Source of the DNA: Amoebophrya sp. A120
Taxonomy: Eukaryota > Protista > Dinoflagellata
Assembly: GCA_905178155.1 (NCBI GenBank)
Contig: CAJINV010000001.1
Location: forward strand, 8,949,865 to 9,013,864
Direction of reading: 5' to 3'
Length of the DNA: 64,000 bases
Each line of letters starts with the position of its first letter. The first letter of the stretch is position 1. The position numbers and the translations under genes were made by a program. Of this stretch, positions 1-64,000 are shown in pieces. Below the pieces are notes generated by a model that saw only the letters and a list, made by a program, of their open reading frames with translations, was not told the origin of the DNA and ran no database searches.

Positions 1-711
1 AAAGGCGCTGCCACAAAAGCTGCGCCAACCCACGATGGATCGCTGGCCCGCTTTTGTTCTTGCGACCGGCGGGCGCGAAAGCTGCCAAATATTGCGACCC
101 TGGGGAAAGTTTCAGGGTGTGCACTGCACTGTTCGTGAAATTATCCGAGACGCGAAATACGCACCAATTACAAAGAGCTTACGCGGCCGCTTATTTAACA
201 GGGGCCCAAGCTGTAAGCTCCCTGTTCCATCGTTCTCGCAATATTTTGATACGACAGCTTCACAGATCCCTTCGTATCACAATGATGATCCATGTTTCAT
301 GGGTGTCTGTGATCATGTCGCTTTTCCACCGCATGAGATGCGTTGTGTTTTGTGCTGGTTATTGGCTCTATTGTTGTGATCGGCTTGATGGAGAGTCATG
401 GTGGTCTGTGTCAGAATTTGTCGCTGGAGCCATGTGGTAGTAAGTGAGCAGGTATTTACACACAGTAGGATGAGGTTGCCATAGATAGATAGAGAGGCAT
501 GAATTCAAATGTCTAAAATCAGAACGAAGAAAAAGTTTTCGGCATCGTCTCCAGTATGTTGATAGAGGTTGATGCATGTAGTTTCTCCATTCGTCACACT
601 AAAAAATACGAAAATAGCGCCTCAGCTATGTACCTTGTCCGAACGAATTAAAGTTGAGTAGAGTTTTTTGTGGATCTTTTGAAGCTAGCATCAAAAAGTA
701 CTTTTCGCATT

Positions 712-1504
712 TCATTTGTAAACTATGTTTGTCAAGAGCAGGTACTTCATATTCACCGACTTTTTCGTTTCATCGTTTGTTTCAATCCACGAAGCAGTAG
801 AGCTTGCACTACTAGTGTCGTCTGCCGGCCGTGCTGGAGTTCTGCAGCACGGAAGTGCTGGCTCGTTGTCCTGATTGATTAGCGATTCGACCGGAGTAGG
901 TGGTAGAGTTGGGATACATGCGCTCGCCTCCTCCCCCGATGATCCGTTCCTCGAGAGATGGTGTTGCACCAACCGTCGTTTGGTGCTGGGAACTGGCGTG
1001 TAAGTTACGAGAATCTTCATTACCTTCGTGCTCCCGCAAGTACTGCAGCTGCCGCTGCGACTATGAAGAAAAAAAAGATCACCACTGTCACTATCAGTGT
1101 ACTTTGCGCCTCAGCCTCTTATCTTCTTAGCATCAAAACAATTTCTTTCCCAGACACACGACTGTAGCTTCCGTGTGTATTGTTGAGACTTCGTTCGCGT
1201 GTAAAGACTTGATTATCATGTCGTCTTCCGCATGACCACAGACAGTTCCAATGATGATCTTATTAATTTCTCTCTTGCATACCGACTGCGTCATGGTCAC
1301 GCCCGAAGCCGACGTCGTGGAGGCGAGTGCTACTGCGATTCCGGCTTGGGGGTCGTGCGGGTTTGTATTGCTCGCTTGCGTCGTCGTGGTCGCCATTCTT
1401 TGTTGCAACTCCTTGAGAAATTTCTCCGACGAGCCGAGCAAGTCGACGCCCTCATCCCGCAAGGTGTCCATCTGGGCCCGAAAATCGAACGGCTGAGGCT
1501 CCAT
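712..1504 (-). CDS. hypothetical protein, probably multi-exon (boundaries uncertain)
   Basis: ORFs 1133..1504 (MEPQPFDFRAQMDTLRDEG...) and 712..1020 have coding-like, Ser/Thr/Pro-rich composition. No family recognised. Confidence 0.3.
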
Positions 1505-2119
1505 CTGAATTTGTTTTTTTGGGAATTGGAATTGCGCGCATAGGATTCACTGTATACGGTGTCTCGAGTGGAGTTCGTAAGCGGACAAAGAAACGACCTT
1601 TTGCGCGCCATAATCTCCGCCCTTATGGCGTGCTGTGGTGGTAGTGCTTCTGCATTCTGCACGTTAGATAAAAGGATTTTCATCGCTCAGGACGAGTCTT
1701 GATTATTACTTGGACAGTGAGACATGAACCACATGGTGACTGACGACGATGCCTCGAGACAATACTTGGTACACCAAAAAAACGTACTGCGGGTTCTTCT
1801 TCTTGGCTGTCGCTGTTCGGGTTATTGTATTGTTGGGAAAGCAACGCCGTTCGCTCACCCGACTCCAGATCGGGGCTGTGCAGTTCGCCTTCATCCCTGC
1901 CGTGTAGTTGCGGCTTGTTCGACGCACTCCTGGAATATGAAAGCGCACAACTCCCTTTGTTACCCCTTATTTGGATAATAGCATGAACAGCATCACAATC
2001 AGTACCACTAACACAAGTCCAATCTGAATCTCCAAGTGGAGCCTGTGCATGACAACTTGATCACGCGCCGTATGTAGTACTGTTTGGGCTTCAGAATTTG
2101 TCATGCAGACAGTGCTAAC

Positions 2120-2570
2120 TCAAGGCACCAACTGAGTCAAGTCTGAGTTTGGAACTTTGCATGACAAATGAAGGGGACGAGTTGCGTGCTCTGATATGGA
2201 TGTCGACCCCGCGTGGTCCGAGACCTGGTCCAGCTCCCGCTGGGCCACTTCCTGCCCACTGGTTGCACCAGCGTAGGAGCTCTGTCGGCCACCAGCACTG
2301 CGCCGTTTTGCAATCTGGTAGGCCGACACGACGCAGTTCGAGCCCAGCATCACGGTGAAGCCCCACATGCTGACGCAGAGAAACAACAGCCCCGCTACGG
2401 TAGAGGCCCACATGGCCCAGCCAAACAGTGTCAGCTTTTTGCACTTTCGGTTCGCACCCTCCCCCTCGCAGGCGTAGTGACGGGGCAGCACCTCCTCTGA
2501 GAAGTTGTCCCAGCCAACGAACTTGAACACCGTGCACGCGTGGTCGACGTTTAGCAAGATCAGCGCCAGA
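2120..2570 (-). CDS. hypothetical membrane protein, probably a C-terminal exon
   Basis: GC-rich ORF 2120..2557 with a hydrophobic segment (LFGWAMWASTVAGLLFLCVSMWGFTVML). Upstream exons not resolved. Confidence 0.35.
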
Positions 2571-5132
2571 ATCAGGAGACGATGTAGAAGGAAACAAAGT
2601 TAGTGATTGTGTTAGGTACGGGCAATGCCAAAGCCAATGAATGACAATGCCTCAGACATCTTCAGATACGCCAAAAGATAAAGAATCAAAACAGCATGCA
2701 TCTTCATGCCCATGAGCTTTTACTTCTTACATCAGGATTATGCTGTTGGGCCAGGGCAAGCAGCCGGGAAGATCACTTTCCGTTTTCTTCGTTTGGTAAA
2801 TATACCCAATACGCAGCTGGATTTGTTTTCCGACCTGTATTTCGTGCCGAGAAGGAAGTTGCAGAAAGAAAGCCAGAGTCAGGCGTGGTAAATGAACCGA
2901 AAAGTCAGCTTGATAAAATTTGTATGTAAATCATGGAGAACGAGAATGTTGGCAAACTACACAGTACCCATTTCCCGTCCCTTACGCCACATGTACTGCA
3001 TGAAATTGGTGTAGACCGCGAAATTGAAGGTAAGCATGACGACATCCTGCTGAAAACTCCTGTTGCAATTTTCGTGCCAGATCAACTTTGTGGAGACTCT
3101 GCTCATGCATTGACCTCATGTCATCTTCTACCTCTGTTGACGTATCTACTGCGCGCGCTGCAATTTGCATTTCTTTGCACTTTGCCGCTGCCAGTGGCAC
3201 CCAACGCAAACAATAATCTGGTGCGCATGCATCGCGCTGCTACTTACACCGAACTGGCAATGAGAGCACTGTTTTAGTTTTCCGCAGGATAAAAAATGCT
3301 GCCCATGAATTCCACTTTGGCACGATCCGACGCACTGCGCGGATCGCCACAATTCAGCAAGCCGGAGCTTAAAACGAGCATGACCACCGGCCACGTACAT
3401 CAGCTACCCAGGACGCCGGGCAACACCGTCATAAACGTGAACAAGCTCGCGGTTTGGATTCCCAACGCCTCCTCTTGTATCAGGGTATGCGGTGCAAAAG
3501 TATCACTTGAAATAAAAATGCAGGCGTCTATACAAAAAGTGCAACAAAGAAACTGGTTTCTTGTAGCTTGCCGACCGAAACTTGTCCTTTTTGATGTCAT
3601 CAATGGCATAACACATTTATATGCCAAGGTGCTGTCCTCTGGATGAAGCTACGTGTTCATCTTGTCCTTATTTTGGCAAATATTCATGTGTTTTTTTGCA
3701 CAGGGTACGGCGGATTCAGCAGCCACTGCGACCAAGAGTTCTGGCCCTGGCTTTTCGGGCGGCCCCTGCCACCACCCGAGGGCCGAGAGGAGCCACCGGC
3801 CAGGCGTCCATTTCCACCGGACATTGGCACTGCGATTTGGCCCCCGTTGGGCTAGATGGAAGCTAGTGGACGAGAGCACATGCTGATAGATTTTGTTTTT
3901 CTCTTTGAACTGCTGATATGTTACTGTTTCTACGACATAACCTTTTACGTTTAGTACAAGTGCGAATGCGAGGGGATGCGCCTCGTGTCATCCATACAGG
4001 ACAACAGTATCAAATTACATGTACATACAGAAGTAACAGTTTTTCATATTGAAAAAAACGGTTTGTGCTACCTGTCAGCTACTTCTAGTAAGAAATCGAG
4101 CTGGAGTGATGTGGCAGCTGTTTGGTTTCTGCGATGTACAACTCCATATATCAATGCAGACGTCACTAATTCGACGAGGAACCAAGCGACGACCAGAACC
4201 AACCCTGACGATCACGACTAATGAGTGAGCTTTTTTGTCATTTTCCCAGCGTGAAATTACTTATTCTTTCAGTATTTCTTCATATGACGAAAACGATGAA
4301 GTACGTGGCGCGTCTGTCCAAAGCCAGTTCCCTGCCCCTACGCGAAATCACAATCACGCCCAACAGGGACAATGCAACGACGTTGTTGACTAATTTCCGC
4401 TTGATCAGGTACTGTTACAATACAACTGCTTCAAGTCCTACTGTACGTGTACCACGAGAACGAAGCACCGCGATTGAGAATTTGCACTAGCACTGAAAGC
4501 TAAGTGCATGATTTGAGACCACGAGGCCTGGCAGTGTAAAACGACGATCGATCCTCGGGCGTTTTAGCTTTTGCTTTGATGGTCTGTAGATAACGCGAAA
4601 TGAGACACACGAGGTTTTCCGCACGAACACCAACGCATGGCGTGGCCGTTGGTTTACCGCGGTCTGCTCAGATTGGAAGGCTTCCCTTCTCTTTTTCTTC
4701 TTTGGAGTGCCTTTTTTCGACGTGCATGTTCGTTGCATTCTCGTGTTCGTTGCATCCTTCCAAGAAAGTGATCTGCACGCGGCGGAAACATCAGAGGGAT
4801 GGTGGTGAGATATACGGTCCTCAAGGGCCCTGCTTCATTAGATTTGTACGTGCCAATAGACGGGTGCGTCCTGTGGCGTCAACGGGGAGCGCTACTCTGG
4901 TGCTGGTCCCGCTAAAGCTTCGTGTGGTCGTTAGATTTTTCTTTTGGCGTGCATTCCCGGTAAAGCCGGCCTGCCAGCATCATTCTTTTTCTTCGAACTG
5001 ACGGGGCATCACAAGACAGGTGGGCAGTTGAGGGGAGAAGTGCCGTTGCAGTACTTACCCGAGCAGTACTGAGTGGAAGCTTGTTATATACGTCTTTGCG
5101 GCCGTTCACATTCTCCGACGACGGTGATTCCC

Positions 5133-8100
5133 TTACTTCTTTTTCCTCTTGTTTTTCTTCCCCCCGGCCCCGCCACGACTACTTTCAGCAGACATGAGCC
5201 AGTCCGCGGGAGCCCACGCCAAATCGAAGGACTCAATCATTATGGTGTGCGCGGTCGCGACAATCGCGCTGGAATTCCACTGCTTTTTGGCTTTCTTCAG
5301 GACACTTCTGTACGAACTGGAAAAAAATGCGGACCACTTTTGCGCAAAACTCCCCACCGCAAGCGCCGTCCGGCTGCTCTCGTAAAAAGCCTTGGCCTCG
5401 GTGTTCACAAAACTGAGTCCGCGATCCAGCGCGACCGGTCCGGTTTTGTACTCCGGCGGCGGGTATCAAGTGCAAAAATGTCTGGGTCAGTCTGGAACAT
5501 TTAGAACTTGTCATGCTAAATCCGAATGATGCAAAAATCTGTGTTGCGTGAGTACCAAAAGCTGTTCGCCTTTGACCAAATTGAGAGGGAGTTTCTCATG
5601 CTGCAAAGGCATGATAGAGACCTCAAAGAATCTGCCATGCTAGGTCTCGCATTCCAGACCTCATGCTCATGGTTCATGCAAAACGTGCATGACAAGTCTC
5701 AGAATCTTCCAGACCCAGACATTTTTGCATTTGATAGCGGGAACAACCCGGGGGCGGTGTACCACCCGGCCTTGTATGTGGCGTAGATCGACATCAGGTT
5801 CCACACCGCCGCGAAGCCGACCAGCATGGCGAGCGCCGCGAAAAAGGTGGCAAGGTGGGCCCGCGTTTGCGTGGCGTAGGGTTGGCGCGCAAGCTGGACG
5901 GCGAACACGAGAGCCAAACCCCCGAGCATGAAGAGGCCGCTGCACCCAAGGCCCTCGCCGAGGTACTGGGACCGGTTCGACTTCGCAATGTACTCCCCCG
6001 CTTCCCCCGTCCAACGCATTCCGTGGAGCAGATTGTAAGTGAGGCCACTGCAGCCCAACCTGAAGTGATGATCGATGATTCTTTAAATTCATTGTTTATT
6101 CCGCGTCACTAGCGCTGGGACGATCAACTTTCTGCACGAGGACCCTGCAATCAAAATACTGAAGCCTAAACCAGGACATCTATCGACTATAGAAAGTAGT
6201 TGTAGTCGCCGACGCCGTCGCATTAGAAGTATAGACCAAGCCGTGCAAGATTCTCATTCTGGAGAAAGAAGTATCTCTATCTTTTCTAAAAATCCGCTTA
6301 CCACTGCACCGCCACGGCACCCACTACCATTAGTAGTGGTGCCCAGCGTACTAGTGCCGCGCCCAAAACAAGCACCAACAGCGCGGCCAAGCCGATGCCG
6401 ACCAGTGGCGCCATCTTCCGCAGGCGGGCGAAGAGGTCTTGGTACAATTCGAGCCTCGGTCGAGGCGCAAAGGATTTCACGAAGTCCAGCAATTCATTCG
6501 GGTTCGACCAGTCGACTGCCGCGTATACGTGCTGGGGCCGGAACGAAACTGTGCCATTGCGGCGTCGCAGGGTGGATCCGCGCGCGTGCACTAGCTTTGG
6601 CACTTTCTCAAATTTGTGGAAGGCGCAAACTTCCTGCATGGCGCTGTTCTCGGAATCGCAATACACTACCGCAAAAAAGACGTCTTGCTTCTCCGAAGCG
6701 ACAGCAGACGCCGCTTGCTGCTCTCCGCTTGAAGACGCACTCGCAGGAGCTCCCGGGGGACCAAGGCCAGCATCTGCCGCGCTTGACGGTCCTCCCAAGT
6801 CGTCCTTATCGTTATGCTCACCCAGCACATGATAGCTGTTTATGAAGATTGAAGTAGAATCTCATTCTCAGCTAATTACTTTGCAAAGTAACTAGGGTGA
6901 ACCTCAATCAGATTTCATGGATTTTTCAGCGATAGAGCCGGTAGAGGTTGTGGACTTTGAGGTTGTAGTAGCTAGAAGGCAGATGAAACAAGTGAAAATC
7001 ATAATTTACAGTTCAAAGTCAGTATGAACATTTTCATCCACATCATAGTCTACCTGGCGGCGACTTTTTGGAAGGACTCCATTGCCCGGCCACATTCCCG
7101 GCTGCAGTGGCCCTTGCGCAGGTTGCAGCAGCCCCGCACAGTGAAGAGGATAAACAGGTGATATGGACGAGGGGAGCGGAGAACAAGCTCGGAATAACGC
7201 TCCACTGTGTCGATCTCGGGAATCATACCGCAGGCACGGCGATCGCCTGATACGATGATGGAGAGTGCAAGAAAAGATCAACAGCAACCTTAAGGGCGAG
7301 GCAAATATATAAATCGAAAAAGGCTTCTTGACCAAGGACGCATTCGTGCAGCACCAGCAGCCACCAGCAATGATATTAATAGTTATCTCATACCTCCAAT
7401 CAGCATGGCCGTGCAGTGCTTCGTTTGATCCCGAAGCCATTTTATTTTTTCGCGTGCCTTTTCCGTAGAGTCCACCGCTGTTGCGTCCCGAAAATCTACT
7501 TCGGTTAGAGCTTGCCCATCTGTTAAGCGCGGGGCTGTGTAAGTATCAAATAAGAGGCGTGTAAGTAGCACCGCCGGTGTAGGGCGGCACACGCCAAAGG
7601 AGGAAGGTGCCACGCATATGAGCGCTCCGCACAGGATTGCCATCGATCAAAATTGAAAAGGACTCGAAAGCACCAAAATCGAGGGCAATGAGCCGAGCAC
7701 CCCGAAAACCGGGGCGAGAGCTCGGGCCTCCGACGCGTGTGAGCGCTCTGCACAAGATTGCCGTCGGTCAAAATCGAGAAGATCGCCACGAAAAATGGCG
7801 GAAGTGCAACAGCCACGAGCTGTATGCGTGCCCGCTGGGATCTGTCATGCTTCTTTCAATGAAAGACGCGTGACAGATCCCAAGTTTGAAGATCTCCCAG
7901 GCACGCAAAATCCAGGCTGCAGCCCCCCCCCAGGCCGCACAAAGTTGGCGGCGCAATTCCCCAGGCACACAGAATCGATTTCGCAAGCCCCCTAGATCGC
8001 GAAGAATTGAACTAGTATACCGCGCAAGCCAGGGGATCGCACCCTTTCGCATTTTGTGCGTCGCGCAACCCTTCCACAAAAAAAAATCGATTTTGCGCCG

Positions 8101-8653
8101 CCCGAGGACGAGGCATCTTCGAGATGCGTGCCCGAGGGGTGCGCACAAAATCGAATCTGTCCGCGGGTACTCACAAAATCGATTTTGTGAGCACCGCCCG
8201 CCGGAATATGACAATCCGGCGTCCTCAAATTGCGACAAGTATTTGTCGCGCACAAAGACACGGGAGTTGAGGCAGTTGCCTCAACTCCAAAACTCCCAGG
8301 CTTTCAGACTTTTCACGAGTAGCTTACGCGCCACTTATTTTGAACTTACACGCCCGATATCTTAACAGCCTGGCAAGCTTTAATACTTCGGTCGCCTTTT
8401 CCGTAGAGCCCACCGCTGTTGCGTCCCGAAAATCTACTTCGGTCGTCCGATCCTGCAGTTTGCCGATTATATTACCAGTCGTCTCCTCGGCTCGCACTGC
8501 AACCTCTGCAACGACGACACAGAATGACAGACGAGACAAGAAGAAAACAAGCTGGCTCTGCAGCAGAAGCTGACAGAATGCTGACCCGCGGAAGAAATTG
8601 GCCGACTTCGCGGACGGTCGAGGTCTGCTGAACGAGGAGGAGGAGCGTTTCAT
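5133..8653 (-). CDS. OST3: OST3/OST6-family oligosaccharyltransferase subunit (thioredoxin-like lumenal domain plus TM helices), multi-exon
   Basis: Hand-joined exons give: hydrophobic N-terminus (8324..8653 ORF), then YSELVLRSPRPYHLFILFT...CSRECGRAMESFQKVAA (about 7247-7054), then VFFAVVYC...KVPKLV plus TMs (6298..6828), then GLTYNLLHG...YIAKSNRSQYLGEG...IYATYKAGWY (5737-6058), then FPPPEYKTGPVALDRG to the stop at 5133. Three canonical GT-AG introns and two TIR-element introns. Confidence 0.85.
5464..5736. mobile_element. introner/MITE family A (TATCAAATGCAAAAATGTCTGGGTCTGGAA TIR), 273 bp, 5-bp TSD GCGGG, inside an OST3 exon
   Basis: Left end tatcaagtgcaaaaatgtctgggtc, right end ttccagacccagacatttttgcatttgata. 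GCGGG at 5459-5463 and 5737-5741. Removal restores GLFP-PPEYKTG in frame. Confidence 0.93.
7456..8443. repeat. 51-bp-period exonic tandem repeat (17 aa, TEVDFRDATAV[G/D]STEKA) split by the 879-bp element
   Basis: 7456-7505 and 8394-8443 are identical except for one base. Confidence 0.9.
7505..8383. mobile_element. 879-bp non-autonomous TIR element with 8-bp TSD TACTTCGG (hAT-like), inside an OST3 exon
   Basis: Imperfect TIR of about 65 bp: ttagagcttgcccatctgttaag...gtgtaagtatcaaataagaggcgtgtaag versus the reverse complement of the right end, ttaaagcttgccaggctgttaag...gtgtaagttcaaaataagtggcgcgtaag. TSD at 7497-7504 and 8384-8391. Internal aaaatcgatttt motifs and a direct repeat of about 47 bp (7614 and 7735). 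No transposase ORF seen. Confidence 0.85.
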
Positions 8654-9645
8654 TGTGTAGCTATCTGCTGCTAGATGAGAACTCTGTAGACATCCATGAA
8701 AAAAAATGACTCAGGAACTTTTGTCTAAGCCTCGTGACGCCACTACACCCAAGGCTCCTAGAAGATAAAGAAGAAACGCACGATGTTCTTTTCTCGCATA
8801 TGATCTGATTCTGAGCACGAAAGGACTTGGGCATCAAAAAAACCAGATCACAAAGGGACCGATGGGTTCAGAAATGAAAAGAACGTAGCCACGAGCAATA
8901 CCATGACGAGTATGACATCAAGTAAATCTTTATGTCAACTGTGCGGTGTATGTGGAAACTTCACACAGAAGAATTTGCATCGATCTATTACCAGATTAGT
9001 ATGAGTGTGTGTATGTAGATCGAAAAAACTTCGTAAGTAAAAAATGAAAAACCACAGAGAAAAAAGGGGATCCGCGATGATAGCAGGCAGATCTGATTCA
9101 TGCAGAAGCATACGGGTCACGACTTGGAGCATTTGCCGTTCCAGTTCCTTCTCCTTGGCACCACGAAATACGGAACAATATTATTTTAGTGCACCCCTAT
9201 TTTCCGCGAAATTGGTACTGCTTCTATTTTTCCTGTTTCTTTTGTTTTTCTCTTTTGCGTTAATCCAAGTTCTGTATACCAGAAAAGCACAAAACAGAGC
9301 ACTCCTGCGGTTGTCCGGCAAGCGGCAGTGACGCAGGCTCTGCGGGGGCCATTTTGGTTTCTGTGCAGCTCACATCAACAGCAACGAAGTAGGACAGGGA
9401 AAACAAACGCTGAATATAGGAAAAGAAATATGTGCGCTAGCGCAGCGACGAATTTCTAGGCCAATGATAGATACCTCGAGGACGACAGAGCTCCTGACCA
9501 GTGCAGCAAGTGCACGAGCTGGAGCTGCAATTACGTAGTACCGTTCTTGACCACTATTCAAAATAATTAAAACCAAATGTACGTTTTCAAGAGGAGTTTG
9601 TTGACACACCGCTGTAAAAATGCATCAATCGAGGACGCGCCGCGT

Positions 9646-12600
9646 TCAAGTGTTTTCTTCCCCGCCGGCATCCGCCACTACTTCGTCCGTCTTCTGCACA
9701 AAGTCGTGCAGAAGCAGCTCCTTGGCGGTTGGCCGCTTTTGCGGGTCCCGCGTGAGACACCTTGCCACGAAGTTTCTCGCAGTCGCGGAGAGGTGGGCCG
9801 GAATCTCGGGAACGTCGTCTGTCATCGCGATGCGCATCAGCATGGCAATGTTGTTGTCAAAGCAGAGCTCGGACCAGGGCGCCCGGCCGCTCGCCATCTC
9901 AATGAGGAGGCAGCCCAGCGACCAGATGTCCGCCTTCGTGTCGTAGGGCGTTCCCTTCATCACGTCGGGGCTCATCCAGGGAATCGACCCGGTCATCGTC
10001 TGCGCGCACATCTGGTCGCCCGATCGGGACATGATTTGCTTGGCGCAACCAAAGTCGGACAATTTCACGCAGCAGTTGAGCCCGACCAGGATGTTCGCGC
10101 CCTTGATGTCGCGGTGGATGAAGTTCCGTTCGTGGAGGTAGGCGAGGCCCCGTAGCAGCTGGCGGCAGTACACACGCACCAGAGACTCGTCCAGGGGCCC
10201 AAAGGTGTGGATCACGGCGGAGAGCGAGCCACCGGGCATGAACTCCAGGTAGATAAACAGCACGTCCTGCCCGTCCAGGGTCATGGTTTCGTGCCCCAGG
10301 TACTGAATGATCGCGTCGTGGCGCAGCGAGCGGTAGCTGTTCAGCTCCCCGTCGAGGTTCTTCTTGACCAGGTCCGTCGCGTCGTGCAGGGACACCTCCT
10401 TCACCGCCAGCAGTTTGCCCGTCTCGGTGTCCAAGGCCTTGAAGACCGTGCCCAGACTGCCGCAGCCCACGGGGTCGCCCTTGATCCAGCGGTAAAGCGA
10501 CCCGGAAATCAGCTTGTTCCGCCGCCGCAGGCCGCCGGTGGACCGCATGGTCCCTCCCAGGTTTGAGGTTGCCGTCAGGCGAAAACCACTGGAGGCCGTC
10601 GCGGTGCCGGAAAAGGCCGGCTGGAGTGTTGGTTGGGGAGCTGGGGTTTGTTCACACGGCGTGACACTTTTCTCACCATCGTCCAACCAGCGGTCCGGAC
10701 GACCATCAGACGCAGAATGTTCTTCTCCTCGTTCGGCCCGTCCAGATCCTGCGTTTCTTCCGTGGCTTTCGTCACCAGAGCGCTCTTCAAGTGGATTTTT
10801 AGTAGCACCGAGAGCGCCAGCCGAGGACGGAGGAAAGGCGCCGAAGGCGTGTGATACGTCAACTTCAATGGCCTCCGATATTTGTCTAGTTGGGTCGTCG
10901 TCCTCTCCAACGGCTTGACTGTGGTCCTCCACATCACGGGCGCTTCTTGTGGTCCGCCCTTCGCCATGAAAGGTTGGGTTATGCCTGCTCCCGGCCTCGT
11001 CGGCAAATTCGCCCAGCAGCGGTGGCCGCCGCGGGTGCAGTTTTATCTCGTGTGTACTTTCGTCCCGGGATGCTGGCCATTGCTGGAAGGCAGCGGCGGG
11101 CGGAAAAAGCGCGTCGCTACCTGCTTGGTGTTCCTCCTCTACGGCTTTTAGTCCTGTTCTTTCCTGCTCTGTGACAGACGATGACGAAGAGGTAGAGGCA
11201 GAACTTGACGATCCGCCACGACTAGAATGCGCAGCAGAAGCACTCCTGGACGACGTGGGCAACACGGAAGCAACATTTAACCCTGGTGCACCTCCTGCTT
11301 CCGTGGTTGCGCTTGCACTTGAGCTCGACGCAGACGAAGCGGAGGACGATGCGGCACTACTTGACGGACTTGAGCACGAGGAAGACGCAGCAGAGCTTGA
11401 ATCTACTTCTTGGCAGGTCGCCCCGGTCTTTTGTTTGGTGTCTACTTCGTCGCGCCGGGTCCGGTTTATCTTGTTCATCTCGTCAGACGCATTTCCGCCC
11501 TGCCGCGTGTGATCGTCGGGTGCCACGACGATGTCGCGAAAGATGCCGCAGGGCTGCGGCGCCAGGTTGATGTCGTCGATGCGCGCGAGCATGTCGCTCG
11601 GGTAGAGCTCCACGGCCCCCCGGGAGGACAGCGTTCCGCGCAGCAGCAGTCCGGCGGTCGTGTGGTCGGCGTCCGAGGGGGCAGGGGAGCTGGATTCCGG
11701 CGACGACGACGCCGACAAGTCGTGGTTCATCTTCAGCAGCTTCTTCTCGAAGTGCTGCTTCGACGGGCTGATCAGGCGCGGTCGCGACGTGGGCGAGTGG
11801 TCCAGTTCCGCCGGCTTCTCAAAGTCGCGGGCTCGCACCAGGTCCTCCTCCGCGGTGCAAATGCTCAACGCCACCGGCAAACTCGGGGGCCGACTGCTGG
11901 TAGTCAGGGTGGTAACGACATCCTCAAAGTTTTCCTTTCCGTTCCACTGTACTGCCTCCATGTTCTTTGTCGACGTTCCCACACCCTGTGCCTGCGTTGT
12001 CGGTCCTGCGGAGAGTAGTTGTAGAGATTTACCGTCGTCCGTGACGGGTTCTGATGTCGCACAATCCCTATTTCGTCCTTGAAGATGGCCATTGACATGC
12101 GCGGACGCAGGAATCGCAGAGAACGAAGCAGAATTCTGGTTGGAAAGCTTCGAGGAGGAGCTTGATGAAGATGATGTACTCGAGGTCCCACTTGCGACGT
12201 TGCTCCCGATGAGCACCGGGTCGGAATCGACCTTGTCAGGCACATTATCGGGGCCGCAGTTGCTGCGGGCGGGTCGCCCGGTGCTGGATGCGTTCTCCAC
12301 GTCGGAAGAGGCGTTCGACTTGCCCCAGCTCGAGTCCAGCGGGTTGATGTTGTCCTCTTCGTGGAAACTGGAGCTCTTGTTACTCTCCAAGTCCGGCACT
12401 GTTTGTCCCGGCAGGTGGGCACTTTTCCCCGCCTCGCCCCCTTGATCTTGCGCATGCATTCTCTGACGACTGGTGCCTAGTGGCGCATCCTGCCTGTCGT
12501 CGTCGTTGGTGTGGTGCACCAGCTCCGAGTCGACATCCCCTGGTCCTTCCAACGGCCGTATACCGCTCTGCTTCTCCTCGTCGATGGGAGACGTCGTGTA

Positions 12601-15282
12601 GGTGAGGAACGTCTGCGTCGAGCGGACCCGCTTGCGCTGGCTCTGGTGGATTGGTTCGTCATTCGCACCTTCATGATCAGGAGCCGAGTTGTGGTCAACG
12701 AGTGCACTACTTTTTTCTTGCTTCTCTTGTTCGTCCACCGCCACTGTACACGGCTCAGGCGATCGATCCGGGCAGACGACGTCATCCGGGATGACTTCTA
12801 GTGGTGCAAAGACAGAGGAAAATCCGTCGTCTTGGTCTGCACCATTTTTACCTCCGCTGTTTTTCATCGCAACACTGCTCCCGTGTTTGACGGCACGGGT
12901 CCTGTGGTAGTTTCTCTTGCTCGGTTTAGTGCCATTTTTGGGACCGAAAGTCATACTGGAATCGTCATGCCGCTCCACAAGCCGACTTGTATCGTACTGA
13001 TGTGGATTTACTATTCGCTGTTGTGTCACCTGTCCCGCTCCTGGTGTACCTTCGCTTGCTGAAAGTTCCACTGCATCAACTGCTCTTGCTTTTCCCTCCG
13101 CGGCGGAGAGCGATTCTGGCGCCCGAAAATGAGACTCGTCTTCAAGTTCTGGGGATTTGAAGAATGATGCTCCTGTGGTGTGAGAATGTTGTAGTCCGCC
13201 TGTTGCACCAAAAGCAGCGTAGTGCGTCGAGGAGCTGCTGCAGCTGCTGCCCGCCGGACTGGCCCTACTCGCGTCTTCGCGCTGGGTGACGCTGAAATCT
13301 ACCCCGGTTGCTGCGGCGCTGCGCACCCCGAAAGAGGTCGCCGTAGTGGTATGATGGAAGCTGCTGCACAGCGTCGACGCAGTTACATACCCGGGGTGCG
13401 GTGCTGCAGACTGTGACTGGTGGAAAGGGTTTAGTATTTCTGGGCTACGACCTTTATCAAAGGGTTTGTTCTTTGTTTCACCACTTTCACCAGCAGTAGA
13501 GATTACTTCCGGATGATGAAGATGAAAAGACGAGTTGTCTCGCTGTGTTAGCATGCTGGTGCTGGTCGCCGTATTTGAAAATGCATTATGATCCGTAGTG
13601 CTGTGGCCAGCCCCACTGTTGAATCCGTCTGTTAGCGTGCCCTCGGGGAATTCTCGACTGCCGAGCAGGAAGGTGGAGGTCGTGCGCAGCTCGGTTTCAT
13701 TCTTTGGCTCCGGAGACCGCCCGAAAGTCAGACTGTGTTGCAGCTCCTCGAAAAATGGGTCGTGAGAGTTGTTGTGCACTAGGTTCATCTTCATCCTTGA
13801 CGCACTTGTTCCTGTCGTGGTCCCGAGCTCTGCTCCTGCTTGCCTTCTAGTATGATCTTCGTGTACACCTACACCTCGCTCCGCTCTTGCGGGGGGAAGG
13901 ATGTCAACGCGCTGCGCAGCAGCAACGAGCTGGCTGGTTGCCAGAAGCTGCACTGATTCCGTCATGGAACCGGAAGCAAAGCTGTTTTCGTCTTCTTTTT
14001 CCGTACGCCACGACGGTGGAAGTGGTGACCTGCTTTGTAGAACATGGCGTGATTGTGGTCCGTGATGTAGTTGACCGCGGCCAGACGACGAGTGCCTCTC
14101 ATGGTTCTGGCCCGCCTGCTCAGGGTGGTGGAGCTTATTTCTGTTCATCTTGTACGGACTGCCACTGTGACTGTGGTGGCGCAATTCTTCTTGTCCTTCG
14201 GCTTCATCTTCACCCGTCCTCGTGCCGCGCTTCTCGCGATGGAAATCTTGAGATGCTCTGTGGAATTCGGTCGCGTAGTGGAACTGTGTGCGGTCGTGAA
14301 AACGAGTACCCAGGTAGGTTCGCATCTGGGTCGCACTTTCCGATCGCACAGGCTCTGGTGTTGCGCCGGAATGAAAGTGCGGGATGCTGAAATCATCTCC
14401 TTCGTCGAGATCGGCATGAAACTGTGTTGCCGTCAATGAATCAGCGGAACTACGCCCCAGTTGTTTATTGCCCTGCTCACGAAGCCCGCCCAAAGAACTA
14501 CTCGATCCAGAAGCAGATGCGTGGCCGCGGAGGTTCGCTGTGGGTGCGGTACTATGTGGACCACCAAAATCGTGCGCATACAGGTTCTTCGCTGGCGGCA
14601 GAGCCACCGGAGCTATTCGCGAGGTAGAGGGAGCGGACGGTCCTCCACTGGCTCCGAATTTACTGGTGTCCCCCGCCCCGGGCGGAAGAAGCGAAGTGGT
14701 CGGCACTTGTGCTGTAGTAGCATTGGAAAAAAAGGAGGGCCGTTTGCTTGGGAAAACGCGCTGCTGGTGCTTGCTGGCACCGCTCGTCGCTGTGGTGCAA
14801 CTGCTGCTGCCGCTCCCCGGACCTGTGCCTGCATGGTGATTCTCCAGGTGCGCTGAAGAGGAATTCTGGCCCGACAAATCATGTCCCTGCTTTTTACGAA
14901 GCTGGTAGAAGCGTCCCGCGGGACTCTTGCATGGTTCCGTCTTCGCAGGACTGGGGTGGTTCCCCGCACTGCCAACCGAAGCGGTGCGCCGCTTGACGTT
15001 CTCGCCGGAGATCGGACGCAGTTTGCTTCGGTTCAAATTGTTGCGGTGCGCCTGAAAGCGCGGCACTGCATAGTGCCGTTTTGTAGCGCCGAGCGCAACG
15101 GTGTTGTTTCCAAGCGCCACAGGGTTCACGTGGGCGGAGGTTGACGAGTTCCCGGTGGCCGCGAACGCTTTGGCATCGCGCACGATCGCAAGTGGGCTCT
15201 GAGCGGTCGCGGCGCTCGTAGAGCTGCTGCGAGTTCCGGGCTCACGCATTTTTTTTATCACTCCTTTTAGTTGCGTTCCCAA
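9646..15282 (-). CDS. STE11/MEKK-like MAP kinase kinase kinase with a very long low-complexity N-terminus
   Basis: 1878-aa ORF with a C-terminal kinase domain: WIKGDPVGCGSLGTV, AVKEV, YLEFMPGGS, HRDIKGAN, DFG, TGSIPWMSPD, DIWSLGC. Start codon uncertain. Confidence 0.9.
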   Translation of the reverse strand: MGTQLKGVIKKMREPGTRSSSTSAATAQSPLAIVRDAKAFAATGNSSTSAHVNPVALGNNTVALGATKRHYAVPRFQAHRNNLNRSKLRPISGENVKRRTASVGSAGNHPSPAKTEPCKSPAGRFYQLRKKQGHDLSGQNSSSAHLENHHAGTGPGSGSSSCTTATSGASKHQQRVFPSKRPSFFSNATTAQVPTTSLLPPGAGDTSKFGASGGPSAPSTSRIAPVALPPAKNLYAHDFGGPHSTAPTANLRGHASASGSSSSLGGLREQGNKQLGRSSADSLTATQFHADLDEGDDFSIPHFHSGATPEPVRSESATQMRTYLGTRFHDRTQFHYATEFHRASQDFHREKRGTRTGEDEAEGQEELRHHSHSGSPYKMNRNKLHHPEQAGQNHERHSSSGRGQLHHGPQSRHVLQSRSPLPPSWRTEKEDENSFASGSMTESVQLLATSQLVAAAQRVDILPPARAERGVGVHEDHTRRQAGAELGTTTGTSASRMKMNLVHNNSHDPFFEELQHSLTFGRSPEPKNETELRTTSTFLLGSREFPEGTLTDGFNSGAGHSTTDHNAFSNTATSTSMLTQRDNSSFHLHHPEVISTAGESGETKNKPFDKGRSPEILNPFHQSQSAAPHPGYVTASTLCSSFHHTTTATSFGVRSAAATGVDFSVTQREDASRASPAGSSCSSSSTHYAAFGATGGLQHSHTTGASFFKSPELEDESHFRAPESLSAAEGKARAVDAVELSASEGTPGAGQVTQQRIVNPHQYDTSRLVERHDDSSMTFGPKNGTKPSKRNYHRTRAVKHGSSVAMKNSGGKNGADQDDGFSSVFAPLEVIPDDVVCPDRSPEPCTVAVDEQEKQEKSSALVDHNSAPDHEGANDEPIHQSQRKRVRSTQTFLTYTTSPIDEEKQSGIRPLEGPGDVDSELVHHTNDDDRQDAPLGTSRQRMHAQDQGGEAGKSAHLPGQTVPDLESNKSSSFHEEDNINPLDSSWGKSNASSDVENASSTGRPARSNCGPDNVPDKVDSDPVLIGSNVASGTSSTSSSSSSSSKLSNQNSASFSAIPASAHVNGHLQGRNRDCATSEPVTDDGKSLQLLSAGPTTQAQGVGTSTKNMEAVQWNGKENFEDVVTTLTTSSRPPSLPVALSICTAEEDLVRARDFEKPAELDHSPTSRPRLISPSKQHFEKKLLKMNHDLSASSSPESSSPAPSDADHTTAGLLLRGTLSSRGAVELYPSDMLARIDDINLAPQPCGIFRDIVVAPDDHTRQGGNASDEMNKINRTRRDEVDTKQKTGATCQEVDSSSAASSSCSSPSSSAASSSASSASSSSASATTEAGGAPGLNVASVLPTSSRSASAAHSSRGGSSSSASTSSSSSVTEQERTGLKAVEEEHQAGSDALFPPAAAFQQWPASRDESTHEIKLHPRRPPLLGEFADEAGSRHNPTFHGEGRTTRSARDVEDHSQAVGEDDDPTRQISEAIEVDVSHAFGAFPPSSAGALGATKNPLEERSGDESHGRNAGSGRAERGEEHSASDGRPDRWLDDGEKSVTPCEQTPAPQPTLQPAFSGTATASSGFRLTATSNLGGTMRSTGGLRRRNKLISGSLYRWIKGDPVGCGSLGTVFKALDTETGKLLAVKEVSLHDATDLVKKNLDGELNSYRSLRHDAIIQYLGHETMTLDGQDVLFIYLEFMPGGSLSAVIHTFGPLDESLVRVYCRQLLRGLAYLHERNFIHRDIKGANILVGLNCCVKLSDFGCAKQIMSRSGDQMCAQTMTGSIPWMSPDVMKGTPYDTKADIWSLGCLLIEMASGRAPWSELCFDNNIAMLMRIAMTDDVPEIPAHLSATARNFVARCLTRDPQKRPTAKELLLHDFVQKTDEVVADAGGEENT

Positions 15283-15928
15283 CTACCAATTAACCTGAGC
15301 GCTGAAGAGGTGCGTGCTAAGTACAAACATACAATTTCGTTTTTGATGCATGCACTCCTCCAGAAAAAAACGATAGACAACATGATCCTGCCAACTACGC
15401 CAGTGCGTCGCTGACCTGATCATTACCTCATGACGCTGTGTGTCATGGCTCTGCTGTAGTCACGAAACTCATCTCGTTCAACTCACCTTCCGTAGGCACG
15501 CCACTCAGTAACGATCTCACCCCACCTCTGTAACTCAAAGCTACAACTCGATAGAAAACGAAAACAATCAATCGCGAGGGAAAGCTGCGTCTTGCATCTA
15601 CTTGGAGAAACCTCTAGTGTTGCTCGCAAGTAAACGAATCCGGCGTAAATGGAAATTCACTTTTGCGAGCACGAAGAGTGCCGGGTAAACTCGCTATGGT
15701 ACACGCATTATGAAGCGGTGCATTTTTGTACACTTTTGGTAGGTTTACCTTCTGCTTGTTTCTTGGTACAGTGGAATACATAAACATTCATTGTGATTGT
15801 AGTGTCGTTGGTATACAATTCACATTTTTTTACATTTACAGGTCCGTCGCCGGTCTGCTTTCTCTTCTAGCTGGTATGTTTCTGCTTCCGTTCGGTATCT
15901 CGCACAAGCAAAACCTGAACCTAAACTT

Positions 15929-17245
15929 TCACGTGCCTCCAGCTCCAGAGCTCTTCACTGCGTCTGCTGCTGCGCTTGCCTGTCTGTCCTTTTCGAGATC
16001 TTCGAACTGCTCATTCGCTGCCTTTTCTTCCGCCAGTTTCTTCTGTCCTGTCTTTTCCTCTTCCGACGGCGAAAACCCGGCCTCGCGCTCCGCCGCTTCG
16101 ATCTCTTTAGACGTTTGCTTCATGGACTTTGGGCCTTTTGCTTTTTCTCCAGCGGTGTTGAGTGCGTGCTTTGCCATATCGAGCTCGCTCTGAATGGATT
16201 TCTTCAGCAGTTCGCGTCGTTGAACTTCTGCCGCGTCTGGAGTTTCGCCTACGTCGAGTTTTGCATTTTCCAACTCATCTTCGCTTTCGAGGTTATCCAA
16301 CAGATTCTCCGTCAGTTCCACGCAGCTTCCCAGCAAACGCAGCAGTGTTGCCTGCTTCTCCTTGTCGGATTGCTCGAGTTGTCCGCGAACCTTTGCGATT
16401 TCTTCCAGCAGTGCCTCCATTCCGTTCGTGTCGTCTTTTTTCGCCTCGCCCCCGGCCGCAAGCGCGTTGTCGATCCGCTGCAGCTGCGAGCGTAGCATGC
16501 CGGTGCGGGCGGATTCGCAGTCGCCCTTTCCCTCGGCGGTCTCTTTGGAAACATCGAGCATGTGTGCCAGTTGCTCTCGTCGTTTCTGCAGGGAAGACTG
16601 CAGCTGTTGTGCGGCAGTAGCGGCATTGGCGGCGCCCGCTCCGGCTTCGATGGTTTTTGCGGCTGTTTGCTCATTTTTCGCTGTGGCAAGCAGGTGCCTT
16701 AGACGATGCACTTCTTGCTCGCTGCACGATACCACATTCCCGACTTGCTTGACAGTGTAGCTTTTTCTTTTTTTCCACTTTTTCTTTTTTGGACAGCTGC
16801 CTGAATCTTTTTCCTCTTCTTCGGTGTCCTTCTCTGGATGGTCAGGATCGACGACGTCGGACTTAATCGTTTCTGCTACCGAAGAGGAGGGCGCAGTCTT
16901 AGCTAGCGCCGCACTGGGGGTACGACGCCCGACGAGCTTGTGCCGGACTTTTTCCATACTTTCCTGCAAAAACGAGGTGGCCGCGGAAAAGTACTCTAAG
17001 ACTTCGAATGGACCACTCGGGGTAGTACTCGACGCCCTCTCTTGCTTGGTCCTCTTGCTCTGGAATTTGATCTGGTCGGCGTCCTCCTGCCTAGCCTCGC
17101 GTCGCAGCATCCTTCTCCGGGTTGGCGGTCCAGTTTGTTCGTGATCGTTTGAAGATAAGTCGCTAGCCTTAGCGATAGTTGACGAGATCGCAATCGTCAT
17201 GTGCAACCCACAGCAAAGAAACAACAACAGACCAAAGACCGACAT
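15929..17245 (-). CDS. hypothetical secreted coiled-coil protein
   Basis: 438-aa ORF with a signal-peptide-like N-terminus (MSVFGLLLFLCCGLHMTIA) and an E/K/Q/A-rich heptad-like C-terminal half. Confidence 0.75.
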   Translation of the reverse strand: MSVFGLLLFLCCGLHMTIAISSTIAKASDLSSNDHEQTGPPTRRRMLRREARQEDADQIKFQSKRTKQERASSTTPSGPFEVLEYFSAATSFLQESMEKVRHKLVGRRTPSAALAKTAPSSSVAETIKSDVVDPDHPEKDTEEEEKDSGSCPKKKKWKKRKSYTVKQVGNVVSCSEQEVHRLRHLLATAKNEQTAAKTIEAGAGAANAATAAQQLQSSLQKRREQLAHMLDVSKETAEGKGDCESARTGMLRSQLQRIDNALAAGGEAKKDDTNGMEALLEEIAKVRGQLEQSDKEKQATLLRLLGSCVELTENLLDNLESEDELENAKLDVGETPDAAEVQRRELLKKSIQSELDMAKHALNTAGEKAKGPKSMKQTSKEIEAAEREAGFSPSEEEKTGQKKLAEEKAANEQFEDLEKDRQASAAADAVKSSGAGGT

Positions 17246-18332
17246 GCTTTTTATCCTCTTGCGCTCGAGATCGAATTCGCATGGATATGAAATTTTTCCT
17301 CTACATTTTTCAAACTGAAAATTGACTAAATACTTGGCTCATTTTTCAACACAAGATCCAGGCAGGGCACATAGGTTTTCCTCACTGTAGCTCCGAGATG
17401 AGGACACACTGCTTTTTGCTAACAACACACTTTACCTCTCATTTGTTCTAACTAATGTCGAATCAATGCTCACGAAAATGACGAAGATGACGAGCAGACT
17501 TCACGATCACGACAACATTCGCTCCTGCTAGTGCGATGAACGATAGATCATGTGATCAAGAAACTAACGCCCCCAGCTCTCCCCCGATGCTAATCGCTCG
17601 AGAAACATCAAATGAAGAGCCAAAACATGATCAGTTTCCACGCGATTCGAAAATGATTTCATGGTAATTCACATTCAGGCTCAGCTCGGTCGGCGTTATT
17701 CGCTATTTCTACTCACTGTGACAATTACTTATGCATGTATCAGTGTCGTGGACGGAGCAGCTCACGGTTAGGTGCTCGCCAAGGAAAGGGTCCAAACTAA
17801 GTCATGAAAGAAAAAAACGTATATCAAAGTGAAACTACTAGTACAGGTACAGATAATTGAAATGACCACAGGCAACTTCTCGCAAAATCATGATCAACAT
17901 GCGCCAACATCTCTACAACTACAACACATTCATATTCGCCATTGATTTGTAGTGCTCAATTGATCCATCGATTGATTGCAGAATTTATGTTTTAGCATAA
18001 GGCCGTGCCTAGTAGACTGATTGCAGCATCAAAAAGAATCTGCACTGGTGGAGTGCGAAACCGTGTTTGAAACGATATCAGGGCGGCTGAAGCTCAACAA
18101 TAATCACTAATTTTCTGGAAACACGTATATGGCGAGATCGAGCATCACCATAACGAATGAAATGATAAAAAAATACCGCAGCTGCGGAACAAATCGTACA
18201 TTGCGTGCTGACGTTGATCTGGAGTAGCATCTTCAACATGCAAATTTGAAATAGAATTTAGAAACTGAAACAGAGAAGTCAAACGCATCGGCACTAATAG
18301 CGAACCTCGCTACGAATTCGGACAGATGAACA

Positions 18333-21300
18333 TCAAACGGCGACGAAGGCATGCTGCAGCAAAGCGACGGCACTGGGCCTCGCGGCGGCCTCCCGAACCA
18401 AACAGGCACGCACGAACGCAAGCGACTCCCTCTTGTCGGCGACCTGCGGAATTTCGGGCATGCCGCCCGCTTGAGAGATGACGTAGAACGCGTGCAGCAG
18501 GTTGTCAAACTTGTACTGGTGCCAGGGGGGTTTCCCGGTGGCCATTTCCAGGATGCAGCAGCCCACGCTCCAGATATCGATCGCGGACGACGGTTGCTCG
18601 CCCGCAAGCACGTCCGGCGCCATGTAGGGCAGCGTGCCCACGATCAGCGAGCTCTTTTCCAGAAACAAGCTCCCTAACTGCTTGCTGCAGCCGAAGTCCG
18701 CGATTTTCAGCGTGCCGTCCTGCGCAAGCAGCAAATTTGCGGTTTTCAAATCGCGGTGGATCACCGTCTGGGCGTGCAGGTACGCCACCCCCGAAAGCAG
18801 TTGGCGACAGTACTTCTGCGTGAGCAAATCATCAAAAGCGCCGAAGTCTAGCAACTGCTGCTTGATGCTTCCTCCACTCAGGTACTCCAGGTAGATGTAC
18901 AGCCGCTCGATCTTGATGTGCGGCTGCTGCTCGACGGTCGTGTCTTGCTGTTGCTGCTCTGCATCTCGACCATTTTTTCCTTGGTGGTCCGATCGAGAAA
19001 GGTCGTCGCGCACTTCTCGACCCGTGTTGCCGCTGCGTGAACTATTTGTCCAGCTACCACTATTCCTGTTCTGCTGATCCACCTGGTCTTTGTCTCTGTC
19101 TGCGCTTGCAGTATTCTCCTGCAGGCACGGATCAAGAAGATCTGCCCCGGGGGGCCCGGCTTCCTCACCTTCAGACTTGTTCTCGTCATTCGCGACTACT
19201 CTGGGCGAACTTTTACTGCTCATCGTGTCCTTGTTCACCTGCTTGCTCGTCCCGCTCGTTGGATGCGTGTGGCCGGGGACTTCGTGTCCCAAGTAGGTGA
19301 CAATGTGGGGGTGCGACATGCCCCGCAGCAGTCGCAGCTCGGTTTCCAGGCTCTCCAGGTTCTTGTCGTCCTCCGCTTGCGCGTTGAAGTCGTTCTCTGG
19401 AGGAGGTGGCGGCAGGAGAATTTCCTTGACCGCAATCAAAAACCCGGTCTCGTTCTCCATCGCAAGGAACACACGGCCGAACTGGCCCATGCCAATGGTC
19501 TTCCCGGGTTTCAGGTCACGCTCAAAACAGATGTCCAGCACGTCGTGGTGACGAACCTGCTCTCCGGACGCGTCGGAAAGCGCGTCAATGGCCGCGCGTG
19601 ACGACCGTCGCGACCCCACCGTCGGGGTGCTGTCGAGCGTTCCCGTGTAGATGGAGCTGCGACGGGAGCTGGAGTTCGAGGGAATGGCAATCGACGACCT
19701 CCGGCTGCTGCCGTTGGAAGGAATCAGCAGGTTGTTGTTCGCGCCATTCGCGGGCACCGCATTGGAACTGGTGCCGTTGTGCGCACCGCCGAAAACATTC
19801 GGACTAGACATGCTGGTCGGGGGGCCCACGTTGGCGCCGAGCGCTGATGGGGCGCCGAGGAACTGTTGCGAAGATTTGGTTGGCGGACTGCGATCCCCCG
19901 CATTCCCTGGAAGATCGTGCTGCGCGGAGGGTCGGCTCACGCCGCCGAGGTCGGCACTTTTGTGTTGGTGTTGTGAACGATCATGCCTATCGTGGCCACG
20001 CTCTCCCGCACTGGCGCCCGCACCTTCAGCCTGGTTTACAACCGCACCTCCGCCTGCAGGGTGCTGAGGTATTTTGGGTACTATTCCCGCAGGTCCGAAA
20101 ACAGCGGCGCTTGACTGCGATTTTCGCTGAAACTCCGCGAGCATGGCCATTTCGTTGCGCACGGTGACCACAGCTGTTGTCGGGCCCATCAGAGCCTGGC
20201 CTATGGAATGCTCGATCGACTGCAAGTTGTCAGCAGTGAGCGATAGGGACGCGTTCTTGAGCGTTTTATTTTCCTGCTCCGCCTGGTGTTGTCCACCGCC
20301 ACTCTTCTCCCCGAGCAGCGTGGCGTTGCCCCGACTTGTTGCTTCCACTGCAGTTAGTTCATCGCTTTTGTTGTTTGGTTCTACGTGCGCGCTTTCGTGC
20401 TCGATGTGTATAATTGGAGTCCCGCCGTCTCCGCCGGAGGTGCGGGATTCCAGTGTCAAAATTTGCTGTGTTGGGTTTACGTCCGTGGAACTGCCGTCTG
20501 GGTAAAACGGCGCCACCAAGCTCCCGCTCCGTGTCCGGCTGCTGAAGCCGTGCGGACTGCCGGGCGTTCGCGGCGAGCCGAGGTTCGAACCCGCGTCGGA
20601 CGGAAGAAAGCCGCTCTGCTGCCCACTGCGCACGATCGCATCCCGAATGCTTTCCCCCGGAAAACGGCCGTGACTAGAGTAGGAGTCCGCGGGTTGCAAC
20701 CGGGATGAGGACACCAGAGACATCCGCTGTGTCTGTGCGTTTGGCGACATTATCTCCGCAATCGAGACTCTCGGCGACCCGGTCCGCGAATTCTGTAACC
20801 CAGCAAGCGCGGCGTTCCCACCAGAAGGAGCGCCATTCACATTCATGTTCATCACGTTCAACCCCCCGGCCTGCTGCTGCGCGCCCAAATTCAGATGCTG
20901 CAATTTAGAAGCGGTAAGAGAAGTGATGTTGCCCTTCTGCCCGGTAGTTGCCCGCGGGGAGATAGCCCCAGCTGGCAGAGCCTGGGACACGGACGGCGAC
21001 GGCGATCGCACGCTTCTACCGCTGTTGATATCGTACTCTTCGTCCGTTGCAGAAGACGACTCCTCCTCTTCCTGCTCCTCCAGGATGATGCTGTGCCTCT
21101 TCCGCTGCGGTTGCCCTTGCGGCTGCTGCGCTGCTCCTGCTCCTGTCCCCCCATTGATCGCAGAAGTGCTACTGCCTGCTCCCGGTGCAGCCCCGCCACG
21201 GGCCGCGCGCTTGATGGCGGAGAGGACCGAACTGTTTTTGGGCGAGTCCGCGTCGTTGACACTAATCACGCTGATCTTCTGAATCTCCGGGATGTTGGTG

Positions 21301-24082
21301 CGGATCTGCGTGTGCACCACCTCCGAAAACCGCCGGTTGATTTTGTCCTGTTCGGGTGGCTTAGGCCGATTTCGCGTCTCCAAACCCTCCGTCGCAGCGC
21401 GCAGGATTTGTTTGTTCCGCGGAAAAGTTGTGGAAGACGTGACACTGCCGGGGGAGTTCTGCTGCGACGATGGGGAAATTTCAGCTGCCGGTACAACAAC
21501 GTTGCTGGTTGTCTCTGGGTTTGCCTCAACTGCTTGATCGTGATCCGATTGTTGAGCGTCACTCCTGCCTCGACCACTATCGGAATGTAGTGCCCCTCCT
21601 TGAACACCCTCGTCTGGCACGATCTCAATAGACCGCGGCGCTAATGTTGGGGAGGATGTCTCTCGCTCTTCGGAGGCCGACGGAGTCAATTTGTCTTCCA
21701 GGTGGGCGTGCATCCCCTTGCAGTCGTCTTCATTCTGGTCGAGCAAACTCGTGTTCAGGACAGCCGACACGGACGTCGGCGAGGCCTCGGACACGCTTTT
21801 CTCAGGCGTGTGGAACAGGTGTTGTGCGTTGTCGTAGGCGCTGGCCGCGGCAGCGGCGCGATGGGCTGTGGGCGAGCTTCGCAAGGAGTTGTGCGGAATC
21901 GGCATGCCGGTAGCCTCATCCGGGGTCAGAAGCCGGTCCTTAGGCCGCGAGGGAGTCGATAGAATCTGGACTCCGTCTTCTTTTTCCCGTTGTTTCTGCA
22001 GTTTTTCCAATTTTTCGAATAGCCCGCCTGCAGCGAGCTCCTGTTCGACTGGGTTTGAAAAGCTGTTGTGCTTCTTCGCTGGTGCTTTGCCAGACGAGAG
22101 GTCCGTGACTGTAGTTGTGTCCTGGCTCTTTTTCAGGTTTGCTTGCTTGTTTTCGTCGTAGTCCTGCACCTGGAGCAGCGTCTGCACAGGGTGGTTGTCT
22201 CGGTGCGAGCCCGAGATTCGTCGCCCGCCTGTCTCGATCATTTTAGAAGAAGTAGATGACTGCTGGTTTGCTGCGAGAACCAGGCTGTTGCCAGAACCAA
22301 CAGAGCTATAGTCGGTACTTCCAACATCAGCACCAACTACCGGCGCATGTTGAAGATCCTCGCCAGATTCAATTCTCGTTGCAACTACAGATCGTCCGGA
22401 AAACCCTGGCCTAGTCGTGGACGTGCTGCTGCGAGCCGGCGAAGGCTGCAGAATATCGTCCGTTACAACTGCAGTCTCGACTACATTTGTCGGCGCACTA
22501 AGATCACCACCCGCCCCTGTTTTTTTCACGACCTCGCCGGTGTCCACATCAAGATCCGCATTTGTCCTCGAGTGCGTTGCTTGCGGGATGTGCTCTTTCG
22601 ACCGGGAGCTGGTTACAACGATGCCGCTCAGCCCGCGTAGAACCCGCGACCCGCGCGATGACGGCGACGAGGACTTCCCGCCCGGACTCGCGATCCCACC
22701 CGGCGCCATCGCCGCAAAACTCGGCGGGACTCCGCTGGGCCGCCGGGAGCTGGGCACCGTGCCGGCGACACTTAGCGCTTGCTCAATCGGCTTACGGGAT
22801 GAAACCACCTCTAACTTGTCGGCGTCGCGAGGCGTCAGCGGCAGAACGCGGGTCGGACTGGGGATCGCAGACGACCCTTTGGTCGATTTCGAGCTCACGC
22901 GGGAGTATTCCTCTCCGAAAGTCCCGCCCGGCGTCCGCGTTTTCGTCTTGCGCGGCGAGGAGGACGCGGAAGTTTTGTTCGCGCCCGCCCCGATTCCCGA
23001 GACCATCAACACTGGAGCGACAATCGGCTTATTCGATACAATTGCGCCACCCGTCGCACCTTTTGAGGACGCCTTGGGCTGATGAAGATGCACCGCAGAA
23101 GTACCTGCAACGCTCGTCGTGGTATTAGCAGTGAAGCTCACCACTGGCGTAGTTTCCACCAGTACTGCTGCATTGCTGCCGCCATTTGGGTCGTCCGAAA
23201 AACCACTTTTGGTGGCGATATTAGGTCCATCGGTCCTACCGACTCCCCGGGCGCTAACCGCATCATGCTTCTGTTCGTCGACGACAAAGTTGGACTCCTT
23301 AACAAGTCCGCTGTGCAGCTCTCTTTCCCGATTTTGACTGCTGCTTGTGGGCGAGGCCTTCGATGACGGCACCGCTTTGGTCCACCTAGGGTCGCTGTGG
23401 TGTGCCCGGCGCTGCTCTGATGATATTTTGCCGACAAAACTGCCATCGGTTCTGTACCCGTACGGAGCCAGCTTGTTGACCAAATTCTCCAGCTTCTGGC
23501 CGGCCTCAGTTGGGGATGTTGAGTAGGAGAGTTGCGCCGGTTGTTGCCCGGGAAGATGAGTAGAGGTTCCTCCCGGAGAGGTCGAAGTCGGGGGCGCGCC
23601 CTGTATTATACGTCGACTCCGAATCCTTTGCCCCGCTGGAGACGACTCTTCTTGTGGTTGCAGTCCTGCTGCAACGCCGTCATTGCTTCCCGTGCTTCCA
23701 TAGTGACCACCCTGTGGGGAGCAAGTCGCTGAGCCGCCGACCTCTCGTTGCTGTTGTCATTTGAACGTTGTTGTCTGCTATCTTTAGTGTACTCCGCAGG
23801 GTGATGCAAGAACAATCGAGCTCTTTCTCCGTGCAAGTCTTCCGATGATATCTTCAACATCATCAAGAAAATATTAGATATGCGAGAGTCACTACAACAC
23901 TGTACCAGCGGTGGTAGGTTGACCCGAGGACTGCAGTTACTGTCGAAGTCTTCGACCACGATCGGGGCTGCGTCCGGTGGCGTCTTGGGCCGGGAGACCG
24001 GTTCAGACGCGGCGGGCTGCCGGATTTTCCGGGCCCTCGGCGAATGGTGGGTGCCATAATTCGGCGACCGCGCCGCACTCAT
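18333..24082 (-). CDS. second STE11/MEKK-like MAP3K; kinase domain carries a large insert
   Basis: 1716-aa ORF 18333..23483 with IGMGQFGRV, AVKEI, YLEYLSGGS, HRDLKTAN, DFG, GTLPYMAPD, DIWSVGC. The frame stays open upstream of 23483; a probable first exon starts MSAARSPNY at 24082. Confidence 0.88.
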
Positions 24083-25056
24083 GGTTCGATGCTTTTCGCC
24101 GAGGATAAAATTCACACTCTTGGAACGCTTCGAAAGTAGAAGTTGGCTCAAGGAAGTAGGAGGACGAAAGCAGGAGAAAAAAATGTAATTTTCGTGAGAA
24201 AAAATTCAAGAAACCACGAGAGCATAAGGCACTTTCTTCAAAGAAGACCAGCAGATGCTGATGCTGTGAACTGTTCGGCGGTAGCTCTCTTCCCTGATCA
24301 TGGAACCACCAACCGGAGAAAAAAAGCTGACTTTCGCCCAGTGATCTGCAAAATTAACAAAACAGGGCAAAACCGTTGTCGTTGATCGCACTGATACTTT
24401 CACTATAAAAAAAAGAGATCTACATCATGGTTCTCCCAGCTGATCCGCAAAAATCTACCCCTTTGGAATAATTTTCCTTCAGAAGAAAGCAAAAACGGGA
24501 AAACTAACCACCCGGCGACCATCCGCCAGCAGCGCCCGCAGTGACGCTGACGTCTCGGCACAACCACCCTCATCGGGTATTTTTCGTTCTCCTTCCATTT
24601 TGATTTTTGTGTCCAATGTTCTCTGTCGCCAAAACAACTCCAGAAACAAGTTCTGCTCATGGTGAAGCAACCCCGCGTGGGGCAGCATGAACTTCACTTC
24701 TGAATCTGATTCGGTTGCTACATACTTACCATAATATTCCAATCGGTATCGGTGAATCGGAGCAATCACGCATAATCGTTGATACTAATTCCTATTGTCT
24801 CCTTTTGAACTGAGAGTAAAACCTGAAAGTATAACAAGACTGAAATGCCTGCAATTTGTGTTGCAAATGTAGACGAAACTTTGTACAGGAAAAGTTTCAA
24901 CAATTCGTAAAAATCGGTATCACAAGACCTGCTCGTTGATATCGTTTTACCTTTTCTTGTGCAGCAGAGCTTGAAGTACTTACATCAATCAGAACTGCAC
25001 TAGAAAAGAAGTTTCGCTCCCGCTCGGGTCATTCGCTACCTTCCCGCGGGAAGTGG

Positions 25057-28000
25057 TCATTTTTTCGCCCCAACCGGACCCGTTTTCAACGCCCGCTTCT
25101 TCCCCGGCTTGTCGGAGAGACAGGCGATTCCGCCGACCGGCGCTCCGGACAGGAACCGACTCAAGAAGACCTCGGGAATCTTATCGACCACCAGTGAGTA
25201 AGAATGCTCCGGCTTGTACGCCACCACCGCCTTCGCCAGCTCCTTGCCGACAAACATGGACGACTCGAACTCCGCCCACTTCTCCGGCTTCGGGGGCTTT
25301 TCTTTGCGTGGGATCGGATTTCCGTCCTCGTCCTCCTCCTCTTCTTAGAGTATGCAAGCGAACTAGTACCCATGCACTCCTCCTCTTTTCCCCGGACCGC
25401 AAGAAGTATTCAAGCAAGTAAGTATGGACAGTGCAAACGACGAAGAACATGAAACAAAAACATGCAAACGGAGAACTACATCACGCAGTTTCCACTTGCT
25501 TTCCAGGAAGTGTTGACAAACGGAGACGATTGTGCATCGAAAAATTTCTACATCTGATAGCTTCTTCCTCTTCCTCCTCCTCCTCTTCCACGGGCTGCAT
25601 TCTGAGCTCGACGAACTCCCACAGGTCCACGTCGCTGGGTGCATTCACTCCTTCGCCGGTCGCGACCACCGGTGCCAGTTTGTCCGTAACCACCACAGCC
25701 TTGCTCCTGGTGAGCAAGCGCTTCACTTGGGCTACGGAGCTCGGGCCCAGGTCGGTCAAGGAGCAAGCGGTCGCCATGTCCTCCGGGACGCCACCCGTCC
25801 ACACCGCTTCATAGGGGGAAGCCGGGGCCTCGGCCTCCTCGGCCGCCTCCGCGCCTGTTGCGGCCGCCGCCTCCTCGCCCGCCTCCGCCGCCGCGGCGGC
25901 GTCGGCCTCTTTCTGCTTCTCCTCTAAAAACGCCTGCTCCAGGCTGGCGCGCAGGGTGGCCACCTCGACGAGTGATATTCTCCCGCAGGCGTTCCAGACC
26001 CCGGACACCGCTTCTTCCTGCGTTTCCAGCACCAGGCACTTGCCCTTGTGCGCGCCGTATGTGATCTCGTCCGAGTAGACGACGGTTTTCGTCCCGCCGC
26101 CCAACGTGGTCCCGCCGACCTTCAAAAGGTACGGTTTCTTCTTGTCCGCGGGGTCGGCGTCCGGTGGTGGCGTTTCGTCGTAGAGGAAGTCGGTCGGAAT
26201 CAGCAAACACCTGTCCGCGTTCTGCACCGCGGTCGCGAGCTCGTCGCGGAGCACGGCGGCGAAGGTCGGATTCTCCTCCGCGTTGGGGAACCAGCTCGCG
26301 CCGCAGTTGAACACAAACCGGACCAGAATCAGGGCGAGGTTCCCGCCCACAAAGCACAATTGCGACAGTTCCTCGAGGACGTTGCGCGCGGCCGCGATCT
26401 TTTCGAGAGAGCCCTCCTTCAAATTTCCTGGCTCGATCACGCCGCCGACCACCTGGACCTGCAGCCCGTCTCCCTGCTCCTCGCCCTCCTCATTCTCGGT
26501 CGCCTGTGTTCGACAAGATAAAAAAAGGATGTCCATGACCATGGTGTCATCTTCGGAGAACTTTATCATACTTGCTACTCCGAGGCTTATCGTTATCTAA
26601 CTCTTGTTCTTCGCCCCCATACAGAGGAAAGGGATTTTTCGATGAAACGTACAAAAAGAAAAGCCGTATCATACGGTGTGCTCTGCCGAGCTGCCCGCGG
26701 CCGCGTTGTCGGGCATCTTGAGGACCTCGCTGAAGAGGTTCTGCATCTCCGCGTCGACGAAGGGGCCGACAACGCGGGCGGGCAGCGCCGGGCGGTCCCA
26801 GCTGAGGTACTTCTGCGTGGTGTAGTCGCCACGGAGCGCACAGGAGAAGGAGTCTTGCACGTACACGTCGATGCCAAAGGGGAAGAGCTTCTGGTCCACC
26901 CAGTTCTCCCGGGCCGCCCACGTGAAGCGCTCATACGTGTCGTCGATGCGGCGCCCACCGAGCTCCAAATACTGGCTGGCCAGGTTTTCGATCAGGTAGA
27001 TCTTCGCGAGCTCCTCCTCTTCCTCGGTCTCCTTGCGGATTTCCGCCGCGAATTCTGGCTTACCGAGCTCCTCCAACGTGATGAATTCGCAGGCGACGCC
27101 GGTAATCTTCTTGATCATCAGGTCCAAGTCCTCCTCAAAGCTGACGCAGCCCGGGACCGTGGTCGGTATTGCTTTTTTGATTTTGTTCGATTTCGCTGAA
27201 TCTTCGTGCGAGCAAACCTTACTACTCCCAAGGAATTCGTTGTAGTTGTACAGCATTTGACTTCATCTGTGAGAAAGCAACTCCTCAAAACAGAAAAGAA
27301 GGAACCAGTGGGTGAAAATGGAATCTCCTTTTACGTGGATCTTCTTCTCCGCTAAAGTTCTTGTTCGAAGCATGCACCGTGCTGTCGACGTGAGCGCAAA
27401 TAAACAGCGCTTTTGGATTGGCCGCTATGATGTCGGTTAGCCCGGCTTCCAGACGGATGGTGAGGTCATTTATGTGCGGCCCATCAAGCTCGTAGGTCAC
27501 TTCGCCCTCTTCGCCGCCCTTTTTGGGCACTGCTTCGACCTGATATTGCTCTTGGCCTTGGGTTCAACATCACGAAAGCAAATTAATACACCGGCGTGAA
27601 ATCAATGCTTTATTTTGCTCTTGCAGCAATCAATCTGACCACTAAATGAGTTAGCGCAGACGCAGAGAAGTGGACAAAATTAATCAACAACCAGCTTCTT
27701 TACCCCTGCTATGCTCGATAGATCCATTTCGTACAAGACGACTTGTCCCGCTGGATCCGCCTGCTCGGTTGTCATCTTCTTCCTGTATGCACCAACTGCC
27801 TGTGACGTGGAAGAGTAGCTCTTACTCCTCAAACTGCCGCTGTCCAGCACTTGTTCGCAGTTTTTGTCGAGAATCGTGCTCACGTACGCCTCCTCCACGG
27901 GCTCGCCCTCCTCGTTCGTGACCATCTTTTTTCTCTCCGTGAAAAGTGAGAAGTTATCGCAAAAGGCGTCCTTTGCTGCGGTCAAGGCGTCCGCGTCGCT

Positions 28001-31000
28001 CGGGTCTGCAACGGCTTCGCGGGCCTGGTGAGAGCAGATGAGCACTAAATAAATCAAACACAGACTTGACGAAAGTAGCAGAATCTACGGTCTCGCTGTT
28101 CTTACTTCTTCACAAAATCTTCAACTGCACAAACTAGACGGTGGTAGAGCCATATTACCGTGGCCCATTCGTCGATGACGAGGTTTGCGAGCCTTGTGGT
28201 TTCCTCTGCGATGACCGAAAAAGCAGGGCTGCGGTCCAGCGGCGGGGCAGAGAAGAAGCGCTCCAGCCGCAGCAAATCGGAGCGCATTCTGCGCCAGATG
28301 CGGATTTCCGGCCCCTCGGGATTCTGCGGCTCGACGTCGCGCAAAATATCTTTGAGCTCCTGTAGACGTAGGTCCCACTGGAAATCCGGGCCGAAAGATA
28401 TCGCTGTGGATTTTGGAGGATCACTTGTGCTTACGTGCGTTGTGGAACAACATTCATTCATCCCGAGCGTTTACGATCATCATCGTCATCATCAAACTAC
28501 TAGAATAGCATGAACATAAGCCGGCACATCTGATCTCAGAAATGTGTCAGTACGGACTGGCTCCAGCGGTTTTGTGAGTGGCAAATGGCCCCGGGCTGCT
28601 GCGTGTTCTTCTTCTGAGTAGTGTACGTGGTCGCCATATTCGTAGTCCTGGAAGATCTTTCCTCGCTCGTCGCGCCACAAAATTTGGTTTTCCATGCCGG
28701 CCGCGCGCGCGAACTCGCGCAGCTCGGTCAGCAGGTCGGACAGTTTCGTAAAGTACTCCGAACGGTAGTGCAGCCTGCCAGCCGTAGACGAGGTACTGGT
28801 ACTACTACTGCTACCCCCAGCGGTGACACTGCCCGCGCCGGCGTTTCGCTCCTCGAAATACAAACTGCGGATGCTTTCCACTGTAAAGTCTGGCTCGGGG
28901 AACGGCGTGACGTCCACGTCATGAAACAAATCCTCGACGCACTCGCTGCACTGACTATCCACCTGCTTGGTGTGCAGCTCCTGCTGCAAGTCTGATATGA
29001 TGTCCGCGTGCCGCCAAAACGAAACGCCGTGCATCACGTAATCCTGAACAAGAATTTTGGTTTTCCTTTTCGTCTTGAATTCACACTGCGTGTTCCGATC
29101 GAAGAAAAAAAAAAGCAAGAGGAACACCAGGCAGAGTGCCTGAGTTTGGATCTGTACCTCTGTGACCATGTTGGGATTGGTTTTCAGGCGCCATCTGCTC
29201 GTGAAAGACCCCGCGGTGGCAGACAGAAAGGTGACCGTTATCTGCTGCTCGTTACTTGGAAAGATCTTCCCTTTCACGACATGTGTTTGGAACCGCTTCG
29301 TAGGGTCCGCAGGGGTAACCTGCAAGAATAAATCAGTTCTTCGATTTTTTTTCTTTCACAAAATTTTCGCGATCGCACATTACAGTTAAAGTGAGCAAAA
29401 TGGGCAGCAGGTGGAGAGAAGAAGAACGTCGATGTTGTAAACCATTACCGACTCCTCATAGTGCTTGACCGGCGGGAGTTCTTCGAGCTCCCAGAAGAGC
29501 ACAGTTGACCCCGTGTTGCGGATGGTAAGCACCGCGGTGTCCTTCTCCCCAGTGAGGCAGTGGAACTCGAGGCGGGAGGGCTCCAACTCAACAGCGGGAC
29601 CTGAGGGTTCCTCAACGGCCTCCGGCTGCTCCGCCTCCTCGACGACTTGTGGCTCCTCGGCGCCCTGTTAAGAACACAAAATTTCTTTACGCAGTGTAAA
29701 GAATACTTTCATCTTATGTAGTCTCACGCAGTGCATCTACCTACCGTAGCCCATACTCTTGATGTTGACTTCTATGCATGCTTGGAGTAATAGTAGAATC
29801 GGACGTCTCAAGAAAGGCTTCAAAGGCTCACACCTGTTTCTGTGCCTGCTCCCGCAAGGCCTGGAGTTTTTCCGCCCCGACGCCATCGATTTCGAGCATT
29901 TCGTCAATGCCAAGGAGCCCTGGATTCATCATCTCCATGGCGGCGCCATACCTGTGACAAATAAATTCATCAATGAACTCATGGAAGTACGCAATGAAGT
30001 GCTCTGGAACTCATGGAAGTACGGGCATTTGGAAGTACGCAATGAAGTGCTCCGTAGGTGTTTTTACGAAGACATATTCTTGTCGTCACGGAAATACTTA
30101 CTTACCTTTTTTTCCTGGCGATCAGAAATGGATTGTCTCGCCAGGTGTGGGAGTGGTTCTTTGCTCGGTAATACGCGAGTTCGCGCAACCAGGGTTTTCG
30201 TATGATCTGCCCGTTGGCGTTGGGTTTTAGCTTGATGTAGAGGTACAAGCCACTGAAAATGTTCCCAATTGTCACTAACCGGGCACCGTAGTCGCGGAGA
30301 GACTGGTACCTTTCGGAAGATTGTTGTAACGTCTTCAAGCGCTTCTTTTACTAGTTTTACTTTTACTTCATCTTCAAATAGTAAAAAGTCGCATTGTGGA
30401 CTTTAAGGAAGGGTATGCAAAAGGAAGCGCCTGTAATGTCCGAAAAGGCGAAGCCTATACCAGCCATAGCCGCCGCTTTTGATGAAATCTGGCGTCGCTC
30501 GATCGATCAAATCCATTAGCTCCACGCGCTCTCTGTATTCTTCCGCCGCTGTGATGGTGAGCGCCTCCTTTGGCCTGTCTGTTACTTTGCTCGCGATGCC
30601 ACGGAACTTCTCCCACTCCTGCTTCATCTTCTCCCATCGGGCCAACGCTTCTGTATTGGGAGTGTTTTTGAGGACTAAGTACTTGAAGACTGTGACAAGT
30701 AGATCAGAGATCGAGGCCCTGCGAATGTTCAGAAACACGAGAAAAATTTTTTACTTTTAGCTTTGTTGAAAAACCTGGAAAAAATACTGGAGAAAATAAG
30801 TACTCTGATGTCTCTGCGCATTGATTTTTTCTCCGACGGTCAAGTTGTTCAGACCGCTCATTTTTCGGTCCCACCTCGTGAAGGGGTTCTTCATGGTTTT
30901 TCGCGTTGCGTTGGCGGCCTTCGCGAACTCCTCCGCTGCGGGGTCAATGGCCGCGGCCACGTCTTCTCGGGTCGGCGATGCCGCGGAAAGCTCTGCGAAA

Positions 31001-31155
31001 TTTGGCGGCGCGGCGTCGAAGATCGGGTCCAGCCCCTGCTTCTCCATCTTCCCCGCGAACTCTGCGAATTCGTCATCGCCAACCTGCCGCGCGACGATGA
31101 ACCGCCGCTTCTGCCTCCGCGGCGGGGAGCTGCTGAACAAGTCCGGCTGCTGCAT
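25057..31155 (-). CDS. MYCBPAP: MYCBP-associated protein (MYCBPAP/FAP147-like) with an ASH/Ig-like domain and a C-terminal degenerate phosphoglycerate-kinase-like domain; about 13 exons
   Basis: MYCBPAP-like exons: ALARWEKMKQEWEKFR...AEEYRERVE...GWYQSLR...IGNIFSGLY, then RLEFHC...LTIRNTGSTVLFW and GKIFPSNEQQITVTFLSATAGSFTSRWRLKTNP. These are followed by PGK-like blocks (GQVVLYEMDL, IYLIENL, DVYVQDSFSCALR, VVGG...KI, LIPTDF, TDLGPSS). Most junctions checked offer GT-AG. Start uncertain (ORF open to 31380). Confidence 0.75.
29975..30052. repeat. short imperfect tandem repeat inside an intron (gaactcatggaagtacgcaatgaagtgctc units)
   Basis: ggaagtacg occurs three times and gcaatgaagtgctc twice. 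Confidence 0.7.
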
Positions 31156-32055
31156 GGTGTTGTGGGTGCAGAAGTTGTCTGTTAAGAAGGCAACGTCAGG
31201 ACGTGGGTCGTTGTCACTCTCACTACGTTGTTGCTGAGAAGTAGATGAAGTTGAAGTTGCGATGCCTGATTCCGCTTGTGAGGCCGAGGCGTCCGCAGTG
31301 GTTCCTGCGTAGAAATACACTGCCCGGACGCGGCGAAGACGCGAAGCCGAAAACCTTCGGATAAAGTCTCGCCTTTGCAAATTGGGTCCGGGTATTTATC
31401 GAACGGTGCGCTCAAGGAGGTGCCGCAAGCCACTCTTCGTGCGATTGAATACTCACGTGGTCGTTTGCAGCTTAATGTACCCTTCGACTGGCAAGCGCCA
31501 CAGCTGGCTCAAGAACAAGAAGCGCACCCAGATCCGGACCTTTTGAGCCTCTGCTGCCCAGTCAACACGATTGGGCCCTACTTCAGTCCGTACGCCTCGA
31601 CAAAACCCACTACAACCGTGATTCCATTCTCACTAAAAATCCTTTTTTGTCGCCTGATATCTTCTCAGCGACTGCAGCGTAGCCTGCTACAATGAAGAAG
31701 CGATAATTTTCAATTAGAATCATGTAAACGAGGCTTTTCAAATTCAACGACTGCAGCAGGAGTGCGAACGAAGAGTCAGAAAGAAAAACTCACTACTGCA
31801 ACTCAATATCGAAGACAAAGGCACGACGACTCTCATGCGACGCAGCCTTGTAATTTCCACGCGCCGGCAAGGACATCTCTCGACCAAAAACTGCCGACGA
31901 ATTTCGATTTGTGAATGGAATACCAGCACGCCCCGAGCTGTCGGTAAATGAATTTTTTGTGCACCACTGTCACTCAGTCTCGTTCATGCCTCTCTTTCTG
32001 CGACAAAAAATTTTCGACGAACAAGATTTTGTAGCCTCTCCAGATCATGGATTGA

Positions 32056-34272
32056 TCAGCGATCGAAATCCATCCGCGAGCGAGGCTTGCTTGCAAAAAA
32101 TATTTCGGCCGGAATAGTTGCGAAGATGTGCTCCAAGAAACCTAAAACTGAAGGCATTTTGGGGCTGGACGAAATTTCCGAAACGTAGCTACGGATACCG
32201 CTGGGATCAAGTTTTTGTACTGCTTTCAGCTGCGGAAAGTTTTGAAGGCACTGTTTGGTAAATGAAGTGGTTTTTGCGTCATTGAGAGTAAACGACGCAC
32301 TTGCGGCATCTGGTTTTTCACCTTGTTTCCTACGAATGTTCTTCCGGTAGACCAGTTTTTCCAGAGCCGTTCGGTTGGTGGCTGCATGCTCCTCCGGGCT
32401 CAGTAGCTTGCTAAGACTGGCAGCCAGATGCCAGCTCTTGCCTACCGCCACCGGTGGTTCTTCGTGTGCATTATCTACGATATTTTCCGCCGCGGGCGCG
32501 CAATTGATCGCGAGCACGTCGCGCACATTGCACCGCTTCCAGTTGTGGAACGGTACACAGGGTAGGCTCATCACCGTGCTCTCGCGCTGGGTCCGGAAGC
32601 GGACCATCGCGAAGTCGTGCTGGACAAAGAGCTTGTGGATGAACTGCTTCGCGTCCGCGGTGGAGACCGTGAAAACATCCTCCAGAGAAAACCATCGGAT
32701 ACAGGGCTGTGATACAGCCGACGAGTGAGATGAAACGTGTGATGATGTCCGCGGGCTTGCCACAGCAGGATAATCAGAACTTGTGCCTTTGCAATTCAAA
32801 AATTCGTCCGGAATGTCGCGGATCACTGGCCAGACGTCCGAGCCGGTTAGCTTCACGCGCAAACCGAAATAAGAAGTCCTGCTGCCGATGTTCTTCAGGG
32901 ATGGTTGCTGGAGTCTTGCTGCGGCAACCATAACTTTGTCAACCACACTCTTGACCGAACCCACCTCAAGGCAGTCGTCATCTTCGTCCAGGAGTGCTTT
33001 TCCATCGGCAGTGGTTGCTTTATTGCCTCGTCCACCTCCCCCAGCATCTCGGCTACAAACCTGCCATCGCTCCACAGGACATGTTCCTACAAAGCGATTT
33101 GCCGTCTCCCCGCAGGCGTTGTCGCCCTTACAGTAGGCCTCGGGAAACCCGCCGCAGCTCTCGCCAGACTCGGGAAATCTGCGAAGCGTTCCCACGGCGC
33201 TGCCAGGTCCCAGAACAAAGGCACCACCCGCGAGGAGAAAAGGGAGGCTGTCAGCGTCCGAAGCGGACGAGGATCGGGCCCGCACGGAATAGCTCCACCA
33301 ACGGTCTTCGTCTTGAGCGCTACTTGCGACGGAATGCATCTCGGGTGTCTCCCACCCGGTCTTCCACGCGCTTGCGCGCTTTTGAAAGAAAGCACGCGAC
33401 TCTTCATGACTCTCAACCTCGGGTTGAGACAAGCTTGTCGCTCTCTTCTGTTCTAGCGTTGAAGACTGCAGTAAGGGTTGCTTCCAGATTTGGTGTGAAG
33501 GCTGCAGCGAGACGGGTAGTTGCACCTCATCGGTGGACTGACCTGAGCTCCGCAAGCTGCTTCCCGTGCCTGCGAACGCTGCGGCAGTCGCTTTCCAAGC
33601 CCGCACGGCGGCTACCCTGCCGTCCACATTCACCGTGCCACGCCTGACGAGTTTTCGCCAAAAGGCCGCCGCAGAGCAATCCCCCAAGTCGCCGCCGAGA
33701 TCTAGAAAGAAATCGGTCGTGTTGCGAAACAACTGCAACGCCTGCAGCACGTACGGGGGACAGTGCAGTTTGTTCAGCCGACGCCGGTACCGCGTCCACC
33801 GATCCGTGGAAAGCCCGTAGAAGAAGGGAAGAAGTTGTTTTTTGCTGAACGCATAGCGCATCACGTTGGATGAGTAGCGATAGGCGGTTTTTGATGACTC
33901 GTTACTCTTTGAGTTTGACTCCTGCGCTGTCGCAACATCAAAGACTGGCGCTCTTTTCTCCGTTCTTGTGTTGACGTCGTCGTTGTCGTCAGCATCAGCC
34001 TCGTCCAGCTGATCTGCGGTCGACGCCAGGCCCATGTTGTTCCGCAACTTGTCGAAGCAGTAGTAGCACGCCCCCACCGATTTGACGTGGCCATAGTGCG
34101 GGTCTGGGATTATCACGTTGCGGAGCAGCGTTAGTTCGGACTCGTCCGTCGTGGTGTTTTTCAAATCGTTCAGCGCTGGTGCCGTTTCCCCAGCAGCTGG
34201 TATGACGAACCAGCCAAAAAACGAGACACACAACCAAGTGCGAAATAAGCAGACAAACACTCGTACCAGCAT
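32056..34272 (-). CDS. hypothetical secreted or signal-anchored protein, possibly a divergent FkbM-like SAM-dependent methyltransferase
   Basis: 738-aa ORF with a hydrophobic N-terminus. FFLDLGGDLGDCS resembles class I methyltransferase motif I. Confidence 0.6.
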   Translation of the reverse strand: MLVRVFVCLFRTWLCVSFFGWFVIPAAGETAPALNDLKNTTTDESELTLLRNVIIPDPHYGHVKSVGACYYCFDKLRNNMGLASTADQLDEADADDNDDVNTRTEKRAPVFDVATAQESNSKSNESSKTAYRYSSNVMRYAFSKKQLLPFFYGLSTDRWTRYRRRLNKLHCPPYVLQALQLFRNTTDFFLDLGGDLGDCSAAAFWRKLVRRGTVNVDGRVAAVRAWKATAAAFAGTGSSLRSSGQSTDEVQLPVSLQPSHQIWKQPLLQSSTLEQKRATSLSQPEVESHEESRAFFQKRASAWKTGWETPEMHSVASSAQDEDRWWSYSVRARSSSASDADSLPFLLAGGAFVLGPGSAVGTLRRFPESGESCGGFPEAYCKGDNACGETANRFVGTCPVERWQVCSRDAGGGGRGNKATTADGKALLDEDDDCLEVGSVKSVVDKVMVAAARLQQPSLKNIGSRTSYFGLRVKLTGSDVWPVIRDIPDEFLNCKGTSSDYPAVASPRTSSHVSSHSSAVSQPCIRWFSLEDVFTVSTADAKQFIHKLFVQHDFAMVRFRTQRESTVMSLPCVPFHNWKRCNVRDVLAINCAPAAENIVDNAHEEPPVAVGKSWHLAASLSKLLSPEEHAATNRTALEKLVYRKNIRRKQGEKPDAASASFTLNDAKTTSFTKQCLQNFPQLKAVQKLDPSGIRSYVSEISSSPKMPSVLGFLEHIFATIPAEIFFASKPRSRMDFDR

Positions 34273-34591
34273 GGTGATGCTCGTTCGCGAGCCAGTGCTT
34301 TTTTCACACGTATACTACAGACAATGCCGTAGAGAACGAAAGTACTGACTGTGTGCAATTCCTGACCACACTTTTTTCAAATGGATACTTTTTTTCATCT
34401 TCAACTACTCCCAATTATATAGAGTTCACTCCCACTGAACACCCGATCAACGACTTCTTGCTACTTTCACATAGTTTCCGAAAAAACAATCGGAATCGTA
34501 TACATTGGCCTGTACCCACGAAAAAAGGAATCGATGCGCTCCGGCTAACAAACTGTCGCTGTGTACAAAAAGTCATCCGGTGAAATTTTCT

Positions 34592-35392
34592 TCACACAGC
34601 CAGCCTGTACGCCTTCCCGTTCACGACGGAGTGTTTGTTGTTGAATTCCAACTCTAACTCGGCCTCCAGCTGCGCCGCCACACCGGGCAACGAGGCCATA
34701 TGCCTTCGGTATTCTTGCAAGACTGGATATTTCTCCGCCAGCTTGTCCTCCAGTAGCCAGTTGAAGCGCTCCACTAGCTCCAGGAAGTAAAAGTCCACCC
34801 ACTTTACCTCGTCCCCGGTGAGAAAAGTCGATCTGTTTTGTCCCTCCTGCGTCCGTATTTTTTGTTCCAGGTAGTCCGACATCCGCTGAAACCCCGGGCT
34901 CGCGTTCTCCACAATCGCTGCTCTCTCTGCATTTTCGCGGTAGCAAACGCCCGTGCACTGGTTCTTTACCGTTTCAAGAACTCCAAACAGCTGGTTGATC
35001 TCCCCAATCTCCTTCGGGGTCTGGCCGAGCAGAGTGGGTGAAAACCTCGCAGCCAAATACTGGTGGATCGCCTGCGTCTCGGAAATTTTCACATCATGAT
35101 CTTCGGACAACTGATTTTCCTGCTTTATCGTCTCTTCTGGTTGTTCGGTCAACAAGCCTTGATGGTAGTGCATCAGGTACGGGAGGTTGGGAAACGGCAT
35201 TCCGAGCGAAAACTTCACATCCGTCCACACTTTCTTGGAAAACCCGCTGGCCGCGTCCCCCTGCTCATAAACAACGTTTTGGTAGGGAATCTTACCGTAG
35301 GCGAGTTGGTACCGCAGATTCGAGGCGAGACCTCGAATCTTCCAATAACCGAGCTCCAGACGAGAAGAGGAGGACGCCATATTAACGGTCAT
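34592..35392 (-). CDS. GSTM: glutathione S-transferase, mu-class-like
   Basis: LELGYWKIRGLA, FPNLPYL, KISETQAI and FLTGDEVKWVDFYFLE motifs; intronless ORF. Confidence 0.93.
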   Translation of the reverse strand: MTVNMASSSSRLELGYWKIRGLASNLRYQLAYGKIPYQNVVYEQGDAASGFSKKVWTDVKFSLGMPFPNLPYLMHYHQGLLTEQPEETIKQENQLSEDHDVKISETQAIHQYLAARFSPTLLGQTPKEIGEINQLFGVLETVKNQCTGVCYRENAERAAIVENASPGFQRMSDYLEQKIRTQEGQNRSTFLTGDEVKWVDFYFLELVERFNWLLEDKLAEKYPVLQEYRRHMASLPGVAAQLEAELELEFNNKHSVVNGKAYRLAV

Positions 35393-36250
35393 CGGCTTCT
35401 GGTGTATCGTTATTTCTTTGCTAGTTTTGAGTTCCAATCAATGGACTTAGTAGAAAAAACGCACTTTGGGGTGGAAAAACGGTGTTGAGCCAAAGAGGTT
35501 CGTTACTTAGCTGTAGTTTAAGTCGTCAGGAACCCACGAGCTTCCAGTCCGCAAAAAATGTTTTTATTTAAAGCTCTGGATCCCGAGAACACTTGACACC
35601 GAAGCAGTATCGCCCCGTGTTGCCACGGTGCAGTAGGCGGCATGGCCATACATGTTTGTTACGCAAACACAATATAATTCAATCCTTTAGAACCGGAAAC
35701 GAAATCACGCTTCAGACGCGTGAGGTAGTGTCAGGAGGTGTCGTCCCTTCTTGTCTTGCAACTCAGCAACGTCCTTTCTCTCCGACTACGATTCACGCAC
35801 AACGTCGGTCCACATAGTAAGTTAGAGTGAGGAGTAATGTAGTACTGCTTGTGTGGGAAACAACTGTATTTGATAAGGTTAAGTACTCGGCAGTTTCATG
35901 GTACGGACACGTAGACAAGCGATGTGCACGAAGAGGCACAGGCAAGCGGGTAACTGTCAGCACCAACAGATTTCTTCAGCGGCAGGGGCCACGCTTGATT
36001 TTGTACATTCGTTGACTTTGTGTGGGAGGAAATACACTCAGAGCATGCTATACGACAAAAATATCTGATTCTCATATTCAAAAAGTGCTAGTGTAAGAAA
36101 GTAAGTACTCAGAACTACAAACATATGATTTCATCGGTACAGCATGGTTTCTGTCACAGGAGGAAGTGCTTGAAAAATTATTCATCTGTTCTTTTCCAAA
36201 ATTTCTGATCTGTCTCCGACACCTCCCCGAAGAAGAAGAAGATCTCTTCA

Positions 36251-38107
36251 CTATTTCTTCCCACTGCTTGCCTTTGTGTTTCCCTGCGGCCCGATGAACG
36301 AAGGCAGCACGTCCAATACCTCGGTGGGTAGTTTCGGGTCCCCGGGGTAGAAGATTTTTGCTTTGTCGTTGGTGTGCTGCGACAGCAGCGCCATCGCCAT
36401 TTTTCCCGGGCCCTTGTACAGTGCCTCCGGGACGTTGATGATGTAGGTTTGAACCACCTGCCCGGCGTACACGGCCTCGCCCACACGGGACACCAGACTG
36501 ACGAACTGGCGGATGTAGTACATGTCCGTCACCGTTTTCCACGTCTTCACGCCGCTGCAGTCCAGAATCAGGATGAGTCCCGACTTCCCCGCCGCCCGAC
36601 ACAGCCGGTCCTTTGCTTCCAGCGAAAGAAGCCAGGCGTTGTCGACCTCCGCGGACTTGAAGCTTTTGTACAACGCACGGAAGTCGAATTTCCCCAGCGG
36701 CCAGTATTCCACCGGCTGTCCGTAGCAGTTCAGCACGCAGTGCTTGCAGGGGAAGTGCGTCGGCGGCGACGTGCTGACACTCTCCCCGTCGGCAGTCGTG
36801 GACACAAGATCGGCTGCACTGGTAGTAGCGGACGAGGCGGCGGACTCCGCATCGTTCACCCACGAGTTGTGATCTTCTAGATTGCCTTCATCAAGAAGCG
36901 AAGCTGCTTCTTGTTTTTCTCGAAGTTCCTCTTCGGCAGCCGCTTCTCGCAGCAGTTCTTCATCGTACTGTGTCAGATCCGCGTTTTCCCCTATCGTTTC
37001 CGGTTCTTGAAACTCGTCGCTTTCTTCCGGTGCTGAGTTGGTGTTCTTGCTTCCGCCAGTACCGACTACTCCGAACATGGACCGGAACCACGAACCGGCG
37101 CTGTTGCTAGTAGTATCATCTGTTTTTTTGGTACTATTTTCCGCCGTAGATTGAACCGAGGACGAGGATTCCGTCGCCGAGCTGACGCCCTCTTTTCTAT
37201 CGAGTATCGCTTCGCCGTTCGCCAACTCGCCGGCTGCCAGGTAGAGATCTAAATCCGGTACTTCCGACTGGTCCAATTCTCGCGCGCTGTCGCGCAGAAA
37301 CTGATGCGCCTCTCCGCCGAAGGGAGATTGCGGGAGGACGAAGTCGGTCCCGAAGCGTTTGGAGGTCGTGTCCCCGTCTTTTAGGCAACCGTTTCTCGCT
37401 TCCGCGATGTACTCGTAGAAGTCCTCGGCCGAGTGGTACTGGTGGAAGGTTATCCCTAGCATGGGCAGCAGCCCCTTCTCGTGCACCTCCAGGACCCGGC
37501 TCCCCTTCCGGTCGGCGAGCTGCTGGTTGCGCACGATGTCGGGCAACTTCTCCAAGCGGAAGCGGAAGGCGTGGACGATGCTCTTTTCCGCCGTGTCATA
37601 TGTGAAATTGCTCTGCTGCAGAAAGCGCCACGCGCAACTTTCGTAGCCGCCGAAGAAGCTGATGCAGGCCGCGAGCCCCTCCCCGGACAGTAGGTGCGGC
37701 GGCCATGCGGACTTTTGGAGCCGGTTCAGGATTTTTGGCAGGTAGCGCGGGTGCATGCGCTTCAGCAGCCAGTGGGTGAGCTTCAGCATCATGCCCTCAG
37801 TCATCGTCCACTGCGTGCGGACAGGGTGGCCGGGCTCTAGTACTGGCGCGATTGCGGAGGAAGTTTCCTGCTCGGAACCAACGTCAACCTCCGACTGCAG
37901 CTCCAACGCAGGATAATAGGGTCGCTCCTGGATCGCGGCGAGGATTCGTTTCCGTTCCATCGCGTCCAAGAACGGAAAACGCCACTGGTAGCGGTTGCAA
38001 AAGTCCGCGTAGGTCTCTGCCAAATCGTAATCCAGGTCCACCATGCCAGGCTCGGAAACCCACAACTCACCCGTTGCATGGGCAATGGGCGGGCGATACA
38101 ACGACAT
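36251..38107 (-). CDS. Sec14/CRAL-TRIO lipid-binding domain protein
   Basis: 618-aa ORF. AWRFLQQSNF resembles the CRAL-TRIO N-terminal region; GQPVEYWPLGKFD, ILILDCSG, YAGQVVQTYIINVP, TNDKAKIF and LPSFIG follow. Confidence 0.85.
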   Translation of the reverse strand: MSLYRPPIAHATGELWVSEPGMVDLDYDLAETYADFCNRYQWRFPFLDAMERKRILAAIQERPYYPALELQSEVDVGSEQETSSAIAPVLEPGHPVRTQWTMTEGMMLKLTHWLLKRMHPRYLPKILNRLQKSAWPPHLLSGEGLAACISFFGGYESCAWRFLQQSNFTYDTAEKSIVHAFRFRLEKLPDIVRNQQLADRKGSRVLEVHEKGLLPMLGITFHQYHSAEDFYEYIAEARNGCLKDGDTTSKRFGTDFVLPQSPFGGEAHQFLRDSARELDQSEVPDLDLYLAAGELANGEAILDRKEGVSSATESSSSVQSTAENSTKKTDDTTSNSAGSWFRSMFGVVGTGGSKNTNSAPEESDEFQEPETIGENADLTQYDEELLREAAAEEELREKQEAASLLDEGNLEDHNSWVNDAESAASSATTSAADLVSTTADGESVSTSPPTHFPCKHCVLNCYGQPVEYWPLGKFDFRALYKSFKSAEVDNAWLLSLEAKDRLCRAAGKSGLILILDCSGVKTWKTVTDMYYIRQFVSLVSRVGEAVYAGQVVQTYIINVPEALYKGPGKMAMALLSQHTNDKAKIFYPGDPKLPTEVLDVLPSFIGPQGNTKASSGKK

Positions 38108-39149
38108 AATGGAGTTTTACTCTATGCACTTTCGTGAAAAATTACCACGCTTCACTTTCGTTCGAAAAAGAACATGAATTCTTCCAAATTAAAACTTCAG
38201 GTGCAGCAAACACAATTCCCGATTGAGGTCAGGACAGGGCTAAACAATGATGTTTGAAATCACAAACGATATAAAAAAAAGATTAAATCTGGGATAAGCA
38301 CTGCGATTTTAATTGTGGAAATCGAAATAAGTACCATGCACGGTGATATTTGATATTAAAACAATGTGCGATGAGCTCCTCAAATTACGTCACTCGATGA
38401 TACCACCAAAACCGAAAGAAATTCCTTCCTGTTTCGAAATGCAGCACCTCTCGCACAAAATGGTAATGGCAATAGCTCAGTTAGAAACGTGCTGCCTCAG
38501 AACCGAGACACTACCTCTGAGAATCTCGTTCGCGTCAGATCATGAGAACACCACAAACCAATAGTGTTTCCTACACCCATGGAGTTGCGCTCTTTAGAAA
38601 ACAGCGCAAGATGAAGGAAAAGGCAGACTAGACTGACCTTGGAAAAGTGAAAAATCCAAGGTCGGTTCGTAACATACTAATCTCGCTCTGAAGGTGTCGC
38701 CAGGTAGCTTTCGTAATTCAATGTAGGGGAACGTGTTCGCCTTTGAAGAGCGACTCAAAATTGGCTATGGCTATCATCATCCATGCTGGTGCAGGGAAAA
38801 CAATTGTCGCGAATCGGGAGCGTCAACGCTCCAAAATTTCGTAGGTAGGTAACGTCAAAGTTTCCGCTTTCGTACTATAGGCTGGCGTGGACAATTGGTA
38901 CTCCTTAATGGAGATACAAATCCGTCAAAATCGAAACTCAGTCCGTTCCTGATAAATAATTAATTTTCGTCGTCGTCGTCGTCGGTGAAACATAAACTCA
39001 TACAAGTACCCTGACGGAGTGAATATCAGTGATCTCGATGTCGATCCCCTACTACACTTCTACATGGAATTACAGTAGGGCTAGAGGCGGAGCCGAGGCC
39101 GACTTAACAGGGAACGCAACGCCAAGAGGATAACTACGACGTCTCGCAG

Positions 39150-42029
39150 TCATCCGGCTAAAGGTGTCCTGGTCGTGCCAACGTCATCAGGTATGCGGTA
39201 CCAGGGTTGCACGCTGAGGCAACATATGTGGCTGACCTCATACAAACGCCGCCACACGTACTCGAGTTGCTTCTTCTTTTCTTCCTCGGAAACTACACTT
39301 GTCGCCGCTCCAGCCTCTGGTACTTTTTTCACGTCGCTATTTACTTTGGGTTCTTCTAGTGAGCCTGGCTTCGTGTCACTCCTTGCTGACGCAGGCGATT
39401 CCCCTCTACTTCTACTATCTGCGGTCGTACTAACCGTGGTTGCACCGCTGTTAGGTTCCGACGTTTCGGGCTGCGAGCGAGGCTTTGAAGATAAGGCCCC
39501 CGAGGGATCCTCAGTGTCGCTGTTATTATAATCGGCTGTATTTTTCTCGTCCTGAGGCGCAGCAGCACCAGCGCCGAGGACGTGTCGCTTCAGAATGTTG
39601 CTACGGAAGGACCGTTCTCCCGTAGAAGGAGTGGCTCCAGCCTTGCTGCCGCACTTCTGTTCCTCTCGCTCGAACAGGCTCTCGTCGTCGTAGCACCCGG
39701 CGGCCAGCCAGGTGGTCGATTTCGCCTCGTCGTCGTACACGATGGTCATCGTCGTGCCGCACAGTTTGCAGAAATGCCGCCCGCCCTCGCTGGACGTTTT
39801 TTCGAACTTGAGCTGCTTGAATTCGTCGATCCACCGCAGGTATCAAATGCAAAAATGTATGGGTCTGGAAGATTCCGAGATTTGTCATGCTTGTCTGGCA
39901 TGACCAAAAAGTTTGTGATGCGTGTCCAAGAACAAGAAGAGACTCCTTCGCCTGTCATGCAAAAACGCACTTTGTCATGCGAAAAACGCAACACAAAGAA
40001 GCGCGGATATTTCTCATTCTTGGCCGTGCATTACAGAGCATTCACTATTCCCAACGCAGCACTACAAGTTTCCAGACCCAGACATTTTTGCATTTGATAG
40101 CAGGTGTTTGTTGTAGACCCACGCCCACGTTTGGAAGCTCGCGCCGGAGAACTTGCGGCACACGGAGCAGTAGCAGTGCTGCAGCTCTGGCGGGAAAACG
40201 CGGGCCTCGAACTTATCGCAAGAAAAACAAAAAAGTGTTACAGTTACACATTGTCTTGCAGGCCAAGCAAGACAGGCAAGCTCGGTCATGCCGGATATGC
40301 ATACAGGCCTCGTTTCATAGGTGTTTTCCCGTAGGATTTCTGCATTACAAGTTTTCTCACTCACGCAGAGAAATTTGTGTTGCTAAATTGACTACAAATG
40401 TGTAACTGTAACACTTTTTTCGTGGGATAGAACTTGACCGCACCGCAGTAGCAGCCACCGGTTACCTCAGGATTCGTCCACGGTGCCCGCTTGGCGTTTT
40501 TGCTCGCCTCGGCGGTCACAATCTTCTTTTCGCGCTGTCGGTACTTCTTTTGAGAGGACCCAGCTTCCTTCACATACCACCCCGCGCGCTCGTCGACAGA
40601 AAAATCCCGTCCGACGGGGGTTTTCAGGACGGAAGGATATCTGGATGATAATTTTCAAGTGTATAGAAGCATGGTCAGCACGCAACATCAGAAATCATGC
40701 GCCGGTCAAGAACGCATAGTAACTATAGGATATTGAAGTAGAGAAATCGATGGAGAAAATCGCATCCCAATCCAAAACGCTCACTTAGCGCAACTAGAAC
40801 TATAACAAAGACAGAAATTATACTTCTTGGCAGGCCAAAGCTCTTCTACGGGCACCCTGCCTTTATCATCGTCCTCGTAGTCGCCGTCGTCTATGCTCCC
40901 AGCGGCGACCACGACCTGGTCCTCACCGAACCGGATCATCAGGATCGATTTGCACTTCTTGCACAGGATCTTTCTTGGCACCTCCATGCACGCCTCTTCT
41001 TTTGGTCCCATCATCGCCTGAAACTTTTCTACCGTTTTGCACGGCACATCGAGCTCCCAGAAATTCGACTTCGCAACGTCAATGTTGTTCCTGTACCGTA
41101 TGCATTGCAAACATGTCTGGATGTCTGGAAGGATGCAGCTTGCTCTTCTTGTTGTGCGAACAAGTTTCGACCACAGAAAAACTGTGTTGCATGAACCAGC
41201 CAAAAGCTCCCCACTTCTTGCAAAGGAAAAGGCCGAATTTCTAGCCGAAATATGTGCAACAAAACGGTCTCGTAAAATCTGCGATGGGTCTGTGTACAGC
41301 ATTCCAGACCATATGCGTGGTCCGCGAATTGCATCACAATAAATCTTGCATTCTTACAGACAGAGAGGGACGACATTTGCACTTGATATACGAGAAGGGC
41401 TTGCCATTCTGCGTGAGATACGAGCCCCAGGCTGCGCCCGCGTGCCGCCGGCAGGAGCTGCAATGGCAGTGAAAGATTTGGAGTGGTTGTTTCTTGCACG
41501 CGTTCACGTCCGCCACATGGAACACGCATTCCCCGCACTTGCAGCTACACTGCAGCGTGATCGGGTCGCACTCGTTCTTGGCCAGTGGGCTTTTGGTCAA
41601 AAGGTTCATCATCTTTTCCATTTGGGGGTCGTGGTCGGGGGAGTGAGGTCGTGGGGTTGGATCGATTCCTGCTCCAAAATTTGGTTCAAATGCTGGAGAA
41701 GGTGGGAGAGCTAGGTCGTTCGGTGTACGATTGTGGGTACTAGGTAGTGAAGCTGTAGTGGTCGATGTGTTCCCTGAACGTGCTTTGTCGTCCTCGCGAG
41801 GGTCACCCTGTTCTGCCGCTTCTTCTGGATTTACTTCACGGTGTTTGGGAACTACAGCAGAAGCACTCGCGCGCTGCTGAAAAAACGCTGTTTGTTGATA
41901 ATTCTTCCTGTGTTTACACTTCTGTCGACCGTTCAAAGCGGCGTTCGCGATGTGTTCAGGAATCAAGACGGACGCTCGCAACAGGTGCGAAAGCCAGAAA
42001 GCCTGCATCTTCTTTGCCCCTGTTGGCAT
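39150..42029 (-). CDS. tandem GFA/CENP-V (Mss4-like Zn-binding) domain protein; 4 introns, 3 of them TIR elements
   Basis: Domain 1: CSCKCG...HCHCSSCRR...LCKKCKS. Domain 2: GGCYCGAVKFEA...HCYCSVCRKFSGA...RHFCKLCGT...WLAAG. These are continuous only after removing 41099-41388, a GT-AG intron (about 40823-40651), 40214-40429 and 39841-40099. Confidence 0.88.
39841..40099. mobile_element. introner family A, 259 bp, TSD GCAGG, inside a GFA exon
   Basis: 30-bp TIR with one mismatch. GCAGG at 39836-39840 and 40100-40104. Removal restores YNKHL-RWIDEFK. Confidence 0.93.
40214..40429. mobile_element. introner family B, 216 bp, TATC...GATA ends, TSD GAACT, inside a GFA exon
   Basis: Inverted repeat aaaaaagtgttacagttacacatt / aatgtgtaactgtaacactttttt. 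GAACT at 40209-40213 and 40430-40434. Removal restores GAVKF-EARVFP. Confidence 0.92.
41099..41388. mobile_element. degenerate introner family A, 290 bp, decayed TSD TACCG/TACGA, inside a GFA exon
   Basis: Ends tatgcattgcaaacatgtctggatgtctggaa and gacatttgcacttgata. Core words (ctgtgttgcatga, ccaaaagct, gcattccagacc) match the copy at 5464. Removal restores KPFSY-RNNIDV. Confidence 0.82.
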
Positions 42030-42640
42030 CGCCAGAACACGGTCGTACGCTGATTCTTAGCGTCATCGCCCCTAAGTAGTGAAGACATGTTGAGTTGTGA
42101 CAATGCCCTCATCAATTTGAATTCTAATCACTGTTTCTGAGTAATTTTCTCCATAGCAACGATGCGACTATGTATTTGAGCCACAGCTAGAGATTGCGAC
42201 TCGTCGCTCGCTGCTGCAAAACGAAAAGAAAAATAACAAAAAAAAGAATGCGTTTGAATTTAGAAGACGAAATCGAGAAAAATAAAAATGAAAATAAAAA
42301 GCTTCAGTGCGTTTGCGACGCAGCTGCTTGATTTTTCGATTTTCGGAATGCGCTCGGGGAAACACTGGGGGTCGGATCAATATCAATCGAAGACGGATCC
42401 TGGCATATTCGAAAAACAGCAAAATTTCTAAAAACCGGGGATCCACCATCCTTAATCGATCTGAAGATAGATCCCCCCTTTGGTTCTTCTCTCCTAGTCT
42501 CGAGAAAGTCGTTGGAGCTCTCATCAATTCAGATGCGAAATGGGTCGGAAGTCTGTTGTTTTGTTTCGATATGGTCCCACTACTGTGTTGCAATTTCTCT
42601 GACATCAACTTCCATGAATTTTGATTGTTTTTGCCGAGTT

Positions 42641-42785
42641 GTTTCTCAGGTGGAAAAAGAAATTCATTGACCGACAGATTGTGGGCTCCTCACAAACACA
42701 ATCGACAAGCAAGAAAATATCCTTTCAGTTTTGGCGTCGTTATGCATGATGATTCGTCAAAAGAAGATACTTTCCCTTTGGCGAC
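42641..42785. repeat. intergenic dispersed repeat, copy 1 (about 100-140 bp)
   Basis: gattgtgggctcctcacaa...gcaagaaaatatcctttcagtt..ggcgtcgt.atgcatgatgattcgtca...atactttcccttt is shared with 48293-48440. Confidence 0.85.
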
Positions 42786-43567
42786 TGAGGTACATACAGA
42801 TTCACCAAAGTGGTGGTGCAGAACAAGTGCAGAGGAAATTCAACAGCAGAAACTCACACTCGGATCGACACACCGATCGACGCAGCAGAGTCTTGCTTGC
42901 TTGAAAAAAAGGGAACAGAACACGGCGGCCGGCCGGCAAATGAGCGTTCATATCTAAGAAAAGAAAACCAATTGCGTCCATGTTCGCTTCATGAGGCGAG
43001 TAGCTGTTTGCCGTACTAGTGTAAAATCTTTGAGGAACATGCAAATGCAATTTTGCATGAAAACAGAAACCATTTAGACTTTGAGATGGGAATAGAAAAA
43101 GCCTCGCTCAGACACACCAAGAAAAAAGATACCGAAAAGTCACACGTACCGATTTTAGAAAAAGAAAAAGAATGCACTACTAGTGTAAAAAAGAAAATCA
43201 ACTGTGTGTTCGCTTCTTTAGGCAAGCATCGTGACTGCCGTAGGTGCTGATTGAGTTCATCCTGAGAGCAAGTGGCTGGCAAGTTGTGCTTCAACAATTT
43301 TCCACCAGAACTTGGCCAAAAAGCACTCGCTTTTCTGTCGAACAACCAAGAGAGACCGGGGAGTTGCCGCAGAAAAGTTGCAGCGGAGTGCTCCTAAAAA
43401 AAAATAGAAAATCAAATCAACATCGGAAGAGATATTTCAAAAGCAACATTTCGAGTAGCAGCCTCATCATCATCTTTGTGCTTGTCCGTGACATTAAAGT
43501 TATGTCTATTCTCATCTTTCCCCTTGAGTGGACGCACACTCGAACGCATTTATTGTGACATCCGATG

Positions 43568-46500
43568 TCACTGCGCAATACAGTACCCCGCACCCTCGCA
43601 TCTCCTTATCAGCAATCCAAAAAACACAATCATGCAAAACCCAGCTGCTAATATCACAACCCATTGAGGCAGATTCGCCCCGATTGGCACAACAAGCCAG
43701 CCCAATTCTCCCGATGGGGACAACAAGTCTAAGATTACGAAAAGTCCGATTACGAAAAGTCCGAGAAAAAAAAGAAAAATCACAAAGAGGACACTGAGCT
43801 CGATCACCTTACATAAAGAGTATGATGTGCAACACGAACATCTGCACGTGTTCATTAATTGCCTGCAATCCTTCATTTTCCCCAAACACGAACACTGCAT
43901 ATTCCTGCAACACTCCATTTTGATGTTGCTGCAACACTTCGTAGTTTTCCTCGGGGCAAGGGAACCCGTCGAAAGTTTCGGTTTAATATCGCGCGAGCGA
44001 CTAGGTTTTGTCCGGGTTTTCTGTGTGGGAAGCTCGGTCCGTAATACTTTTTCGGACGAGGTCGGCTGCTGGGCTCGTACCAAAGCACCGACGATGGGTT
44101 GCTCGCTTTGCCTTCGCGACCTTCCACCACGAAGCCAGTCTATCAGGTAGGCGTCCCCCTTGCGCTCACGCTCAGGCTGAGCGGGAGCGGTCTCCCTTGA
44201 TGAGTCGAGGGTACTAGCGCTGTCCCGGATGTGGGAGCGCGATTCCATGCGACGAGGAGGACCCTGCTTCTGCCTGGACAAGATTTGGAAAAACGAGGCC
44301 ACGCGTTTACGCCCTGGCGCCCGCTCTGTGGATCGTGAAGAGACCGCCGGCACACCTTCTTCCTTTTTCTCCTCCGCAGGATTCAAGTAGCGTTTTCCCG
44401 AAGCTAAGACCCGCCCCCACTCTACTTGTAGAACCGGTAGCACGTTGACGAAGCTCTGGACTGTACTCCAATCCAGACCGCTATCCTTACCTGCCCGCGA
44501 CCGAGATGAGCCCGTCGCGTCTCCATCTTTCGCGAAGAGAGACTGCGCAAAGGAGTCTGCGCCTCCGCCGCCTACGATCGGAGCGTAGTATATTAACTCC
44601 GCCATAGTTGTCGTTGTAGGAGGTGACGCGCCTCCTACGTTTCTGTTTCGGTTCTGGTGCTCCTCTTTCACTTTTCTCCTGCTAATCGAAAGGGCGCCCT
44701 GGAGCAGCAAAAGCAAGCCGACGACTATTCCGGAGAGTTGTGCCTCCGGCAACGACGCCATCACATTGGGGAAAACGTCTGGAACAGAAACAGCAGGAGC
44801 AGAGGCCGCCGAAGTCGCGTTAGCGGAGGCCGGTTGTGAGGCCAACGCGTCTGCAGAACCTCCAGAAGCGACGTTTCGGGAAGTTTTCTTACGGCCGCGA
44901 GGCCGACGCGTCCTCGTCTTTTTCTGCGACATGATCGAGGTTTCGGTTTGTTGCTTCTGTTCCCGCCTGTCTCCCTGCAAGAACTGCACAAAGCTCCTCT
45001 TTGTCGTTCTGGCTGAGGTGGTAACCGGTTCCGCGCCGTCCTTTTCTTGCGTTTCCGCTCTGGGAGCGCGCGCCCTACCCACTACTCCCAGCAGATAGTT
45101 GGATCGGACGTCGGCACTGGCGAAGTGCTGGAAATCGATTCCCTGGGCAACGCGCTTTGCAATGGGGAGCAAGAACCGAACCGGAGCTTGGTCTGGCACG
45201 TCGGCATCTTCAGGCGTCCCGAGCATCTCGCCAAACATGTCTAGCATGTCGCTCATGCGGGACGCTGCGGCCTTCCCACGCCCCAGGTATGTAGTAGACG
45301 TGGGCGATTGGCCCCCTCCTCCAACTCCCGCAAAAAAGCCGAAGCCATGCATTTTTGGCATCAGGAGGAAGCTGTCCTGCAGCGGAAACAGGAGGAGCTT
45401 GTTCTCCGTAACCGAGAGGATGTGGTCCGTCAACTTGGGAAAAAGGCTCAGCAGCTGCGTGCCGTTGTGCAGTGGCGGAGCGAAGTCGGCTCGCTGTATT
45501 TTCACCGCCGCGCTTTTGTCGTCGGCAAACGCCGCGAAAGTTGCCTGCAGAATCTGCTTCGTCAGTCCCTCCAGGTACCGTGTGAACCGCTTCCCCAGCT
45601 GCGCACGGATTTCTCGTTTGGTGTCCTTGCTGTCGGTCTTGCTCGACGATCTTTGTGATGTGCTCCGTCCGGCGCTGCTCTCGTCCGAGCTCGCCGGAAC
45701 ACGGCCAGATGATGTCGCCTTCTTGTTATCATACTCGCGAAGCAGCTTCTTCGGAATGAGTAGCTGGCTGGACTCGAGGAACGTCCGCACCAGCCGAGCG
45801 AGATTTTTCAATGCAAAATGCAGGAGACGATAAAATTCGTAATCTTCTTCCAGCCGAACGCTGTGTAGGCGTTCTGTGGACACCGCAGCGGCGGCGCCGC
45901 CTGGAGCGAGAGTTCGCGCAAAGCGCGCCCGGTCGTAGAAAAAGCGGTAGACCCGGAGCTGCCCCCCCGCCCGTTTTTTTTTCTTGCCTGGCTGCTTCGA
46001 AGAGCCGGCGGACGCAAACACCCGGAAACCGCCAAAACGGGCACCAAAGGCACCGCCGCTCGAGGTCGCCCGAGGGGCCGAAGTTTGCGCTTGTGGCTGG
46101 GTGTAGTCCTGATGCTGCCCAGGAGTAATGGGATTCGCCGTGCCCGGGGGGAGCAGCCGCAGGCTATCAGCGGCAACATCTTCCAGCATGATACGCGGGG
46201 CGTACGCTTGTGGACCCCGGAGGCCGAGGAAGTTTTCCACTGGCATCGCTTCGAGAGCGATCCGAGCAACCTTTTTTCCGCGCGTAATCTGCTCCGGGCC
46301 GGCGAAGGTTTGCTGCTGCTGTTTGTTCCGCGCAGTATTCGCAGCTTTTTCATTCGTGCTGACCACGTGGTACCTTACCGCCGTCACCGCAGAAACAGAC
46401 CCTGGGCTGAACATGATGGGACTCGCCGAATTGGAGCTGCTGAACACGGGGATTAGGAATGTCACCAGGTCACCGGTTTGCGGGAGTGGAAACAGATGTT

Positions 46501-48016
46501 GCAAGTTGATCTGAAACCTTTGCTCTTGCAGACTGCCTTGAGTCTTCCCCGGAAGCTTGACAGTGACGGGTGAGGCAAAATGCACCGGGAGCGACACTTG
46601 CCGCGTCAATTTCTGATTCCGAATGTCACTCTTTAGCACCTTGCCCACTTGCCCCTGTAGCGCAGTTTGCAGCGGACCCTGCAACTCCGCGAAGTGTGGC
46701 GCCAGCTCGATCGGTGCCGCGGCTGACGTCGGTGTGCCGCCGGCTGTCTGCTCATGCAACCCACTCGCATGCGTGTCCGGACGGAAAATGACCTGCACGA
46801 AAACAACTGCGCCCTCGGGTCGCAACAGGAGGAGGTCGGATCCTAGAAAACGGTTGACGTTTCCGGTGTCGACACTCAAAGCCGCCATCACCCCGTCACT
46901 TCGGCTCACCGCCTCGGTGAGGGATTGGGTCAAGAGACGCAGTGGCGTTTTGATTTCTCTGCTACGGAGAAACCCTTCCTCGCCGGATGTCCCCCCGCCT
47001 GCCACATCAATCAGCCCGCGTGACAGCTGTCGCAGCGCGACGGCCCCCATACCGTCCGCGAAGAAGTCTATCCATGTCTCCGACGGTCTCACGCTGCTGG
47101 GGCGCGCTTCCTCGTCCCCCTCGTCGCTGGCCTCTGCGCCCTGTTGGTGCAGCCTCCTACTTTTTCGACCGGTGGATGACCGCGAAGAAGTGGACCTTCC
47201 GCCACGAGAGCGACCCGAACCTGACATCAGCTGCAGCCAAGTCAGTTTTTTGCCGCTTTCCTCGGTACTAGCACCACTTGAAACTGTCGTTGTTGCTGCG
47301 AGGTGGACCACCGAGTTGGTGGAGTTTCCCGGTGTCGGCAGCAGTGGCCCCAACTCGTCCCCGTCGCGGCCCGGGAGGCGACGCCCGCCATAGGTCTTGT
47401 GGCCGTTCTCCTTCTCGTTGCTCTCAGTCCTACCTCCTTGCTGCGCAAAGAAGCTGCTGAGCTGAGTGGTTTGGCCGTCGGGCGAAGTCTCCACGGACAG
47501 AACAAGGGGAGCTTCCAACGGTTTTTGATGTGCTCTCATCCCTTCTCGTGGTCCTGCACCTGCCGTGACTGTACTACTACTAGCGCCTGTAGCTGTATCG
47601 CCACGGGAGGACGCCGCTGGCATGGCCTGCGTATTTTCAAGAGGAGGTTGATTGCCTTGCGGCCCTTCGTCATCAAGATCATCCTCGGAAAAACGCGGGC
47701 TGCTCTCGCCGCCCGAGAAGTGGAGGTCCTCGATTGTGCTCAGATCGTCGCCGCCCTTTTGTTCATCTGCACCAGTCTGCGTCGCAGCTACGTTGCCAGC
47801 GGTGGGGACTGCGCGCAACAGACAGGAGCAACAGGAGAACAAAAAGATGCACAATGTACCACACGCTCGACCTGGCCGTCGAACAAGCACATTCAATTTA
47901 TTTGGAGGACGCCGACTCGATCTCGGAAACGACGCGGCCATCGTCTTCACCATGGTGGCCGACAAATCAACCATGATCCAATTTTTATGAAAGTATCTCC
48001 TCTCTTCGGTAAACAA
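43568..48016 (-). CDS. large hypothetical membrane protein
   Basis: 1482-aa intronless ORF with an N-terminal hydrophobic segment, an internal TM-like stretch, a Cys-rich juxtamembrane block and two C-terminal TM helices. Confidence 0.8.
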   Translation of the reverse strand: MFTEERRYFHKNWIMVDLSATMVKTMAASFPRSSRRPPNKLNVLVRRPGRACGTLCIFLFSCCSCLLRAVPTAGNVAATQTGADEQKGGDDLSTIEDLHFSGGESSPRFSEDDLDDEGPQGNQPPLENTQAMPAASSRGDTATGASSSTVTAGAGPREGMRAHQKPLEAPLVLSVETSPDGQTTQLSSFFAQQGGRTESNEKENGHKTYGGRRLPGRDGDELGPLLPTPGNSTNSVVHLAATTTVSSGASTEESGKKLTWLQLMSGSGRSRGGRSTSSRSSTGRKSRRLHQQGAEASDEGDEEARPSSVRPSETWIDFFADGMGAVALRQLSRGLIDVAGGGTSGEEGFLRSREIKTPLRLLTQSLTEAVSRSDGVMAALSVDTGNVNRFLGSDLLLLRPEGAVVFVQVIFRPDTHASGLHEQTAGGTPTSAAAPIELAPHFAELQGPLQTALQGQVGKVLKSDIRNQKLTRQVSLPVHFASPVTVKLPGKTQGSLQEQRFQINLQHLFPLPQTGDLVTFLIPVFSSSNSASPIMFSPGSVSAVTAVRYHVVSTNEKAANTARNKQQQQTFAGPEQITRGKKVARIALEAMPVENFLGLRGPQAYAPRIMLEDVAADSLRLLPPGTANPITPGQHQDYTQPQAQTSAPRATSSGGAFGARFGGFRVFASAGSSKQPGKKKKRAGGQLRVYRFFYDRARFARTLAPGGAAAAVSTERLHSVRLEEDYEFYRLLHFALKNLARLVRTFLESSQLLIPKKLLREYDNKKATSSGRVPASSDESSAGRSTSQRSSSKTDSKDTKREIRAQLGKRFTRYLEGLTKQILQATFAAFADDKSAAVKIQRADFAPPLHNGTQLLSLFPKLTDHILSVTENKLLLFPLQDSFLLMPKMHGFGFFAGVGGGGQSPTSTTYLGRGKAAASRMSDMLDMFGEMLGTPEDADVPDQAPVRFLLPIAKRVAQGIDFQHFASADVRSNYLLGVVGRARAPRAETQEKDGAEPVTTSARTTKRSFVQFLQGDRREQKQQTETSIMSQKKTRTRRPRGRKKTSRNVASGGSADALASQPASANATSAASAPAVSVPDVFPNVMASLPEAQLSGIVVGLLLLLQGALSISRRKVKEEHQNRNRNVGGASPPTTTTMAELIYYAPIVGGGGADSFAQSLFAKDGDATGSSRSRAGKDSGLDWSTVQSFVNVLPVLQVEWGRVLASGKRYLNPAEEKKEEGVPAVSSRSTERAPGRKRVASFFQILSRQKQGPPRRMESRSHIRDSASTLDSSRETAPAQPERERKGDAYLIDWLRGGRSRRQSEQPIVGALVRAQQPTSSEKVLRTELPTQKTRTKPSRSRDIKPKLSTGSLAPRKTTKCCSNIKMECCRNMQCSCLGKMKDCRQLMNTCRCSCCTSYSLCKVIELSVLFVIFLFFLGLFVIGLFVILDLLSPSGELGWLVVPIGANLPQWVVILAAGFCMIVFFGLLIRRCEGAGYCIAQ

Positions 48017-48292
48017 CTCTTTCCAAGGGTGTATCGAATCAGAACTTTCTATGGCATTTCAATTTGTTTATTTCCGTTTATTCGTCATAAAACACGTCAC
48101 GCGGACGAATAGTTTTTCAAAATAATTTTTATTTCAAGTTACAGGCGAGCATCAACAAATGACAAAAACCTAAATCTCACTCAAGTGCGCGACACAAATA
48201 TAGACAACAAATCTCTTCTGCTGTATCTCTTGAAGCCCTCGCTTGGTTCCAGTCGAACTCAGAAACGGAGTTTTTCTCGCGTCCGAAGGTTC

Positions 48293-48440
48293 GTTCCTCT
48301 TGTGCGCAAACGAAAATCCAATGACAGACGGATTGCGATTGTGGGCTCCTCACAATCGATACGCAAGAAAATATCCTTTCAGTTACGGCGTCGTCATGCA
48401 TGATGATTCGTCAGAAGAACATACTTTCCCTTTTTGCCAA
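48293..48440. repeat. intergenic dispersed repeat, copy 2
   Basis: Direct-orientation match to 42641-42785. Confidence 0.85.
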
Positions 48441-48928
48441 CCAAATCCACCGTGCAACCGACGTGGTGTCTGCGACGTCTAGTGGCTCTGGGAGCACTTG
48501 GAAAAAATGGTGGAGGTTTTGACTCAAGTGTACACGTCAAAATCAAATCCAACAAGGATGGGAAGTTCACAAGTGTTGAGTTTTTACATTTTTGCAAGGA
48601 TCGGGTGGGGCGAGCGTGAGTTGCATTTCGTGAGTTGCATTTTGTTCTCGTCATTAACCTTTTTCTTCGAAGGGAAACAGGAGAATCCGCACACAAGATT
48701 GATTTCATTTCGTACATTTTGACTTCTTAGCCAATCCTTACCATAAGGATACCACAACATGCGCCGTGGTACTGCATTTGCACTTGCTCTATCTGATTTT
48801 GGATAAGAATTGAGGACGCGGACATCGAGTAATTTACTATTTGTGTTGAAATTCATTAGTTCAGCAATTGCGTACTTCATTTGAGACGGTGTGAAACAGA
48901 TTAATCGTACAGAAAACATTGTAAGCAC

Positions 48929-51900
48929 TCAATCCCCAGGGTCCATCGGCGTTCCCTGTGGTGATACCACGGCTTCCAGTCCCCTTCTAGATTCGAGTCT
49001 TCCTGCATAATTTGCATTTGGTTCTTTTCGCACAAGTGTGCTTTCCTTTCGCGCCGCGGGAAGTAGAGGGGGTGACTCATCAGGAGGTGAGCTCTGTTGC
49101 TGTTCCAAAAAAGCGGCTTCTATCTGTGGTCTAGTTTTCGCATTCTTTTTTGTTCCAGTTCGACTTTTCATCCTAGGGGACGATTTTTGACTTCGGGGTT
49201 CTTCCCGCCCGCTATATCTGCTGTTTTCCGATTCAGGGCTAGTGCTGCGTTGGTGCTTCATCGTCCCGGTAGTCCGCAAACCAGGTTCCTGTGGCACGAG
49301 GGTTGGAACACGACTCGAGGTCCTGGTCCTCCGTATCCTAGTACTGTTTTGCTTCCCTTCAACATGATGATCTCCCCGGGCAACTACATTTTCCATATCA
49401 GCTGCTGTGGGCGAAGACGATGCTGCGTCGTGGTCGTCATCTAGTACTATGACGTGCTGATTTATGGCTTTGTGCTTCACGAACGAGTTGCGTTCCCGTG
49501 TTTCGAGGAAACTAATACTGAAATTGGAAGAATTGGAGTTGTTCGCCGGCACGGTGCCTGTTCCCGGTAGATTGTTGACCCCGGTTACGCCGTGCCCGAA
49601 CGTCGTATGCAAGAGAAAAACTGTGTTAGTGTAACTTTCGTTGGCTGACAGCATCACAAATTTCCTCCACATGACAGAGAAAATCTGTCATGCGTGGCTT
49701 GTAAGGGAGAACACACATGAAAAGAGGACTCCATGGTCGTTTCGCATGACAGGCGTACTTAACTCGTGTTGCACGTTCTGCATTACAGAGTTACACTTGC
49801 ACAATTTTTTTCTTGCATACGTCGGGTTCAGTGTCTGGTACCAAACTGAGATCGCGGCCGCCCACGAGGTCGCATAGCTGAAGAGCCCAGGCTGGGTGAA
49901 GTTGCACTCCCCGGCTAGACGGCATGGTTGGTCCTGATTGGGCCCGCAATCCTCCTCGAGGTAGTGGTCTGCATTTCCGCCCGGAGACGCGTGGGAGTAC
50001 ACTGCGGCCTGTACCTGCTCTGCGTGCAAAATGGCGTCCAGGTTTCCCACGGAACATCCGGCGGTTTTGGCCAGCAACCAGTGCGGCTCCGGGTAGTTCC
50101 TGGTTGCGCCGATCGACTGGACGAAATGCTCGCGCAGAATCTTGAAGTCGGTGGCCCATTGGGCGGGTTCCCCGGCCGATGCATCCGTCTCGCCCTGGTG
50201 CATCAGAATCGCGTCGACACGATCTGGGTGTTGGAGTTAATTCTGCTGGTATTATAAGTATCCTTTTTTCCAAAATCGCAAGTATGAACGACGCGCCATG
50301 TTGTCCTTACATTGTGTTGCAAAAAAAGCCGAAACTCATCGAACAACCGAACGGAAAGCAAGAATTTTATAGAAAGTGGCCGCTAGTGTAAAAATACTGT
50401 AGTGAAAGTGCAGCTCCATGTACACCGTATACAGGTCTTGGAAGAACCTCCCGTTGTAGTCTGTTAGCTCTGCAAGTGTTGGACTCTCCTTGGCCACTGA
50501 TGCGAACACAACTTCGCTGTAGTAACCGCCCGCGACCAATAGTTCCCCCACCGTCCCCCAGAGAGACCCACCGCAACCGGTCCCACCGATCACCGGCTCG
50601 CCGGGCCGAAGGGGCCACACGGACCCATCATATCAAATGCAAATTACTTGCCTGGGACTGGAACATTGCGGAGAACTGTAGTACTGCAGCTTGATACTGA
50701 CCGAGGGTGTCTGCGATGCGGGTTTTGAAAAAACTCGACTCCTCAATGCCTAGTTTGCAATTGCATGCAGGTGAAAATTCGCCTCGAATTCTCGCTACCA
50801 AAAATGGGTAGTTTTTCGTGCTGATGCGCTACGGATTTCCCTGTTCTTCAGAGCTCGCATCAGAAACTCGCACTCTTCCAGACCCCGACGTATTTGCAAT
50901 CCATACATCGTAGTAACTGTACACTTTTCCCGAAGCCTGCACGTAGTTCTGCTCCGTCAAGAGATGCCTGTTCTTGCTCAGAACCTCCTTGATTTCAATC
51001 AGAGCCGTCGAGTTGTTCTCCAAAGCGTCGAGCATTTCTGTTTTTTTTTTAGGGGTTGGCAGAATTTAAGGCTTTGGTCAAGGTTTTGCTTTGCAATTTT
51101 TCATTTTTTTTCTCTTCGCTCTGAATGGAAAAGGAAGGCGCAGACCATCCAGCCGAAAAAGCTCGCTGCGCCGATATCAACATCTCGGCCGGTATCCAGA
51201 CCAGCAGAAGTCGGGCAAAATGGAGGCCGCGCGCTTGCTGCTTCCAACCTCTCCCCCGGGTAAATACGATGCAGCCGCGGCGGCATTTTTCTCGGCTGCT
51301 GCTGACCTGGACTGCTGGCCAAGATATTAACCTCGATACCTCCCCAGAAGAACCCCAGACGCATGCCATCCGCCGCGAGGTATTTGGGCCGCCGGGCTGC
51401 TGGCTCGGCTTCTCCGCCCCCACATCTCATCCCGCGGTGGTGCATAACGGGGTCCGGGGGAAGAGGCTGAGCAGCTGCGGGCTTGCCCGGCTGGAGGTTT
51501 GGCCGGGTCCCGGTTGCCGCCAAGGCAGCAAGCTCTCGGCCAGGCTTTTTCGTGACAAAAGCGCACCAAAATGGAAACAGGTTCCGACTTTTTCCGGGAG
51601 CTTTCCCCGGGCTAAAGCTTCCGCCTTTGCCCTCGCTTTGCCCCCCCCTTTTGGCCGAACTTGGTGGCCTAAACTAGGCCGACACGGGCGCCCATATCTT
51701 GGCCAGGCGGCCTGCCTTTTCCTGCGAGTTCCCTGGAGCAAATGGCAGGGCGCCCGGCTTCTCTACCCCCGCATCTCGTTCCGCAATCTTGCGGGACGCC
51801 GTCCCGAGGCAAAGGTAGAGCACCTTCCTGGCCAACCACAGAGATGCTTGTCTCTGTAGTGGCTGCCGCCAAAGCAGCAAGGTTTTGGCTGCCGCCAACT

Positions 51901-52890
51901 CGACGGGAAGAGCCGTCGAGTTGTTCTCCAAAGCGTCGAGCATTTCTGTTTTTTTTACGGTTTAACTGCACGACGTCTTCCAAATTAAGCCATTGAAACG
52001 AGAAAAGCGAGTACATCTAACTACATTCTCTAGTCGAAAGCGGTAGCGGTTCAAAGAAAAAGGCCTATAGAAGTTTGAATAGATACCGCCAAAATTCCCA
52101 GCCGCCGCCTCGCCAAACGTCACAAAGACGCCGGGATGGGAGAGGATACTTGGAGGTTCGCCGGATATAGTGTCGGCGGGTGGATATCCTTGCGGCTCAT
52201 AGCGGTTATTTTCGCCCATTACGAAATCTTTACACATCCCCGCGTTCGCGCTGTTAAACAAATGGGTCCGATTTCTGGAATCCGGTTCATGCGGATCAAA
52301 ATCTATCAAACGCTCAACGGCGGCATCTTATCGTGATAGACATAGATGACCATGACAGCAACAAGAAAATAATTGAAACTAAAAGGGAAACGGAATCAAA
52401 ACTAACTAGAGGCTTGATAGTACTCTCTATGCCACTGGCCGGCGAAGATGAGAAGCAGGAGCAGCCCCGCCAATAAGCAACAGCAGAAAAGCACGCAACA
52501 CCCGCCAAGGATGGCAGCACCGCCAAACATGTACTCCAAACGGATCAGCGTTTCGCTTGAACCTGTCGGACCCATTGCAGGTGCCGGCATCTCTTCCGCG
52601 CTCCCGTCTATCGGCACCCCCAGCATGGCCTCGGCACTCTTCGGAACGGGTCCCGCCTCGCCTTTCGAAACCGGATCTTCCTTCGAAGCCGGATCTTCCG
52701 TTTTCTTGTCTGGCGGCTCTTTCTTCTCTTCCGCCTCAGGGTCTTTCTTTTCTTCGGCAGTGGTAGGAGGCGCATCTTTCTTTTGCTCCGGCAAGGCCGC
52801 CGCCTCCGCGGGAGCATCAGCTGCGGGAGCAGGCTCTTCCGCCGGAGCCTCCGCGGCTCCGCCATCCGCGGGCGGCGCAGCGTCGGCCAT
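48929..52890 (-). CDS. type II membrane protein with an SGNH/SASA (sialate O-acetylesterase-like) domain, catalytic residues apparently lost; multi-exon
   Basis: Acidic Pro/Ala N-terminus plus TM (52402..52890), then FVTFGEAAAGNFGG (GQSN block), YYDGSVWPLRPGEPVIGGTGCGGSLWGTVGELLVAGGYYSEVVFASVA, DAILMHQGETDA and GECNFTQPG..YATSW. The join around 52024-51038 is uncertain. Confidence 0.7.
49606..49819. mobile_element. introner family C, 214 bp, TATGCAAGA TIR, TSD CGTCG
   Basis: Inverted repeat tatgcaagagaaaaactgtgttagtgtaact / agttacacttgcacaatttttttcttgcata. CGTCG at 49601-49605 and 49820-49824. Removal restores LNPT-FGHGVTG. Confidence 0.92.
50631..50905. mobile_element. degenerate introner family A, 275 bp, TSD CATCA/CATCG
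   Basis: Ends tatcaaatgcaaattacttgcctgggactggaa and ttccagaccccgacgtatttgcaatccata. Removal restores YSYYD-GSVWPLR. Confidence 0.85.
51049..51908. mobile_element. 860-bp GC-rich insertion with a hAT-like left end and truncated right end, flanked by a 48-bp host duplication
   Basis: 51001-51048 is identical to 51909-51956. Left end is ttaggggttggca. The right end stops at gccaac; ggctgccgcca subterminal repeats are present. Confidence 0.7.
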
Positions 52891-53714
52891 ATCTTTACGA
52901 CTTTAGCGCATCTTCACATGATCACGGCCGCCTACTTGTGCCTCCAGAAAGGAGTTGTCTTCTCGTGCTGTGGTCTTCTTCGTCTTACTAATTCTAATGA
53001 ATCGCTTCAATACAACGACGGGAAGTAACTCAGCATTCGACGAGACAAGGTTTGACACACATCAGTCACGCCTGCACCGCAAGCTACTCATCTATTAATT
53101 TACTCTCAACAAAATCACTCTCGAACGAGCACGAGGGGAACAAGATTGATCGCATTACATCACGGAAGTGCTGACATATGTAGCAGCTGCAGCGATCTGC
53201 AGATATATGACATGATTGTCAACATTACCGTGACAGTGATTGACCTCTTTGCGTATTTTCTGTACCAAAAGCAGAGTCGCGTCGCTACGTACTCGTTAGA
53301 TTTAAACAACTAATCTTGCCATTGCTGCGCACGACTGATATTGCAATGCGTTCAGGAGGAACGTACTTAGTTGCAAGAATTGCAACCATAGGATCGAACC
53401 CAACCGGAGGCTGTCCAGCAAGCGAGTTCGAGAGTCGCTAGACTGCTGCAATAGTGAAGTCGCATAGATATGAGAAAGAGATAAAAGAGTAAGAGATTGG
53501 AAAGTAGAAAGATGTTGAAATTAGAGATTAAGCTAAGGATACGTCTTATTTCATTTTCAATGCGCGCTTGAGGATAAAGCACAGCCTCTGTCGCTACAAC
53601 TGCGTCGCTACGCTGTACGGCTTAGCATCTTCACCACGATCAAATGTGGAGCGTCGGGCGCCAGAACAATATCAGCTACCTTCGCTGCGGACTAACGAAT
53701 CATTGTAGCCAGGA

Positions 53715-56700
53715 CTATTTTTTCCTCCTAGCCTGCAGCTGGCCGATTCGGAACCAAATCTGTTTCCAGGCCTTTTCCGCATTGTCCTTGCCGTGCCTCG
53801 AGTACTGATCATTGGGGTCGATGTTTCTCCATTGCAGCGCGTGAAGCCAGTTCGTGACCTCTTTTTCGCTAGCGAACTTGCGCCATGGCAGCACCGAGTC
53901 AATGCCGTGGGCCAGCCAATCTCGGTACTGCTGGTCCATCTGATATTCCTGGGCCCCGAACCGCAGCTCCGTCAGAAAAGTCGGCCACGCGTCCCGTATG
54001 CGCTCGCTGTTGTTGATGACCGCGCACCGCAGCATGGACAGAATGACCTGCTGCCCGTAGCACTGCAGAAGAAATTGTCCGGGCAGCATCGCGGGACCGG
54101 GAGGCTGCGGCGAACCCGGGTGGTTCATCAACATGGGATTCAGCGGACCGCTGGTGGTCACCTGAAAATTCTTCTCCCGGAGCATATTCTCGAGAAACCC
54201 GAGCTGCGACTCCAACGCATTGTGGTACGTAACCTGAAAAGAGGTGGTCAGTGGTCTGGTCAAATTCTTTATCGAGTGTATTCATGCTCCGTTTCAGTAG
54301 TTACAATGAGAATATAGTACTTTCTTGTAACTGACAATAAAGTGTAGTGCGATCGTCATGCTAATGTGGAATCGAAGAGCAGCAATTGTTCATGACTTCA
54401 ATCCATCTTGATCATACATAGTACCAGCAAGCACTTCGGTAGCAGGTCTAGTGACGGCTTGAGCGTTTCGCTGTTGTACACCACCGCTGGCGCGCATTTC
54501 GCGTACCTTCCGTACATGCCGTAGAAGTCTTCTATGAGTTCCGCGTTCAGATCGTCGTCGCGCATGGCCATCAACGCGGGCAGGGCGGCTTTGCCCATGC
54601 GCTCGAACAGCTGCGCCAGGGCGGGCAACACTTCCGGGTCGTTTCCGTACTCCGAAACCACGTACTCGGAGGCGTACAGCCAGGAGCTCAGCAGCTTCTT
54701 TTCGAAGCAAACCGTGATGGTCTCGATGTACGTGGGCAGCACCTGCTTGAAGACCCGGGGCATCTTTCGGAGCGCGTGCTTCTGGAATCGCGTGATCTTT
54801 TCGATCAAATCCTCCTCCGTCGGGTGGTTGTGGCAGATGCGGTTCACGGTTGGATACAAGGTCGTCAAAAACGCGCCCCCCAACGCCTCGGCGAAGCCGG
54901 GCATCGCGTGCATGCGCTCCATGTCCGTGTGGTCCATGAGCATGACCAATCGGTCCACGATCTCGCCGAGTTGCGGGGGCGTGACGTTCTCGTGCCGAAG
55001 ACCGTTCACCAGCGGTACTATCATCTTTTCCAGCGCCTCGCGAAACGTGTGCAGGTCCTCGAGCTCCATGAGCACTTCGGTGAGCCCGCGGGTCACCTCC
55101 AGGTGGATTTTCAGGGGGAGCAGCTCCAGCGAATTGCCGTACACCGAAAGGAGCTGCGGGAGGTATTTGACCAAATTCGATCGGTGGCGGTTACATATTC
55201 GGGAAAAGGCGTACCCGGCAGCCCGCTGCTTGTCCTTGGACTTCTTCGCGCCGTCGGCGAGCAGGACCTGGCAAACACAATTCAGGTTCGCCTGCATCAA
55301 CTCCTCGCTTACGTCCCCGAGATTGCCGGCCATGGTGTCAATCAAGCCGAGGGCGGAGTGCTGGCAAAATTCCAGGTAGTACCTGTCGGGGTTTTTTCAA
55401 TCCGTGGTTGCGTAGAGATGAGGAAAAAAATTACTTATCATTATCGCGGATGTACTTATCCCACTATAAGACTTTACCGTGGTGCCAGGATGATAGTGAT
55501 GGCCGTCAACTACCCGCATGATGCACAATGATTCTTATGCTACATTAACAGGAGACAAAGCCAACTCATAGTGACTGCAACCGTTATGCTGGATATTACC
55601 TGTTGTCGGTTTGCGCGGGTTCGCTTTGGATGAGGTTCGGCAGAAAGGTGAGCAACTCTATCATCGCGGGGTAGGCGGAGTGCTCCGGGTCGATGTGGAA
55701 GCACATCGCGACCACTTGAAGCAGGAAGAAGTGGGCCTCCAGCTTCAGATGTACCTGATCTCTTGACGCACCATTGGGCGCCGTGCTCGACGAGGACCCG
55801 CCGCCGCCGGACACGCCGGCCGGGGCCAGCCGTGCGCTTTCCTGCTTCAGACTCTGGACGAGGAGCTGGAAGACTTCGCCGCGCCGCACCAGTTCGTATT
55901 CGGTGATCGTGCTGCCGAGCGACCTATCAAATGTAAAAATGTCTGGGTCTGGAAGATTGCGAGATTTGTCATGCAAATTTTCCATGACCAATGAGGTCTG
56001 GAATGCGGCGCCGAGCATGACAGAGTCTGTGAGGTCTCTGCCATGCCTATCCCGCATGAGAAACTACCTCCCAAGTTGGTCGAAAGTGGACAGCTTTTGG
56101 CACTCATGCAACACAGATTTTTGCATTTTACTCGGATTTAGCATGACAAGTTTTAATCTTCCAGACCCAGACATTTTTGCATTTGATACGACCGTACGCC
56201 TTCCCACCGGAACCGCTCCCAATCCTCGTCCGCGTCCTCGAAGGGATTCTTGATGTCTTGGTGGGGCACGATGCTCACCTGATGTCGTCGCATTGATTTC
56301 TCTTAGAAGTGGACTTGCTGAAGAAGCACTCCACGAGGAAGCAAACAAACTATAGCATCTAAAAGTAAAAAGAAAAACGTCGTGCCGAAAGACAAATGCA
56401 TCAGTATGAATTTCTTTCAAAACCAACCCTTTCTACCTCGAGCAAGACGCCGAACAGGTGCTTGTAGAGCTTTTCCGTCTGCTCAATTGTGGATGCGCTT
56501 TGCGGCGGCTGCATCTCGTAACTGTTAGAGGTCGCCCCTGCGAACGTGTCCGTCAGGGTGAGCCAAAAGTCCACGACGATGTTTGCCAGGTGCGGGACCG
56601 GGACCTTCAGGCACAGCACCAGCAGCTCCAGAAACTGGTTGTACTGGGCGGGGTTTCGGGCGATTACCTGCACCAAAGCCTCGCCCGCCGTCGCAATGAC

Positions 56701-57989
56701 GCGGATGAACCGGCGGAGCACGTCATCCTGGTCGCCGATACTGGGGTCGCTGGCGCTGAGCGCCGCTTCGAACTGCGGCCGCAGGTTGAGCACCGAGCTC
56801 ATAATGGGTGCCACACACGCCGCCTCCCGGCTACCTTCCTGCGCCAGCGCCTGCTGCAGATCCTTTTCCCGAAATAGGTCGAGCCCCTCGACGATGACGT
56901 CGCTAGCAACCGACCCGAGCTCGGGGTCGCCGAGGTAGGAAAAACAGGGCACCAAAAGGCTATTGCTGCCGGAAAACAGGTCCGCAGGGTCGTCGCTAAA
57001 TTTGGTCCACGCGGAGAAACACTCGAGCACTTTCACCTTGGCTGCGGTGGTCGGCATCCTGTTTTTGAAGTCAATTATACCCGTGTTGTTGACAAAATAA
57101 TGAATGTATGTTCTTTCGCCCCGGCGTGTAAGTATGTGTACAAGGAAAGTGCTGTGAATCTGGAACCAAAACAGCAGCTGAAAAAAACAGAGGTGAAGAG
57201 TACTCTATCGTCTGCAGGAACTGAAAGACTTGAGGCATGCTTTCGTGTAGCCTCCTCCTGTTTCTCTTTCTTTTCTCCGAATCCGTCAGAAGTCGCTTGT
57301 TCTTGTTTTCTTCCGGCATGAAGCGCAGCAAGTCCAGCAGAATGACATAGTTCGCTGTCTGCGCGCCTAGATCTCGAAACAGTGACTGAATCAAATCCGG
57401 CCAAAATTCGTCCATGTGAATCGCCAGACCGCACAGCGCGAGGCACAGTTGCGTCAGGGCGCTTCCAAAGGGCGCTCGATCCCGCAATCGCGCCATGCTC
57501 TGGAAGAGCGCGGTGCGAAGATATGTCATCTGCTCCTGGGTCGACAAGTCGTTGACGTCGTACAAGATTTTGGTCCGGAGCGTCTGTGCTGCAAAAGATC
57601 TGGTTTTTTTGTTTCGACAAATCAATTTTCATCTTGTTCAGAAACCGTTTTCATTCTGAATGCAGCCTGTTGTAGCGATATCAACATGGTCGACTGGACT
57701 AGAGTGTGTTGATTGAACATGAACTTGCACAAGAAAATCAAAAATCATAACTTTAACTTACGAAACATATACTATTCTTATACACTGTCGCCACATTTGT
57801 CGGCGCCGTGTCGTCGAGGTTTGCTCGAGACAATATTTCGCTCGCCGTGGCCCAGGCCGATTCGGCGCATTGCCACTCCGTGAGGAAAGTGTTTGCCTCC
57901 TTGATCTTATTCGCATCCTTGTCTCCGCCATACAGTGCAGCGCAGGCGTTGACGACATTTCGCATGTCCTGTTCGTTCATACCCGACAT
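53715..57989 (-). CDS. TNPO3: transportin-SR / transportin-3 (MTR10-like importin-beta family), multi-exon
   Basis: ALYGG...EANTFLTEWQCAESAW, FAAQTLRTKILYD, LTQLCLALCGLAI, LLRFMPEE, VLECFSAW, DFWLTL, LSSWLYASEYVVSEYG and ELIEDFY blocks. Mostly GT-AG introns plus one family A element. Confidence 0.88.
55925..56188. mobile_element. introner family A, 264 bp, TSD CGACC, inside a transportin-SR exon; inverted relative to the copy at 5464
   Basis: Near-perfect TIR extending to about 50 bp. CGACC at 55920-55924 and 56189-56193. Removal restores WEGVRS-LGSTITE. Confidence 0.94.
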
Positions 57990-58930
57990 GAGGCAGCAGC
58001 GGCAGCCGGGGGATGCTGTCTAATACTCCCTCGCGTTTGAAGATCTTCTCTGACACCGCCAGACAGCATCAGCGCAAAAGCAGGCGCCGATGCGCAGCTG
58101 GTTTAAATGTGTCGTGGCTTCTCCTAGCTGGGACGACTGTACCGTGTGATATTACGATGCTTCTCGTTCTAAATACTAGGTCGGGTAGCTAGTAAAAAGT
58201 TGCAAAAAGGAGCCGCATTTACGAAGAGGAAGAGTTCAACAGGAATTATAGCGACAGGCGTTCTTTATGGTGCTTTGTCTGGGAAAATATTTCTGAGTAT
58301 GGTCGCCTGGAGGTGGGAATCGATTTCCGGAAAAAAAGACTTGTGTTTAAAGTATTTTCTAAACGTGACGAGCACCACTCCCACAGTCTCTGCCGTGGCG
58401 TTCCAACTGTGGGACCCGTGTTTGGATCTGAGCGCTTTTGTTCGGATTGTTTCTTGTATCTTTTGAGTGATCAAGTTAAGCCAGATCAAGTATGCATGGG
58501 GACTTGCGGTTGCGAGGAAAAAAACAATCGCGAAAAATGCATGCTCCTGCGACATGCCGGATCCACATCAGCAAAAGAAACTTTCGGGGAATAGATATAG
58601 ATCGTGACGTCCTGCCCTGTATGCATGATGTGTCAAAATACAAGATCCTTGTCGAGCTCACAAGATCCGTTTTTTCTGCTGCTACCGTAGATCGACGACG
58701 TTTGTCAGGTTATTCTACATCTTCTACTCTGTGCAACTACTTGTACTTCAGGAAATTGCTAAAAATTGCCCTCGAATGGAGGGAACTCTTAGACTGAACT
58801 CGGTGACGCTTCTTCGAAAGTTATGGGTCTTCCATCCGAGCTGTCGCAAAAGCAGCCGCTTGGCGCTTTTGCGGTTCCTCTTGATCTTTTCCAACATACG
58901 TTGCTGCTATTGCTTTTTTCTGGCTCTTTT

Positions 58931-59470
58931 TCATTCATCAGCAACGCCTTTGCCTTTTCGCTTGTAGAATTCCTCTCCCATTGCAGTGTTTCTCGTCGTT
59001 GCTCTTTCGGCCTGATTTCTACTGCCTCCAGTGTCCGAAGCGATACCACTAGACTGCGCCCCTCGGTCACCATCATTTACCCATGGTGTTTCTTCCGGTT
59101 CTACATTGTTGCTATTCATCAGTTCCATATCAGCTCCCGTGCTACTATCCTTTGCGCCTGCGCTATTGCTTGCCCCTGAAGAAGGCCTGGGGAACCACCA
59201 GAATAGGTAGCGGCTCCATAGTTGCGTGTGCTTGACAAGCACCGCAACACCCCAGTGACCGACAACAAACAAGGCCAGCACTACTCCGTAGAGCAGAACT
59301 CGAATCACTGTGTACAAGTTCCACCCAAACGATCTGTCGATATGCTCCTGCTGCTGCTTCCTTGTTTTCCCTTTCGTCTTGGCCCCCCCACCCGGTTTCT
59401 TCGGCGCCGTAGCAGTAGCTTTCTTCGGCAAGGTTTTCGACGACGAAGCGGAAGCGCTGGCTGTCTTCAT
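58931..59470 (-). CDS. small hypothetical membrane protein
   Basis: 179-aa ORF with a basic N-terminus and a TM segment (VIRVLLYGVVLALFVVGHWGVAVLV). Confidence 0.6.
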   Translation of the reverse strand: MKTASASASSSKTLPKKATATAPKKPGGGAKTKGKTRKQQQEHIDRSFGWNLYTVIRVLLYGVVLALFVVGHWGVAVLVKHTQLWSRYLFWWFPRPSSGASNSAGAKDSSTGADMELMNSNNVEPEETPWVNDGDRGAQSSGIASDTGGSRNQAERATTRNTAMGEEFYKRKGKGVADE

Positions 59471-61077
59471 GATTTAACCGAAACAAGAAAACCGAAACCA
59501 AAAGTTAAACCAGGATACCGATACACACACACCCATCAAGAGTCTCAAAAATAACAACACGATAGTCAAAAAGCGCCATCACAAGTAGCTGAACGCACTC
59601 TCATCTCATCAGAAAAATGAAAAACAATGCAGGCGAGATGGATATTTCTTTGCGCTCCCACAGGGCTTTCGATGATCCAAACTGCAGTGACAAACTGGAT
59701 GTGCACATTGAACTGCTCTTTCATACGAGAAAACACGACGCCCGATGCACCGGCGAAAAAGAATCTAGGCACTGCGGCAGTGCTATGGCTGTTCGCATTG
59801 TATGCAATTTCGGATAAGAAGAGAAGGGTCAGCGGGGATTTTTAGCAATTTCGCTGCATCCAGTTTGCGTTTGAGTTTATTGAGAGGATTAGGATTACAA
59901 CTACTTCGCACAGAATGGGATGCTTTCCGTGCAAAGGCTTCATGCTCCACTTTTATCACTCCACGACGAGGCAAGTCAATCACTATCAACCTCACAGGCG
60001 GGATACGCCAGAGGGCCGTAGCATGCCACGTGGTTCTTCACGGAATGTGGTTCCACAGTATGGTGGTGCTTGTGCTACACAGTCTCTTAGAAAACAAATT
60101 TGACGAGATCTTCGAGCTCACAGGTTTTCATGTTGAATTAAAATGACAGACAAAAAGAAGTAAAGCTACATTTTTTCAAGCACAACATGTGTTCGCCTTC
60201 TGCGCTATGGTCGGGTGTTTACGAGCTTTGGAGGCTCGTCGGGACGATTGGTGAGTAGATAGCTTGTGCAGCATTGCTTCGAAAATGAAATGCGCTCAGT
60301 GTCAGTTCGCAGCGGAAAAGGGTCCGGCATTTCATACTTTGATGCACACTAGCCATTTGCAAGTTCCTGCGTTCGCTGCGCCAGGGCTAGGCTCAGGTGC
60401 AAATGCAATAGCAACGACTGCATTAGCTCTAACACCAGATGAGAGTTGTTGCGGGATGAGATTGGGTTTTTATAATTCGAAGAAAAATTTAGTAAAAATG
60501 ACGTGACGGCTCACGCTCAGTTCATATGAAAATTGTGCGACTTCTTGGTAAAGATTAGGTGGAAGGGGAAGCACGACTTTGCGTACAGGCTTTAGACGCA
60601 CGACCGGGGGATACCGGTGCCGTGGCCGTCGACCTCTGTATTCTCGACTGGGCTGTTCTTATCACTCACAACGGAGGTGCTTTTTACTGAAATTGTTTTC
60701 TCCTACGTTTTTTTTTACCTACTTTGTCCAGGGGTCAAAAACGCCCTGAACTGACAAAACACTTCTGTATTCTCGAAAAAAGGTGAAAAGAGCATAATTG
60801 TGTTTAATTTTTGGTGGAACCACGGAAAATTTGTAAAAACGTGTATGTGTGAAAGTAGAACATGCTTATGTATGAAATGCAAATGGAAAAATTGAAATGT
60901 GCGAAAAAAACTTTCTGTCAGAGCAGGCCAGACTTTGGACCCGCTGCATTGATAGAACTGCTAGATGTGAAAGGTGAGTTTTGTATATATAAAAAGTTGA
61001 ATGAAAGGAAAAAGTTGAAAATTGAGGACATGACATCTTCTCATTTTTTTACCGCTCGACAATTTCGAGTGGATTAA

Positions 61078-63498
61078 TTACAGAAAGTGTTTTTTCTCGT
61101 AGGATCGCATTTTGTTCCAGATGGCGCACGTAGTTGCCGTGATGGAAAAGATGATCAGCCCAAACATGTACATGAGAGACGAGCTGCCCGTCTTGATTTT
61201 CTCCAAACTTTCGTGGAATTTTTCCACGCTCTTGGCCGTGCTGGGATTGTCCATCGAGGCCATGGCGCTCAGTGCTTTCGTTCGCGCACTCTCGACCTGT
61301 TGTATTGGAAAGATTTGTGTTCACACCAGAAGGTCGCTTGTTTCTCGCACAGCATGCGCGTCGAGAAGACAATATGCGAAGCACTAGGATCAAGACAGCG
61401 GAACAACAACAAGCCAATCAACTACGAAGTCATAATAAATCCAAAAACAAACTCAGTCGACATCTCAATGTCTAGTAGGCGCAAAAGATCGCAGAAAGCC
61501 ATTCTTTACCTGATTCTCATGGTCGCGCGACGAGTGCGACAGGAGCGTCTTGAGTCCTCGCATGTGAGATTTCAGATCGTGGATTGATGTGCCCTTCTCG
61601 TGGCCCAACACGACCCGGACCTCGTTCCGGAACTGCTTCACGGTAGCTTCGAGATTCGTCGTGCGGTCTCCCAGCTCACCCAAGGATTGCAGCAGCTTCT
61701 GATCCTTGTGGCCCTCGGCAAAGCTGTCGCAGTGGAGAAGGTTTAAGTATATCTAACGAATGTTTGTCATCGATATTCATTTGTAGTCGGGTAGATGCGC
61801 TAGAAAGTCAGTGAAAAAGAAATCTCATGGTCGAGAATCCGAACCCGAAAAAAAAAAGGTCAAGGTTTCAATAACTACTTTTCGAGGAGTCTTTCCAGTC
61901 GGTCGATAGCCTGCGTTTGGTCGGTTTGGTTGGCGTAGTTAAAGGAGTCGGCTTCCAGCTCTTTCAAGTCGACGCCCAGGCTTCTCGTGTTGCCAATGTG
62001 ATGCTCGTCGTGGTTGGTACTGTTGTGCAAGTTGAGGTCACAACATCGTGTACGTAAGGTTCAAAACTGTACTACAACCGGACGTCGAGAAACAAAAATT
62101 ACAAATCGCGATTGCCATTATCCACTCTCAGTGCGAAAAAGCATTCCAATAGGGTGAATACGAATGTGAGAGAACGAAAAACAAAGCATGACTGTAGGTA
62201 GCTAGCGCATTCCGAAAAAAAAAATTCTACGCTTTGATCCCGAGCAGCCCGACCGTCGCCGGCTCGACTTTTTCCTCTCCGGGTTCGCCCTTGCCGGAGT
62301 AGGAGGTGAAGCCCAAGTAGCCGCTGCCGTTGGTGATCCCCCCGGTGGAGACTTCGCAGACGTTGTGCCACTTTTCGCCGATCTTTACCTTGGCTTCCAC
62401 CTTGTTGCCCGGGGTCCTGGAAATCGCCAAAGTGATGTCCTTGTTATCGTACCGGAGGAATTTGGCGCTGCCGAGCTGTGTGCGGATCCCCTTCATGCTG
62501 TCCTCCACGCAATGGACCTGCGTCATGTGGTCCTTCTCGCTAAAAACCACACCAAACCCGTTCATCTTCTCCTGGTACCTGTTTTTTATTGCGTTTTCAC
62601 CCATCGTTTTGCAGTTCTTTCGAATCATCGAACCACAGCTCTTCGCCGATCATCAGATCATGAATGGCAACTAATGCTTCTACTTTTTCCTCCACATGTA
62701 GATACATTCAATATCGAACATCAAAACCTCCCTGCGCTGAGATAAGTAAGTATCACGACATCTTCGAGAAACTACAAACTATCATCCGGTGTACCCGTAG
62801 AATGTGAGCCCGTTTTTCTTGAGCAAGGCGTCAAAGTCGTTCTCCTTGTTTTCCGGCTTGTATTCGCTGTAGAACTTCGTGGAATCGAACCAGGTGGCGA
62901 AGTCTTCCGCCGAGTACCACATCGCGAAACCCTGTCCCCGCATCATCTCGCCCTCGATTTTGAAGTCCACCGAGACCTCAAAGTCCCGGCTGTCCACCGC
63001 CTCCCGAGCAAAAAGCTGCCCGAACCGATCCTGCACGCCGGGCGTCAGCAGCAAGTGATGCGGAAGGGTCGGAAGAGAGGCGCCATTGATGAACCTGTTT
63101 TGTGGATCAGGAAAGAATCATGCAATGAATATAAGTATTCATGCGATGAATTATACCGCTTCTGCGTCTATTCTCACGCAAACATGAGAAGAAAGACGAT
63201 AGTACTGTACTGTAGCGGCAGATTGAACAACGTCGTGATTTTTATACCTCATGCATCATGATCATGATCTCTTGATTATGCAATCGAGGTGGCGAATTTC
63301 TTCGTCTTTTATCAAGCAACAAACAAAGCATATTTTATACCAATCCAGGTCTTTTCCAATGCGGTCCAGTGCGATTGTGTTTTGAAAGGAATGCCTACTC
63401 ATCTCGATGGACATCCGGTTCTTCTCCGCATTCCGGTTGCCTTGGACCAACGTCGGCAATGCCATCGCGGCCCCAGCAAGGACGCTCTGCCACGTCAT
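61078..63498 (-). CDS. LMAN1: ERGIC-53/VIP36-like L-type lectin cargo receptor, multi-exon
   Basis: Signal peptide, RHSF, LLTPGVQDRFGQLF, FEVSVDFKIEG...GFAMWY, NGFGVVF, GYLGFTSYSG, a coiled coil, a TM helix and a C-terminal KKHFL dilysine-type signal. The introns checked are GT-AG. Confidence 0.87.
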
Positions 63499-64000
63499 CC
63501 TGCAAAAGCTTTCGGATAGATGATTCGTGCGGCGGTGATGAGTTTGGAGACTTCTCGTCCAAAATTATTCTACTGTCGTCACAGATGCAGCTCGCCTTCC
63601 TTGAGCGTCTTTTATAGAGAAGAATCTCCGAAGAGATGACAGGAACGGTGTTCTATTGCAAGCGTGAAGTGAAATAAATCCTCTTCTAGACGAAACAGTC
63701 CGAGAAGAATCTCGAAAAATGAGCGTTTTTACCAGCACAACTTGAATCGTCTTCTATCTTCTTTCCACTGCTCTTGCGAAGAAGTAAAAGTAGATCAATC
63801 TTCTTGCGCTTTCGCTACAATTTTCAAAAAGTTGTTGAACTAGACCGTTGAATCGTTGTGAAAAGCGAAGCTGACTTACTTAAGAGTGTGTTGAACTCAA
63901 AATCGCTTTCTTAAATTGTAAGTTGCACGCGTCCTCAAAGGGGTACTTTCTCGGACAAGATGCTCCTGTGTTGTCGAGAAAAAAAAACCATCAGGATGAT

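Follow-up and report, generated by a model that had tools for sequence, protein, structure and literature searches.

Eight inverted-repeat elements in exons of four Amoebophrya sp. A120 genes are missing from transcript-type contigs

The introners of Amoebophrya sp. A120 are described as having inverted repeats (IRs), with a motif of TAT, 7 nt, and AAA, and direct repeats (DRs) of 3 to 5 nt, for a mean length of 240 nt (PMC7789003). In the same paper, a 5-bp DR is given as an example in the legend to Fig. S19 and a range of 3 to 8 nt in the legend to Fig. S21. Nearly all spliceosomal proteins were found in A120, without U1 snRNA (PMC7789003, section 10), and the introner cut position was left open. 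In PMC12130899, the portion of supplementary file 8 considered here lists A120 introner families derived from DNA transposons with terminal inverted repeats (TIRs), such as fam38 ("5-bp TSD, TA/TA Termini") and fam65 (Mutator, "8-9bp TSD", GG/CC termini), TSD standing for target site duplication. The phenomenon, as the initial annotation of the present locus acknowledged, and the participation of several TIR families, which it proposed, are therefore already in print for this strain (PMC7789003; PMC12130899, supplementary file 8), and our contribution consists of eight confirmed examples and no new system. The wider question is how an organism with no detected U1 snRNA excises tens of thousands of introns that have no splice dinucleotides in common.

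We analyzed a window of 64,000 nucleotides of the A120 genome, which contains the following four genes.

5133 to 8653, minus strand: OST3/OST6-family gene with GT-AG introns at 7393-7247, 7053-6836, and 6301-6060 (exon map of P0001, Pfam PF04756 with E=1e-13, contig joints)
39150 to 42029, minus strand: gene with two GFA domains and one GT-AG intron at 40823-40641
48929 to 52890, minus strand: gene for a SASA-like membrane-anchored protein with GT-AG introns at 52423-52251, 52086-51038, and 50397-50224 (exon map of P0003)
53715 to 57989, minus strand: transportin-SR/TNPO3 gene with GT-AG introns that include 56436-56279 and 55599-55383 (exon map of P0004, Pfam PF24138 and PF24139)

Three proteins that their sources assign to Amoebophrya sp. 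A120 (P0001, P0003, and P0004) match exons of the window exactly, except for 2 junction residues of P0003. The source of a further record, P0002, is a 1590-nt contig. The four proteins had been considered recognizable, which Pfam bears out for OST3 and transportin-SR, whereas the SASA assignment is a weak match (E=0.023). All nine canonical introns that were checked start with GTA. The exons of these genes are interrupted by eight elements.

5464 to 5736, minus strand: E1, TAT-type TIR element in the OST3/OST6 gene; TSD 5459-5463 and 5737-5741; 278 nt removed
7505 to 8383, minus strand: E2, 879 nt with TTA(A/G)AG ends; 8-nt TSD 7497-7504 and 8384-8391; 887 nt likely removed
39841 to 40099, minus strand: E3, TAT-type, in the GFA-domain gene; TSD 39836-39840 and 40100-40104; 264 nt removed
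40214 to 40429, minus strand: E4, TAT-type of a second lineage, in the GFA gene; TSD 40209-40213 and 40430-40434; 221 nt removed
41099 to 41388, minus strand: E5, decayed TAT-type, in the GFA gene; imperfect TSD 41094-41098 and 41389-41393; 295 nt removed
49606 to 49819, minus strand: E6, TAT-type relative of E4, in the SASA-like gene; TSD 49601-49605 and 49820-49824; 219 nt removed
50631 to 50905, minus strand: E7, decayed TAT-type, in the SASA-like gene; imperfect TSD 50626-50630 and 50906-50910; 280 nt removed
55925 to 56188, minus strand: E8, TAT-type, in the transportin-SR (TNPO3) gene; TSD 55920-55924 and 56189-56193; 269 nt removed

All eight elements of the initial annotation were present at these positions with inverted repeats at both ends, which are weaker in E5 and E7 and perfect in E4 (24/24). 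The claim of a TSD at every element held exactly for six of them, with 5 nt in E1, E3, E4, E6, and E8 and 8 nt in E2; the copies are imperfect at 41099 (E5, TACCG/TACGA, 3/5 identical) and at 50631 (E7, CATCA/CATCG, 4/5 identical). TSD lengths thus fall into two classes only, 5 nt (seven elements) and 8 nt (one element). The motif TAT-N7-AAA is found at both ends of all seven elements of the 5-nt class and is missing from E2, which starts with TTAAAG/TTAGAG and behaves as an introner outside the TAT class. The length of the element plus one TSD agreed in every case with the initial annotation, including the six that are not multiples of 3 and the in-frame stops in the two that are (264 and 219 nt, with a single stop in the latter). 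Predicted hairpins had z values of -4.9 to -8.9 in five of the seven elements that were scored and were weak in E5 and E7 (z = -1.2).

Insertion into conserved exons had originally been proposed. At E1, E3, E4, and E5, homologs can be aligned across the junction with no gap, and E4 separates two conserved motifs, GGCYCGAVKF and EARVFP. The proposal was overstated for E2, which occupies a poorly conserved N-terminal linker of OST3 inside a 51-nt tandem duplication, a region whose alignment to a single distant homolog is gapped. At E8, the strain A25 ortholog (P0005) shows a 2-residue gap next to the junction. Third-position GC is 0.68 to 0.86 on either side of the elements. The gap-free junctions and this GC level suggest that the cell needs the elements to be removed.

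Pairs of TAT-N7-AAA motifs flanked by an exact 5-nt TSD occurred five times in the window, in comparison to a mean of 0.01 and a maximum of 1 in 200 block shuffles, in a post hoc test whose motif was taken from the elements themselves and from the published description. A motif-free test combining an exact TSD of 5 to 9 nt with a score for matches among 30 terminal bases gave 21 to 29 for five of the eight elements, whereas the highest value among 5 shuffles was 20. An indel in the TIR of E4 limited its score to 19, and E5 and E7 were unable to pass because their TSDs are inexact. Scanning the window for TAT-N7-AAA revealed no additional clear element and one weak candidate (60768-61775), and a general TIR scan returned 30 loose candidates, six of which are the elements described here and the remainder of which include nested sub-matches.

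The estimate of about four families gives way to three lineages under a loose definition and six under a strict one. E1 and E8 are 83% identical and have E3, E5, and E7 as distant relatives; E4 and E6, with interiors 62% identical, form a second group; E2 is the third. Within the pairs E1/E8 and E4/E6, the elements lie in opposite orientations in genes on the same strand, which suggests that the signals for removal are symmetric. Thousands of DNA-type contigs (data set X5) match element ends. A second copy of E2, a single copy from one metagenome scan, was found at another site (L001) with 96.9% identity over 289 nt; it ends at the contig end, and the 8-nt TSD is thus documented at one site. 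TSDs of 8 bp are typical of the hAT superfamily. The three internal open reading frames of E2 gave no Pfam match better than E=0.021 and no hAT transposase. The elements have the attributes of MITEs, being short, bounded by TIRs and TSDs, and free of transposase in the Pfam scan, which covered the three E2 frames. We conclude that they are non-coding miniature DNA transposons, the introner elements of Amoebophrya A120, located in coding exons.

The fate of the elements was followed in transcript-type assembled contigs (X1 and X4), which are derived from cDNA in one study and whose label, "RNA?," is a guess. In these contigs, the element plus one TSD was absent at all eight sites, one junction being read directly and seven deduced. 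The direct case is E1, for which an X4 contig joins 5458 to 5737, skipping 278 nt, and also displays three GT-AG joints, none of the four being present in X5. Repeat-family contigs crowd the junction data (15 of 297 joints listed), and six junctions therefore rest on length sums, which could conceal compensating shifts. An X1 contig (record 1) has 590 nt for 39836-41388, the length expected if E3, E4, E5, and the canonical intron are all missing (264+221+295+183 nt). Another (record 5) has 411 nt for 55380-56434, as expected after subtraction of E8 and two introns (269+158+217 nt), with an open frame. For E6 and E7, subtraction of 219+280 nt puts the first exon at 561 and 563 nt in contigs of the SASA-like gene, in comparison to 560.9 and 562.9 nt from bin depth. 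E2 was not bridged among the contigs listed because of the adjacent tandem unit, and the break points of an X4 contig (7501/8416) fit a skip of 887 nt and not of 884 nt. X1 contained no OST3 contig at 98% likeness, an absence that proves nothing. A raw RNA run (X7) was uninformative on the four genes, since nearly all of its 134 reads fell on the E8 end at 90 to 95% likeness and almost none on exons. As had been stated, ordinary GT-AG introns coexist with the elements, and these introns are missing from the same transcript-type contigs. Together, these observations make it very probable that removal takes place in the cell and at the RNA level.

Two elements inform on the cut position. At E5, the transcript-type contig keeps the upstream TSD copy, the piece beginning at 41389 with 0 other letters; the kept copy encodes the residues of homolog P0008 (PFSY), and two of the five bases are different in the copy that is lost, which also suggests a need for removal in the cell. 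With this decayed TSD, the 5' cut can be located between bases 2 and 3 of the duplication. At E2, the deposited OST3 model (P0001) removes 884 nt, adding a Val, in disagreement with the transcript break points; a minor 884-nt form may have been lost by the assembler. The fixed rule of "element + 5" suggested by this model was dropped, since the X4 break points fit 887 nt. A skip of 883 nt and several skips ending at 8414-8421, which need an unspliced form alongside, also fit both break points; they were set aside, the former because it breaks the frame and the latter because they would remove some of the tandem unit or keep element sequence. No register yields one donor-acceptor pair common to all elements. 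E8 alone can be read as GT..AG, which is about the chance expectation (7% per site), and the presence of GT or GC at some register in 8/8 elements is not significant (joint chance, 0.057). Register -1 gives NTA in 7/7 TAT elements. Only four of these seven (E1, E3, E7, and E8) have a TTGAT resembling a branch point close to the 3' end of the TIR, and this motif was therefore not retained as a general signal.

The best explanation overall, which we hold with moderate confidence, is that introner elements are removed from pre-mRNA, probably by the host spliceosome guided by a hairpin; the chemistry itself is likewise probably spliceosomal. The transposase responsible for inserting the elements would be encoded at another locus. 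In the predicted hairpin, the two TIRs may pair and so bring the cut sites together, with a 5' cut at the TIR or up to ~3 nt upstream, where N|TA would resemble the GTA donor of the host with a relaxed first base, and with an AG-independent 3' cut a few bases beyond the stem, rebuilding one target site. A strict hairpin ruler is weakened by E5 and E7, removed despite their weak predicted hairpins, and more than a ruler is needed to account for TSDs of both 5 and 8 nt, since a fixed ruler predicts 884 nt for E2 versus the 887-nt fit.

Removal in the cell without the spliceosome is a possible but doubtful alternative. The TIR stem would be cleaved at its base by an endonuclease and the exons would be joined by a ligase, the target duplication guiding the register. 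The lack of common splice dinucleotides, the indifference of removal to orientation, seamless removal with both 5-nt and 8-nt TSDs, the failure to find U1 snRNA in A120 (PMC7789003), and the release of euglenid TIR introns as circles without lariats (PMC11282704) all favor it, whereas the retention of nearly all spliceosomal proteins in A120 (PMC7789003), the likeness of TIR starts to positions +2/+3 of the native GTA donor, as we read it, and the removal of E5 and E7 argue against it. Tentatively, a stem read either way and a TSD setting the register could turn any TIR transposon into a scarless intron. If true, this route would amount to a new type of splicing chemistry in the nucleus and would account for the harmless flooding of exons by transposons. 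The initial annotation had proposed a single scarless route for TSDs of various lengths: the outcome is indeed the same for 5 and 8 nt, but a single route is unsupported.

Removal by reverse transcriptase, jumping the hairpin between direct repeats while the mRNA keeps the elements, is very unlikely. The anatomy is that of the CD19 falsitron, a hairpin with 8-nt direct repeats that can affect as many as 70% of cDNA reads, a share exceeding 90% in certain samples (PMC8240250); RNA evidence for all sites is cDNA, and the main text of PMC7789003 makes no mention of template switch, artifact/artefact, RT-PCR, lariat, or direct RNA. Retention would nonetheless disrupt OST3, TNPO3, and two genes whose downstream exons are open, GC3-rich, and matched by homologs. 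E5 is missing from the main contig even though its hairpin is weak and its TSD copies share a contiguous match of only 3 bases, and X4 contigs that retain elements have a depth of ~3 versus 28 to 37 for spliced ones, contig depth being a poor measure.

Excision from DNA in a life stage, with transcription of element-free templates, is slightly less credible still. Internal eliminated sequences of ciliates provide a precedent among alveolates, and precise DNA excision would likewise take the element plus one TSD. X5 contigs, which drop rare variants, contain the elements at the depth of single-copy sequence and never in a joined version, crossing E5 and E7 with 0 differences and reaching into both ends of E1, and low-depth X4 contigs pass from inside E2 into the exon, as expected of unspliced RNA. 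That the genes are dead or dying, the elements being plain disruptive insertions, agrees with the frames broken in the DNA but has a negligible probability given the spliced transcript-type contigs with restored frames for all four genes.

With removal from pre-mRNA as the preferred reading, the locus makes small additions to what is published, namely, removal in both orientations, the position of the 5' cut at E5, and the discrepancy between the OST3 model (884 nt) and the transcript (887 nt). Differing TSD copies, as in E5, show which bases the mRNA keeps, and long TSDs, as in E2, separate a fixed-distance from a repeat-guided rule; cut sites of both kinds of elements could be mapped from existing RNA-seq.

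Among known systems, U2-type spliceosomal introns have GT/GC...AG ends, which are possible in one of the eight elements. Falsitrons share the hairpin, the short direct repeats, and the loss of one repeat in cDNA but sit in intact reading frames, whereas the genes studied here need removal (PMC8240250). Introners of Micromonas, Aureococcus, and Fritillaria have the same MITE origin, TIRs and TSDs, and a removal that restores the target (PMC11282704, PMC7789003); they use fixed splice dinucleotides (GT/GC-AG, or AG-AC/AT), whereas E1 to E8 share none. Nonconventional introns of euglenids also have a TIR stem joining their ends, TSD-like repeats, non-canonical junctions, and spliceosomal introns alongside; they differ by their lineage, by CAG/CTG stems at +4..6 and -8..-6, where the present elements end in TAT..ATA or TTA..TAA, and by excision as circles (PMC11282704), the comparison being limited here to contigs. 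The families of Gozashti 2025, as far as the part of the source considered extends, resemble the present set in their many TIR families, varied TSD lengths, and mostly non-canonical ends, in introns of this very genome (PMC12130899); an 8-bp TSD with TT/AA termini like those of E2 appears in none of 56 of the 58 family rows, few of which give termini. The closest match is to the A120 introners of Farhat 2021, with which E1 to E8 are almost certainly identical. The strain is the same, IRs of 8 to 20 nt or more occupy both ends (weaker in E5 and E7), TAT-N7-AAA is present in 7/8 elements, these elements are 214 to 290 nt long, close to the published mean of 240 nt, and they are mixed with GT-AG introns. 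The published introners have non-GT-AG ends and are missing from transcripts, as are the present elements in cDNA contigs, save that E8 is readable as GT..AG. Their DRs of 3 to 5 nt accommodate the 5-nt repeats of seven elements (two imperfect), whereas the 8-nt repeat of E2 falls only within the range of Fig. S21; E2 (879 nt), with its TTA-purine-purine start, resembles the motif reported in PMC7789003 for strain A25, not for A120. Relative to that paper, E5 narrows the cut position at one site.

All eight TIR elements, E1 to E8, were found at the positions proposed in the initial annotation, within minus-strand genes; the length removed is that of the element plus one TSD.

TIR elements and their TSDs
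E1, 5464-5736, in the minus-strand OST3 gene: exact 5-nt TSD, 278 nt removed
E2, 7505-8383, in the minus-strand OST3 gene: exact 8-nt TSD, 887 nt probably removed
E3, 39841-40099, in the minus-strand GFA gene: exact 5-nt TSD, 264 nt removed
E4, 40214-40429, in the minus-strand GFA gene: exact 5-nt TSD, 221 nt removed
E5, 41099-41388, in the minus-strand GFA gene: decayed 5-nt TSD (3/5 bases alike), 295 nt removed
E6, 49606-49819, in the minus-strand SASA-like gene: exact 5-nt TSD, 219 nt removed
E7, 50631-50905, in the minus-strand SASA-like gene: decayed 5-nt TSD (4/5 alike), 280 nt removed
E8, 55925-56188, in the minus-strand transportin-SR (TNPO3) gene: exact 5-nt TSD, 269 nt removed

A TSD had been described at each element; it is exact in six of them but decayed in E5 and E7. 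Element plus one TSD is a length not divisible by three in six of the eight cases, and the remaining two contain in-frame stops, in agreement with the earlier description. Exact TAT-N7-AAA pairs numbered 5 versus 0.01 expected (200 shuffles, with a motif chosen post hoc), and in a motif-free test 5/8 elements scored above the top score of 5 shuffles. Among the seven elements other than E2, strong terminal stems are predicted in five (z of -4.9 to -8.9), and the predicted stems of E5 and E7 are weak (z of -1.2). A weak TAT-N7-AAA pair was also seen at 60768-61775 (TSD 3/5, inverted repeat 8/13), possibly by chance or as a decayed element.

The proposal that the elements are removed as introns is supported by two transcript-type contig sets, X1 and X4, and the feature is real. 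Four of nine listed runs were compared with the window. The RNA status of X1 and X4 is a guess, but their contigs do not contain the GT-AG introns and are therefore mRNA derived. At E1, a contig of X4 passes directly from 5458 to 5737, skipping 278 nt with 5 letters that fit either side, and three GT-AG joints accompany this joint. Neither the E1 joint nor the three GT-AG joints are present in X5, a set of DNA-type contigs that enter both ends of E1 and span E5 and E7 unchanged. For E3 to E8, the evidence consists of length sums, not base-level junctions. Record 1 of X1 has 590 nt versus 1553 in the window; the difference is exactly accounted for by E3, E4, and E5 (264, 221, and 295 nt) together with a GT-AG intron of 183 nt. 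Record 5 of X1 has 411 nt versus 1055 in the window; subtraction of 269 (E8), 158, and 217 nt from the latter likewise gives 411, with an open 674-codon frame. For E6 plus E7, the first exon is 561 nt as deduced from a contig of 2578 nt and 563 nt as deduced from one of 2585 nt; the estimates from bin depth were 560.9 and 562.9.

Proteins recovered with the exons as queries carry the source name Amoebophrya sp. A120 and match the window's minus-strand exons at every residue but two, which are junction residues of the SASA-like protein (P0003). The whole GFA gene is covered by a 638-aa protein match. Pfam supports the OST3/OST6, GFA, and transportin-3 domains, with a SASA match at only E=0.023. 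All eight elements are skipped in the deposited proteins, which are gene models that probably depend on the RNA data. Location in conserved exons, as initially claimed, holds for most but not all sites: the junction residues of E1, E3, E4, and E5 align with homologs without gaps, whereas E8 adjoins a 2-residue gap relative to the A25 ortholog and the linker that houses E2 contains a tandem repeat of 17 residues. Three very long unbroken minus-strand ORFs (9649-15282, 18336-23756, and 43571-48058; 1878, 1807, and 1496 codons, respectively) contain no clear element, and the coding-like ORFs of the window are apparently co-oriented on the minus strand.

The repeat of the OST3 N-terminal linker is encoded by a tandem duplication with a 51-nt period (7456-7504 and 8394-8442), and E2 lies where the second unit begins. 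Among the contigs listed, none bridges E2, because assembly with 31-mers is broken by the neighboring tandem unit. The X4 contigs stop at 7501 and resume at 8416; those of X5 resume at 8414. In simulated graphs, unspliced DNA gave the X5 pattern and an 887-nt skip gave the X4 pattern. Based on these break points and simulations, the 887-nt removal first proposed is the better reading. Skips of 884 nt (as in the deposited OST3 protein P0001, KATEVVDF, with an extra Val) and of 938 nt misfit the X4 break points in the simulated graphs. A skip of 883 nt fits them but is out of frame and was set aside, as were odd mixed cases that also fit. A minor 884-nt form may occur alongside the 887-nt form, and the deposited OST3 model is likely to be wrong at E2 (7497-8391) or to reflect this minor form. 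A second E2 copy, at a different site in a metagenome contig, is 96.9% identical over 289 nt; positions 1543-1881, 1994-2119, and 3001-3288 of that contig contain the E2-family copy and TAT-type inverted ends, one pair of which encloses 339 nt.

E1 and E8 are 83% identical and E4 and E6 are 62% identical (interior); in both pairs the elements have opposite orientations in host genes on the same strand, and the removal signals are therefore symmetric, i.e., in the TIRs. No cut register yields a dinucleotide pair common to the eight elements, and GT..AG is possible for E8 only, near the 7% chance rate. At E5, the upstream TSD copy is kept in the transcript (a piece that begins at 41389 shows no difference), and a homolog shows the same S-Y residues as the kept copy. 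In the E5 duplication, the 5' cut falls between the second and third bases; the TSD copy that is lost appears to have drifted. A register placing the last A of the TIR at the acceptor is ruled out at E5 by the kept upstream copy. All 9 canonical introns checked begin with GTA, a cut one base ahead of the TAT end gives NTA, and T occupies position +2 in every predominant non-canonical motif listed for A120 in PMC7789003 (Table S4). We infer, with moderate confidence, that removal would be carried out by a spliceosome with a relaxed +1 position, no requirement for AG at the acceptor, and positioning by the stem. An endonuclease-ligase route replacing the spliceosome is a less likely possibility. 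RT slippage on a hairpin with direct repeats gives an identical cDNA product (PMC8240250), and six terms bearing on it are absent from the main text of PMC7789003, but such an artefact is highly improbable because the host genes need the removal and because E5, with its weak stem and weak repeat, is removed too.

The SASA-like gene also contains a 908-nt insertion (51001-51956). Its perfect 48-nt direct repeat makes a second copy of the acceptor AG and of the initial bases of an exon, and at one end the flank has a fold-back of 11 nt. One X5 contig is devoid of this insertion, running from 51000 to 51909. The interior of the insertion is matched by related copies at about 95%, and three ORFs within it gave no Pfam match. 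It is skipped in transcript contigs, as though it were part of a GT-AG intron of 1049 nt that ends at the second acceptor. The insertion may be recent or polymorphic and neutralised by the duplicated acceptor, or it may be an assembly effect. In X7, a raw RNA run, about 130 reads match the end of E8 (56102-56188) at 90-95% with foreign flanks, and next to none fall on exons of the window; a related TIR family is apparently transcribed in a different strain or species.

Removable TIR elements are already known for the A120 strain. PMC7789003 reports that >60% of A120 introns are non-canonical, defines introner elements by inverted repeats and 3-5-nt direct repeats (3-8 surveyed), groups 29,850 repeated introns into 1954 families, describes the A120 motif as TAT and AAA separated by seven bases, and leaves the cut positions undetermined. 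Among the papers found by searches on Amoebophrya introners, in which subscription papers were thinly covered, none announces in its title or the opening of its abstract that the cut register or the chemistry has been resolved. What is seen here of the register and of the TSD lengths has a bearing on how such introns are spliced. Amoebophrya introners have been considered beside the euglenid and Fritillaria cases in a review (PMC11282704). Supplementary file 8 of PMC12130899 (56/58 A120 rows) presents diverse A120 TIR introner families; one combines a TSD of 5 bp with TA/TA termini, and another, a Mutator family, has a TSD of 8-9 bp.
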